A stretch of 44,628 nucleotides of DNA from an uncultured bacterium. Lineage in GTDB: Bacteria > UBA8481. The notes beneath the pieces are model-generated. The model was given only the letters and a program-made list of their open reading frames with translations. It ran no database searches and was not told the DNA's origin. The stretch lies in contig CAZCME010000014.1 of NCBI GenBank assembly GCA_964499705.1, positions 62,001-106,628 on the forward strand, in the 5' to 3' direction. Made by a program: the position numbers and the translations under genes. Of the stretch, positions 1 through 44,628 are shown piece by piece; the first letter of the stretch is position 1; every line of letters begins with the position of its first letter.

Positions 1-486
1 ATCCCGGTGCTCCGCGATCTTGATGTCGAATCTCCCGTGAAACATGGAGTTTGTCCGGGCGGCGACATGGCCGCGGTACAGGACCGCCGGACCCAGGGAG
101 AGGCCGTAGGCGATCGAGTTGAGGAGCGCGGACACGGAAAGACCCAGGAGGTCGCTGTAGGGATACCGGGCGATGAAGAGCATCGACCAGGCGACATGAA
201 AGAGAACGATGCCCATGACGAGCACGATGAGACGCCGGAGCGGCCAGATGCAGGAGAGCAACATGAGGGGCGCCAGGGCGAGCGTAAATCCCATGGAGAG
301 CACGTATCCGTTCGCCGGTTCCTCGAAGAAGAAGAGGACGAGGTTCAGGGCCATCAGCACTCCGAGGATGCCCAGAAGCCAGGAGGCCGACCAGCGATTG
401 CCGAAGGAGAGATCCCGCCGTTCGAAATCCTTCACGTCGCCCTGCATTCCGGCCGTCGCGGCGACGGATGAAATCGTATCGCTCAT
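1..486 (-). CDS. Membrane protein, N-terminal part only (runs off the window); possibly a sensor/signalling protein
   Basis: Read manually, not in the ORF track. ATG at 486 overlaps the TGA of the upstream cyclase (ATGA). The frame is open to position 1: MSDTISSVAAT...WLLGILGVLMALNLVLFFF...LIVLVMGIVLFHVAWSMLFIA..., about 4 hydrophobic helices. Confidence 0.7.
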   Translation of the reverse strand, partial: MSDTISSVAATAGMQGDVKDFERRDLSFGNRWSASWLLGILGVLMALNLVLFFFEEPANGYVLSMGFTLALAPLMLLSCIWPLRRLIVLVMGIVLFHVAWSMLFIARYPYSDLLGLSVSALLNSIAYGLSLGPAVLYRGHVAARTNSMFHGRFDIKIAEHRD

Positions 487-1922
487 TTCGTTCCGACTTC
501 CGCCGCGCAGACCACGCGATTGCGGCCGCGGGACTTGGCGGCATAGAGCGCCATGTCGGCGGCATCGAAGAGCGAGTCGACCTTGTCGACATCGTCGGGA
601 AACGTCGACGTCCCCACGCTCACCGTGATTTTCACGGGCTCCGGCATCGCCTTCCCCGCCTCCCGCTCCACGATCTCCCGGATCCGCTCCGCCATCATCC
701 GCGCTCCGTCCCTGCCGCACTTCGGAAGGATGACCGTGAACTCTTCTCCGCCGTACCGTCCCGCGATATCCACCTTCCGCACCGTCTTCTTCACGAGCTC
801 CGCGACGCGCGCCAGCACCTTGTCGCCGAAAACATGGCCGTGCGTGTCGTTGAACTTCTTGAAGAAATCGATATCGGTGATGATGAGGCTCACCTTCGTC
901 TTGTACCGGAGAGCGCGCTGGCATTCCGATTCGAAGCGGTCGTTGAAATACCACCGGGCGTGCAGCTTCGTCAAGCCGTCATGCATCGCCATCTCGCGCG
1001 TCCGGGCGAAGAGACGGGAGTTGTCGCAGGCGACGGAGGCGACCTGCGCGATGATCGCGAGCAGGCGGAGATCGTCGGTGGAGAACGCGTCCGGTTTCGA
1101 GCCGTGCACCCGCAGGACACCGACGACCTTGCCGCCGACGATGAACGGCGCCGCGATGAGCGACTGGAAGCTGGCGCCGGAAATTCCCTTGAATCGGAAA
1201 TCCCGCGTCACGTCGGAAACCGACAGGACCGACGCCGTCCGGATCACCGCCTGGTTGAATTCATCGTTCGCCAGCGGCTCCGCGGCTTTCCGCAGCGTCT
1301 CGGCGAGATTGGACGCCTGCAGCCGCATCGATCCCTCGTGCGTCAGGAAGAGATGGCAGACTTCTCCACGCACGACCCGCGTCGTCTCCGCGACCACCCG
1401 CGCGGCCACCTCGGTCTCGTCCAGCGAGCTCCCCAGGCTCGACGCCGCCTCCCCCAGCATCCGGAATCGCGCGCCTTTCTCCTCCAGAGCATCGCACCGC
1501 GATTGATGCCGAAGAACCTCCTCCTGCAGCAGGTTGTATTCCTCATCGAGCTGGTTGGCGGAGAGCGTATTGGATTGATGGAGATCCTGCGCGGCCGCGA
1601 AGAAGGCGGAGCCGACCTGCGCCGTCTTGTAGAAGAGAAGCACCTCCGCCACGAGCGCGAGGTTCGTCGTCCACGGCGCCTGCATGGACCGGTACGCGAG
1701 CACCAGCGCCGCGAGCGTCGTGAGACCGAAGGTGAATTCCCGTCCAGTGAAGATTCCCGACCAGATGATCAGGAGGAGAAAGCCATGGGCCAGGGCGACG
1801 GGATTCGAGGAGCGGATGACGTAATTGCTCAGGGGAAAGAAAAGAATCGTCGCGATGAACCCCGCCGAGAGCGGTATGAGAAACGACCGGAACTTCAGCG
1901 TCTCGGTGGAGTAATCGAACAT
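483..1922 (-). CDS. Membrane-anchored GAF-GGDEF diguanylate cyclase
   Basis: N-terminal hydrophobic segments, a coiled coil, a GAF region (SLIAAPFIVGGKVVGVL...FSTDDLRLL), then HDGLTKL, DIDFFKKFNDTHGH and RYGGEEF, with an RKVD I-site. Confidence 0.92.
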   Translation of the reverse strand: MFDYSTETLKFRSFLIPLSAGFIATILFFPLSNYVIRSSNPVALAHGFLLLIIWSGIFTGREFTFGLTTLAALVLAYRSMQAPWTTNLALVAEVLLFYKTAQVGSAFFAAAQDLHQSNTLSANQLDEEYNLLQEEVLRHQSRCDALEEKGARFRMLGEAASSLGSSLDETEVAARVVAETTRVVRGEVCHLFLTHEGSMRLQASNLAETLRKAAEPLANDEFNQAVIRTASVLSVSDVTRDFRFKGISGASFQSLIAAPFIVGGKVVGVLRVHGSKPDAFSTDDLRLLAIIAQVASVACDNSRLFARTREMAMHDGLTKLHARWYFNDRFESECQRALRYKTKVSLIITDIDFFKKFNDTHGHVFGDKVLARVAELVKKTVRKVDIAGRYGGEEFTVILPKCGRDGARMMAERIREIVEREAGKAMPEPVKITVSVGTSTFPDDVDKVDSLFDAADMALYAAKSRGRNRVVCAAEVGTK

Positions 1923-1927
1923 GGGCG

Positions 1928-1985
1928 CAAGTATGATGTATCAAGTATGAAGTATGAAGGATTTTCATCCTTCATACTTCACTTG
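1928..1985. repeat. AT-rich heptamer (AGTATGA) tandem repeat forming a 15-bp hairpin
   Basis: TGAAGTATGAAGGAT (1948-1962) is the exact reverse complement of ATCCTTCATACTTCA (1967-1981), with a 4-nt loop. AGTATGA occurs three times. Confidence 0.75.
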
Positions 1986-3095
1986 CTAGAAGACCGATTT
2001 CTCCGTCTGAGGATCGAAGACGTGGGCGCTGTCGAGGTTCAGAACCAGCTCGATCTCGCGGTCGATCGTGTATTTTTCCTTCGCCGCGACACGTGCCTGG
2101 ATCTTCTTGTCTCCGACGGCCAGCATCAGGAAAGTCTCCGACCCGACCGGCTCCACAACCTCGATCGTCGCCCGGATGACCCGTTCGTCGGGAGCATCGG
2201 GAAAGAAGAGCTTGTCATGGATCTCCTGGGGACGGATGCCGAAGACGACATCCTTGTTGACGTAACCGGCGTCCTTCAGCTTCTGAGCCTTGTCCGGCGT
2301 GAAGCGGACGTTGATGCCCTCGGTCTGGAAATGAACGTGATCGCCGACCTGGGCGGTGCGGCCCTTCAGGAAGTTCATCGGAGGCGAGCCGATGAATCCG
2401 GCGACGAAGAGATTCGCGGGGTGGTCGTAGATGTCGAGAGGCGCGCCGATCTGCTGCGTCAGGCCGTCCTTCATGACGACGATGATGTTCGCGAGTGTCA
2501 TGGCTTCGAGCTGATCGTGCGTGACGTAGATCATCGTCGTGGCCAGGCGCGTGTGCAGCCGCGCCAGCTCGGTGCGCATCTGCGCGCGGAGCTTGGCGTC
2601 GAGATTGGAGAGGGGCTCGTCGAAGAGGAAGACGCTGGGCTGCCGCACGATCGCTCGCCCGACCGCGACGCGCTGCCGCTGGCCGCCGGACAGGGCTCCG
2701 GGCTTGCGTCCGAGGTAATCGGTGAGCCCCAGCATTTCCGCGGTGGTGCGGACCCGCTTGTCGATCTCCGTGTTCGCGAACTTGCGCATCCGGAGCCCGA
2801 ACGCCATGTTCTCGTAGACCGTCTTGTGGGGATAGAGAGCGTAATTCTGGAAGACCATCGCGATGTTCCGGTCCTGCGCGGGAACATGGTTGACGACCGT
2901 GCCGTCAATCTTCAGTTCCCCGCTGGAGATCTCCTCCAGGCCCGCGATCATCCGCAGCGTCGTCGATTTTCCGCATCCCGACGGACCGACGAGAACGACG
3001 AACTGCTTGTCTTCGATGTTGAGATTGACGTCCTTCACGGCGACGACGTCGCCGGGATACACCTTCTTCACGTCCTTCAGTACGACCGATCCCAT
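1986..3095 (-). CDS. Carbohydrate ABC transporter ATP-binding subunit (MalK/UgpC/MsmX family)
   Basis: GPSGCGKST Walker [19 protein letters not shown] signature, [11 protein letters not shown] Walker [15 protein letters not shown] and a TOBE-type C-terminus. AGGAGG RBS. Confidence 0.96.
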
Positions 3096-3165
3096 ATTGT
3101 TCCTCCTGTGAGCCGGCTTAGAATCCAGCTCGAAATGGACATCCTCTCACGGATGTGAAACTTGC

Positions 3166-4506
3166 CTACTCCTTCATCCCGGCATGCGCCATGCCCTTGA
3201 TGACATATTTCTGCAGCAGCACGAACACGACGAGGATCGGCACGATCGTGATCGCCGAAGCCGCCATCATGTTCCCCCACTCGGCGGTGTACTGCTGGCG
3301 GTAGCTTACCAGTCCCAACGGCAGTGTCTTCCACTTTTCATCGTTCAGCATGATGAACGGCCCGAGGAAAGCGTTCCAGTTCGCGAGAAACGTCACGATC
3401 CCCAGCGTCGCCAGGACCGGCTTCGAGAGCGGCAGGACGACATCCCACCAGATCCGGAACTCGCTGCAGCCGTCGATCCGCGCGGCTTCCAGCAGGGAAT
3501 CCGGGAGCTGCCTGATGAACTGCATGCAGAGGAAGACGCCGTACACGCCCGCCAGGCCGGGCAGTATCAGCGACGCCAGGTTATTCAAGAGGCCGAGATT
3601 CTTCATCATCGCGTAGACCGGGATGAGCGTCACCTGGCCCGGGACCATCATCGTCGCCAGGAGCGCGTAAAAAAACGCGTCGCGCCCGATGAATTTTCCC
3701 TTCGCGAAGGCGTATCCGGCCAAGGAACAGAAAATGAGATTCGAGAGCGTCACGAGAACGGCGACGATGAAGGAGTTGATGTAATAGCGCCCGAACCGGC
3801 CTGCAAATCCGTAGATCGCGCGGTCCTCATCCTTCACCTTCAGCACCTGCCTGTAGTTGTCCATCGAGGCCACGAGGTTCTCCGTGACTTCCACTTCATT
3901 CCAGGCGACCGGCAGCGCCATCTTCGTCCGGTTCACGAATGTGAGCCGCACATGGCGGGCCACGATCCTCGGCTCGAAGCGATCCTCGATCGTGAATCCG
4001 TCCTCCGTCGGCGCGCTCCCCGAGTTGATCACCCGCGTATCGGCCCAGGATTTCTCCACGTTGTCGGAGGCGAACTCCAGGATCACCTCCGGCTTCAACC
4101 GCGCCGAAGCGTCGGCGGCGCGGAAGGATTTCAGGGAGACATGGCTGATGCGCGTCGTGCTCCCGAGGTCCAGCAGGAGCGTAATGCCGCTGTCCGGAGG
4201 AAGGACGGGAGAAACCCAGGAGGCATCCGCCATCGCGAAGCCGTCATTCAGGAGTTCGAGCCCATATTCGTTCGTATCGCCCTCGATGACGAACTTCGCC
4301 GCGCCGTTGGCGGCGCCTGCCTTGTTCATCGTGCGCCACGGATGCCACCGCGGCGGACGCGTCGCCAGCTCCGTGTTCGCGTTCTCCGTCATCGACGTGG
4401 AGACCATCCACCAGAACGGCACGATCATGGTGATGGCCACCAGCAGAAGCGCCACGTGGAGAACGGCCGACTGGACCTTTTTTTCGAGCGTATGCAGTTC
4501 GCGCAT
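3166..4506 (-). CDS. Carbohydrate ABC transporter permease (MalG type) with a large inserted extracytoplasmic domain
   Basis: EAARIDGCSEFRIWWDVVLPLSKP EAA motif, NSFIVAV...LAGYAFAK and WNAFLGP. An approximately 150-aa soluble insertion follows TM1. Confidence 0.92.
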   Translation of the reverse strand: MRELHTLEKKVQSAVLHVALLLVAITMIVPFWWMVSTSMTENANTELATRPPRWHPWRTMNKAGAANGAAKFVIEGDTNEYGLELLNDGFAMADASWVSPVLPPDSGITLLLDLGSTTRISHVSLKSFRAADASARLKPEVILEFASDNVEKSWADTRVINSGSAPTEDGFTIEDRFEPRIVARHVRLTFVNRTKMALPVAWNEVEVTENLVASMDNYRQVLKVKDEDRAIYGFAGRFGRYYINSFIVAVLVTLSNLIFCSLAGYAFAKGKFIGRDAFFYALLATMMVPGQVTLIPVYAMMKNLGLLNNLASLILPGLAGVYGVFLCMQFIRQLPDSLLEAARIDGCSEFRIWWDVVLPLSKPVLATLGIVTFLANWNAFLGPFIMLNDEKWKTLPLGLVSYRQQYTAEWGNMMAASAITIVPILVVFVLLQKYVIKGMAHAGMKE

Positions 4507-4518
4507 GATGTGCCTCCC

Positions 4519-6927
4519 CTATTCCGCGGCCTGGTGGGGCTTCAACCAGAACGCATTGATCGCGGTGATGATCGCGATCATGAAGAAGAGCAGGTAGGCG
4601 ATCGCGGACGCCACGCCGAAATGCTGATTGCCGAACCCGACTTCATACAGGTACGACACGATCGTCTGCATCGACCTCTGCACGCCTCCGCGCATCCCTC
4701 CGAGCACATAGATCTGGTCGAACGCCTGGAGCGCGTTGATCCAGTGGGAGAGGACGATGAAGGTGATGGAGGGTTTCAGGAGCGGCAGCGTCACGTGGAA
4801 GAAGCGGTTCGTCGCGTTCGCTCCGTCGATCCGCGCCGCCTCGTACAGCGACTCCGGAATCGACTGCAGGCCCGCGAGGACGATGATCATCAGGAACCCG
4901 AGCCACCTCCAGGTATCCATGAGAACCAGGGACGGCTTGGAAAGCGACGCGTCGCTGATCCATCCGAGAGGCGCGATGCCGATCACCTCCAGGACATTAT
5001 TGAGGATCCCCTTGTCCCCCGGGTTCAGGATCAGGAGCCAGACGATGGAGATCGCGACGTACGATGTCACGACCGGCATGAAGTAGACGACCTTGAAGAA
5101 GGTCTTGCACATCACGCGCTCGTTGATGAGGACGGCGAGGCCGATCGCCAGGGGGAGCATGACCATCAGTTCCACGACGGCGAGGTACAGCGTGTTCCTG
5201 ACCGAGTTCCAGAATTTCGCGCTCTGCAGGACGAACGCGTAATTCTCCAGTCCCACCACGCCGCGGATGTTGATGCCGTCGGAGGAGACGAAGGAGAGAC
5301 GGAGCGACTCGAAGAGCGGGTAGAGCGTGAAGACGAAGATGAGCAGGATGACGGGCGAGATGAAGACGAACCAGACGCGGCCCGACCGGAATTCCGCGGC
5401 GAGCGACCGGCCGATATGCTTTCGTCGCCAGCTGACCACGGCCCATGTCGAGAGCACGATCGTCACGATGATGAGGACGGAGATCATCGACAGGTTGAGG
5501 AAGAGAATCCCGCGGGAGACTTCCTCCGGGGAATTCGTGACGGAGACGGCGTTGGATTTCAGGAGATGATCGATCTCCGCCGACATCTGCGTGACGGCTT
5601 CATCGGTCGGCACGGCGCCAATCAGCGCGTTCTGGACATATTCGCCCACGATGTTGTAGGTCTCCTCCCAGCACGCGGCCGGGGTGTTGGAGCTCTCCGC
5701 GAACTGCTTCAGGCCGACGTTCCATTCCGGGTGCGCCTGGATGAAATCCCAGTCCCCGAGGTCGTTGCGGGGCGAGAGCGACGCGGTATGCTCCACGATG
5801 TATTTCTGCGCCAGAGGCTCCGACATGAATTTCAGGAACTTGAAGGCCATCTCCTTGTGCGCGCTCTTTTTGTTGATGGAAAGAAAGGATCCTCCCATCA
5901 ATCCGCCGGCGCCTTTCCTCCGGGGTAGATTGCAGACTCCGATCCGGTCGCCGCGCTTGATCGCCCCCTCCTTGATCATCGACGGCACGGTTTCGTAGAT
6001 CGCGTACTTGTTCTCCTGCGACAGGAACGGCCCGAACGTGTTCCAGAGGAAATTGTTCATCGTCTCCGGACCGGAAACATTGTGCGCGACATGGAGATCG
6101 ACGAGGAACTTCAGGGCCTCGCGCGCCTCGGGCGAATCCAGGGCGCTGCGGCTTTCATCCTCCGTGTAAAATCTCCCGCCGTTCTGATACAGGAATCCCA
6201 TGTACATGAAGACGGGATCGAATCCCTGCACCATGTACCCGAACGTCTCTTTTCCGGTGACGGGATCGATGCCGGTCGTCTTCTGAGCCTTATCCAGGAG
6301 TTCTTCCCAGGACATGTCGTCGTGCGGCGGAGCGATTCCGTAATGCTTGAAGATGAGCTTGTCGTAGGCGAGAATCCGGGTATCCGCGACCCACGGCAGG
6401 CCCCAGCACCGCGACTGGCCCGTCTTCGCGTCGCGATGAAGGGCCATCCGGCAGTATTTGTCGTAAAATTTCGAAAAGTCGAATCCTTCCTTCTCGATGA
6501 ACGGAGTCAGGTCTTCGATGGTCTCCTTCGCCACGAACTGGCCGACCCAGGTGGAGCCGAGCATGTACACGTCGGGGCCTTCTCCGATCATCGAAGTCAT
6601 GATCTTCGCGAACGTGTTGTCCCAGCCGATATCGGAGAAGTCGATCTTGACCCCCGGATTCTGTTTCTCGAACTCGTCGAAGACATTGTGGATACCCGGA
6701 TGAAATTCTCCGTCGACGGTCCGGTCGGCAAAGGCGTATCCCATCATCCAAACCTTCAGGACGATGGGCTCTTCCGCCTGCAGCGGCGGCGCGCCGGAGA
6801 GGGAAAGCAGCAGGACGCCGATCAGCAGGAACGCGAACATGCAGAAGATCCGCTTCCATGATGAGCGTGAAGCGCGGGTCTCGTGTTGAGGACGGGCGTG
6901 CCTGGAATTTCGGCCTTCTGATTTCAC
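4519..6927 (-). CDS. Fused sugar-binding protein (SBP family 1) and MalF-type ABC permease
   Basis: Start placed at GTG 6927, which has a GGAGG RBS and a GTGA overlap with the upstream stop (ATG 6840 is an alternative). A hydrophobic leader is followed by SBP motifs (EFEKQNPGVKI, GPDVYML, WGLPW, AFKFLKFM), then permease motifs (GLENY, AGLQSIPESLYEAARIDGA, ALQAFDQIY) in one frame. Confidence 0.9.
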   Translation of the reverse strand: MKSEGRNSRHARPQHETRASRSSWKRIFCMFAFLLIGVLLLSLSGAPPLQAEEPIVLKVWMMGYAFADRTVDGEFHPGIHNVFDEFEKQNPGVKIDFSDIGWDNTFAKIMTSMIGEGPDVYMLGSTWVGQFVAKETIEDLTPFIEKEGFDFSKFYDKYCRMALHRDAKTGQSRCWGLPWVADTRILAYDKLIFKHYGIAPPHDDMSWEELLDKAQKTTGIDPVTGKETFGYMVQGFDPVFMYMGFLYQNGGRFYTEDESRSALDSPEAREALKFLVDLHVAHNVSGPETMNNFLWNTFGPFLSQENKYAIYETVPSMIKEGAIKRGDRIGVCNLPRRKGAGGLMGGSFLSINKKSAHKEMAFKFLKFMSEPLAQKYIVEHTASLSPRNDLGDWDFIQAHPEWNVGLKQFAESSNTPAACWEETYNIVGEYVQNALIGAVPTDEAVTQMSAEIDHLLKSNAVSVTNSPEEVSRGILFLNLSMISVLIIVTIVLSTWAVVSWRRKHIGRSLAAEFRSGRVWFVFISPVILLIFVFTLYPLFESLRLSFVSSDGINIRGVVGLENYAFVLQSAKFWNSVRNTLYLAVVELMVMLPLAIGLAVLINERVMCKTFFKVVYFMPVVTSYVAISIVWLLILNPGDKGILNNVLEVIGIAPLGWISDASLSKPSLVLMDTWRWLGFLMIIVLAGLQSIPESLYEAARIDGANATNRFFHVTLPLLKPSITFIVLSHWINALQAFDQIYVLGGMRGGVQRSMQTIVSYLYEVGFGNQHFGVASAIAYLLFFMIAIITAINAFWLKPHQAAE

Positions 6928-9900
6928 CGTGATGCCTCCAATTGAACTTCGATTTTTGCCGCGCCCGAATCGCGCACAATCCGGGCCAGCGTGTCTCCCA
7001 GTTCCGCGCCGTCGGAGACCACTCTCTTGCCGTCGCGCAATTCCAACGTGTAGCGCGAAGGGGCGACATTCTTCCACGTATCGAGCCGGCGCGGATTCCT
7101 GTACAGGAGAAGCGTCTTCCCCAGGAATGCGCACGCGAACGAATGGGCGGGAATTCGGACGATCTGTCCCCGCCAGGTGATCTCGCGCGGACGCCTCGTA
7201 AAGAACGAACCCGGCAGAACGGGGGCGAGGCGCAGCGACAGGCTGCCGTTATCCGTGCGGATGGGCCGGGCGCCGATGGTCATCAGCACCCACATGTGCA
7301 GGAATTCCGCGGTGGAGCCGGACAGGCGCGCCACGAAACCGCGGCCCCGCATCTCGGGATCGTCCGACGCGGAGCTCGATATGAACGACGAGTTTTCGTA
7401 GATGCTCCGCCCGTACACCTTCGGATCCAGGTTCGGCACCCCCATCGTCTTCCAGTCCCGGAAAAATTCCTCGTGGCACCCGGCGCGCAGGAGTTCCAGC
7501 AGATACTTGTATTCCATGTGCAGCCAGACCGTCTCGTTCTCCAACCACCCCGGCCTGAACGTTGCGCCCCGTCCGATCTGCACGCTTTCGCGCGCCAGGG
7601 ATTCCGACAGCTTGTACATCCCGAGCTTCCTGTCGAAGAGCGGGCTCGATTTCACCCGGCGATATATCTTCCGAGCCCGTTCCGGATGAGTCCGGCAGGC
7701 GTGGACGATTCCTTCGAGGAACAGGGGGAGCTCATGGCGGCGGAATTTCGTCACGAGGATGCACTCGTGACCCGTGCCCGGATTTCGGATGACGCGACCC
7801 GCGTTATCCTTGCGGACCGTGTAAGCGACGGGAGTATGAACCAGGTATGTCGGAGGAAGCGGCCTGGTCCTGGAGAGAATCGCGATTCCGGCGTCCAGCT
7901 TCTTCAGGACCCGCGCGAGAAACGCGCCGGCGGCGACGGCGGGAATCGGGGTTTTACGACCGTAGACACCAAGCCGGACGCGATGCAGGAATTTTTCGCG
8001 GGAATCGTGCGACTTGTCCCAGAACTTCAGGGCCGACTTTTCCCGATCGAGGAGCGAAGACAATTCCTCGATGAAGGTGGCGGCCTCGATAGGCATGCGC
8101 GCGCAGTCTCCGTCTCTCGCCTCCAGCGCATGAACGAGAAACGCGGCCATGTTGCGCGCCTCGTACAGTTCCGGGGTCGACGAGCCGAACATACCCGGGA
8201 GACCGTTCAGGGAATCGTTCCATCCCGGCTTGTCCGCGCTCATCTCCACGCCCGTTCCCGACGGATCGAGCGACGCGATCTTGTTGGCCAGCAGGAGGAG
8301 GAGCTTGGCGCAGAGGTTGACGCGGAGCGGCTCGCCCGTCTCCGATTCGCCCTCCGTGGACGTCAGCGATGTCCGGACCATCTGCGCATCCCGACCGCGT
8401 CGCGCGATGAGCGCGGTCTTCTGGCGGTCATGGCTGACGGCGCCGAGCTGGCGCGGGACGCCGTCGACGAGCACATGCTTGGCGGAGCGCGGCAGCACTT
8501 CGGCGGGACTGTCGAAGAACGTGTAATCGTCCGGCCCGAAGATAAGCGGCTCGATCCGGTCGGGATAGACGCCGAGATACGACTCGATGAGCTCCAGGCC
8601 GTATTTCCAATGATCGACCCAGTAACCCTCCCCGAAGTTCGCGCGATACCGTTTTTCGCTGCGGCAGAGAAGAGCGCTGAAGAGTTCCTCCGCCGCCTTC
8701 CGCTTTTTCCCCGGGGACGAACGGGATCCCGCCAGCAGGAGCCTCAGCAGATCTCCGGCGCGGTACTCGGCTTTCAGCAGGTTCATGATCTCCTTCGCGG
8801 AGCCGCTCCCCGCCGCCCGCCGGATGCGCGGAGCGAAGCTTTCCGGATGAGGGAGAAGGAAACGTTCCGGAAGGAGCTCGAGCGGATTGTGGCCGTCGAG
8901 CTGGATCATCGTGTAGAAGAAGCGGACATTCTCATCGCCGAGCCCGGGCTCGAAATAGATATCGCATCGCCGGTTCTGATGGACGTCCCTGAAATTGCCG
9001 TTGCCCTGCGACAGAAACGAGGGTTCCACGAGAAACGCGTTGTAATCGCGCTCCAGGTCGCCGTGCTTCCTGGAGAAGATGTACACCGATTGGGAACGGC
9101 CGTCTGCCCGAAACAGCGCCGGGGCCCCGCCGCGCATGACGTTGTCGAGAAAGGACTGGCGGGCATACTGATCAAGATTTTCGTCGCCGGAAACCGTCAG
9201 AAAAGGATCCGTGACATCACGGATATTGGATCGATTTCTTTCCTCCGCCGCCTCGAAGAATCCCGGAACGCGCAACCGGCTTCGGACAGGTCCGTTCAGC
9301 TCATCCACGTTCCTCGCGAATCCGATGATGCTCCGGATCTCCGCGGCCTCGCCGGGCGCGATCGCGATCCTCGCGAGCGTGAAGGCGGACGGCGTGCGAT
9401 TACCAAGATACCGGGCGGACGGGCGCGTGCGCCCCTGGGCAAACGACTCCGGCACGGTCCAGCCCAGGTTGGAGCCGAAGACCTCTTCGGGGTGAACGAT
9501 CACGCCGAGCTTACGGGCGCCGGATCCCGCCGCATCGGACCAGTAGAAGAATCCCTGCGGAGAAGGGATGACATGCGGCTTGTCGTGCGGAAGCGTTCGG
9601 AGTTTATAGAAGGGAAGATCCTTCCCGATGTTGACGACGTCGTAGAACGCCTCCAGCGTGCGGGCCATGTTCTTCACGAGTTGTCCCGGGGCTCCGTAGG
9701 GAATGATCTGCGGCAGCCCGTCGATCACGTCGAACTTCAGGGAACGTCGGGATAGATTTCGGATCGTGAGCCTTCGGCAGAGACCGGGAAACGGCTCGTC
9801 GGGCAGGAGAAAATATTGCACGGAAATCTGCAGGGAGCGCGACGGGTCGATTTCCTCCAGCGAAAGATCATGCGGAGTGATGAGCATCCGGCTCCTGACG

Positions 9901-10187
9901 AGACTCGCCCGCGCTTCCGCGAAGGGTTCGTGGATGGCGTCGCCGACGCCGCGGACGAATGTCCGGAAGCCCGACTGACCGACGGCGGCATACGCCTGGT
10001 TCGCCGGATGATATTCCAGGAAGGCTCCGTCCTTATTCGCAATGCCCGCGCTGACGACGGCCTGGCCGCGGTTGACGGTGAAGACCCAGAGCGGAACTCC
10101 GGTCGGCCCGGCGATTCCCGGCAGAAAAGAGGCGAAAGGTTTGGCGCGGTTGTAGTCCGGAAGGACGAAGCAGGGTTCGGAGGTCAC
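6924..10187 (-). CDS. Glycoside phosphorylase, GH161-like (putative beta-1,3-glucan phosphorylase)
   Basis: 1087 aa with no signal peptide. Motifs FASFLPGIAG, WVFTVNRGQ, SRKHGDLERDYN, SQGNGNFRDVHQNRR, KPGWNDSLNGLPG, GWLENETVWLHMEYKY and GFVARLSGSTAEF match my recollection of GH161 rather than GH149. Confidence 0.78.
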   Translation of the reverse strand: MTSEPCFVLPDYNRAKPFASFLPGIAGPTGVPLWVFTVNRGQAVVSAGIANKDGAFLEYHPANQAYAAVGQSGFRTFVRGVGDAIHEPFAEARASLVRSRMLITPHDLSLEEIDPSRSLQISVQYFLLPDEPFPGLCRRLTIRNLSRRSLKFDVIDGLPQIIPYGAPGQLVKNMARTLEAFYDVVNIGKDLPFYKLRTLPHDKPHVIPSPQGFFYWSDAAGSGARKLGVIVHPEEVFGSNLGWTVPESFAQGRTRPSARYLGNRTPSAFTLARIAIAPGEAAEIRSIIGFARNVDELNGPVRSRLRVPGFFEAAEERNRSNIRDVTDPFLTVSGDENLDQYARQSFLDNVMRGGAPALFRADGRSQSVYIFSRKHGDLERDYNAFLVEPSFLSQGNGNFRDVHQNRRCDIYFEPGLGDENVRFFYTMIQLDGHNPLELLPERFLLPHPESFAPRIRRAAGSGSAKEIMNLLKAEYRAGDLLRLLLAGSRSSPGKKRKAAEELFSALLCRSEKRYRANFGEGYWVDHWKYGLELIESYLGVYPDRIEPLIFGPDDYTFFDSPAEVLPRSAKHVLVDGVPRQLGAVSHDRQKTALIARRGRDAQMVRTSLTSTEGESETGEPLRVNLCAKLLLLLANKIASLDPSGTGVEMSADKPGWNDSLNGLPGMFGSSTPELYEARNMAAFLVHALEARDGDCARMPIEAATFIEELSSLLDREKSALKFWDKSHDSREKFLHRVRLGVYGRKTPIPAVAAGAFLARVLKKLDAGIAILSRTRPLPPTYLVHTPVAYTVRKDNAGRVIRNPGTGHECILVTKFRRHELPLFLEGIVHACRTHPERARKIYRRVKSSPLFDRKLGMYKLSESLARESVQIGRGATFRPGWLENETVWLHMEYKYLLELLRAGCHEEFFRDWKTMGVPNLDPKVYGRSIYENSSFISSSASDDPEMRGRGFVARLSGSTAEFLHMWVLMTIGARPIRTDNGSLSLRLAPVLPGSFFTRRPREITWRGQIVRIPAHSFACAFLGKTLLLYRNPRRLDTWKNVAPSRYTLELRDGKRVVSDGAELGDTLARIVRDSGAAKIEVQLEASR

Positions 10188-10272
10188 AGGCTCGGTCCGT
10201 CCCGTCTGAACAGGCCGCGCGCCAACTCGAATTGGACAGTAGCTCTCATGAAGTCTCGCTCAGCTCCGATCG

Positions 10273-10286
10273 TGCAATCGCTTGCG
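10273..10286. promoter_or_regulatory. LacI-family operator-like site TGCAATCGCTTGCG
   Basis: Near-palindrome with central CG, just downstream of the predicted -10 of the phosphorylase/ABC operon. Confidence 0.65.
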
Positions 10287-10295
10287 AAAGCCTGT

Positions 10296-10323
10296 AATAT
10301 AGATATTGCAGGAACAAAGTCAA
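10296..10323 (-). promoter_or_regulatory. Sigma70-type promoter for the phosphorylase-ABC-cyclase operon
   Basis: TTGACT (10323-10318), 16-bp spacer, TATATT (10301-10296). Confidence 0.55.
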
Positions 10324-10346
10324 CCTTTTCATCCTGAAAAAGCCCG

Positions 10347-10398
10347 TGCAAACGAATGCAACGGCGTTCTTGACATCCCGGAAGGCGGGCTGCATAAT
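10347..10398 (+). promoter_or_regulatory. Operator-like site plus sigma70 promoter of lacI-1
   Basis: TGCAAACGAATGCA at 10347-10360; TTGACA (10370-10375), 17 bp, CATAAT (10393-10398). Confidence 0.65.
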
Positions 10399-10507
10399 GG
10401 CCAGCCATGACGACGCAAGCGTCTGCACTGGCCCTGTACACCGCTTGCCGCATTGCGGCAGAATGCGGCGGGTCACATCGGGGAGCGGCTCGTCCCAAGG
10501 GGGAATC

Positions 10508-11515
10508 ATGACCGTCACAATCCGGCACATCGCCGCAAAACTCGGGCTCTCCGAGTCGACCGTTTCCCGGGCCTTGACCGGCAAGGCCACGCTCCGGCCG
10601 GAAACCGTCGAGCTGGTCCGGAAGCAGGCGGGCAAGATGGGATACATCCCGAATGTGGTCGCGCGCAGCCTCGCGGGAAACCGGAGCGGGCTCATCGGGC
10701 TGGCGCTTCCCGCCCTGGATTACGCGCACGGCGAATTCTATTCCGCGATGACTCTGGGCGTGGAGCACACCTCGGAGATGTACGGATATTTTCTCCTCGT
10801 ATTTCCCAGCCGCGAGCTCGGTTCGTCCCGGTTTCTTTTCCAGACTTTTCTCGACGGCATCCTGATCCTCGGGCCCGGAACATCGCCCATCGTGAAGCCG
10901 TCGAAGCCGGTGGTCGTCCTCGATCACAAGTTGAACGGCATCCCCTCGATCATCTCCAACAACCGCACCGGAGCGATCGAAGCGACGAAATTTCTCCTCG
11001 AGAACGGCCACAGGCGCATTCTCTTTCTCGGCGGACCGGCTCAGCACCCCACGGTCCGCGAACGGTACAACGGCATGAAGGAAGCGATCAAGAAGTTCGG
11101 GGACGACACGGTCGTCACGTCCGCTATCCATGTCGACTGGCGGCGCAACAGCTCGGCCGGCCGCGACGCCATCGCCGAAGTCATGGCCGAGGGGCCGTGG
11201 AATCACACCGCCGTCCTCGCCGCCAACGACATGCTCGCCGCGGGCGCGCTGAACGAGCTCCAGTCGCGCGGCTTCTCCGTTCCCGGCCAGGTCTCCGTCA
11301 TCGGCTTCGACGACAGCGTCCTCTGCGACATCACGTCGCCACGGCTGACCAGCGTCCGGCAGCAGCCCTATGAAATGGGCGTCGCCGCGATGGAGCAGCT
11401 CCATGCCCTTATCACCGGCTCCAAGGCCAAAGCTCGCAACATCTGGACCACCACCCTCATCTCCCGGGATTCCGCCGGCCCCGCTCCGCAAGCTCCTTCT
11501 CAATCCGTTCCATAG
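10508..11515 (+). CDS. LacI-family transcriptional regulator
   Basis: MTVTIRHIAAKLGLSESTVSRAL HTH, GYIPNVVARSL hinge, AANDMLAAGA, VPGQVSVIGFDD and PRLTSVRQ. Start moved to ATG 10508. Confidence 0.95.
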   Translation: MTVTIRHIAAKLGLSESTVSRALTGKATLRPETVELVRKQAGKMGYIPNVVARSLAGNRSGLIGLALPALDYAHGEFYSAMTLGVEHTSEMYGYFLLVFPSRELGSSRFLFQTFLDGILILGPGTSPIVKPSKPVVVLDHKLNGIPSIISNNRTGAIEATKFLLENGHRRILFLGGPAQHPTVRERYNGMKEAIKKFGDDTVVTSAIHVDWRRNSSAGRDAIAEVMAEGPWNHTAVLAANDMLAAGALNELQSRGFSVPGQVSVIGFDDSVLCDITSPRLTSVRQQPYEMGVAAMEQLHALITGSKAKARNIWTTTLISRDSAGPAPQAPSQSVP

Positions 11516-12146
11516 CACCCGTCGCGCTGTCGACGATGACCGGATTGTAGGAATATTCGTTCAGAATTTTCCGCCAGATCACGAGGGCTTCTTCCGGCCT
11601 CCCCTCTTCCTCGACCTTCCTGGCCTTCATGGTCCAGAAGATCGCGACGATTTCGTTGGCCTCGAAGTATCCGCTCGATCTCGCCGCCTCCGGCGTCGGA
11701 ATCTCAAGCGACGGCGCCGCCTGCAGCAGCTGATCGAGATCGACGTCGAAGACGGAGACGACTCCGAAGGCCGCGAAGCGGATGTGCCGGTTCGCCGGAA
11801 ATTTTTCGACCCCCTCGCGAATCAGTTCGATCGCGAGATCCTTCCGGTTCCACATGCACATCGCGACGATGCCGCAGAGATAGGGCTCCGGATAGTTCGG
11901 ATGAAGCTGCGCGGCCACGCGGATCGTCCTGTAATTGCGCCACGCTTCCGACGACGTCACGCGCGAGGACGACGCCACGCGCTGGGCGGTCTTGATCCAG
12001 AGGAGATCCCCGAGCGCCCTAGGCGCGCCATAAAATCGAAGGTCGAAATTCATGGAGGGGAGTTCCGCCGGCCGGATGGCGACGGATACGGCACCCGCGA
12101 GAGCAACGGCAAGAATCGACAATGCTCCAGCCGTCCGGCTTGTCAC
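11457..12146 (-). CDS. Membrane-anchored TPR-like protein (PilG/XapA-like)
   Basis: GTG 12146 overlaps the permease stop. N-terminal hydrophobic helix, then GDLLWIKTAQ...LHPNYPEPYLCG...DLAIELIREGVEKFP with helical-repeat character. Third gene of an ATPase-permease cassette. Confidence 0.6.
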   Translation of the reverse strand: MTSRTAGALSILAVALAGAVSVAIRPAELPSMNFDLRFYGAPRALGDLLWIKTAQRVASSSRVTSSEAWRNYRTIRVAAQLHPNYPEPYLCGIVAMCMWNRKDLAIELIREGVEKFPANRHIRFAAFGVVSVFDVDLDQLLQAAPSLEIPTPEAARSSGYFEANEIVAIFWTMKARKVEEEGRPEEALVIWRKILNEYSYNPVIVDSATGAMERIEKELAERGRRNPGR

Positions 12147-12898
12147 TAGAGATCGCGCCGCCGGAGAAAGAGGAGGGCCATGAAGAGAAACGCAAGCGAG
12201 AAACAGGAGGTCTGGACGGCGGCCACCAGCACGACCTTCATGGAGAAATGCTCCAGAAGGCGCGCGTTGTAAAACTCGATATCCGGCAGAAATACTCCGA
12301 AATACAACCCCACCTGACCCTGCCAGTCGGAGCGAAGCGCTCCGTACGTGAAAGGGTGATGATGAAGGTTCGCGACGGCCCAGTAGCCGAACGCCATCGC
12401 CAGAGCGAGGGCTCGAGGAGCCAGGATGGTGAAGGCGGAACAGGCGCTGGCCCAGATGAGATTCTCCAGGGGCATGAGAATCATCGCGTGCATCAGGTCG
12501 CTCTGGTTCGACGGATCGTAACCGAGGAGAAAGAAGAAGAGGACAAGTGTCAGGGGAGCGGCGATGGAGAGCGTCACCGCAACAAGCGCCACGCCGCACC
12601 AGCGGCCCAGCAGGAGGGTCGTGCGCGAGATGCCGGAGGCCAGGAGCGGCCATACGATCGGGCGCGTCGCGACCCCGACAAACTCCAGCGCGAGAAGAAT
12701 GGAGGTCAGCGAGCAAAACAGACCGACACCGGTGAGCGAAAGATCGAGCGCGATCTCCGCCTGGGACTCGAATGACAGATCTCCGAGAAAGAGGCTGCCC
12801 CACGCCAGAACCGCCACGAAGACGAGAAGCGCGTGCAGAACGCGCGCGCGGATGATCTCCAGGATCGTCTGCGACGCGATGTTCGCGATCACCCTCAT
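12146..12898 (-). CDS. ABC-2 type transporter permease (PilI/XapB-like)
   Basis: About 6 TM helices; [18 protein letters not shown] start and [13 protein letters not shown] motif. ATGA overlap with the ATPase. Confidence 0.8.
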
Positions 12899-13659
12899 GA
12901 GAACAGGGCTCCGGGCAGAATCAAATCTTCACCGCGCCGCGTGCCGTCCGGATCGACGATGGCGAAGAAGCGGTCCTGCCAAGTGGCGGAGCCCGGCCGG
13001 GTTCGATCCCACGTTTCCGCGATCCGGCCTTCATGCAGAATGAGGATACGGTCCGAGATCGCCTCGACCTCCGAGAGATCATGCGACGCGAAGAGAACGG
13101 ATGTGCCTCCGGCTTTCAGGCGCCCGATGATCCGGGCCAGGTCGCGACGACCGAGGGGGTCGAGCCCGGACTGCGGTTCGTCCAGGACGAGGAGCTCCGG
13201 ATCGTTCGCGAGCGCGGCGGCCAGCGCGACACGGCGACGCATGCCCTTGGACATATGACGCGTGCGCACGCCCGCCGCGCGCGAAATCCCCGTCGCTTCC
13301 AGCAGCTCCGTCGCCCGCGTTCCCACGGAAGCGACGACGCGCCCGGCGCGCCCCACGGCATAACGGGCGATCTCATTGGCCGTCAGTTCCGGGGGCAGAT
13401 CGGATTCCTCCGGGAGAAATCCCACCCGAAGCGGCGACGATCTCGTCATCGAAATCTCCCGGCCGTGATGCTTGACAGATCCGTCCGTCGGCGCCACAAG
13501 GCCCAGCAGAATCTTGATCGCCGTCGTCTTGCCCGCGCCGTTGACTCCGGCGATCCCGATGACTTCCGAGGCGGAAATGGCGAGGGTGAGGCCGCGCAGG
13601 ACCGACTTGCGTTGAAATGATTTCTCGATGTCCTCGAGCGATGCAATCTCGTCAGCCAA
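12895..13659 (-). CDS. ABC transporter ATP-binding protein (PilH/XapD-like exporter type)
   Basis: [23 protein letters not shown] signature, [16 protein letters not shown] and ASHDLSEVE. Confidence 0.92.
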
Positions 13660-13852
13660 TTCGAATCCCTGCCATCATTCCATGGTAAGCGCGATCAGGA
13701 TATGGAATCAAGATGGATTCGCTCAAAAGGCTTTCGAATGACGGGCGAAACAGAATAGACACACGCAAGATCTATTACCGCGCTGATTTCTACCCGCGCC
13801 ACGGAATCCAGAGGATCGTGATCGCCACCTGAGCTATCATGGTGGCCGACGT

Positions 13853-15112
13853 ATGACAGATCTCTTTTCTAAACGTATCTGCGCCCTCCTGGTTCTTGGC
13901 GCTGCGCTTATGCGGGTGTGGATGATACTCGAGTGGCCCCAGGCCATCAGCGGAACCGATGCGGCGCAGTATATCAGCCTCGCGCGCAATATCGTCGAGG
14001 GGCGCGGATATTCGCTCTGGTCTTCTACTCCCTTCGATCCGGACGTCTATCGGTCTCCCGGTTATCCGCTCTTTCTTGCCATGCTTTTCAAGCTGGGCAT
14101 CTCGGAAATCGGTATTCTAGCGGGCCAGGTGATCCTGGATATTGTCTCGCTTTTCGCCGGTGCCGCCCTGGTGTCGAAAATGATGGGCCGGCGAGCCGGA
14201 CAAATCGCGCTTATCATGGGTCTCTTCTGCCCCTTCACGGCGGCCATCCCCTGCCTGTTTCTATCCGAATCGCTCGCGATGCCGCTCATCACATTTCTCT
14301 TTGTCCTGGCTCCCCTGGCCACCCGATGGCATGGCGCGGTTCTGTTCGGGTTTGTGCTGGGCCTCCTGATTCTGACCCGCGGAGGATTTCTTCCCTCCGT
14401 CGCTCTGGCGGGCCTGTTCCTGCTGCTTCCCGTCACATGTTCCGGGAATACTTCCTGGTTCCGAAGGCTGGGATTGAGCGGCGCCATGGCGGTCACCGCG
14501 AGCATTGTCCTGCTTCCCTATGGATTCTGGAATCTCCACACTCACGGTTCGTTCTCCGTCACGCCGCTGGCCGGTATGGGTCGCGCCCTGTGGGGCGGAG
14601 TCGCCATGATGCCGGGCATGCCTGCCCTTCCGCCGCCGGAACCCGCGTGGTCCGTGCATAATTCCATCTGGGGTGACGGCACGGTGAAGCCGGGCCCGGC
14701 GGAGCTCATTGCGGCGGATAACGCGATGAAGGATGTCGCCGTCGACGCGATCCGCCTGCATCCCTTTCGTTATCTGAACGGTGCGGCCCGCCACGCCTTG
14801 CATATCTGGTTCGGCGAACGCTATCTCTTTCCCTTCAACAATCCCGTGATTCCCGGATTCTGGCTCCGCCTCGGAAGTTCGCTCCTGCTGGCGCTCGCCC
14901 TGGGTTCTCTCATAACCCTTCCCTCGCCGCCGGGAGTCAAGGCTCTCATGGTGCTGCCCGCGCTGACCCTGGCGCTGACGCACCCCTGGCTTTATGTCAA
15001 CATGCGTTACACATCAACCGCATTAGGTCCGATCGTACTCCTGGCCGGCGCCGGCGTGCACGTCCTTATCACCCGTATTTCACAACAATCGCTTTTTCGC
15101 CGGAAGTCGTGA
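13853..15112 (+). CDS. GT-C fold membrane glycosyltransferase (PMT/ArnT-like)
   Basis: Multi-TM protein with DAAQYISLARNI...YRSPGYPLFLA, LSESLA, LILTR, WNLHTHG and an RY near the C-terminus. Confidence 0.8.
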   Translation: MTDLFSKRICALLVLGAALMRVWMILEWPQAISGTDAAQYISLARNIVEGRGYSLWSSTPFDPDVYRSPGYPLFLAMLFKLGISEIGILAGQVILDIVSLFAGAALVSKMMGRRAGQIALIMGLFCPFTAAIPCLFLSESLAMPLITFLFVLAPLATRWHGAVLFGFVLGLLILTRGGFLPSVALAGLFLLLPVTCSGNTSWFRRLGLSGAMAVTASIVLLPYGFWNLHTHGSFSVTPLAGMGRALWGGVAMMPGMPALPPPEPAWSVHNSIWGDGTVKPGPAELIAADNAMKDVAVDAIRLHPFRYLNGAARHALHIWFGERYLFPFNNPVIPGFWLRLGSSLLLALALGSLITLPSPPGVKALMVLPALTLALTHPWLYVNMRYTSTALGPIVLLAGAGVHVLITRISQQSLFRRKS

Positions 15113-17411
15113 CGGGAATAAGAGGACCCGATAGTCGCACGCCATCCAGCCAGATTCCTCGTTCCTCGCCGGTTGTTGCCCGTTCGAATTCGATCGTGTA
15201 AACCCCGCCGCGATATTTCTTCCTGACGGTAAACCGGTTCCAGGATGCGGGCACTTTCGGATCGATCCGCAGGCCGTCGTACTCGGCGCTCACGCCGAGA
15301 ATGTGGTCATAGGCGGCCCGCAGAAGCCATGCGGCGTTGCCTGTGAACCACGAGAAGAAATTCTGGCCGAACCGCGGATGACCCGGGCCGCAGTAATAAT
15401 TGCCGGTGCAGTACGGCTCGCTCGTTCTCCGCGCGTCGAAATTCTCGGGATTCGTCGGCAGGAGATTCCGGAATGTGGTCACGGCGTCGTCGACCGCTCC
15501 CACCGCGATATCCGCGTAGATCTTGAATGTCACGGCGTGCTGATACACCGCTCCGTTCTCGAACGTGCCCGGCTCCAGTCGCGCGATGCGGCCGACTTCT
15601 TCGGCGTCTTCCACGTAGGGAGGCGCCAGGAGCGCGGGCCCGAGGGGCGTATCAAGGTGCTCCGCGATGGCGGCGCGGATGAGCTCGATCTGGTCGGGCG
15701 TCGCCAGTCCCGTGAAGATGGCCCAGGTCTGGGAATTGAGATGAATGCGCCCTTCTCGGTTGCTTTTCGAACCGATCGGCTGTCCGCTTCCCGTGAAGCC
15801 GTAGACATACCACGAGCCGTCCCACGCGTGCTCGTGCAGAGCTCTTCGCAGCTCGGCGGATCGCTTCAGGTACGTCGCGCCCGTCTCGGCGTCTCCCGCC
15901 CGGCGAAAAAGCTCGGCGAGAATGTTCTGCGCGTGATAGAGAGCCATCGTGAGCCACGCGGAAACGGCGGCGCCGGAACGGCTGATGCCTTCGAGCGCGT
16001 CGTTCCAGTCGCCGTCGCCGGCCAGGCAGAAACCGAACCGGCCGCGCCGCTCGAATAACAGGTCGAGCGCGGCCTTGATGTGCTCCCTCACCGGGGCGAC
16101 GGACGCGTCATCGAGCCAGGGAATGCGCTGATCGAGAATCGCTAAGTCGCCGGTCTCCTTGACGTAATCCGCGACGGCCATCCCGATCCATGTTCCGGAA
16201 TCCATGAACGCCCGCAGATCGTGCCGGTCGTCGACGATCGAATAATTCCGCGGGCAGACGCCGTCCCGCTTGATATGAGCCATGGTCCGCAGGAGCGCCG
16301 CGCGCGCGCGCGCGGGATCGAGAAGCGAGTAGCCCCAGGTATCCTGGAGCGTGTCTCGAAAGCCGACAAATCCGGATCGGATGAAGCGGAATGTCAGGAA
16401 AAGCTGATTCTTGAGCCAGACGTTGAGGAAATTCTGCAGATCCGGCTCCGGTAGTTCGCAGGACGGATAGTCCCTCAATCGCTTCCAGTTCTCCCGGACG
16501 TTGTTCTCTTCATCGGCATAACTGCTCCGCGATATGTAGCGCGCGCTCATCCGGAGAAATCGCTCCTCGTCGTCCTCCGCGCCCGACGCGGTGTGCACGG
16601 TGCGCGTCTCGTTGCGGCCAAGCGACCATTCCGCCGCGAGGCGGCAGACCTTGAACGTGAAGCGCCTCCCGTTCCGGCGAACGACATGCTCGTCGCGCAC
16701 GGTGGCGCTCAGCAATTCCGGCGAGAGAAAAAGGCCCCAGAGCGGCATGGGCAGTTCCTTGTTCCAGGTCCGCGCGAGGACCGCGTTCGCGACGGCGCTA
16801 ACATCCATGTCCTTTCCGGGCGTGGAAAGATAAGGAATGCCTTCCTCGGCGGTGTGGATGCCGAAGCGCGAGAATGTCCATTTCTGTTCGCAGGCGACTC
16901 TCAGACGGCGCGAAGTTTCGCTCGCGTTGCGGATCTCAATGCGCGAGAGCTCCACGGCATCGCTCCATGCCACGAACACGGTCATCGTGATCGCGATTCC
17001 GTTGTGCTCCGCCGTAAGAGTCGTCGAGCCCGGCCGGTGAACGCACTTCACATTCTCCGCATCCTGGAAATGATTCCATTTCTCTCCGGATTCCAGATCC
17101 TCCACGAGGACCATCCGTCCGTCCTCGAACTGGCGGGGCAGGTAATCGACGGGATGATCGTACTTCGTGATGCGGAGCAGAAGCGTCTTGTACCAGGAGA
17201 ATCCCAGGCCGGTATTGGAGATGACGGAGCCGAAGCGGTCGTTGCAGAGGTAGTTCAGCCAGGGGCGGGGAGTATTCCTGTCCGTGATCTCGTAGGCGGC
17301 GCCCTCTTCGATGAATTGTCCGTATCGCTTTTCGCGCGCGTGAAAGTCCTCCTCGGAGCACCAGTAGCCGGACGTGTCGCAGTCGTAGACAGGCCGGGCT
17401 GCGGAAGACAT
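15069..17411 (-). CDS. GH94-family glycoside phosphorylase (substrate uncertain)
   Basis: TPRPWLNYL, GFRDTLQD, GDWNDAL catalytic motif, AWDGSWY, IHLNSQTWA, ENGAVYQHA and SWFTGNAAW. Start set at ATG 17411. Confidence 0.88.
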   Translation of the reverse strand: MSSAARPVYDCDTSGYWCSEEDFHAREKRYGQFIEEGAAYEITDRNTPRPWLNYLCNDRFGSVISNTGLGFSWYKTLLLRITKYDHPVDYLPRQFEDGRMVLVEDLESGEKWNHFQDAENVKCVHRPGSTTLTAEHNGIAITMTVFVAWSDAVELSRIEIRNASETSRRLRVACEQKWTFSRFGIHTAEEGIPYLSTPGKDMDVSAVANAVLARTWNKELPMPLWGLFLSPELLSATVRDEHVVRRNGRRFTFKVCRLAAEWSLGRNETRTVHTASGAEDDEERFLRMSARYISRSSYADEENNVRENWKRLRDYPSCELPEPDLQNFLNVWLKNQLFLTFRFIRSGFVGFRDTLQDTWGYSLLDPARARAALLRTMAHIKRDGVCPRNYSIVDDRHDLRAFMDSGTWIGMAVADYVKETGDLAILDQRIPWLDDASVAPVREHIKAALDLLFERRGRFGFCLAGDGDWNDALEGISRSGAAVSAWLTMALYHAQNILAELFRRAGDAETGATYLKRSAELRRALHEHAWDGSWYVYGFTGSGQPIGSKSNREGRIHLNSQTWAIFTGLATPDQIELIRAAIAEHLDTPLGPALLAPPYVEDAEEVGRIARLEPGTFENGAVYQHAVTFKIYADIAVGAVDDAVTTFRNLLPTNPENFDARRTSEPYCTGNYYCGPGHPRFGQNFFSWFTGNAAWLLRAAYDHILGVSAEYDGLRIDPKVPASWNRFTVRKKYRGGVYTIEFERATTGEERGIWLDGVRLSGPLIPVTTSGEKAIVVKYG

Positions 17412-17433
17412 CAGGTGTTCCGCGAACCGGCGT

Positions 17434-17664
17434 TCATTTGAATTTCCCCGTCGGATCGCTTGTCGCCAGGAAGACGGACTCGAAACCGAGCGAGACGAGA
17501 ATGCGCTCGAAGAGCGCGGGCTCACGGATCTGAATATAAACCGCGGCGCCTCCCAGCGCCAGGATGAGCAGGAGCGCCACGACGAACGCGCGCGAGGGAC
17601 CGCGCCCGGATCTCCCGTTTTCATTCGGGACGGAAGTCGGCGAAAGTTCCTCGGGATTTTCCAT
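17434..17664 (-). CDS. Small single-pass membrane protein (76 aa)
   Basis: ATG 2 nt after the upstream stop, with a GGAGA RBS; one TM (AFVVALLLILALGGAAVYI). Fills the gap in the operon. Confidence 0.55.
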   Translation of the reverse strand: MENPEELSPTSVPNENGRSGRGPSRAFVVALLLILALGGAAVYIQIREPALFERILVSLGFESVFLATSDPTGKFK

Positions 17665-17665
17665 G

Positions 17666-18874
17666 TCAGTTGTCTCCCACGAAGAACGGAAAATTGGCGG
17701 TCGCCAGGTTGCCGTGCCCGTCTTCCACGTAGGCGTACAAACGATAGGCACCGGGAACTTCAGGCGCGCGGATCGTGACCGCGTTTCCCCCGTTGGCCGT
17801 CACGGCGTCCGCGACGGCGCGCGGCGCCGCTTCGGCGTCCCCGCCTTCCCTCTTGTCGGAGCTCTCCGCGAGCACTTCCCATCGGTACCGGAGCGCCGAG
17901 TCGGGATGATCCTTCCGCGTGTCGGCTTCCAGTTCGAGTTCCGCGCGGTGTTCCTCGCGCGGCTTCACCATCCGCTCGGATGCGACGCTCTTCAAGGCGC
18001 GGATCACCGGACCCTGCCGCTCGGAAGCGCGGCCGGTCCACGCGCGCGTCATCGCCTCCACCGTGGAATACTTCGCGCCGGATTCGGAGAACATCGAAAA
18101 CCATGTCCCCGTATGTTCCTGCTTGAATCCCCACTTGAAGACATAGGAGCCGAGGCACCATCCCCGCCGGCTCTCGATGGCATGTCGGTAATTGTCGTAG
18201 TAGAAAGCGGCCTTCTCGGTGCTCGTCGGTTCCAGTTCCGCGCCCCACGATGTCTTCCCGACTTCCCACCAGCCCTTGGGCCCGAACTCCGTCACGATGT
18301 ACGGACGCGTCCACCCGAATTCGCCCAGGCGCTCGGGAACGGTCGGCAGGCCGCCGTAGGAGTTCACTCCCAGGATGTCGATCTCCGGGCAGTGGCGCTT
18401 CAGCGCATCGATCTTCACCTGGCTGGCGTCCGCCGTGACCGTCATCGTCGGATGGTCCGGATCCACATCATGAATCATGCGCCCGATTTCGTTCACGTGA
18501 CGCCAGATCTTTTCGTTTTCGCCGGACGCTTCCATCTCGTTGCCGATGCCCCACAAGAGGAGCGCGGGATGATCCTTGAACTGGAGCACGTGCCGCTTCG
18601 CGGTCTCGAACTGCCTTGCGACGAACGCGGGATCGCCGTAGTCGAAACCATGGCGCTCATGCTGCAGCCATAATCCGAGCGTGACGGAGAGTCCCAGGGC
18701 GTGAGCGCGGTCGAGAATCGGGCCGGCTCCGTCCGTGCCCCAGGTCCGGATGGAGTTTCCTCCGCAGGCGACGAGAAGCTCGAGTTGATCGTCGCCGCCG
18801 GCGCCCTTGATGAAGTACGGAGCGCCGTCGCGCGTGAGCACCCAGCCGGAATCATTTTTTTCTATGCGCGCCAC
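17666..18874 (-). CDS. Clan GH-A TIM-barrel glycoside hydrolase, GH158-like (putative endo-beta-1,3-glucanase), with C-terminal Ig-like domain
   Basis: PYFIKGAGG, GGNSIRTWG, ERHGFDY, KDHPALLLWGIGNE (acid/base), PYIVTEFGP (nucleophile) and WGFKQE. The start is weak (GTG, no obvious RBS). Confidence 0.75.
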   Translation of the reverse strand: MARIEKNDSGWVLTRDGAPYFIKGAGGDDQLELLVACGGNSIRTWGTDGAGPILDRAHALGLSVTLGLWLQHERHGFDYGDPAFVARQFETAKRHVLQFKDHPALLLWGIGNEMEASGENEKIWRHVNEIGRMIHDVDPDHPTMTVTADASQVKIDALKRHCPEIDILGVNSYGGLPTVPERLGEFGWTRPYIVTEFGPKGWWEVGKTSWGAELEPTSTEKAAFYYDNYRHAIESRRGWCLGSYVFKWGFKQEHTGTWFSMFSESGAKYSTVEAMTRAWTGRASERQGPVIRALKSVASERMVKPREEHRAELELEADTRKDHPDSALRYRWEVLAESSDKREGGDAEAAPRAVADAVTANGGNAVTIRAPEVPGAYRLYAYVEDGHGNLATANFPFFVGDN

Positions 18875-18889
18875 GGAGCGGAAATCATT

Positions 18890-20836
18890 TCAGATTTCAG
18901 GAGACATGACGAGGGAATCGAGCGCGAAATCGACATTCCCCTGGTTTCCCGCGAAGTAGAGATCACACCAGGAGATCGCCTGGAGGTCGAGGACTCCGTT
19001 GCCGCCGTTGTTGCCCCACGAGTCCCGCACGTTCAGTTTCTCGAGCGGGATCCGATACGTATGCCAGTCGCCGGTGCCGATCATTTCCGGCGATTCGTAG
19101 CTCTCTCCGTCCGCGCCGCGCGCTCCGGAGAAACTTTCCGCATCCGAAGCCGCGGCGCCCGCCTCGGCCAGAAAGACACGGAAGGCGATCCCCTTCGGGA
19201 TCCGGACTCGTACTTGGAGCGACTTCGCGCCCGTGACATCGATGCCGTCCCTGCCGTCCGCCGTGAAGAAGAAGGACCAGCCATATCCCCAGCCGTGGCC
19301 GGTCGGTCCCTTCGACTTGAACCATTCCGTGCCGCCCTTGCCGCGCGTTGCCGATGCGCCGCCGCCCGCGTCGCCCCAAAACACCGGATCCTTCGCCGAC
19401 GGTTTCGCGGCCGCAAGGATCGGAACGGCGGCGTTCACAGCCGGAGCATCCGACGAGGCCAGGGGTGTGCCCAGGCTGGGAGGGGGAAGCGGCATCGCGG
19501 CGGCATGAAGCTGATCGCACGAAGCGTTCACGTCCTTGAAGGCAGCGATCAGTTCGTCATAGTCCTTGTCGTACACATCGACAAGACCGTAGTTGCTGTT
19601 CTCGCCGTCGAACGTCCTCCCGCCGGGAGACTGGTCGAAGAGGAGAAACCAGTGATACCCGATCACGAAGGGACAGGAGACGAGCTCCGTGATGTACGTG
19701 CGGAGCCTTTTCGCGCGGTCGGCCTGGGTCGGGACGGTCACGTCCGCGCCGCCGGTATTCATGTCGCCGCTCCGGTTTTCCATCGCGCGGTACGAAAACT
19801 CCGTGATCATGATCGGCTTCCCGGTCAGCTCGTGGAAATGGCGGAGAAGTTTCTTCGGGATGTGGCCGCTCTTCCTGTAGAGGTTCAAGCTGAAGACATC
19901 GACGTATTTTCCGAGGGCGCGGATGACGGGATCGGGAGCAAAGCCCGCGATGCGGACACCCAGGTTCAGGTGGTTCGGATCGAGCTCCTTCAGGACGCGC
20001 GAAACGACCTTGCCGTACTGCTCCGCCACCACTCCCATGAACTCCTCGACGTCCTCCGCGGCGCGCGATCCTTTTCCGCGAAACGATGTCGCGTTCGCGA
20101 GTCCGTCGAAATCGGCGGCATCGATATCCCATGACTCCTTCAGCTTGCCGAAATCCCCGTCATAGCGCGCCTGGAAAAATTCCACCAATGCCGATTTTCC
20201 CTTGCCGGATGCGGGCAGCGCCGCGAAGCGTTCCAGGAGAGTAGGCGAGCCGGACGGCCATCCCCACATGCCGTACCAGGGCAGCTCGTTGTCGGTGAAA
20301 TATCCGATCAGGCTCCTGGAGCCGGCCCACTTCTCGACGTTCGGCTTCGCCCGCGCCCGGATCATCGAATCGTAGTCGTCGTCGAAGACCTTGATGAGAT
20401 CGGCGTTGCCGGTCATATGAAGCGTGACGGTGAAAGGCATGCCGGACGCGTAAACCGCATCGGCCGACCAGGAACCGGCCGTGTTGAATCCCCATCCCTC
20501 GACGCGCGCGCGGAGCGAATTCGCCCAGGCGGTCGTGTCGAAACCGGGAACCTTCGTGACGTCATACCCGAACGACGTCGGCTTCACGGCTCCGTCATAC
20601 ATCAAGAGACAATTGACGCCGCGCGAGAAGAACGCGGTGCCGTCCGGCGCCGTGAGATTCCATCGCCCAGCTTCCACGGAAATCCCGAACCACCCGGTCG
20701 CGCTTCGCGCGCCCGCGACCGGAGCGGATGAAACCGGCGCCGTCGACGAACCCGCCCCGCACGCCGAAATCAGAACGAGCACCGAAAGGAAGAGAAACAG
20801 GAGCCGCATTCGGCTCCGGACAAGAAAGACAGGCAT
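18890..20836 (-). CDS. Lipoprotein glycoside hydrolase, GH50/agarase-like catalytic domain plus CBM11-like C-terminal domain
   Basis: Start ATG 20836 with GAGGAG RBS; lipobox LISAC. Motifs APDGTAFFSRGVN, WGFNTAGSWS, GYFTDNEL, ITEF, GYHWF and DGENSNYGLVD. A Pro/Ala linker precedes ADGESY...GDWHTYRIPL...GNGVLDL. Confidence 0.75.
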   Translation of the reverse strand: MPVFLVRSRMRLLFLFLSVLVLISACGAGSSTAPVSSAPVAGARSATGWFGISVEAGRWNLTAPDGTAFFSRGVNCLLMYDGAVKPTSFGYDVTKVPGFDTTAWANSLRARVEGWGFNTAGSWSADAVYASGMPFTVTLHMTGNADLIKVFDDDYDSMIRARAKPNVEKWAGSRSLIGYFTDNELPWYGMWGWPSGSPTLLERFAALPASGKGKSALVEFFQARYDGDFGKLKESWDIDAADFDGLANATSFRGKGSRAAEDVEEFMGVVAEQYGKVVSRVLKELDPNHLNLGVRIAGFAPDPVIRALGKYVDVFSLNLYRKSGHIPKKLLRHFHELTGKPIMITEFSYRAMENRSGDMNTGGADVTVPTQADRAKRLRTYITELVSCPFVIGYHWFLLFDQSPGGRTFDGENSNYGLVDVYDKDYDELIAAFKDVNASCDQLHAAAMPLPPPSLGTPLASSDAPAVNAAVPILAAAKPSAKDPVFWGDAGGGASATRGKGGTEWFKSKGPTGHGWGYGWSFFFTADGRDGIDVTGAKSLQVRVRIPKGIAFRVFLAEAGAAASDAESFSGARGADGESYESPEMIGTGDWHTYRIPLEKLNVRDSWGNNGGNGVLDLQAISWCDLYFAGNQGNVDFALDSLVMSPEI

Positions 20837-20862
20837 GGAGGAAGCTCCTCTGATAATGTCAT

Positions 20863-20911
20863 AGCAAGCGCTTGCACGACCACTATACGGGATGCTATCT
20901 CGATCTGTCAA
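20863..20911 (-). promoter_or_regulatory. Sigma70 promoter with LacI-type operator over the transcription start
   Basis: TTGACA (20911-20906), 18 bp, TATAGT (20887-20882); palindrome AGCAAGCGCTTGCA at 20863-20876. Confidence 0.75.
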
Positions 20912-20917
20912 TCAGAC

Positions 20918-20961
20918 TTTGGGAATCCTAAATCCGAATCCAAATTTGGGATTTGGGATTT
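20918..20961. repeat. AT-rich heptamer repeat and imperfect hairpin downstream of adk
   Basis: AATCCTA-AATCCGA-ATCCAAA followed by TTTGGGA-TTTGGGA-TT; the arms are 13/15 complementary. Confidence 0.6.
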
Positions 20962-21606
20962 TCATTCAAGCTCCCCCAGAACGCTCCGGAACACTTCCTC
21001 GATCGTGCCCGCTCCGTCCATGACCACGAGGCTTCCCTGCACCAGGTAGTACTCGTGCAGAGGTCTCGTCTTCTCCGCGTCGACTTCCAGCCGACGGCGG
21101 ATCGCGTCGGGTTCGTCGTCGGCGCGGCGCGTCAGCGAACCGGCGCAGTAATCGCAGATGCCGTCGATCCTGGGTCGACGAAAATGGATGTTGTAGTCCT
21201 TGCCGCAACCGTTGCACAAGAGCCTGCCGGAGAGACGTCGGACGATCGTTTCGGCATCGACCGAAAGCTCGATCACCCTGTCCAGCGCGAGCGCATGAGA
21301 CGAAAGCCACCGGTCGAGCGCCATGGCCTGGGGGAGTGTGCGCGGAAATCCGTCCAGGATGAACCCACGCTCGCGACAATCTTCGGCTGCGAGTCGCTCC
21401 GCAACGATCCCGATCACGATCTCGTCGGGCACGAGGTTTCCCTTGTCCGTCAGGGCTTTGGCCTGGAGTCCGAGAGGCGTGCCCGCTTTCATCGCGTCGC
21501 GGAAGATGAGGCCGGTCGAGATGTGCGGGGTCTTCAATTCCTTGCCGAGCCAGCGGGCCTGCGTACCTTTGCCCGCTCCGGGCGGGCCGAGCATCACGAG
21601 CCTCAT
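20962..21606 (-). CDS. adk: Adenylate kinase
   Basis: GPPGAGKGTQA P-loop, HISTG, GFILDGFPRT, zinc lid CNGC...CDYC and RADD. Confidence 0.95.
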   Translation of the reverse strand: MRLVMLGPPGAGKGTQARWLGKELKTPHISTGLIFRDAMKAGTPLGLQAKALTDKGNLVPDEIVIGIVAERLAAEDCRERGFILDGFPRTLPQAMALDRWLSSHALALDRVIELSVDAETIVRRLSGRLLCNGCGKDYNIHFRRPRIDGICDYCAGSLTRRADDEPDAIRRRLEVDAEKTRPLHEYYLVQGSLVVMDGAGTIEEVFRSVLGELE

Positions 21607-21772
21607 GAGCGTCCGGCTCGCTTCGACACGAATGAATTCATCCCTCTCATGACGCTATCCTTCCGGGCCGCAGTGCCCTCTCTTCATGAAACCGGTTGAA
21701 TGAATCAGCAATTGACGACTATGATACGCGACCTGTGAGCGAGGTAAACAAAATGCAAGAGGGGCTCGCCCC

Positions 21773-24373
21773 GTGAACGAAGTCGACCTGTCCGGATCAT
21801 GGAGCTTCCTCGTGGATTCCTCCGGCGCGCTCCCGCTCGACGTCGCTTCCTCCCGCTTGTTCGCATCCGGCTCGTCGATGACGCCCGTGCCCTCCCAATG
21901 GTCTCGCGTCGTCCCCGACCTCCTGCACTACCACGGCGTGGTCTTCTATGCCCGATCCTTCCACGCGACGCGTCCGACGGATGACTCCCGGATCCTGCTC
22001 GCGTTTGAAGGCGTCGATTACACCGCGACTGTCTGGGTCAATGGCCGCGAAGCCGGCGGTCACACCGGATATTTCGAGCCCTTCCGTCTCGATGTCACCG
22101 ATCTGATCCACGATGGCGACAACCAGCTCATCGTCCGCGTCGATGCCCCGAGGGACGACGGTTTCCCCGAGAAGAAATCCATCATCAAGGGAATCTTCGT
22201 CCATCATGATTGCAGGCCGGGCTCGGGTCATGCGCGCTTCGCGCAGAGCGAGCCGACAGGAGGCATCTGGGGATCGGTCCGGCTTGCGAGCACTGGTCCG
22301 GTCACGCTGGAGAATGTCATGATCCGGACGGAACTGACCGACGTGGCGGCGCTTGTCTTCGCGCGGTGCGAGCTTCGCAACCGCTCGCGGGAGGCCCGAT
22401 CGGTAGAAGTGAATTTCGAGGTGGAGGGAAAGACGTTCGAGATCGAGCCCATCCTCGGCACCGGATCCCTCTTTCTCGAACCGGGCTCTACCGCGGAGAT
22501 CGTGATTCCTCTCGTCGTGCAGGATCCCCGGCTCTGGTGGACCTGGACGGAGGGCAGGCCGGACCTGTACCGCGCGCGCATCGAGGTTTTCGAAACATCG
22601 CCGGAAGCGCGCGCGAGGCTGCTCGATGAACGCCGGGAGACCTTCGGCATCCGCACCATCGGCTTCGATCTCGAAACGCTCACGATGAAATTGAACGGCC
22701 GCCGCGTCTTCCACAAGGGCTCCAACTACATTCCCACCCAATGGCTCTCGACGTACTCCGCCGATCAGTATCGCGCCGATATCGAGCTCATGAGGGAAGC
22801 CAACATGAACGCGATCCGTGTCCACGCGCATGTGCTTCCCCGGTCTTTCTACGAGGCCGCGGACGAGGCGGGGATCCTGGTCTGGGCGGATTTCGCGCTC
22901 ATCTGGTCGTACGATTCCTCCGAGGAATTCGCCCGCGATGCGCTCGCTCAGTTCCGCGCCTTCATCCGCGGCTGGTTCAATCACCCCTCCATCTGGCTCT
23001 GGTGCGCCCATAACGAGGGCAGCGCCAACGATGCGCTCAATATCCGCATGGAAGCGCTCGGCCGCGAGCTCGATTCCACGCGCGTCAATCTGAAGAATTC
23101 CGGCAAGTGGCCGCCCGGCCCCGGCGGCTGGAACGACCACGAATACTCGGGATGGTATAACGGAAGCTATCTCGACTTCTACGGGAAGAATCATGTCTTC
23201 ATCACCGAGTACGGAGCGCAGGGCGTGCCGGCGCGGCCGGAGGAGATGTTCCGGAGCGGCGCCCAATGGCCGCCGGACCTGGACGAGTGGGAGTATCACG
23301 ATTTCCAGGTGACGCAGAATGAGAACCAGCTCGGGCCGCTCCTGCTGTACGACAACCTCGCCGACTTCGTGAGCGCCAGCCAGAAGTATCAGTACGACGT
23401 CGTCCGGTTCGCGACGGAAGCGTACCGCAGAAAAAAGTTTGCGCCGACGACCGGCTTGTATCACTTCATGTTCACGGAATGCTGGCCCGCCATCACGTGG
23501 GCCGTCGTCGATCACCGGCGCCGGAGAAAGATGGGATTTCACGCGCTGCGGGACGCGATGGCGCCCGTCATCGTCTCCATCGCGACCGACCGCCGCACGC
23601 TGGCGCCCGGAGAAATGGTCCGCGCCGGCATCTGGGTCGTCTCCGATCTCCGGATTCCGCTCGACGGCTGGACGCTCCGCTTCGACGCGGGCCGGGGCAC
23701 GCAGGAGCTGGCCGTGGATCTGCCGCCGGATTCTTCGCGCGAAATCCTGTCCTTCATCGCCGGAAGCGATCTCCCGGGTTCGATCGAGCTCCGCGCGGAG
23801 CTCCTCGACAGGCAGGGACGGATCGTTTCGGAAACGGAATGGGAGTTCATCGTGGAGAGCGGGGAATCCCGCGAAGGCGCGGCAACGCTTCTGGAGCTGA
23901 CGGATGGTTCCTGGAAATTCCAGATCGGAGACGATCCCGCGCGCGCGATGCTTGATTTCGATGACGCGGCATGGGGGAGCGTGACCTTGCCGTCGCACTG
24001 GGACACCAACGGCGGCGATACCATCGGATGGTACCGCCTGCATTTCGATGTGGGCAGCCTCGACCCCTTCATGCCCTATGCTCTGGAACTGGGCGCCGTG
24101 GACGAAGCCGATGAGACGTTCGTGAACGGCCGCTTCATCGGCAGGACGGGTGAATTTCCGCCGGCGGTGGCGGGCGGCGCGACGGCGAACACAAAGCGGA
24201 TGTACATCATCCCCGGAGGCGCACTGCGGGCGGGATCAAATCTCCTGGCCGTCCGGGTCCATCAGCCCCGGGGAAAAGGCGGGATCTGGAAAGGGCCGAT
24301 CCGCATCATTCCCGTCGACTCCCGGTTCCGATACCGCCCTGTCCGAAAAAACTATCCGCCCGTGGAGTCCTGA
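21773..24373 (+). CDS. GH2 glycoside hydrolase (beta-mannosidase-like) with extra C-terminal jelly-roll domain
   Basis: FEGVDYTATVWVNG, GGIWGSV, FGIRTI, NMNAIRVHAH, ADEAGILVWADF, NHPSIWLWCAHNE and ITEYG. C-terminal GWYRLHF...DETFVNG...GGIWKGP. No signal peptide. Confidence 0.88.
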   Translation: MNEVDLSGSWSFLVDSSGALPLDVASSRLFASGSSMTPVPSQWSRVVPDLLHYHGVVFYARSFHATRPTDDSRILLAFEGVDYTATVWVNGREAGGHTGYFEPFRLDVTDLIHDGDNQLIVRVDAPRDDGFPEKKSIIKGIFVHHDCRPGSGHARFAQSEPTGGIWGSVRLASTGPVTLENVMIRTELTDVAALVFARCELRNRSREARSVEVNFEVEGKTFEIEPILGTGSLFLEPGSTAEIVIPLVVQDPRLWWTWTEGRPDLYRARIEVFETSPEARARLLDERRETFGIRTIGFDLETLTMKLNGRRVFHKGSNYIPTQWLSTYSADQYRADIELMREANMNAIRVHAHVLPRSFYEAADEAGILVWADFALIWSYDSSEEFARDALAQFRAFIRGWFNHPSIWLWCAHNEGSANDALNIRMEALGRELDSTRVNLKNSGKWPPGPGGWNDHEYSGWYNGSYLDFYGKNHVFITEYGAQGVPARPEEMFRSGAQWPPDLDEWEYHDFQVTQNENQLGPLLLYDNLADFVSASQKYQYDVVRFATEAYRRKKFAPTTGLYHFMFTECWPAITWAVVDHRRRRKMGFHALRDAMAPVIVSIATDRRTLAPGEMVRAGIWVVSDLRIPLDGWTLRFDAGRGTQELAVDLPPDSSREILSFIAGSDLPGSIELRAELLDRQGRIVSETEWEFIVESGESREGAATLLELTDGSWKFQIGDDPARAMLDFDDAAWGSVTLPSHWDTNGGDTIGWYRLHFDVGSLDPFMPYALELGAVDEADETFVNGRFIGRTGEFPPAVAGGATANTKRMYIIPGGALRAGSNLLAVRVHQPRGKGGIWKGPIRIIPVDSRFRYRPVRKNYPPVES

Positions 24374-24447
24374 AGGCCGTCGGATCCGACACGGCACGTG
24401 TCACCGCGCCGGAGCGCCCGTCCGTCGAAATGCCCGAAAATCCCCCG

Positions 24448-24485
24448 TGCAATCGTTTGCATAACTCTTCTGAACCCTGTATGAT
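24448..24485 (+). promoter_or_regulatory. LacI-type operator overlapping the -35 of a sigma70 promoter
   Basis: TGCAATCGTTTGCA at 24448-24461; TTGCAT (24457-24462), 17 bp, TATGAT (24480-24485). Confidence 0.72.
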
Positions 24486-24555
24486 TTCCGATGCAAACCC
24501 ATGAACCCGGCGGGCGTACAAATGGCTCCTTCTGAATTCCCCCTACCCGATCCTC

Positions 24556-27500
24556 ATGCTTGAATCCCGCCGATTCCTCCTGCTCCTCGTCCTCTCCGGG
24601 CTCGGCTTCTCCTTCCTGATCCCGCCCGCGCACTCCGGCGCCACGCAGGTCACCGTCTCCGGCAGGAAGCTCCTTGTCGACGGCGTCCCGTGGACGGCCC
24701 GGGGCAGCGCCTACGCATCCACGCCGGTCGGCCAGGGCGGCGGATACAAGTGGTGGAAGAATACGACGCAGACCTACAAGCAGGATTTTCCGTATCTGAA
24801 GGCGATGAACGCGAATTCGTTCCGCACCTACGATCCCGTGGAGCGCGACGCGATCGTCGATTCCGCGGCGGCGCATGGCCTCTACATCATCATGGGGCTT
24901 TATCCGCCCGGGGGATCTGACTGGTCGAACGCGTCGACGCAGGATCTCCTCCGGAAGCAGTTCAAGAACATGATCCGGCAGCACAAGGATAATCCCGCGA
25001 TTCTCTTCTGGAATTTCGGCAACGAGGAGAACTATGACGGCTTCTCCCTCTCCGCCTGGTATTCGCTTTTGAACGCGGCCGCCGGGGACGGCCACGCGGA
25101 AGATACCTTCCATCCCATCGCATCCGCGAACGGCGACATCAACGATCTCGGCAGCGCGGGAAACCTGTCCAACGACGCCTCCATGACGAATCTCGATATC
25201 TGGGGCGCCAACGTCTACCGCGGCAATACGTTCGGTTCGCTCTTCGCCAGTTATCCCGCTCTCTCCGCCAAGCCTCTCTGGTTCTCGGAGCATGGTTGCG
25301 ACGCGTACAACGCCGTTTCCGTATCCGAGGACCAGGCGATGCAGAACACGGCGCTCCGGAACCAGATCCACCAGATCAGGAAGAACCAGTCGGACGATTC
25401 GAGCGGGGTCATGATCGGCGCATCGCAGTTCGAGTTCCTCGACGAATGGTGGAAATATTCAGGAGGAACGAACGCCGCGCATAACACGGAGAACAGTTCC
25501 GTCAACGCCAACTACTCCGATCCCGCCTTCAACGAGGAATGGTTCGGGATCGTCGCGATCGACGCCGGCGGCCTGAACCGTGTTCCCCGGACGGCGTACT
25601 ATACGATGCGCGATTCCTTCGCGCTCTGGAACGCCGCGACGAAACTGAAAGTCCTCGCGCGCGGCAACGCGGCCGCCGGAGAAACCGTCATCGTCTCCGT
25701 CTGGGCTCTCGACGATTCGAACCGCGTTTCGCGCGGGCATAACGGAGCCGTGACCGTGTCGTTCACGGAGCTCGGCACGAAGTCGGCGAATTCGCTCCGC
25801 AAGGGCGGAACCGCGCTCACGTTCGAAAGCGGAGTCGCGTCCACGTGGATCGTCGACACGGAACTGGAGCAGGTGAAGATCGACGCAACGGCGGGAGGAC
25901 TGACTGCCGCGCCTTCGCAGACGATCTCGTTCGGCGACCTGCTCCTGTACGGCAATCGCTACGGAGAAGGCCATCAGCCTCCGTGGGCCGTCGCCGTCGG
26001 TGGAGGCGACGCGTTGAGCCACGATCATCGCGCCTCCGATATCGCGATGGCCGAGGGCGACATGGGATTGAAGCTGACTTACACGAAGGCCGGCGGCGGC
26101 GCGTTCGCCGTGGAATACATGGAGGACGCCACCTATCCCATGAATGCGGCGCCCTTCGACACGTTCTCGTTCTGGGCGCGCTCGAGCATCGCGGGATTAT
26201 CGTTTACCGTGAGGTGCATCGAGAGCACGTACGGCGCCGGAGACATCGCCGAAAAAGTCGTCACGGTCACGTCCGCAAATTCGTGGCAGCGGATCTTCGT
26301 CCCGAAGTCGAGCTTCACGATCAATGCCGGAGCGGGCGGAAATGGAATCATGAACTGGCACAATCTCGTCCAATCTTTCGGCCTCGTCACTCCCAGCGCG
26401 TCCGCGACGATCTATATCGACGATATCCGCTGGACCGCCGACTCCGGTTCGCTCTCCTCCGCGATCGAGACTCCCGTCATCATGACCGTGACAGCCGCGA
26501 GCGACACCGCCGCGCGCTTCAGGGCGCCGGCGAGAATCGACACGGCCGCCGCGGGTGACACCGTCTGGTTCGCGAGCGAGACGCAGGTCGTTTCGCTCAC
26601 GGTGACCTTCGCCTCGCAGGCCGCCGACTCGCTCCGCGTCTCCGCCGTCTTCGACTCGGCGTTCCAGCAGGACAACTCCTCCCCCTTCACGGCGCAGTTC
26701 TTCATCAAGGCGCGGCACACGACCGATACGTTCGTGACGATCACAGTCTCCGACACCCTGGGCCAGTTCGACACGATGCTCCTTCGCCTTCGTTGCGACA
26801 GCGTCCCGCCGGACACGGTCGCGCATGTGAAGCCGCTTGCCGGAGCCTTCGACACGTCGCGGCCGACGTTTGTCTGGTCGAAATCCGCCGACAGCGGCAT
26901 CGGTGTCCGGTTCTATCGCCTCGAATTGTCCAACGGTCCCCTGTTCAGTTCCATCCTGACAACGGAAACCACCTCTCATCCCGATTCGGATCTCACTCTC
27001 GCGTCGAGCCTAACGGAGTCGATCTATTACTGGCGGATTCTCGCGGAAGACAGCGTCGGCAACGTCCGGACTTCCGGCGCGGCTGTCGACTCCTTCATCA
27101 TCGATTCGACCTCGCCTTCAGCGGCGCGCGGCATCGCACCGGCGCAAGGCTTCGAAACGCGCGCGACAACCATCGCTTTCATCTGGTCCGCTTCAGCGGA
27201 TTCTCTATCGGGCCTCGCCGGTTATCGCCTGCAAATCTCTACCTCGCAAAGTTTCTCCGCGCCCTTCGTCGATTCCTTGACCGGCAATGTCACGGCCTGC
27301 ACGACGGCCGTGCAGGGAAAAGACACCTGCTTCTGGAGGATCGTCGCGATCGACAACGCCGGCAACAGGACCAACGGGCCCGATTCCTGGTTCGTCCTCG
27401 ACACGACGCCTCCTGTCGCTCCCGCGCCCGCGCTGCCCGCCGCCGCGACCGAAACGCGGCAGACATCCATCCTCTTCACCTGGTCATCCGCGTCGGATAC

Positions 27501-30500
27501 TCAGGCCGGACTGCTGGAACACAGGCTCCAGATCGACACCTCCGGTTCCTTCACCGCGTTGCTGGTCGATTCTTCGACCGGAGCCGCGACAAGCGCGAGC
27601 CGGACTCTCGCGGCGAACGATACCTGGTACTGGCGCGTGTACGCGATCGATGACGTCGGCAACACGGTCGCCTCGACTCCCGCGCGAATCGTGCTCATCG
27701 ACACGATTCCGCCGACGGCGCCTGTCATCACTTATCCCAAGGGCGATTCTTCGACCTCGCCCATAGCTCTTCTCTGGAACGCATCCGTGGATACGCATTC
27801 CGGGCTCCGCCGCTACCGCGTCCAGGTCGACACGTCCGGTTCCTTCACGACGAACATCCTGGACGCCTATCAGGCGACAGACGACTCGACGGTCAACCTG
27901 GGCACAGACACATATTTCTGGCGCCTCATAGCGGAAGACGACGCCGGTTGCACGGCCGTTTCCTCCACGGAAACTTTCGTCGTCCGGGGCGCGGCGGACA
28001 CGACTCCGCCTTCATCGTTCTCGCTCACGCTTCCGCTGAACAACCACGAAACGACATCCACGCGTCTCCTGTTCCGCTGGTCCAACGCCCTCGATTCGAC
28101 GCCGCCCGTCACATACCGGCTCATCATCGATACAGATCTCGCGGGAACATTCATCGCCGACACCACGGTGAGCGACACGGTAGTGACCGTCATGCTCCCC
28201 GCGAACGACACGTATCTCTGGCGCGTGATCGCCACGGATCTTGCCGGAAACACCACGGCGATCGGCAATTTCAGCCTGCTGGTCGATACGGCTCCGCCCG
28301 CGGCGCCGACGATCGCGGCTCCCCGCAACGGCGACACGAAGATCTCGCCCGTGTCGTTCCAATGGAATGCCTCGAGCGATTCGCTCGCGGGTTTCCGCCG
28401 GTTCCGGATCCAGGTCAGCCGCGACTCCGCCTTCACCGCGACCATCACCGTCGATTCCTTTCAGCCCTCGGACGATACAACGCTCTCTCTCGCGACGGAC
28501 ACGTACTTCTGGAGGCTCATCACGGAAGACGATCTCGGCAACTCGATCGCGATCTCCCCGGAATCCTTCGTCGTCGTGACGTCGCCCGACACGTCTCCGC
28601 CTGCCGCCTTCTCGCTCTCCGCTCCGGCCAACGCCACCGAGACGAACGCGCTCATCATCCGGTTCTCCTGGACCGCATCGAGCGATTCCTCCTCGCCGAT
28701 ATCCTACCGCCTCATCGTCGACACGGACTTCAGCGGTTTCTTCACCGTGGACACGACGATCGCCGCAACGAGCGCGACGGTGCTGCTGCCCGCCAACGAC
28801 AGTTACGCCTGGAAGGTCATCGCGATCGACAACGTCGGCAACACGACCACGGTGGGAAATTTCTCCCTCGTCGTCGATCTCCAGGCTCCCTCCGTGCCCG
28901 CGCTCGTCTCCCCCATCGGAGGCGCGACAATCACTTCGCTCGTCGCGCTGGATTGGTCCGTCTGCGTCGACTCACTCTCGGGTCTGGCCGGTTACCGCCT
29001 CGTCATCGACACCGACATTCTCTTCGCGGCGCCTCACGCGGTCGATTCGGTCGTGACCGCGCCGGACACGGTCGTGATTCTCTCCGCGGACACCTGGCTC
29101 TGGCAGATCATCGCCTTCGACGATCTCGGCAATTCCTCCATCGCCACCGATTCGTTCGTCATTCCCAGCGTCGACACCGCGCCGCCCGTCTTCCTCGGAG
29201 CCTCCGCCTCGCCTTCTTCCGTCTCCAACGCCGGCACGACCATCGTCACGTTCACGGTCCTGACGCGCGATTCGACGGTCGTCGCCCAGGTCGTCGCGAA
29301 TCTTCTCCCGATCGGCCGAGCCGATTCCACGCCGTTCGCCTTCGTCTCCGATTCGCTCTGGACACTGGCCGTCCTCTTCGACACCGCGGTTTCCGGAGAT
29401 ACCTACGATCTCGTCATCCGTTCGCTCGACGCGATGAACAACACCGGCACCACGACGATCCGTGTCATCGTGACGGATGCGTCGCCGACTCTGGCTACGA
29501 TCGTCGACTCTCCCCTGAAAGAAGTGAAGGTTGCGGGCAATGCCGTCTCGATCGTCGCGAGCATCGCGGATACGTATTCGAGCGTCCGGTTCGAGTATCG
29601 GCCGGAGGGAGGAGCCTGGACGCCGGTGGCGACGAGCGTCGGATCGAATCCGGATACGGTCGGGCCGTTCTGGAGCATCTACTGGAACACGACGGGATTG
29701 GCCGACGGCAATTATGATGTGCGGGCGGTGGCGACGGATCTTTCCGGCGGAATCGATACGACGCCGAGCGTCGTCCGCGTCGTCATCTCTCAGTCCGATT
29801 CCAGCGTGCATGAATACCGGGACACGGCGACGGCCCGGCACGTCCGGCGTCAACGTTTCTTCCCCGACTCGGCGGGTCAGCTCCTCATCGCCGACGGCGG
29901 GACCGCGCTGACGGTCCCGAGAGGCGCCGTGGCCGACAGCGTCTGGATCGCCGCGTCCGCTCTCGACACCGCCCCGGAAACCGCGCCCATCGGACCGAAT
30001 CTCGCCGCGGTCTCCGGCGGAACATTCCGCAGTTTCATCAGGGAGGACGGGCTCCGGACTTTCTCCTCTTCGCTCGATCTCGTCCTCCCCTACGCCGACA
30101 CCGACGCCAACAACGACAATGTCGGGCTCACGAGCCACGAGGAGAAGATGTTGGCAATCTACCATTGGGACGAAGCGCTGGGCGTCTGGATCAGGGAGCC
30201 GACGTCGGAAGTCGATCCCGTCTCGAATGTCGTCCGCGCCAGGGTCAGTCACTTCACGATCTTCGCCGTCCTCGTGGGCCAGGCGGCCGCGTCGAACCTG
30301 GGCGGCATCATCATCTATCCGAATCCGTTCGTTCCCCTCGATGCCCGCGATGCCAACGGCAAACCCTTCAACGCCGCCGATCCGACGTCGGGCATCATCT
30401 TCGACAGCCTGACCGTGACCGCGTCCATCGATATCTACAATACCGCCGGTCGCCGCGTCTCCACGTTCTCCAAGTCCTCCGGCGATGCCCGCTACCAGTG

Positions 30501-30609
30501 GGATGTTAAAAACGATGACGGTCGCGAGCTCGCCTCGGGGATCTACATCGCCGTCATCAAATCCGGCAACGGCGAAATCGTGACGAGGAAGATCATGGTG
30601 GTGCGGTGA
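24556..30609 (+). CDS. Large secreted multidomain glycoside hydrolase: GH157-like TIM barrel, CBM11-like module, 8 FN3/Ig repeats, further Ig domains and a FlgD-Ig/T9SS-like C-terminus
   Basis: Signal peptide; FWNFGNEENY, HPIASANGD, GANVYRGNTF, SEHGCDAYN, EDQAMQ, DEWWK and NEEWFGI. CBM-like FSFWARS...WQRIFVP...IYIDDI. C-terminal IYPNPF...IYNTAGRRV...WDVKNDDGRELASGIY. Confidence 0.85.
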   Translation: MLESRRFLLLLVLSGLGFSFLIPPAHSGATQVTVSGRKLLVDGVPWTARGSAYASTPVGQGGGYKWWKNTTQTYKQDFPYLKAMNANSFRTYDPVERDAIVDSAAAHGLYIIMGLYPPGGSDWSNASTQDLLRKQFKNMIRQHKDNPAILFWNFGNEENYDGFSLSAWYSLLNAAAGDGHAEDTFHPIASANGDINDLGSAGNLSNDASMTNLDIWGANVYRGNTFGSLFASYPALSAKPLWFSEHGCDAYNAVSVSEDQAMQNTALRNQIHQIRKNQSDDSSGVMIGASQFEFLDEWWKYSGGTNAAHNTENSSVNANYSDPAFNEEWFGIVAIDAGGLNRVPRTAYYTMRDSFALWNAATKLKVLARGNAAAGETVIVSVWALDDSNRVSRGHNGAVTVSFTELGTKSANSLRKGGTALTFESGVASTWIVDTELEQVKIDATAGGLTAAPSQTISFGDLLLYGNRYGEGHQPPWAVAVGGGDALSHDHRASDIAMAEGDMGLKLTYTKAGGGAFAVEYMEDATYPMNAAPFDTFSFWARSSIAGLSFTVRCIESTYGAGDIAEKVVTVTSANSWQRIFVPKSSFTINAGAGGNGIMNWHNLVQSFGLVTPSASATIYIDDIRWTADSGSLSSAIETPVIMTVTAASDTAARFRAPARIDTAAAGDTVWFASETQVVSLTVTFASQAADSLRVSAVFDSAFQQDNSSPFTAQFFIKARHTTDTFVTITVSDTLGQFDTMLLRLRCDSVPPDTVAHVKPLAGAFDTSRPTFVWSKSADSGIGVRFYRLELSNGPLFSSILTTETTSHPDSDLTLASSLTESIYYWRILAEDSVGNVRTSGAAVDSFIIDSTSPSAARGIAPAQGFETRATTIAFIWSASADSLSGLAGYRLQISTSQSFSAPFVDSLTGNVTACTTAVQGKDTCFWRIVAIDNAGNRTNGPDSWFVLDTTPPVAPAPALPAAATETRQTSILFTWSSASDTQAGLLEHRLQIDTSGSFTALLVDSSTGAATSASRTLAANDTWYWRVYAIDDVGNTVASTPARIVLIDTIPPTAPVITYPKGDSSTSPIALLWNASVDTHSGLRRYRVQVDTSGSFTTNILDAYQATDDSTVNLGTDTYFWRLIAEDDAGCTAVSSTETFVVRGAADTTPPSSFSLTLPLNNHETTSTRLLFRWSNALDSTPPVTYRLIIDTDLAGTFIADTTVSDTVVTVMLPANDTYLWRVIATDLAGNTTAIGNFSLLVDTAPPAAPTIAAPRNGDTKISPVSFQWNASSDSLAGFRRFRIQVSRDSAFTATITVDSFQPSDDTTLSLATDTYFWRLITEDDLGNSIAISPESFVVVTSPDTSPPAAFSLSAPANATETNALIIRFSWTASSDSSSPISYRLIVDTDFSGFFTVDTTIAATSATVLLPANDSYAWKVIAIDNVGNTTTVGNFSLVVDLQAPSVPALVSPIGGATITSLVALDWSVCVDSLSGLAGYRLVIDTDILFAAPHAVDSVVTAPDTVVILSADTWLWQIIAFDDLGNSSIATDSFVIPSVDTAPPVFLGASASPSSVSNAGTTIVTFTVLTRDSTVVAQVVANLLPIGRADSTPFAFVSDSLWTLAVLFDTAVSGDTYDLVIRSLDAMNNTGTTTIRVIVTDASPTLATIVDSPLKEVKVAGNAVSIVASIADTYSSVRFEYRPEGGAWTPVATSVGSNPDTVGPFWSIYWNTTGLADGNYDVRAVATDLSGGIDTTPSVVRVVISQSDSSVHEYRDTATARHVRRQRFFPDSAGQLLIADGGTALTVPRGAVADSVWIAASALDTAPETAPIGPNLAAVSGGTFRSFIREDGLRTFSSSLDLVLPYADTDANNDNVGLTSHEEKMLAIYHWDEALGVWIREPTSEVDPVSNVVRARVSHFTIFAVLVGQAAASNLGGIIIYPNPFVPLDARDANGKPFNAADPTSGIIFDSLTVTASIDIYNTAGRRVSTFSKSSGDARYQWDVKNDDGRELASGIYIAVIKSGNGEIVTRKIMVVR
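26797..29172 (+). repeat. Eight tandem approximately 100-aa FN3/Ig-like coding repeats
   Basis: Each unit reads D(T/S)xPP...W..(S/A).D...YR(L/I/V)..DT...F...DTYxW(R/K)xxAxDxxGN. Confidence 0.85.
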
Positions 30610-30610
30610 G

Positions 30611-31693
30611 ATGACCGTGCGCGTCGGTGTCGTCGGCACGAGCTGGTGGGCGGACGGGATGCACCTGCCGTCCCTGGCCAGCCACGACGGCGCCGTCATC
30701 GCGGCCCTCTGCGGGCGGGATCGGAAACGCGCGGAGGAAATGGCGGCCAGGCATGGCGCGAAAAAAGTCTTCACCGACTGGAAGACCATGCTGGAAGCGA
30801 ACGTCCTCGACGCGGTCATCATCGCCGTTCCGGACGAGCTCCATCATCCCATCGCCATGGCCGCCCTGAAACGCGGCCTCCACGTTCTTTGCGAGAAGCC
30901 GCTCGGCCTGGATGCACGGCAGGCGCACGAGATGTATGCGCTGTCCCGTGAGAAGAAACGGATCACGATGACCTATTTCACATTCCGCTGGCTCGTCCAG
31001 TCGGAGGAAATGAAGAGGCTCGTCGACGAAGGTTTCGTCGGGAAGATTCAATACGCGCATTTCGCGTTCCTGGCCGGCGGGAGCCGCGGCGGCTGGAAGG
31101 AGAACTGGCGCTATGACCAGCGGAAGGCCAATGGTGCGCTCGGGGATTACGGCTCGCACATGATCGACATGGCGCGATGGTTGTGCGGGGAAATCTCCAC
31201 CGTGAGCGCCCACCTGGCCACGTTCACAAAACCTCCTCACGGTGCGGATGTATCGCAGGCGAACGAGGCCGCGATCCTTTCGGTCGCCTTCGAGAATGGT
31301 GCGCAGGGCACGATCCGCGCGTCGAACATGGAGCTTGTCCGCCACGACGGATTCGAGCTGCACGCCGAAGTCTGCGGCGACGCGGGACGGATGGACCTGC
31401 GGGTGGATATGAGCGGAGCGACGCTCCGGGGCGCCCGCAACGGCGATGCGGAGTCGCGCGAACTCATGATCCGCCCGGACATTCTCCGGGATGTCGACCT
31501 CCGGCTCGGCATCGTGGATCAGAAGCGGCAGATCTTCAGGCGCCGATCCTCCGGCGTGCGCGGTTTCATCGACGCCATCCTGGAAGGCAGACCGGCCGTC
31601 CCCGACTTCCGCGACGGGTGGCTCGCCCAGGTTGTGATGGATGCCGCCATCGATTCCGACACGACCGGACGCAGGATCGCGATCGGAAGTTGA
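30611..31693 (+). CDS. Gfo/Idh/MocA-family NAD(P)-dependent oxidoreductase
   Basis: VRVGVVGT Rossmann start, DAVIIAVPDELH, GLHVLCEKP, GALGDYGSHMID and PDFRDG. Starts 1 nt after the giant gene. Confidence 0.92.
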   Translation: MTVRVGVVGTSWWADGMHLPSLASHDGAVIAALCGRDRKRAEEMAARHGAKKVFTDWKTMLEANVLDAVIIAVPDELHHPIAMAALKRGLHVLCEKPLGLDARQAHEMYALSREKKRITMTYFTFRWLVQSEEMKRLVDEGFVGKIQYAHFAFLAGGSRGGWKENWRYDQRKANGALGDYGSHMIDMARWLCGEISTVSAHLATFTKPPHGADVSQANEAAILSVAFENGAQGTIRASNMELVRHDGFELHAEVCGDAGRMDLRVDMSGATLRGARNGDAESRELMIRPDILRDVDLRLGIVDQKRQIFRRRSSGVRGFIDAILEGRPAVPDFRDGWLAQVVMDAAIDSDTTGRRIAIGS

Positions 31694-31745
31694 TAAGTAT
31701 CCCCGAGCGTTCTCCTGTAGAAGCACGGCGGATCCGCCCGACGCC

Positions 31746-31837
31746 ATGTAAGATCTTACATTTCCCGCGTATGTCCCATGTAAGCGCTTACAATAATCAA
31801 CAATCGCCTTGCACGAGGGCGACAGCGATAATAATAT
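31746..31837 (+). promoter_or_regulatory. Two TGTAAG-NN-CTTACA palindromes upstream of a sigma70 promoter
   Basis: ATGTAAGATCTTACAT (31746-31761) and TGTAAGCGCTTACA (31779-31792) are both perfect palindromes; TTGCAC (31809-31814), 17 bp, TAATAT (31832-31837). Confidence 0.7.
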
Positions 31838-31916
31838 TAGCCGGATATTTTTCATGAGAACCCGCACTGACACTCGACAAGGGCCTGCTGATACGGATAA
31901 TCTCCCGTCCGTGATC

Positions 31917-33326
31917 ATGTCTCGATCCTTCCCCTTCCTGTCCCTGCTCCGGCGCAACCGGTTGCCGGCAATGCTGCTGGTCGCCGTCGTCTTTCTCGTG
32001 ACCGTATCCTGCGGCCGCAATCTTGATGAGCGATCCGAGGATGGCCGCATCGTTCTTCACTACTGGGAAAAGTGGACCGGCTTCGAGGGGGACGCGATGA
32101 AGGCGGTCGTGGACGACTACAACAAGTCCCAGGACAGGGTCTTCGTCAAGATGAGCACGGTCTCCGGTATCGACAGGAAGCTCCTCGTCGCCGTCGCGGG
32201 CGGCGATCCGCCGGATATCGCGGGGATCTGGAGCTGGGCGGTCAATATCTACTCCGACAAGGGCGCGATCATGCCGATCACGGAGCGGCTCGCGGCAGTC
32301 GGCATCAAGCGCGAGAATTACGTCCCCGTCTTCTGGGATCTCTGCTCGCATCGCGGCAAGACCTGGGCTCTGCCGTCCACGGTCGCGACGGTCGCTCTGC
32401 ACATCAACCGCCGCCTCCTCCGCGAAGCCGGCATCGATCCGAATTATCCGCCGAAGACGATCGCGGAACTGAACGCGATGAATGACACGTTGACGATCTA
32501 CGAGCTGTCCAACGGGGAACGGAAATCCTATAACCAGTTGGGCGGCAAGCCTCCCGCTGACGCGAAGATCATCCAGATGGGGTTTCTCCCCTTCGAGCCC
32601 GGCTGGTTCGACTGGGCATGGGGGCACTGGTTCCATGGACAACTCTGGAACGGCAAGGATAAGATCACCAGCGCCCATGTGGGCAACGTCGCGGCGATGA
32701 AGTGGTATCAGTACATCATGCGCCGATACGGGCCCGACCAGATCGAGCTCTTCTTCAACGGCTTCCGCGGAAACTTCGCCACGTCCACGAACGCTTTCTT
32801 CTGCGGCAAGATCGCCATGGTGATGCAGGGCGTCTGGATGTACAACTTCATCGACAAGTACTCGTCCGGCATGGACTGGGCGGCCGCGCCGATTCCATCC
32901 GTGGACGGCGAAGGGCCGGTCACCATCGTGGAATGCGACGTGCTCGCGATCCCCACGGGATGCCGCCATCCCGAGGAGGCTTTCGAATTCATCCGTTACG
33001 TCAACTCCCAGGCCGCCATGGAGAAACTGGCGATGGGGCAGCGGAAGTTCTCCCCCCTCGTGGATGTGACTCCTGAATTCTACGCGAAGCACCCCAACCA
33101 GTACATCAAGCTCTTCCGCCAGCTCGCGGAAAGCCCCTGGACCTGCTCCACGCCCGCCTCGGGAATCTGGAACGAGTACCAGCGCGAGCTCAATAACGTC
33201 ATCGACCAGGTGCGCCGGTTGAAGATCGAGCCGGAAGCCGGCCTCACCGATCTCCAGGCGCAGATGCAGGACAAGCTCGACCGGGAAATCGTCCGGTTGA
33301 AGCGGAGAGGCATGATCGAGCCATGA
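31917..33326 (+). CDS. Sugar ABC transporter substrate-binding lipoprotein
   Basis: Lipobox VTVSC; YWEKWTGFEG, AGGDPPDIA, WALP, GKIAMVMQGVW and EEAFEFIRY. Start uncertain (31854, 31917 or 31971). Confidence 0.9.
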   Translation: MSRSFPFLSLLRRNRLPAMLLVAVVFLVTVSCGRNLDERSEDGRIVLHYWEKWTGFEGDAMKAVVDDYNKSQDRVFVKMSTVSGIDRKLLVAVAGGDPPDIAGIWSWAVNIYSDKGAIMPITERLAAVGIKRENYVPVFWDLCSHRGKTWALPSTVATVALHINRRLLREAGIDPNYPPKTIAELNAMNDTLTIYELSNGERKSYNQLGGKPPADAKIIQMGFLPFEPGWFDWAWGHWFHGQLWNGKDKITSAHVGNVAAMKWYQYIMRRYGPDQIELFFNGFRGNFATSTNAFFCGKIAMVMQGVWMYNFIDKYSSGMDWAAAPIPSVDGEGPVTIVECDVLAIPTGCRHPEEAFEFIRYVNSQAAMEKLAMGQRKFSPLVDVTPEFYAKHPNQYIKLFRQLAESPWTCSTPASGIWNEYQRELNNVIDQVRRLKIEPEAGLTDLQAQMQDKLDREIVRLKRRGMIEP

Positions 33327-34219
33327 GCGGGATGACGGGAATGGAGAAGAGAAACATGATGAAGGGCCTTCTCTTCATCTCGCCCTACATCGTCGGCTTC
33401 TCCCTCTTCACGGCCTACCCCATCCTCATATCCGTCTATTACAGTTTCTGCGATTATTCCGTCCTGGAGCCGCCCGTCTGGATCGGGCTCGACAATTACA
33501 AGGTGCTCATGCAGGACGGCATCTTCTGGAAGTCGCTCTGGAACACCTTCATCTTCGCGGCCTTCTCCATCCCCATGGGCATCATCGCGGCCGTGATGCT
33601 GGCGCTTCTGCTGCACACGAAAATCAAGCTCACGTCCTTCTTCCGCACGGTCTTCTTCCTTCCGTCTCTCGTCCCGATCGTCGCGATGTCGATCATGTGG
33701 ATGCGCATCTTCAACCCGGAAGTCGGCATCCTGAACGGCATTATTCATTTCCTCACCGGGCTCGAAGGCCCCAACTGGCTGGGCGATGAGTCGTGGGCGA
33801 AGCCCGCCCTCATAATGATGACGCTGTGGGGCGTCGGCAATGCGATCGTGACGTACCTGGCCGGATTGCAGGAAATCCCGGAGAGCCTCATCGAGGCCGC
33901 GCAGCTCGACGGCGCCAACGCCTTCCAGCGAACCATCCACGTGACCCTTCCGATGCTCTCGCCCGTCATCTACTTCAATTTCATCATGGGCATCATCGGC
34001 AGTCTCCAGGTCTTCGCCCAGTCCTACATCATGACCGGCGGCGGCCCCGCTCGCTCCACGCTCTTCTACACCTATTACCTCTACCAGAAAGCCTTCGAGG
34101 ATTATCAGATGGGTTACGCCTCCGCCATGGCGTGGATCCTCTTCGCTGTCATCCTTGTCCTCACCGTCTGGGCGCAGCACATCTCCAAGAAATACGTGTA
34201 CTACCGGGGCGGAGCATGA
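33323..34219 (+). CDS. Sugar ABC transporter permease (MalF type)
   Basis: WIGLDNY, FWKSLWNT, YLAGLQEIPESLIEAAQLDGA and MGYASAMAW. Confidence 0.95.
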   Translation: MSGMTGMEKRNMMKGLLFISPYIVGFSLFTAYPILISVYYSFCDYSVLEPPVWIGLDNYKVLMQDGIFWKSLWNTFIFAAFSIPMGIIAAVMLALLLHTKIKLTSFFRTVFFLPSLVPIVAMSIMWMRIFNPEVGILNGIIHFLTGLEGPNWLGDESWAKPALIMMTLWGVGNAIVTYLAGLQEIPESLIEAAQLDGANAFQRTIHVTLPMLSPVIYFNFIMGIIGSLQVFAQSYIMTGGGPARSTLFYTYYLYQKAFEDYQMGYASAMAWILFAVILVLTVWAQHISKKYVYYRGGA

Positions 34220-35457
34220 TCAGCCGATCGAGTCCGCAGGCGAACAGGTTTCTCGTCTACTTTCTGCTCGTCCTCATCTCCATCGCCTTCCTTACGCCGA
34301 TGCTCTGGATGCTCGGGACGTCGTTGAAGCCCCTGGAGCAGACGACGTCGAAGCAGTTCTCCTTCCTGCCCCGCATCGCCTACGTCGACATCGACGGCCA
34401 GGTGCACAAGGTCCGGGTCGATGACGAGCCGATTCCGGCGGACGGGTCCATCGTGGAGATCCTCGACGGCCCGAAGAAGGGCGAGAAGATGTACCTGCCG
34501 AAGAGCGAGTTCGACGGAACATACGCGATGCTCGAAATGCAGGTCGCGGACCGGATCATGCGCGACACGTTTCCGGCGAAGGCCCTGAAGGAAGTTCATG
34601 CCGGATGGTATCGCGTCGTGGAGAAGGTCGACCAGTACAAGGAAGGCGCGCGCGCCTGGACGATCGTGCCGCAGGGCGATATCGAGCAGCGTGTGGAGTT
34701 CCAGTGGAGCAACTACGCGGAGGCGACGAAGTTCATTCCCTTCAAGAATTACGTCGCCAACACGCTCATCATGGCGATCCTGGGAATGATCGGCACGGTC
34801 CTTTCGAGTTCCGTCGTGGCCTATGGATTCTCCCGGATCGACTGGCGCGGGCGCGATCAGATCTTTCTCGTGGCGCTGGCGACGATGATGATACCGTTCC
34901 CCGTTACCATGATCCCGCTCTACGGGGTCTTCAAGCAACTGGGCATGATAGGAACTTTTCAACCGCTCTGGGTTCCCACGTTCCTGGGCACCGGCTTTGA
35001 AAGTTTCTACCGCGATTTCTTCAGCAAGATCGGATCGCTGCAGCCGCTCTGGCTCCCCTGCTGGTTCGGATCCGCGTTCAACATATTCCTCCTGCGGCAG
35101 TTCTTCATGACGATTCCCAAGGACATTTCCGAAGCGGCGCGCATCGACGGGTGCAACGAATTCCAGATCTTCGCGACGATCATCCTTCCGCTGGCCCGGC
35201 CCGCCATGGTGGTCGTCGCCCTCTTCCACTTCATCTGGGCGTGGAACGAGTTCCTGCTTCCGCTCATCTATCTCTCGAACGCCGATTTCTTCACGCTCTC
35301 GATCGGCCTGCAGGCCTATCAGAGCCGGGCGGGCGGCATCGAGTGGCACTTCCTGATGGCGGCCTGCGTCCTGACGATCCTCCCGATCATCGCGCTCTTC
35401 TTCGCCGCGCAGAAAACCTTCGTCCAGGGGATCGCGATGTCGGGGATGAAGGAGTAG
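34216..35457 (+). CDS. Sugar ABC transporter permease (MalG type) with inserted soluble domain
   Basis: ATGA overlap at 34216; FQWSNY, VAYGFSRI, IFLLRQFFMTIPKDISEAARIDG and WNEFL. Confidence 0.93.
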   Translation: MISRSSPQANRFLVYFLLVLISIAFLTPMLWMLGTSLKPLEQTTSKQFSFLPRIAYVDIDGQVHKVRVDDEPIPADGSIVEILDGPKKGEKMYLPKSEFDGTYAMLEMQVADRIMRDTFPAKALKEVHAGWYRVVEKVDQYKEGARAWTIVPQGDIEQRVEFQWSNYAEATKFIPFKNYVANTLIMAILGMIGTVLSSSVVAYGFSRIDWRGRDQIFLVALATMMIPFPVTMIPLYGVFKQLGMIGTFQPLWVPTFLGTGFESFYRDFFSKIGSLQPLWLPCWFGSAFNIFLLRQFFMTIPKDISEAARIDGCNEFQIFATIILPLARPAMVVVALFHFIWAWNEFLLPLIYLSNADFFTLSIGLQAYQSRAGGIEWHFLMAACVLTILPIIALFFAAQKTFVQGIAMSGMKE

Positions 35458-35463
35458 GACTCC

Positions 35464-35877
35464 TCAGGCCTTCTTGACGAGCCTCCGGAGAATCTCCGCG
35501 ATGCCGATCTTGTCGAGCTTTCCCTCCGCGACGGCGATGGTCATGTCGTAGAGAGCGAGAGTTCGAACAACCTTGATTCCATGTGCATCGAGAAATGCCA
35601 GCCCCGTCGCAAGTCCGGTTCTCTTGTTGCCATCGACAAAGGGATGATTTTTGACAATGTGAAAGACATAAGCGGCAGCCATCGCGAAGAGATCTTCATG
35701 CAGAAATTGGTTGCCAAACGTCGCCATCGGCTGAGCAAGCGCTGATTTCAGAAGTCCGAGATCTCGAATTCCGGAATCGCCGCCGAATTCTTGGACTTGC
35801 TCCTCGTGTGCTCGGAGTACCGCTTCCAGAGCGAAGAACTGCGGTTCATTCGGCAAGTCGCTTGAAAACCTCGGCAT
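35464..35877 (-). CDS. doc: Death-on-curing (Doc/Fic) toxin
   Basis: HPFVDGNKRTG Fic motif and GIRDLGLLKSALAQP. The true start may be slightly downstream (TTG about 35856). Confidence 0.93.
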   Translation of the reverse strand: MPRFSSDLPNEPQFFALEAVLRAHEEQVQEFGGDSGIRDLGLLKSALAQPMATFGNQFLHEDLFAMAAAYVFHIVKNHPFVDGNKRTGLATGLAFLDAHGIKVVRTLALYDMTIAVAEGKLDKIGIAEILRRLVKKA

Positions 35878-36070
35878 GCTCTTCCATCACGCGCTTGAAA
35901 GATTCTCGCGCCACGTCCCTGCTGATTGTCCTCATAGGATGGATCACCAGTTGTCGACCGTCTGTTTCAATTTCCAAGGGCGTTTCCGGCGTGATATGAA
36001 GCGCATCCAGAATCGGCTTGTCGATCACAATCGCGTAGCTGTTGCCAACCTTTGTAAGTGTCTTGACCAT
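35846..36070 (-). CDS. AbrB/MazE/SpoVT-fold antitoxin
   Basis: MVKTLTKVGNSYAIVIDKPILDALHI...LEIETDGRQLVIHP...VFKRLAE; overlaps doc. Confidence 0.9.
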   Translation of the reverse strand: MVKTLTKVGNSYAIVIDKPILDALHITPETPLEIETDGRQLVIHPMRTISRDVARESFKRVMEEHAEVFKRLAE

Positions 36071-36105
36071 GACTAAGTTATAACATAGTGCTAACGGAGT
36101 TGCAA
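36071..36105 (-). promoter_or_regulatory. TA operon promoter with palindromic operator; probably leaderless
   Basis: TTGCAA, 17 bp, then TG-extended TATAAC 6 nt before the ATG. ACTAAGTTATAACATAGT (36072-36089) is 8/9 palindromic. Confidence 0.7.
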
Positions 36106-36129
36106 GGGGAGATTCCTCGCAAACCAAGG

Positions 36130-37134
36130 TCACTCCGGCAGTTCGCACTCCTTAACCTGGTGCCGGATCATCCACTGCGGATAAGGAAGTCGGTACGCGC
36201 TCGCCTCATTCAAGCGCTGCGTTTCTTCCGCGGAAAGAGTGATGGCGGCCGAAGCGATATTCTCCTGCAACTGCGCCAGGGTCTTCGCGCCGATGATGAC
36301 CGACGTGATCCCGGGTTGATTGCGCGTCCAGGCCAGGGCGATCTGTCCCGCGTTCACCTTGTGCACTCTCCCGATCTCGTCAAGCGCATCGAGTATCCGC
36401 TCGCCCTGAGCCATGTCCACCGGCAGAAATTCGCCGATGTGTCCCGCCAGTCTTCCATCCCCGCCCTTGCGATATTTCCCCGTGAGATATCCTCCCGCCA
36501 GCGGCGACCACGGAAGTATGCCAAGTCCCTGGTCGAGGCAGAGCGGAACAAGCTCCACTTCGATGTCGCGACACGTGAGCGCGTAGAAAGGCTGGAGCGT
36601 CACGAAGCGCGCCCAGCCGTTCCTGTCCTGCACTCCCAATGCCTTGGCCACCTGCCACGCGGCCCAGTTGGAGACGCCGATATAAAGCACCTTGCCCTGC
36701 CTGACGAGATCGTTCAGAGCGCCCAACGATTCCTCGAACGGCGTGACGGGATCCCATCCATGAATCTGATACAGGTCGATCCGGTCCGTCCCCAGCCTCT
36801 TCAAGCTGCGTTCGCACGACAACATGATGTGGCGGCGCGACAATCCGGCGTCGTTCGGATCGTTCGACATCCGGATCCTGCTTTTCGTCGCGATGACGGC
36901 GCGGTCACGTCTCCCCTTCAGCGCTTCTCCAAGAACAGTCTCCGATTCCCCGAACGCGTAAATGTCGGCCGTGTCGAAAAAGTTGACACCCTGGTCGAGC
37001 GCGCACGAGACGAATCCCGTGGCCTCCGAAACGCCGAGGCTCCCGACGCCCCACTGGTTCTTCCCGAATGTCATCGTGCCGATGCAGATCTCCGAAACGA
37101 GCGCGCCGGTGCGTCCCAGCGTCCGATATTTCAT
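36130..37134 (-). CDS. Aldo/keto reductase
   Basis: MKYRTLGRTG, GTMTFG, FFDTADIY, SLKRLGTDRIDLYQIH, IGVSN and PWSPLAGG. GGAGG RBS. Confidence 0.95.
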   Translation of the reverse strand: MKYRTLGRTGALVSEICIGTMTFGKNQWGVGSLGVSEATGFVSCALDQGVNFFDTADIYAFGESETVLGEALKGRRDRAVIATKSRIRMSNDPNDAGLSRRHIMLSCERSLKRLGTDRIDLYQIHGWDPVTPFEESLGALNDLVRQGKVLYIGVSNWAAWQVAKALGVQDRNGWARFVTLQPFYALTCRDIEVELVPLCLDQGLGILPWSPLAGGYLTGKYRKGGDGRLAGHIGEFLPVDMAQGERILDALDEIGRVHKVNAGQIALAWTRNQPGITSVIIGAKTLAQLQENIASAAITLSAEETQRLNEASAYRLPYPQWMIRHQVKECELPE

Positions 37135-37334
37135 GAAATCCTCCCTGTTGGATTGATGAACCGGATTCAGAATACCAGCGGCCTTCCCGCTTGACCAACG
37201 GGAAATCCCGTTTCACCGCGTGACTCGAGAGCCGACACGCGCCGCCTGGATTCTCTCAATTCACTCGCGCGCATAAATGCCCGCCCACCTCCCGTTTCGA
37301 GGTGAACGGGCCATCTTCAATATGGTCGCGGCCT

Positions 37335-38189
37335 CTATCGGGTCGGCGCGCTCCCTATGCTGACGTCTATGCTGACGCTGTTGTTGATTTCTGCCGTCTC
37401 GCCGATCTTGTTCCTCGGATCCACGACGACGGACAGCGTCTGGTCGCCCGCGATCTGCGGTCTCCAGTTCAAGTGGACATGGCGCGTTTTTCCGGCCGGG
37501 ATCGTCCCGATGGTGCGGATGATCTGCCGCTGTCCGTTCATGTAAACTGCCACTTCCACGTTCTTCGCGGACATCGTGCCGTGATTGCTGATATCAAGGT
37601 TGATGATCGATCCGCTCCGCCGCGCACGCGGTGTCGCTCCCGTCAGATACGGGTCACGGTCGAATTCCAGGTCGATGTCCCCGCTCTGCATGAGCATCGT
37701 CTGGTCGTCGAACCGGCTGGGCTTGGTCAGGAAGAGCAGTTCCGCCGTGCCCGCTTCGATCTCGATGACCCTGCGGGAGTTGATATTCAGCGTCAGGAAC
37801 GAAACGTTGTTCGCTTCGGACGCCTCCGCGAGACTTCCGCTGGGATCGACGATCGCTCTCAGCTCATACCGGGCCGCCGCCGTCGGTTTCCACGCGAACG
37901 TGAACTTGTGATCGAACGCGGACGGAAGTTCCGGGACCATGCTCGTGCCGATCAACTCCCCTTTCGCATACAGGCTGATGGGCACCGAAGACGCGGTCAC
38001 ATCGCCGTTGTTGCGGACCGTTCCCGTCACATGGACAACCTGCTCCCTTGTGAACTCCCCCGTCTTCTGCGTGACCACATCCAGCTTGAACGAGCTCGAA
38101 ACGGCCAGGTCGGGCTGCTGATTCTGAGCCGCAACCGGAACCGCCGCCGCCAGGGCCAGCACGCACAGGCATGAAATTATTTTGTTCAT
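37335..38189 (-). CDS. Secreted protein with two CARDB-like Ig domains
   Basis: Start ATG 38189 with AAGGAGG RBS; signal peptide ending AAA-VPVAA/Q. PDLAV...VRNNG...AIVDPSGSLAEASEANN and ISNHG...VVVDPRNKIGETAEINN. Confidence 0.82.
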   Translation of the reverse strand: MNKIISCLCVLALAAAVPVAAQNQQPDLAVSSSFKLDVVTQKTGEFTREQVVHVTGTVRNNGDVTASSVPISLYAKGELIGTSMVPELPSAFDHKFTFAWKPTAAARYELRAIVDPSGSLAEASEANNVSFLTLNINSRRVIEIEAGTAELLFLTKPSRFDDQTMLMQSGDIDLEFDRDPYLTGATPRARRSGSIINLDISNHGTMSAKNVEVAVYMNGQRQIIRTIGTIPAGKTRHVHLNWRPQIAGDQTLSVVVDPRNKIGETAEINNSVSIDVSIGSAPTR

Positions 38190-38224
38190 GGTGTTCCTCC
38201 TTTGAAAACTCCATGGAAATGAAC

Positions 38225-38240
38225 TGCAATGGACGTGCCT
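38225..38240 (-). promoter_or_regulatory. Sigma54 (-24/-12) promoter of the CARDB gene
   Basis: AGGCACG-TCCA-TTGCA against the consensus TGGCACG-N4-TTGCW, 35 nt upstream of the ATG. Confidence 0.7.
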
Positions 38241-38346
38241 CAAGGCGGAGTATGAAAGCATTGAACTATCGCGCCGCCGGCAGCCAATATCTGGTCGCGG
38301 ACGTCGACACGCCGCATGGTTATCGGGCGACGCCTCGTGAACGAAG

Positions 38347-39726
38347 CTAGATCTCCGCGCCTTCGGGAGGAAACTGGATCTGAGCCAGTTTCTCCGCCGG
38401 ATCGAGCGATGGCTCGAAGGCCAGCTCCACCGAGGAAACGCGGCTGACCCGGATCCGCATCCTTCGGATCGATCCCTGGTCCACGCCGTCGATGAAGGCG
38501 TTCAACGGTCGTTTCGCGGGATCGAGCGTGGAAAATTCCACCGTGGAATCGACCGGCAGGACGGCCGGCTGCCACGAGTGCGGCCGCAGGACATTCGATC
38601 CCACCAGAAGGAGCGCGGGCGTACCGAGCGGCAGCGACGCCGCTCCCATCGCTCGCGCATACGACGTGGATCCCGCCGATGTCGCGACCAGCACGCCGTC
38701 GGCGACCAGCTGCTGGAGCCGTACCTGGCCGTTCACCTTCACTTCGATCCACGCCGTCTGGCCGGTCGCCCGCTCGACCCAGGCGTCGTTGAACGCGTGA
38801 GATCCCGACGCCGTTCCGTCCTCCCGTTCCATCTCCACCCAGAGAAGCGGCAGATTCTGCAGGATGACTTCCGAGCCTTGAAACTCCCCGGGCGAAGATT
38901 GATTCAGGAGAAATCCACGATGGCCCGCGTTCACGCCGAAAAACGGAAGTCGCCGCCGCCATTCCCTCCGAATCGCCCGGAGCATCGCGCCATCACCACC
39001 GACGACGACGATCATGTTCGGGTCATCGCTGTCCCGTAGTCCCAGGTCCGCTGCCCGCTGAACGGCCTTCGGATTGCCTTCGTCCACCAGCACCATCGGG
39101 CGGATGTCATCCAGGGCGAGCCGGATCACGCGCGGAGGAATTCGCCCTCGATAGAGTTCATGCCGCTCGATGTAATCTCCGATCGAAGGCGTCACCATGT
39201 CCGTGACGGGCTTGTGCTGATAGACGCGCTCGCGGATGATCCTGCTGTCTCCGCCGATATCCACGGAGAGCATCATGTGCCGCGGCGGCAGTTTGTCCGG
39301 ATCGAGGATTTCGCCCGGCAGCTGGATGACGACGAACCGGCAGTCGGCCCAGACTTCCTCGCCGCGCGCCCATTCCCTGAGAATGACGTTCGGCTCATCC
39401 GGCCGGGACGCCAGGAGCGATGACGAGACGACGTGCCAGGCTTCGCCCTCCCCCCTGTATCGCTCGTCCAGCTCGTGCGTCCGTGAAAATACGCCAAGCT
39501 CCAGGTCGAAGAGATCGACCCGCACGCGGTCGATTCCGCGGAACGCGAGATCAACCATCGCGGCGCGATGGGCGGACGGGACGTCGTTGGTCACGGGCTT
39601 GTCCGGACGCGGTCCGCACGGGACGACGATCACCTGGTCGAAATGCCGCGCCAGCACTTCGGCCGTCGCGCGATGATGAATTCCGGGCGGATTAAAGCTG
39701 CCGCCGAATACCGCGATGCGTTTCAC
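38347..39726 (-). CDS. Fused NadD-like nucleotidyltransferase and NAD kinase
   Basis: N-half: IAVFGGSFNPP, HRAAMVDLA, YIERHELY. C-half: VVGGDGAML, GVNAGHRGFL, AFND and ADGVLVATSAGSTSYARAMG. Confidence 0.88.
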   Translation of the reverse strand: MKRIAVFGGSFNPPGIHHRATAEVLARHFDQVIVVPCGPRPDKPVTNDVPSAHRAAMVDLAFRGIDRVRVDLFDLELGVFSRTHELDERYRGEGEAWHVVSSSLLASRPDEPNVILREWARGEEVWADCRFVVIQLPGEILDPDKLPPRHMMLSVDIGGDSRIIRERVYQHKPVTDMVTPSIGDYIERHELYRGRIPPRVIRLALDDIRPMVLVDEGNPKAVQRAADLGLRDSDDPNMIVVVGGDGAMLRAIRREWRRRLPFFGVNAGHRGFLLNQSSPGEFQGSEVILQNLPLLWVEMEREDGTASGSHAFNDAWVERATGQTAWIEVKVNGQVRLQQLVADGVLVATSAGSTSYARAMGAASLPLGTPALLLVGSNVLRPHSWQPAVLPVDSTVEFSTLDPAKRPLNAFIDGVDQGSIRRMRIRVSRVSSVELAFEPSLDPAEKLAQIQFPPEGAEI

Positions 39727-39742
39727 GTTCGAATGTCCCTCT

Positions 39743-41197
39743 TCATTTCCGCGCCGCCCGGATAAGTCTCGTCCTCATCTCATGCAGGCTTTTTTCCAGC
39801 CCCACGGGATATTGATGAGGATTGAGAAAGCGCTTCACTCCCCCGTGGAACCGGGCCAGCTCGGCGATGGCGCACGCGCGGGCCTCCGTCGCGGACGGTG
39901 TCTCATAGACACATTCGCCCGCACGGAAGATCGGCCGGAGGAGATCACGGTGCCGCGTCGCGCCGGAGAGTTGCTTCGTGCGTGACGCATCCGCGGGATC
40001 CACGATCGCGGGTTTCTCGTCCGGAGGTTGAATTTCATCGTAGATCATGTCCATCAGCACTTCCTTGTCGTTCTCGAATCGCCGCACCTGGAGCATTCCG
40101 GGATTGGATATTTTCTCGTTCTGCTCGGACAATTTCAACGTGTATCGCCAGGGTTCCCCCGGAGCGCGGATCGCGCCCAGCTTGTAGACTCCGCCCAGCG
40201 CCGGTTGATCGTACGCTGTGGCGAGCCTCGTGCCGACTCCCCACACCGCGATCTTCGCTCCCTGTTCCTTCAGCGTGGCGATGATCTCCTCGGAGAGATC
40301 GTTCGTCGCCACGATGACGGCATCCTCGAATCCGCCCTCGTCGAGAATCTTCCGCGCCTCGATGGACAGATACGCGAGATCGCCCGAATCAAGCCTGATG
40401 CCGGCCATCCGGAAACCGCGGTCGCGCAGCTTCTTTCCCGCGATGACGGCCTTCCGCACTCCCTCCAGCGTGTCATAGGTGTCCACGAGAAAGACGCAGT
40501 TGTTCGGCATCGCCTCCGCGTATTTCTCGAAGGACTCCAGTTCATCCTCGAAGGACATCACCCACGAATGCGCATGCGTGCCGCGAACGGGGATTCCGTG
40601 GAGCTTGCCCGCCAGCACGTTCGATGTCGCGGCGCATCCTCCGACGTACGCCGCCCGGCTCGCCGTCACGGCGCCGTCGATGCCGTGCGCGCGCCGGAGC
40701 CCGAACTCGAGCACCGGCTCGTCCCGCGCCGCTCCGCAGATCCGAGACGCTTTCGTCGCGATGAGCGTCTGGAAGTTGATCATGTTGAGGAGAGGCGTCT
40801 CCAGAAGCTGGCACGCGATGATGGGGCCCCTGACGCGGACGAGCGGTTCGTGGGGAAAGACTACAGTCCCTTCGGGAATCGCGTCGATGTCGCATTCGAG
40901 CCGCAGTGTCGCGAGATATTCGAGGAAGCGCGGTTCCAGAAGAGGCCTCCCATCATTTCCGGAAAGCGTCGCCAGATAATGAAGATCGTCTTCTCCGAAG
41001 CGGAAATCTTTCAGAAACTCGATGAGCGAGGAGAGGCCGCAGGCGATGGCGTAACCGCCCTTGAACGGATTATGCCTGAAGGTCATGTGGAAGACGGCTT
41101 CCTTGACGTGAGTCCCGGTCTTCCAGTACGCGCAGGCCATGGTGAGCTGATACAGATCCGTCAGGAGCGCCAGCGAAGCGCGATAGAGCGGATTCAT
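39743..41197 (-). CDS. pncB: Nicotinate phosphoribosyltransferase
   Basis: [42 protein letters not shown] and LGGVYKL. Start ATG 41197 (ATGA overlap). Confidence 0.95.
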
Positions 41198-42237
41198 GTC
41201 GCCTCCGGCACGGCAAGGCCCGGCCACTCGGCCAGCGGCATGTCGGATCGGACAAGATTCATTCCCGCGTCTGAAAATCTCCGGAACGCCCTGTCCGCAT
41301 CATCCGTGTAATCGACGACGCCGGGAACAACGACGGGTGATGTGCAGTCTTCGAGAATGTAGACCTTCCGCGCAAGCGCTCGGTCCTCGTGCTCGATCTC
41401 GTTCAGGAGGTCGGCGATCGTCCACGCGACGCAATGGCTCTTGGCTTGCCCCGCGATGATGACGGCGTCGAATTCCAGGAGCTTCCTGATGAGGCCTTCG
41501 TTCCTGTCGGCGACCGGCATTCCGTCGGCGCCTTCCATGACTTCGGGACGCAGGACGGAATAATTCTCCGTGAGGGGATTGTCGCCCTTGACCTGGAATC
41601 CCGTCCGACTGAACCGGGCGATTCCATGGAAGAAGATCGCTTCCTCCATGACGGACACGAGAGCATGACCAATCCCGCCGAACATGGCGTGATACGGCCA
41701 GATCATCAGCTGATACTTCCCGCCCTCCGCGAGTGCTCTGCAATAGTGCCGGAGATGATCCTGCAGAGCGGATACATCGCCATCGGCGAGAATCCCGGCG
41801 ACGGCGGGATCGACTTTCCATCTCCCGCTGTCGATATCCTCCAGGGAAACCGACGTCAGAGGAGCAGGATTTTCTCCGGCATCATTGACGAGAAACGAGG
41901 GATGAAAGATCTGGAAAGCCGTGTGCGTGTCCATGGTCGGAGAAATCTCCGTGATGATCCCGAGATGGCGATAGATGAATTCGCAGAGCCGTACGTTGTC
42001 GTCGATCGCGCCCCGTCCGGATCGCCCTCCGACGAAAAGCTCGAACTCCGGAAGGCAGAATGTGTTCTGCACGTCGATCGGCATGAGACAGATCCGGAAC
42101 CTGTCCTGCGCGGCCGGTCGTAGATCGTGGCGGCAGGCCCAGGCTCGCGCGCCGATCGCGCGCTCCTGGTACGGCACGCGCCAAATCCGGCTGGCCGACG
42201 TCGCGTCGAAATGCGGGGGGATGGGTAACTCCTTCAT
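41194..42237 (-). CDS. pncA: Isochorismatase-fold cysteine hydrolase, probable long-form nicotinamidase
   Basis: IDVQNTF, MDTH, IWPYH, VKGDNP and GQAKSHCV (Asp-Lys-Cys triad); directly upstream of pncB. Start ATG 42237. Confidence 0.75.
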
Positions 42238-42337
42238 GAGCCGCCTCCACCCCATTTTACCAGCTGCCTTGCAGCGCGCGCGAACACGGCGTGAAGGAAG
42301 GATGTGATAAAGAGAGCGCGAGGAGGTCGCGACTTTT

Positions 42338-43543
42338 CTATCGGACCTGGTCCTTGCCCGAGGCTTTCGCGGTATAGAGGAGCTGATCGGCGCGGCCGAT
42401 GATTTCATCGTAGGTAAAGCCGTCCTCGGGGCAGTGCGCGATGCCGCAGGAAATCGTGACCCGGCCGCCGGGCTGGTTCTCCATGCCCACGAAGGGCGCG
42501 CGCCGGACGGCGTCGCAGAGCTTCTGAGCGGCAATCCGGGCTCCTTCGCGATTCGTTTCCGGAAGGAGAACCACGAACTCCTCGCCGCCGTAACGCGCCG
42601 GAAAGTCGATGCTCCGGACGTTGCTCCTGATAAGCCGCGCGAGGTCGATGAGCGCCTTGTTGCCGGTCAGGTGTCCGTTCCGGTCGTTGAAGTTCTTGAA
42701 GTAATCGATGTCGATCATCAGCGTGGAGAAATTGCGGCTGTAACGCTTGGCGCGGTACAGTTCCTCGTGGAGCTTTTCCTTCAGGTGCCGGAAATTATAG
42801 AGGCCGGTCAGTTCATCGACGATGGAAAGTTTCTCCGTGTCCTCGTATTTCTGCGCGGCGATGACGGAGGATCCGGCGAAGTCGCAGAGCGTCTGGAGCG
42901 TGATGACGTCCTCGTCGAAGATGACGCGCTGGGAGTAGAAGTTATCCGCGACGATGACGCCGATCTCCTTGCCGCGGCAGAGGATCGGAGCGGCGATGAA
43001 TTCGGAACCGAGATGCTCCGCGAGCGCCTCGATGCCGTTGAAATCCTCCGGGCGCGCGTGGCGGACGATGAAGGCGCGGCGCCGCTCCAGCGCTTCCGTC
43101 AGGATGTTCGGCACGGAGAGATCGCACGTCATGGAACTGACGACGGTGTGGAGGCGATTATTGATCTCCAGGTTGTTCCGGTAGAACTCCTCGATGTAGA
43201 ACTCGAATCCGAATTTCTTCTCGGTCGCTTCCCCGTAGAAGCGTTTCATCTCCTCGAGGCTGTCCGGAGCCACGGCCATCTGGCCGCGAAGGACCGGAGC
43301 GTCCTGGTCGGTGAGAAAGATCATGGCGCGATTGAAGCCGAGTCCCGCCTCGGCGGTGACTCCGGTCAGGATGACGAAGGAAACCTCGCGAGTCCGGAGC
43401 GAGGCGCGCATGTTGGCGTTGATCTTGTTCAGGAGGCGAATGTTGTGGTCCTTGAAGTAGAGCTCCTTGCGCAACCGGAAATTCTCGATCTCCAGTTCCG
43501 ACATCCTGCTCTGACGCTCGTCGATCTCCTGCACCACTCCCAT
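42338..43543 (-). CDS. Cytoplasmic GAF-GGDEF diguanylate cyclase
   Basis: GLGFNRAMIFL GAF region, IGVIVADN, VDELTGLYN, DIDYFKNFND, and RSID I-site plus RYGGEEF. GGAGGAG RBS. Confidence 0.93.
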   Translation of the reverse strand: MGVVQEIDERQSRMSELEIENFRLRKELYFKDHNIRLLNKINANMRASLRTREVSFVILTGVTAEAGLGFNRAMIFLTDQDAPVLRGQMAVAPDSLEEMKRFYGEATEKKFGFEFYIEEFYRNNLEINNRLHTVVSSMTCDLSVPNILTEALERRRAFIVRHARPEDFNGIEALAEHLGSEFIAAPILCRGKEIGVIVADNFYSQRVIFDEDVITLQTLCDFAGSSVIAAQKYEDTEKLSIVDELTGLYNFRHLKEKLHEELYRAKRYSRNFSTLMIDIDYFKNFNDRNGHLTGNKALIDLARLIRSNVRSIDFPARYGGEEFVVLLPETNREGARIAAQKLCDAVRRAPFVGMENQPGGRVTISCGIAHCPEDGFTYDEIIGRADQLLYTAKASGKDQVR

Positions 43544-43639
43544 GGCGACTCCTCCGGTGTGAGTCCTTCACTCCTTCGCGCGCATTTCGAGGACCTTCGA
43601 GACGCGTGTCGGGAGAGCGCCTGAGACCGTACCGACCCC

Positions 43640-43806
43640 GGCAAACGTTTGCAAGCGATTTTGCGTAATTTTTTACACATTTTAATGAACTTCCGCCTTG
43701 ACGCCCATCCGTCGAAAAGCCTACACTTGGGTTTCGCAAACGTTTGCAAAGCCTTTTACGCGCCGCCTCCCGGCCCAGAACACGAGCGGGAATGCAAACG
43801 TTTGCA
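43640..43806. promoter_or_regulatory. Three LacI-type operators and the lacI-2 promoter in a divergent intergenic region
   Basis: GGCAAACGTTTGCA (43640-43653), CGCAAACGTTTGCA (43735-43748) and TGCAAACGTTTGCA (43793-43806); TTGACG (43698-43703), 18 bp, TACACT (43722-43727). Confidence 0.82.
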
Positions 43807-43831
43807 CGAGGAACGACCCGGAGGTCAGGCA

Positions 43832-44628
43832 GTGGTAACGATACGGGAAATCGCGGAAAATGTGGGCGTGACGGTCTCCACCGTTTCACGGGCCCTGGCG
43901 GGTCATCCCGGCCTCCGGGCGGAAACCGTTCTGCGCGTGACAAAGGAAGCCCAGCGTCTCGGCTACACACCCAACCTCATGGCCCGCGGTCTCGTCCAGA
44001 AAAAATCCGGCATGATCGGAGTCGCCCTCCCCTCCCTCGACTACGCCCACGGCGACTTCTTCACGCAGCTCCTCATCGGAATCGAAAAGCGCGCCGCCGC
44101 CCTGAAATACATGCTCCTCCTCTTCCCCTATCTCGAGCTCGAAGGCGCCAACATGATGCAGCAGTCCCTCCTCGACGGCATCATGATCATCGGGCCGATG
44201 GAACTCTCCCGCTTCGAGTCGATCCACTTCGTCAAGCCGCTCGTCGTTCTCGATCAGAAACTCCCGGGCGTTCATTCCATTGTCTCCGCGAATGTCGACG
44301 GAGCCGGACAGGCGGTGCGGCACCTGGTGGAGCTCGGTCATCGGCGCCTTCTTTTCCTCGGCGGACCCCGCGAGCATCCCACGGTCCAGCAGCGCATGAA
44401 GGGTTTTCTCGAGGCCGGCCGCAAGTCAGGCGATGACATGCATCAGAAATGCATCTTCTCGGACTGGACGAATTTCAGCGCGGGTGGGGAGATGGTCATC
44501 CGCGAAATCGCGGCCGGCGAAAAATTCACCGCCGTCGTCGCCGCCAATGACGCGCTCGCCATCAGCGCGAGCCTGGCTCTCCAGGAGCACGGCTATCACG
44601 TTCCGCGCGATTATTCCGTCGTCGGTTT
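43832..44628 (+). CDS. LacI-family transcriptional regulator (3' end outside the window)
   Basis: Read manually, not in the ORF track. GGAGG RBS and GTG 43832: MVTIREIAENVGVTVSTVSRAL...GYTPNLMARGL...AANDALA...VPRDYSVVG. Confidence 0.93.
   Translation, partial: MVTIREIAENVGVTVSTVSRALAGHPGLRAETVLRVTKEAQRLGYTPNLMARGLVQKKSGMIGVALPSLDYAHGDFFTQLLIGIEKRAAALKYMLLLFPYLELEGANMMQQSLLDGIMIIGPMELSRFESIHFVKPLVVLDQKLPGVHSIVSANVDGAGQAVRHLVELGHRRLLFLGGPREHPTVQQRMKGFLEAGRKSGDDMHQKCIFSDWTNFSAGGEMVIREIAAGEKFTAVVAANDALAISASLALQEHGYHVPRDYSVVG

Follow-up and report, generated by a model that had tools for sequence, protein, structure and literature searches.

A candidate LacI-repressed beta-1,3-glucan regulon with ABC importers in a bacterial host without SusC/D

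Which polysaccharide is served by a bacterial locus that combines two phosphorylases, four other glycosidases and two ABC importers, and do its units act together? The original prediction for this window (the whole stretch of 44,628 nucleotides that was analysed) placed such a locus at 483-35457 and proposed a single substrate, beta-1,3-glucan. Its inventory agrees with our results: there are two phosphorylases predicted to be cytoplasmic (GH161 and GH94, both without a signal peptide), four further hydrolases (GH158, a GH50-like lipoprotein, GH2 and a secreted 2017-aa enzyme with a clan GH-A barrel), two CUT1-type ABC systems (1986-6843 and 31917-35457) and one LacI gene within the span (10508-11515), and family scans of the window ORFs found no TonB-dependent receptor. 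The span contains the glucan genes, but it also contains genes that are unrelated to them:

483-1922, GAF-GGDEF gene
12146-13659, ABC-2 exporter
13853-15112, membrane protein of 419 aa
20962-21606, adenylate kinase

Long ORFs on the opposite strand (for example, 468-3158, 3184-5928 and 6942-9755, all plus) were rejected as genes; they are shadow frames without a family match. With a probability of about 0.6, we consider the locus to be a regulon under LacI repression that serves the breakdown of beta-1,3-glucans, for instance laminarin, callose or the glucan of fungal walls, in a host without SusC/D.

The first importer operon opens with the GH161 gene:

6924..10187, minus, signal-less homologue of GH161 beta-1,3-glucan phosphorylases, 1087 aa
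4519..6843, minus, SBP-permease fusion, 774 aa, one stop-free frame (SBP_bac_1 6e-33, BPD_transp_1 5e-15)
3166..4506, minus, MalG/UgpE-type permease, 446 aa (BPD_transp_1 8e-21 at aa 262-439)
1986..3095, minus, MalK/UgpC-type ABC ATPase with OB/TOBE tail (ABC_tran 5e-34, OB_MalK, TOBE_2)

The GH161 protein matches PDB entries 9qqk, a GH161 phosphorylase (E 1.4e-195), and 9h8v (1.2e-195, aa 5-996). GH149 was rejected for this protein, as its model scored only 82 bits versus a cut-off of 1150. In the fusion protein, a signal peptide and a solute-binding protein are followed by an additional transmembrane helix and a MalF/UgpA-type permease; the protein has full-length matches in one frame in nine genomes. 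One of these, G004, is of the same taxonomic order, and the operon with the fused binding protein is conserved there. The 446-aa permease has an insert of ~190 aa between TM1 and TM2 that is possibly discoidin-like, judging from a weak F5_F8_type_C match (E 0.0017; Atlas lead 0.83); the AF2 model (pLDDT 54) is unusable, and among 61 genomes searched only the G004 orthologue has it in common. The ATPase scores 475 bits with the NCBIfam UgpC subfamily model (cut-off 432). No other CUT1 ATPase is encoded in the window, and both importers probably rely on this one.

The other enzymes and the second importer are encoded as follows:

15069..17411, minus, GH94 phosphorylase, 780 aa, no signal peptide
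17666..18874, minus, GH158 beta-1,3-glucanase homologue, 402 aa (9oro E 7e-101, 6pal 2e-65)
18890..20836, minus, GH50-like lipoprotein, 648 aa (5z6p 3e-36, 4bq2 1.4e-33)
21773..24373, plus, GH2 glycosidase without a signal peptide, 866 aa (N, middle and C domains of Pfam GH2)
24556..30609, plus, secreted 2017-aa protein with a signal peptide, a barrel of clan GH-A at aa 28-362, an Ig-like middle part and a C-terminal sorting domain of T9SS type
30611..31693, plus, GFO/IDH/MocA oxidoreductase (Pfam 4e-26), starting 2 nt past the 2017-aa gene
31917..33326, plus, second CUT1 solute-binding protein, likely a lipoprotein by its sequence (SBP_bac_8 1e-20, SBP_bac_1 5e-20)
33323..34219, plus, MalF/UgpA-type permease of the second importer (BPD_transp_1 1.7e-19; UgpA model 108 bits)
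34216..35457, plus, MalG/UgpE-type permease of the second importer, ~130-aa insert after TM1 (BPD_transp_1 3e-17)

The GH158 protein aligns with GH158(Pro), a metagenome enzyme (PDB 9ORO), at 341 bits across 396 residues. In contrast to GH158(Pro), it lacks a signal peptide, and its start lies ~32 residues further along; its stop-bounded open frame is 407 aa, too short upstream to encode one, and its sequence thus places it in the cytoplasm. Ten of the 11 residues named for GH158(Pro) in the available text of PMC13195107 are kept, namely both catalytic Glu, W77, the R104-D382 salt bridge of the tunnel, W236, F278, K283, E285 and G380; the exception is Y291, which is replaced by F. The main product of GH158(Pro) is laminaribiose, and it also cuts oat beta-glucan, G3G4G and G4G3G4G (PMC13195107). 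The family and key residues would suggest that the window enzyme is a homologue of the same processive, laminaribiose-releasing type.

The GH50-like protein (lipobox LISAC) matches the catalytic domains of agarases, and its catalytic NE and E motifs line up with theirs. It has a catalytic barrel (aa ~44-440) followed by a C-terminal stretch of ~200 aa without an assigned domain, and it lacks the CBM-like N-terminal part found in agarases. GH50 includes beta-1,3-glucanases, PaBglu50A and Fsa16295Glu (GH50_3), which share the barrel and the motifs (PMC11079163). Fsa16295Glu is likewise exported without a CBM-like N-terminal part, but it has a TAT signal where the window protein has a lipoprotein signal. 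The C-terminal stretch is an addition relative to these glucanases, with the comparison made at the family level and not at that of GH50_2 or GH50_3.

The 2017-aa protein had been assigned to GH157. A single-sequence search gave no GH157 chain at E <= 0.01, and a profile search of the PDB with the barrel placed GH158 (5.9e-28) and LaGH157 (2.4e-23) nearest. Taken together, the profile search and the fold comparison (AF2 pLDDT 89.8) gave a tie among LaGH157, GH158 and GH2, including a fold Z of 31.8 to GH2 glucuronidases. The barrel family has 1828 representatives, and 18 of 20 aligned members also match Pfam GH72. G004 has a full-length orthologue that is 49% identical. The best PDB match of the GH2 protein is a beta-mannosidase (5n6u, 4e-43). 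The levoglucosan dehydrogenase model gave the GFO/IDH/MocA protein 135 bits, below its cut-off of 650, and this identity was rejected.

The GH94 protein has good Pfam matches (catalytic domain 2.7e-76, 257 bits; supersandwich 1.3e-26, 94 bits), but it scores 64.7 bits with a characterised laminaribiose phosphorylase (6ggy) versus ~250 bits with each of the chitobiose, cellobionate and cellobiose phosphorylases. By sequence, it is a member of a clade without characterised enzymes and is not near laminaribiose phosphorylase. At 17 metagenome loci with members of this clade (11 at >=48% identity, six of those with flanks of several kb), GH158, GH161 and GH50 were absent nearby; genes annotated there encode GH29 fucosidases (2 loci), a sulfatase, GH31, GH43, HAD and LacI. 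GH94 may also be transcribed apart from GH158, because the 254-bp spacer between them holds a terminator-like hairpin (17561-17544). Therefore, the claim that four families point to one substrate was overstated: GH161 and GH158 are firm, but GH157 is not borne out, GH94 is distant from laminaribiose phosphorylase and the GH50-like protein is placed at the family level only.

The units are connected by a LacI-type palindrome, TGCAANCGNTTGCA, that recurs at the promoter of each unit (palindromes are given without strand):

10508..11515, plus, LacI-family repressor, divergent from the GH161 operon (Pfam LacI 1e-7, Peripla_BP_3 6e-32)
10273..10286, operator-like palindrome TGCAATCGCTTGCG, 1 mismatch, just downstream of the GH161-operon -10
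10323-10296, minus, GH161-operon promoter-like site, 10/12
10347-10360 and 10414-10427, operator-like palindromes, 1 and 2 mismatches, flanking the LacI promoter-like site
10370-10398, LacI promoter-like site, 11/12
20863..20876, operator-like palindrome AGCAAGCGCTTGCA, 1 mismatch, straight after the -10 of 20911-20882
20911-20882, promoter-like site heading GH50-GH158(-GH94), 11/12
21687-21700, weak operator-like site near the GH2 gene, 2 mismatches
24448..24461, perfect palindrome TGCAATCGTTTGCA, 0 mismatches, overlapping the -35 of 24456-24485
24456-24485, promoter-like site ahead of the 2017-aa gene, 9/12
31747..31792, TGTAAGATCTTACA and TGTAAGCGCTTACA, two variants of the palindrome ahead of the second-importer genes, the latter variant with 2 mismatches to the motif

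At <=2 mismatches the window has 11 sites versus 1.29 expected, and none of 100 shuffles reached 11. Each of the 11 precedes a gene of the locus or lies at its 5' edge, and four lie inside or beside the best sigma-70-like promoters. At <=1 mismatch, seven of the 19 sites in the genome fall inside the window, which is 1% of the genome. The pairing of the window LacI with particular sites is unsure because LacI paralogues at 43649 and on contig C23 are accompanied by near-identical operators; the one at 43649 has three palindrome sites of its own. On contig C4, a perfect operator site precedes a GH17-like gene and a GFO oxidoreductase.

The clustering of the glucan genes is not chance, because a GH161 match and a strong GH158 match occur just once each in the genome and are 7.5 kb apart, and because of the share of operator-like sites in the window noted above. 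The whole genome (96% complete) has no SusD match and two TonB Plug matches; the host is an uncultured bacterium of a scarcely studied candidate phylum and probably a diderm, and no outer-membrane uptake component was identified. A synteny check, proposed with the original prediction, found no conservation of the cluster, either in relatives or at other GH161 and GH158 loci. In G002 and G004, the GH94, GH158, GH161 and 2017-aa homologues are on separate contigs without window-type neighbours. Of 80 GH161 loci in other phyla, 6 have GH94 close by, 9 have LacI and 9 have a MalK-like gene, and none has GH158, GH50, GH2 or a 2017-aa-type protein in its neighbourhood. Seven other GH158 loci have neither GH94 nor GH161 within 10 kb.

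As a beta-1,3-glucan regulon, the locus would work as follows. Outside the cell, the GH50-like surface lipoprotein and the T9SS-tailed 2017-aa enzyme, with its GH157/GH158-like barrel, would cut the polymer. The oligosaccharides would cross the outer membrane and then be taken up by the CUT1 importer with the SBP-permease fusion and MalK-type ATPase, an architecture that is clear and whose substrate is presumed. In the cytoplasm, GH161 would release glucose-1-phosphate from chains of DP >=3, as characterised PapP does, and the signal-less GH158 would, like GH158(Pro), cut chains processively to laminaribiose. The adjoining GH94 might phosphorolyse the disaccharide to glucose-1-phosphate and glucose, a step proposed from context and the weakest of the scheme. 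Glucose-1-phosphate would enter glycolysis via phosphoglucomutase (the genome has two PGM/PMM genes). Judging from the site positions, LacI would bind the palindromes at the promoters and be released by an oligosaccharide inducer. By their operator sites, the second importer, the GH2 and the oxidoreductase of GFO type would be part of the regulon too, and they may act on side chains or a related glycan. The predicted route from secreted or surface glucanases through ABC import to cytoplasmic phosphorolysis fits the localisation signals, the GH161 and GH158 families and the common operator.

Enzyme sets of this kind had been called best known from SusC/D loci, which overlooks GH161 genes that adjoin ABC transporters and the GH94-GH161 tandems described by Kuhaudomlarp et al. 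in 2019, with a sequential-degradation model (PMC6484121). In the Gram-positive clusters (Paenibacillus polymyxa PapP and Acholeplasma laidlawii), as in the window, a cytoplasmic GH161 is found by CUT1-type genes with GH94 nearby; GH161 shortens chains of DP >=3 to the disaccharide, which a second enzyme splits (PMC6484121). As far as the available text describes these clusters, the window differs in having no GH1, GH3 or GH30 beta-glucosidase, in its additional cytoplasmic GH158, GH50-like lipoprotein, T9SS-tailed giant enzyme, GH2 and GFO oxidoreductase, in the fusion of binding protein and permease, in its probable candidate-phylum diderm host and in a MalK-type ATPase inside the operon, which most published GH161 clusters do not have (PMC6484121). 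Its GH94 clade also differs from that of the characterised laminaribiose phosphorylases. Bacteroidota PULs (B. uniformis BuGH158 and B. cellulosilyticus GH157 GUL-1) are likewise co-regulated clusters in which GH158/GH157-type surface endo-glucanases begin breakdown and a GH2 that acts on beta-1,3-gluco-oligosaccharides is among the exo-enzymes that follow (PMC10229575). However, their end steps are hydrolytic, whereas those of the window would be phosphorolytic, and the window has an intracellular GH158, a LacI-type regulator and ABC importers in place of a SusC/SusD pair.

Several results count against a beta-1,3-glucan locus: the distance, clade context and possible separate transcription of GH94, the lack of conservation of the cluster, the beta-mannosidase match of GH2, the GH157 assignment that was not borne out, the unsure pairing of LacI with its sites and the failure to identify an outer-membrane uptake component. 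In a rival, composite reading, beta-1,3-glucan is the substrate of just the GH50-GH158 pair and the operon of GH161 and its importer, and the plus-strand block, perhaps with GH94, serves one or more other glycans and is merely co-located under similar LacI-type operators. The GH2 match to a beta-mannosidase, the dispersal of the units in relatives, the fold tie of the barrel with GH2 glucuronidases, the variant palindromes at the second importer (TGTAAG..CTTACA) and the separate sites of the 43649 LacI agree with this, as do the fucosidases, sulfatase or GH43 beside the GH94 clade elsewhere. We consider such a composite unlikely, though, as the perfect core operator ahead of the 2017-aa gene is the motif found at GH161 and GH50, the barrel is nearest to GH158 and LaGH157 and most of its aligned family members match GH72, all three beta-1,3-glucan families, and the published GH2 acts on beta-1,3-gluco-oligosaccharides.

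Less probable still is a mixed-linkage beta-1,3/1,4-glucan (lichenan or cereal type) or branched heteroglucan, in which GH158 would cut beside 1,3 links and a cellobiose-phosphorylase-like GH94 would take a 1,4-linked or other disaccharide. The mixed-linkage substrates of GH158(Pro) and the GH94 scores would suit this, but GH94 is about equally far from every characterised specificity, so that similarity does not favour cellobiose; GH161 enzymes characterised to date use beta-1,3 chains (PMC6484121), and the scan of window ORFs turned up neither GH5, GH9 or GH26 nor any family of lichenase type. Finally, GH161 and GH94 acting in reverse could build a cytoplasmic beta-1,3-glucan from glucose-1-phosphate, with GH158 mobilising the store. 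These phosphorylases are reversible and have been applied to in vitro synthesis, GH158 is predicted to be cytoplasmic, and 71 of the 80 GH161 loci (Omnitrophota, Planctomycetia and Chloroflexi) have no MalK-like match. Nevertheless, we regard storage as very improbable: GH161 heads an importer operon, repression by LacI-type proteins is a usual feature of catabolic operons, the regulon includes secreted and lipoprotein hydrolases, glucose is no starting acceptor for PapP (PMC6484121), and the literature consulted describes no bacterial cytoplasmic beta-1,3-glucan store.

In conclusion, a scheme of ABC-fed GH161 with GH94 was already published in 2019 (PMC6484121), and what is new here is that palindromes link the units of the locus, which would probably act as one LacI-repressed beta-1,3-glucan regulon in a host without SusC/D.

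We read the locus as a LacI-controlled regulon for beta-1,3-glucan catabolism and put the probability of this reading at roughly 0.6. In the proposed route, a lipoprotein and an enzyme with a type IX secretion (T9SS) tail would cleave the glucan outside the cell, and ABC import would follow. In the cytoplasm, the GH161 enzyme would carry out phosphorolysis to the disaccharide while, in parallel, the GH158 enzyme would cut to laminaribiose; the GH94 enzyme would then phosphorolyse the disaccharide. The last step would fall to a phosphoglucomutase, and the genome has two PGM/PMM genes. The genes and their families are listed below; the activities are predicted from them, and the specificity of the GH94 enzyme is the weakest link of the pathway.

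Genes of the locus and its surroundings (coordinates, strand, product)
483-1922 (-), GAF-GGDEF gene, after the MalK-type ATPase gene
1986-3095 (-), MalK-type ATPase
3166-4506 (-), MalG-type permease
4519-6843 (-), fused binding-protein/permease gene
6924-10187 (-), GH161
10508-11515 (+), LacI, divergent from GH161
12146-13659 (-), ABC-2 type exporter, regarded as unrelated to the locus
13853-15112, 419-aa membrane protein, regarded as unrelated to the locus
15069-17411 (-), GH94
17666-18874 (-), GH158
18890-20836 (-), GH50-like lipoprotein
20962-21606 (-), adenylate kinase
21773-24373 (+), GH2
24556-30609 (+), secreted 2017-aa protein
30611-31693 (+), GFO/IDH/MocA oxidoreductase
31917-33326 (+), binding protein of the second importer
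33323-34219 and 34216-35457 (+), permeases of the second importer

Because the G+C content is high, the window contains numerous long shadow ORFs. A frame was accepted only with family or structure-sequence support, and N-termini were inspected directly. The following ORFs have no family match, are overlapped by genes with strong matches, and were rejected as shadow frames: 468-3158, 3184-5928, 6942-9755, 17564-18673, 18701-20134 and 20953-21699 on the plus strand, and 10184-11518, 11457-12803, 21797-24043, 24352-25371, 30593-32050, 31797-33092, 33080-34180 and 34201-35349 on the minus strand.

The surroundings of the locus have some features of their own. Directly after the second importer (35464-36148, -) are a Fic/DOC-family gene (137 aa) and, just upstream of it, a MazE/AbrB-type antitoxin-like gene, which are probably a toxin-antitoxin pair. 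Further on (36130-41227, -) are genes for an aldo/keto reductase, a CARDB-domain protein, an NMN-adenylyltransferase/NAD-kinase-like protein and a nicotinate phosphoribosyltransferase, which look unrelated to the locus. The window and its edge have three genes for GGDEF proteins (diguanylate cyclases), all on the minus strand (483-1922, about 1-590 and 42338-43543), and two of them are in tandem and adjoin the MalK gene. Just upstream of the window (locus L105, contig C14 positions 42001-62000, locus coordinates 15785-19979) a 676-aa protein has a clan GH-A barrel that shares 27% identity with that of the 2017-aa protein, and a further GGDEF gene and a LacI-type gene lie there too. The neighbourhood of glycan genes may extend about 4 kb upstream, beyond the window.

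The GH161 assignment is secure. The protein matches two solved GH161 entries at E about 1e-195 over almost its whole length, for example the 'gh161 phosphorylase' 9qqk at 1.4e-195 over aa 5-996, while with the GH149 equivalog model it reaches only 82 bits, the cut-off being 1150. The N-terminus of the family is matched by the full ORF and not by the 987-aa gene call in the protein collection. An alignment of 22 sequences has many invariant D, H and R columns; passages of Kuhaudomlarp et al. 2019 (PMC6484121) describe a catalytic Asp and a phosphate-binding His conserved across GH161, GH94 and GH149. The family is large, with at least 1729 proteins at E <= 1e-20 among 8000 candidates scored, and of 600 stretches matched in species-representative genomes, 591 encode a relative.

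The GH158 assignment is likewise secure, with E values of 7e-101 to GH158(Pro), a processive GH158 (9oro), and 2e-65 to BuGH158 (6pal). The catalytic Glu pair aligns as the equivalents of E143 and E229, in GNE and TEFG motifs. According to PMC13195107, GH158(Pro) is a processive beta-1,3-glucanase with laminaribiose as its main product, and its determinants are the catalytic E143 and E229, then W77, F278, Y291, W236, E285, K283 and G380, and a tunnel salt bridge R104-D382. Ten of these 11 are identical in the HMMER alignment with the window enzyme, Y291 being replaced by F, and the four residues of the processive cluster (R104, D382, E285 and W236) are all conserved; the numbering of the paper equals the SEQRES chain index plus 8, as derived from the two catalytic Glu. 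The frame is stop-bounded at 407 aa and its start coincides with that of the mature enzyme. It therefore has no signal peptide, and the enzyme is predicted to be cytoplasmic. GH158 is present in eight of the 401 genomes searched.

The GH94 protein passes both Pfam domains of its family, catalytic and supersandwich (PF17167, 257.4 bits, cut-off 27; PF06165, 94.1 bits, cut-off 23), and DWND, which we take to be the catalytic motif of GH94, is invariant across the alignment of its clade. A laminaribiose phosphorylase of the PsLBP/ACL0729 type was rejected on homology, since the solved enzyme 6ggy gives only 64.7 bits, whereas the chitobiose, cellobionate and cellobiose phosphorylases give 251, 244 and about 243. 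From its context, the protein may still work as a laminaribiose phosphorylase. The protein is in a separate clade. Of 7998 candidates scored, 121 match at E <= 1e-30; about 100 of these are 42-74% identical, and then identity drops to <=38%. The members are labelled hypothetical protein or cellobiose phosphorylase and come from Kiritimatiellae, Lentisphaerae, Verrucomicrobiota and Clostridia MAGs. On the minus strand, the 254-bp spacer between GH158 and GH94 (17412-17665) has a hairpin that resembles a terminator (17561-17544), and GH94 may therefore be uncoupled in part; the palindrome scan of the window found no operator-like site in this spacer. Another contig of the source genome has a LacI gene followed by a GH94 paralogue that is 33% identical to the window enzyme, with an operator-like site just upstream (L131, contig C23 positions 1-10000).

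Of the two exported enzymes, the GH50-like protein has a lipobox, LISAC. Its barrel matches the catalytic halves of agarases (5z6p, 2.7e-36; 4bq2, 1.4e-33), the acid/base NE aligning as 'tdNE' with 'idNE' and the nucleophile E as 'itEf' with 'igEf', and the HWF and R..DGEN motifs are conserved (residues as named in PMC11079163). These features place the barrel in GH50. An N-terminal CBM-like part is missing, as it also is from the beta-1,3-glucanase Fsa16295Glu described in that paper, and the protein may be either a glucanase or an agarase.

The second exported enzyme, the 2017-aa protein, starts with a signal peptide and a clan GH-A barrel (aa 28-362), continues with Ig-like stretches and ends in a T9SS-type domain. 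The original prediction assigned it to GH157, and the tests of the barrel disagree or tie, so this call is neither confirmed nor excluded. A single-sequence PDB search gave no GH157 chain at E <= 0.01, only marginal matches at 1e-4. The barrel family has 1828 representatives at E <= 0.001 (314 at <= 1e-30), and a 20-sequence profile of it ranks GH158(Pro) first (5.9e-28), LaGH157 (9fz9, identified from Foldseek entry titles) second (2.4e-23), and then GH2 glucuronidases and GH72 glucanosyltransferases; all 20 aligned members match Pfam GH2_C and 18 match GH72. With the AF2 model of the barrel (pLDDT 89.8), Foldseek puts LaGH157 on top (9.7e-18, TM 0.70), with GH2 and GH158 entries within one order of magnitude, and VIA-align gives LaGH157 a Z of 31.8 (311 residues, rmsd 3.0), tied with a GH2 glucuronidase at 31.8. 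The best Atlas look-alike of the N-terminus, at 0.82, counts only as a lead, as do all below the 0.9 level. The barrel is a clan-A module that resembles GH157 and GH158, and most plausibly a beta-1,3-glucanase.

The C-terminal domain scores 31.6 bits with TIGR04183 (cut-off 23) and 27.4 bits with PF18962 (cut-off 27). Tails of this T9SS type occur 20 times in the genome, and many belong to giant ORFs, the longest of 9673 aa; giant frames of this kind were seen on contigs C1, C8, C16, C23, C26 and C27. The genome also has a PorV-like ORF (33.6 bits versus 27) and a sub-threshold SprA-like one (97.8 bits versus a cut-off of 200).

Both importers are of the CUT1 type, with an SBP_bac_1-type binding protein and two BPD_transp_1 permeases, and a single gene for a MalK-type ATPase with a regulatory tail is present for the two systems, the second having no ATPase gene of its own. 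The imported substrate and its passage through the outer membrane are inferred. In the first importer, a single gene encodes both the binding protein and the MalF-type permease, in the order binding domain, extra hydrophobic helix, basic cytoplasmic stretch and usual first permease helix; this predicted topology is a sensible one if the binding domain is tethered in the periplasm. An assembly artefact can be rejected as the source of the fusion, because all four relatives of the order, and several unrelated genomes as well, have full-length matches in one frame and free of stops. In the partner permease (3166-4506), TM1 is followed by an insert of about 190 aa (aa about 50-232). It weakly resembles a discoidin (F5/8 type C) domain, with a Pfam E of 0.0017 and an Atlas score of 0.83, and its AF2 model, with a mean pLDDT of 54, is too poor to test the fold. 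Among the matches listed from 61 genomes, the orthologue in the same-order relative G004 is the only other full-length one that covers the insert, and the rest cover the C-terminal membrane core only. G004 keeps the fused gene, the insert-bearing permease and MalK in order on one contig (66%, 57% and 73% identity). The other MalG-type permease (34216-35457, +) also has a large insert after TM1 (aa about 40-175).

The earlier statement that the locus has no SusC/D pair holds. No TonB-dependent receptor occurs among the window ORFs, and genome-wide (96% complete) there are no matches to PF07980 (SusD) and two to PF07715 (Plug), both on other contigs. Membership in a Bacteroidota-type PUL was rejected, there being no adjacent SusC-like TonB-dependent transporter with a SusD-like lipoprotein.

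The transcription units appear to be linked by their control regions. The intergenic regions carry CG-centred palindromes of the LacI/GalR type, and the pattern TGCAANCGNTTGCA, with <=2 mismatches, occurs 11 times in the window versus 1.29 expected, a number reached in none of 100 shuffles. All 11 sites are ahead of, or at the 5' edge of, a locus gene.

Operator-like sites and promoter-like hexamer pairs in the window
10273, site preceding the GH161 operon
10347 and 10414, sites preceding LacI
20863, site preceding GH50-GH158
21687, site preceding GH2
24448, perfect site preceding the 2017-aa gene
31779 and 31953, sites preceding the second importer
43640, 43735 and 43793, sites preceding the second LacI gene at the window's end
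10323-10296, promoter-like, 10/12, ending 10 nt before the 10273 site
20911-20882, promoter-like, 11/12, ending 6 nt before the 20863 site
10370-10398, promoter-like, 11/12, between the two LacI sites
24456-24485, promoter-like, overlapping the 24448 site

The best sigma-70-like hexamer pairs of the region sit right beside these sites. Since the promoter and operator of GH50 lie between it and the adenylate kinase gene, the latter is outside the GH50 unit. The LacI protein (10508-11515) has LacI HTH and Peripla_BP_3 domains, and such a repressor together with CG-centred palindromic putative operators at promoters is what would be expected of a LacI/GalR regulon; the arrangement supports co-regulation of the units through shared predicted operators, with a putative oligosaccharide inducer. 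In the whole genome, 19 sites have <=1 mismatch, and seven of them are in the window; among the rest are sites ahead of the LacI and GH94 paralogue pair on contig C23 and ahead of a GH17-like gene, accompanied by a GFO oxidoreductase gene, on contig C4. At the latter (L134, contig C4 positions 11000-19500), a perfect palindrome, TGCAAGCGCTTGCA, lies at locus coordinate 4263, at the 5' end of the GH17-like gene, which adjoins a GFO/IDH/MocA oxidoreductase gene; a beta-1,3-glucan-type enzyme is thus paired with a GFO oxidoreductase as in the window. The second LacI-family gene (43649-44626, +) runs off the contig end, and of the three palindromes around its start (43640-43806) one is perfect, TGCAAACGTTTGCA. 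Several LacI paralogues are present, and more than one of them is a candidate for binding each predicted operator.

The host was placed from RpoB match labels only, because no 16S rRNA gene was found in the genome. The window is the final 44.6 kb of contig C14 (G+C 58-64%) in a 4.67-Mb MAG of 45 contigs that is 96% complete. Its RpoB is 100% identical to its own record, and 87% and 83% to metagenome proteins without a name. Next come MAG proteins with the labels Candidatus Lindowbacteria (78%) and Candidatus Hydrogenedentota (77%), which NCBI places in Candidatus Lindowiibacteriota and the FCB group, respectively; beyond these, identity is <=68%. The genome collection has three genomes of the same family and one of the same order, after which kinship falls to 'same domain'. 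The rapid drop in RpoB identity and the small number of related genomes indicate a rare, essentially unstudied lineage. The host probably has an outer membrane. Among the papers listed as matches for Lindowbacteria, none has the word in its title or abstract.

The gathering of these genes in one neighbourhood is specific to the source genome, as no surveyed locus or relative shares it. In the GH161 loci of other phyla (the 80 best, of which 52 are at least 15 kb long; neighbour homologues counted at >=50% coverage), most of them labelled Omnitrophota, Planctomycetia, Chloroflexi or Paenibacillus, GH94 is found near GH161 in six, LacI in nine, a MalK-like gene in nine and the second-system permeases in four each; GH158, GH50, GH2, the 2017-aa protein and both binding proteins are in none of the 80. 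GH158, GH161 and GH50 are absent from all 17 metagenome loci of the GH94 clade, and seven further GH158 loci have no GH94 or GH161 within 10 kb. The relatives G002 and G004 have homologues of GH94 (57% identity), GH158 (43-48%), GH161 (39-42%) and the 2017-aa protein (49%, full length), on separate contigs and away from the remaining genes of the window. Conserved gene order thus gave no independent support to a common function at the GH161, GH94-clade and GH158 loci or on the contigs of the two relatives. The functional linkage rests instead on family specificities, localisation, the fit of products to substrates and the shared operators.

A composite locus that serves more than one glycan would fit some of the individual genes, and we consider it unlikely. 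The GH2 protein, which has no signal peptide, has a beta-mannosidase as its best solved relative (4e-43), and a GH2 acting on beta-1,3-gluco-oligosaccharides is reported in PMC10229575. At the 17 GH94-clade loci, the annotated neighbours include a GH29 fucosidase directly upstream in two; LacI, a sulfatase, HAD phosphatases, GH31 and an ABC system with GH43 are further neighbours. In those two (L112 and L114), the GH94-clade gene is directly downstream of a GH29 alpha-L-fucosidase gene with HAD-type phosphatases nearby; L114 also has a sulfatase and GH31, and L112 a second GH94 and a heparinase II/III-like protein. This context hints that the substrate of the clade may not be a plain glucan disaccharide. 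That the real substrate is a mixed-linkage glucan seems to us quite improbable.

We give very little weight to a synthetic or storage role. In such a role the locus would do more than catabolism: the signal-less GH158 of the processive type, GH161 and the uncharacterised GH94 clade would turn over a beta-1,3-glucan in the cytoplasm, building it from glucose-1-phosphate and mobilising it later. GH161 is very common in MAGs of Omnitrophota, Planctomycetia and Chloroflexi, usually without the window's transporter and GH neighbours (L003-L082). If true, a storage cycle would explain this widespread transporter-less GH161, and bacteria would have their own equivalent of chrysolaminarin or paramylon storage.

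For the catabolic regulon, the core idea is already in print for Gram-positive bacteria. Passages of PMC6484121 report that bacterial GH161 genes co-localise with beta-glucosidases and ABC transporters, and describe GH94-GH161 tandems for which sequential action of both enzymes is proposed. Unlike those clusters, the window locus is in another host lineage, with a probable outer membrane, and is without GH1/GH3 glucosidases. It adds an intracellular GH158 of the processive type and exported GH50-like and GH157/158-like enzymes, one of them T9SS-tailed; its GH94 is from an uncharacterised clade; and it has a tethered binding protein, a permease insert and an explicit predicted operator set. Our literature search found no paper that treats both GH161 and GH158.

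Laminarin and other beta-1,3-glucans make up a major carbon pool, and their use by bacteria is known mostly from Bacteroidota SusC/D loci and a few Gram-positive ABC clusters. None of the present findings overturns the current understanding. If our reading is correct, the locus would merge parts of both schemes in a nearly unstudied lineage, with exported enzymes, ABC import and energy-saving phosphorolysis, and without SusC/D. It also offers a transporter design in which one permease is fused to the binding protein and the other contains an additional domain, and three enzyme targets: the uncharacterised GH94 clade (about 100 clusters at >=42% identity), the GH157/GH158-like barrel family with its 1828 representatives, and the intracellular GH158 of the processive type.
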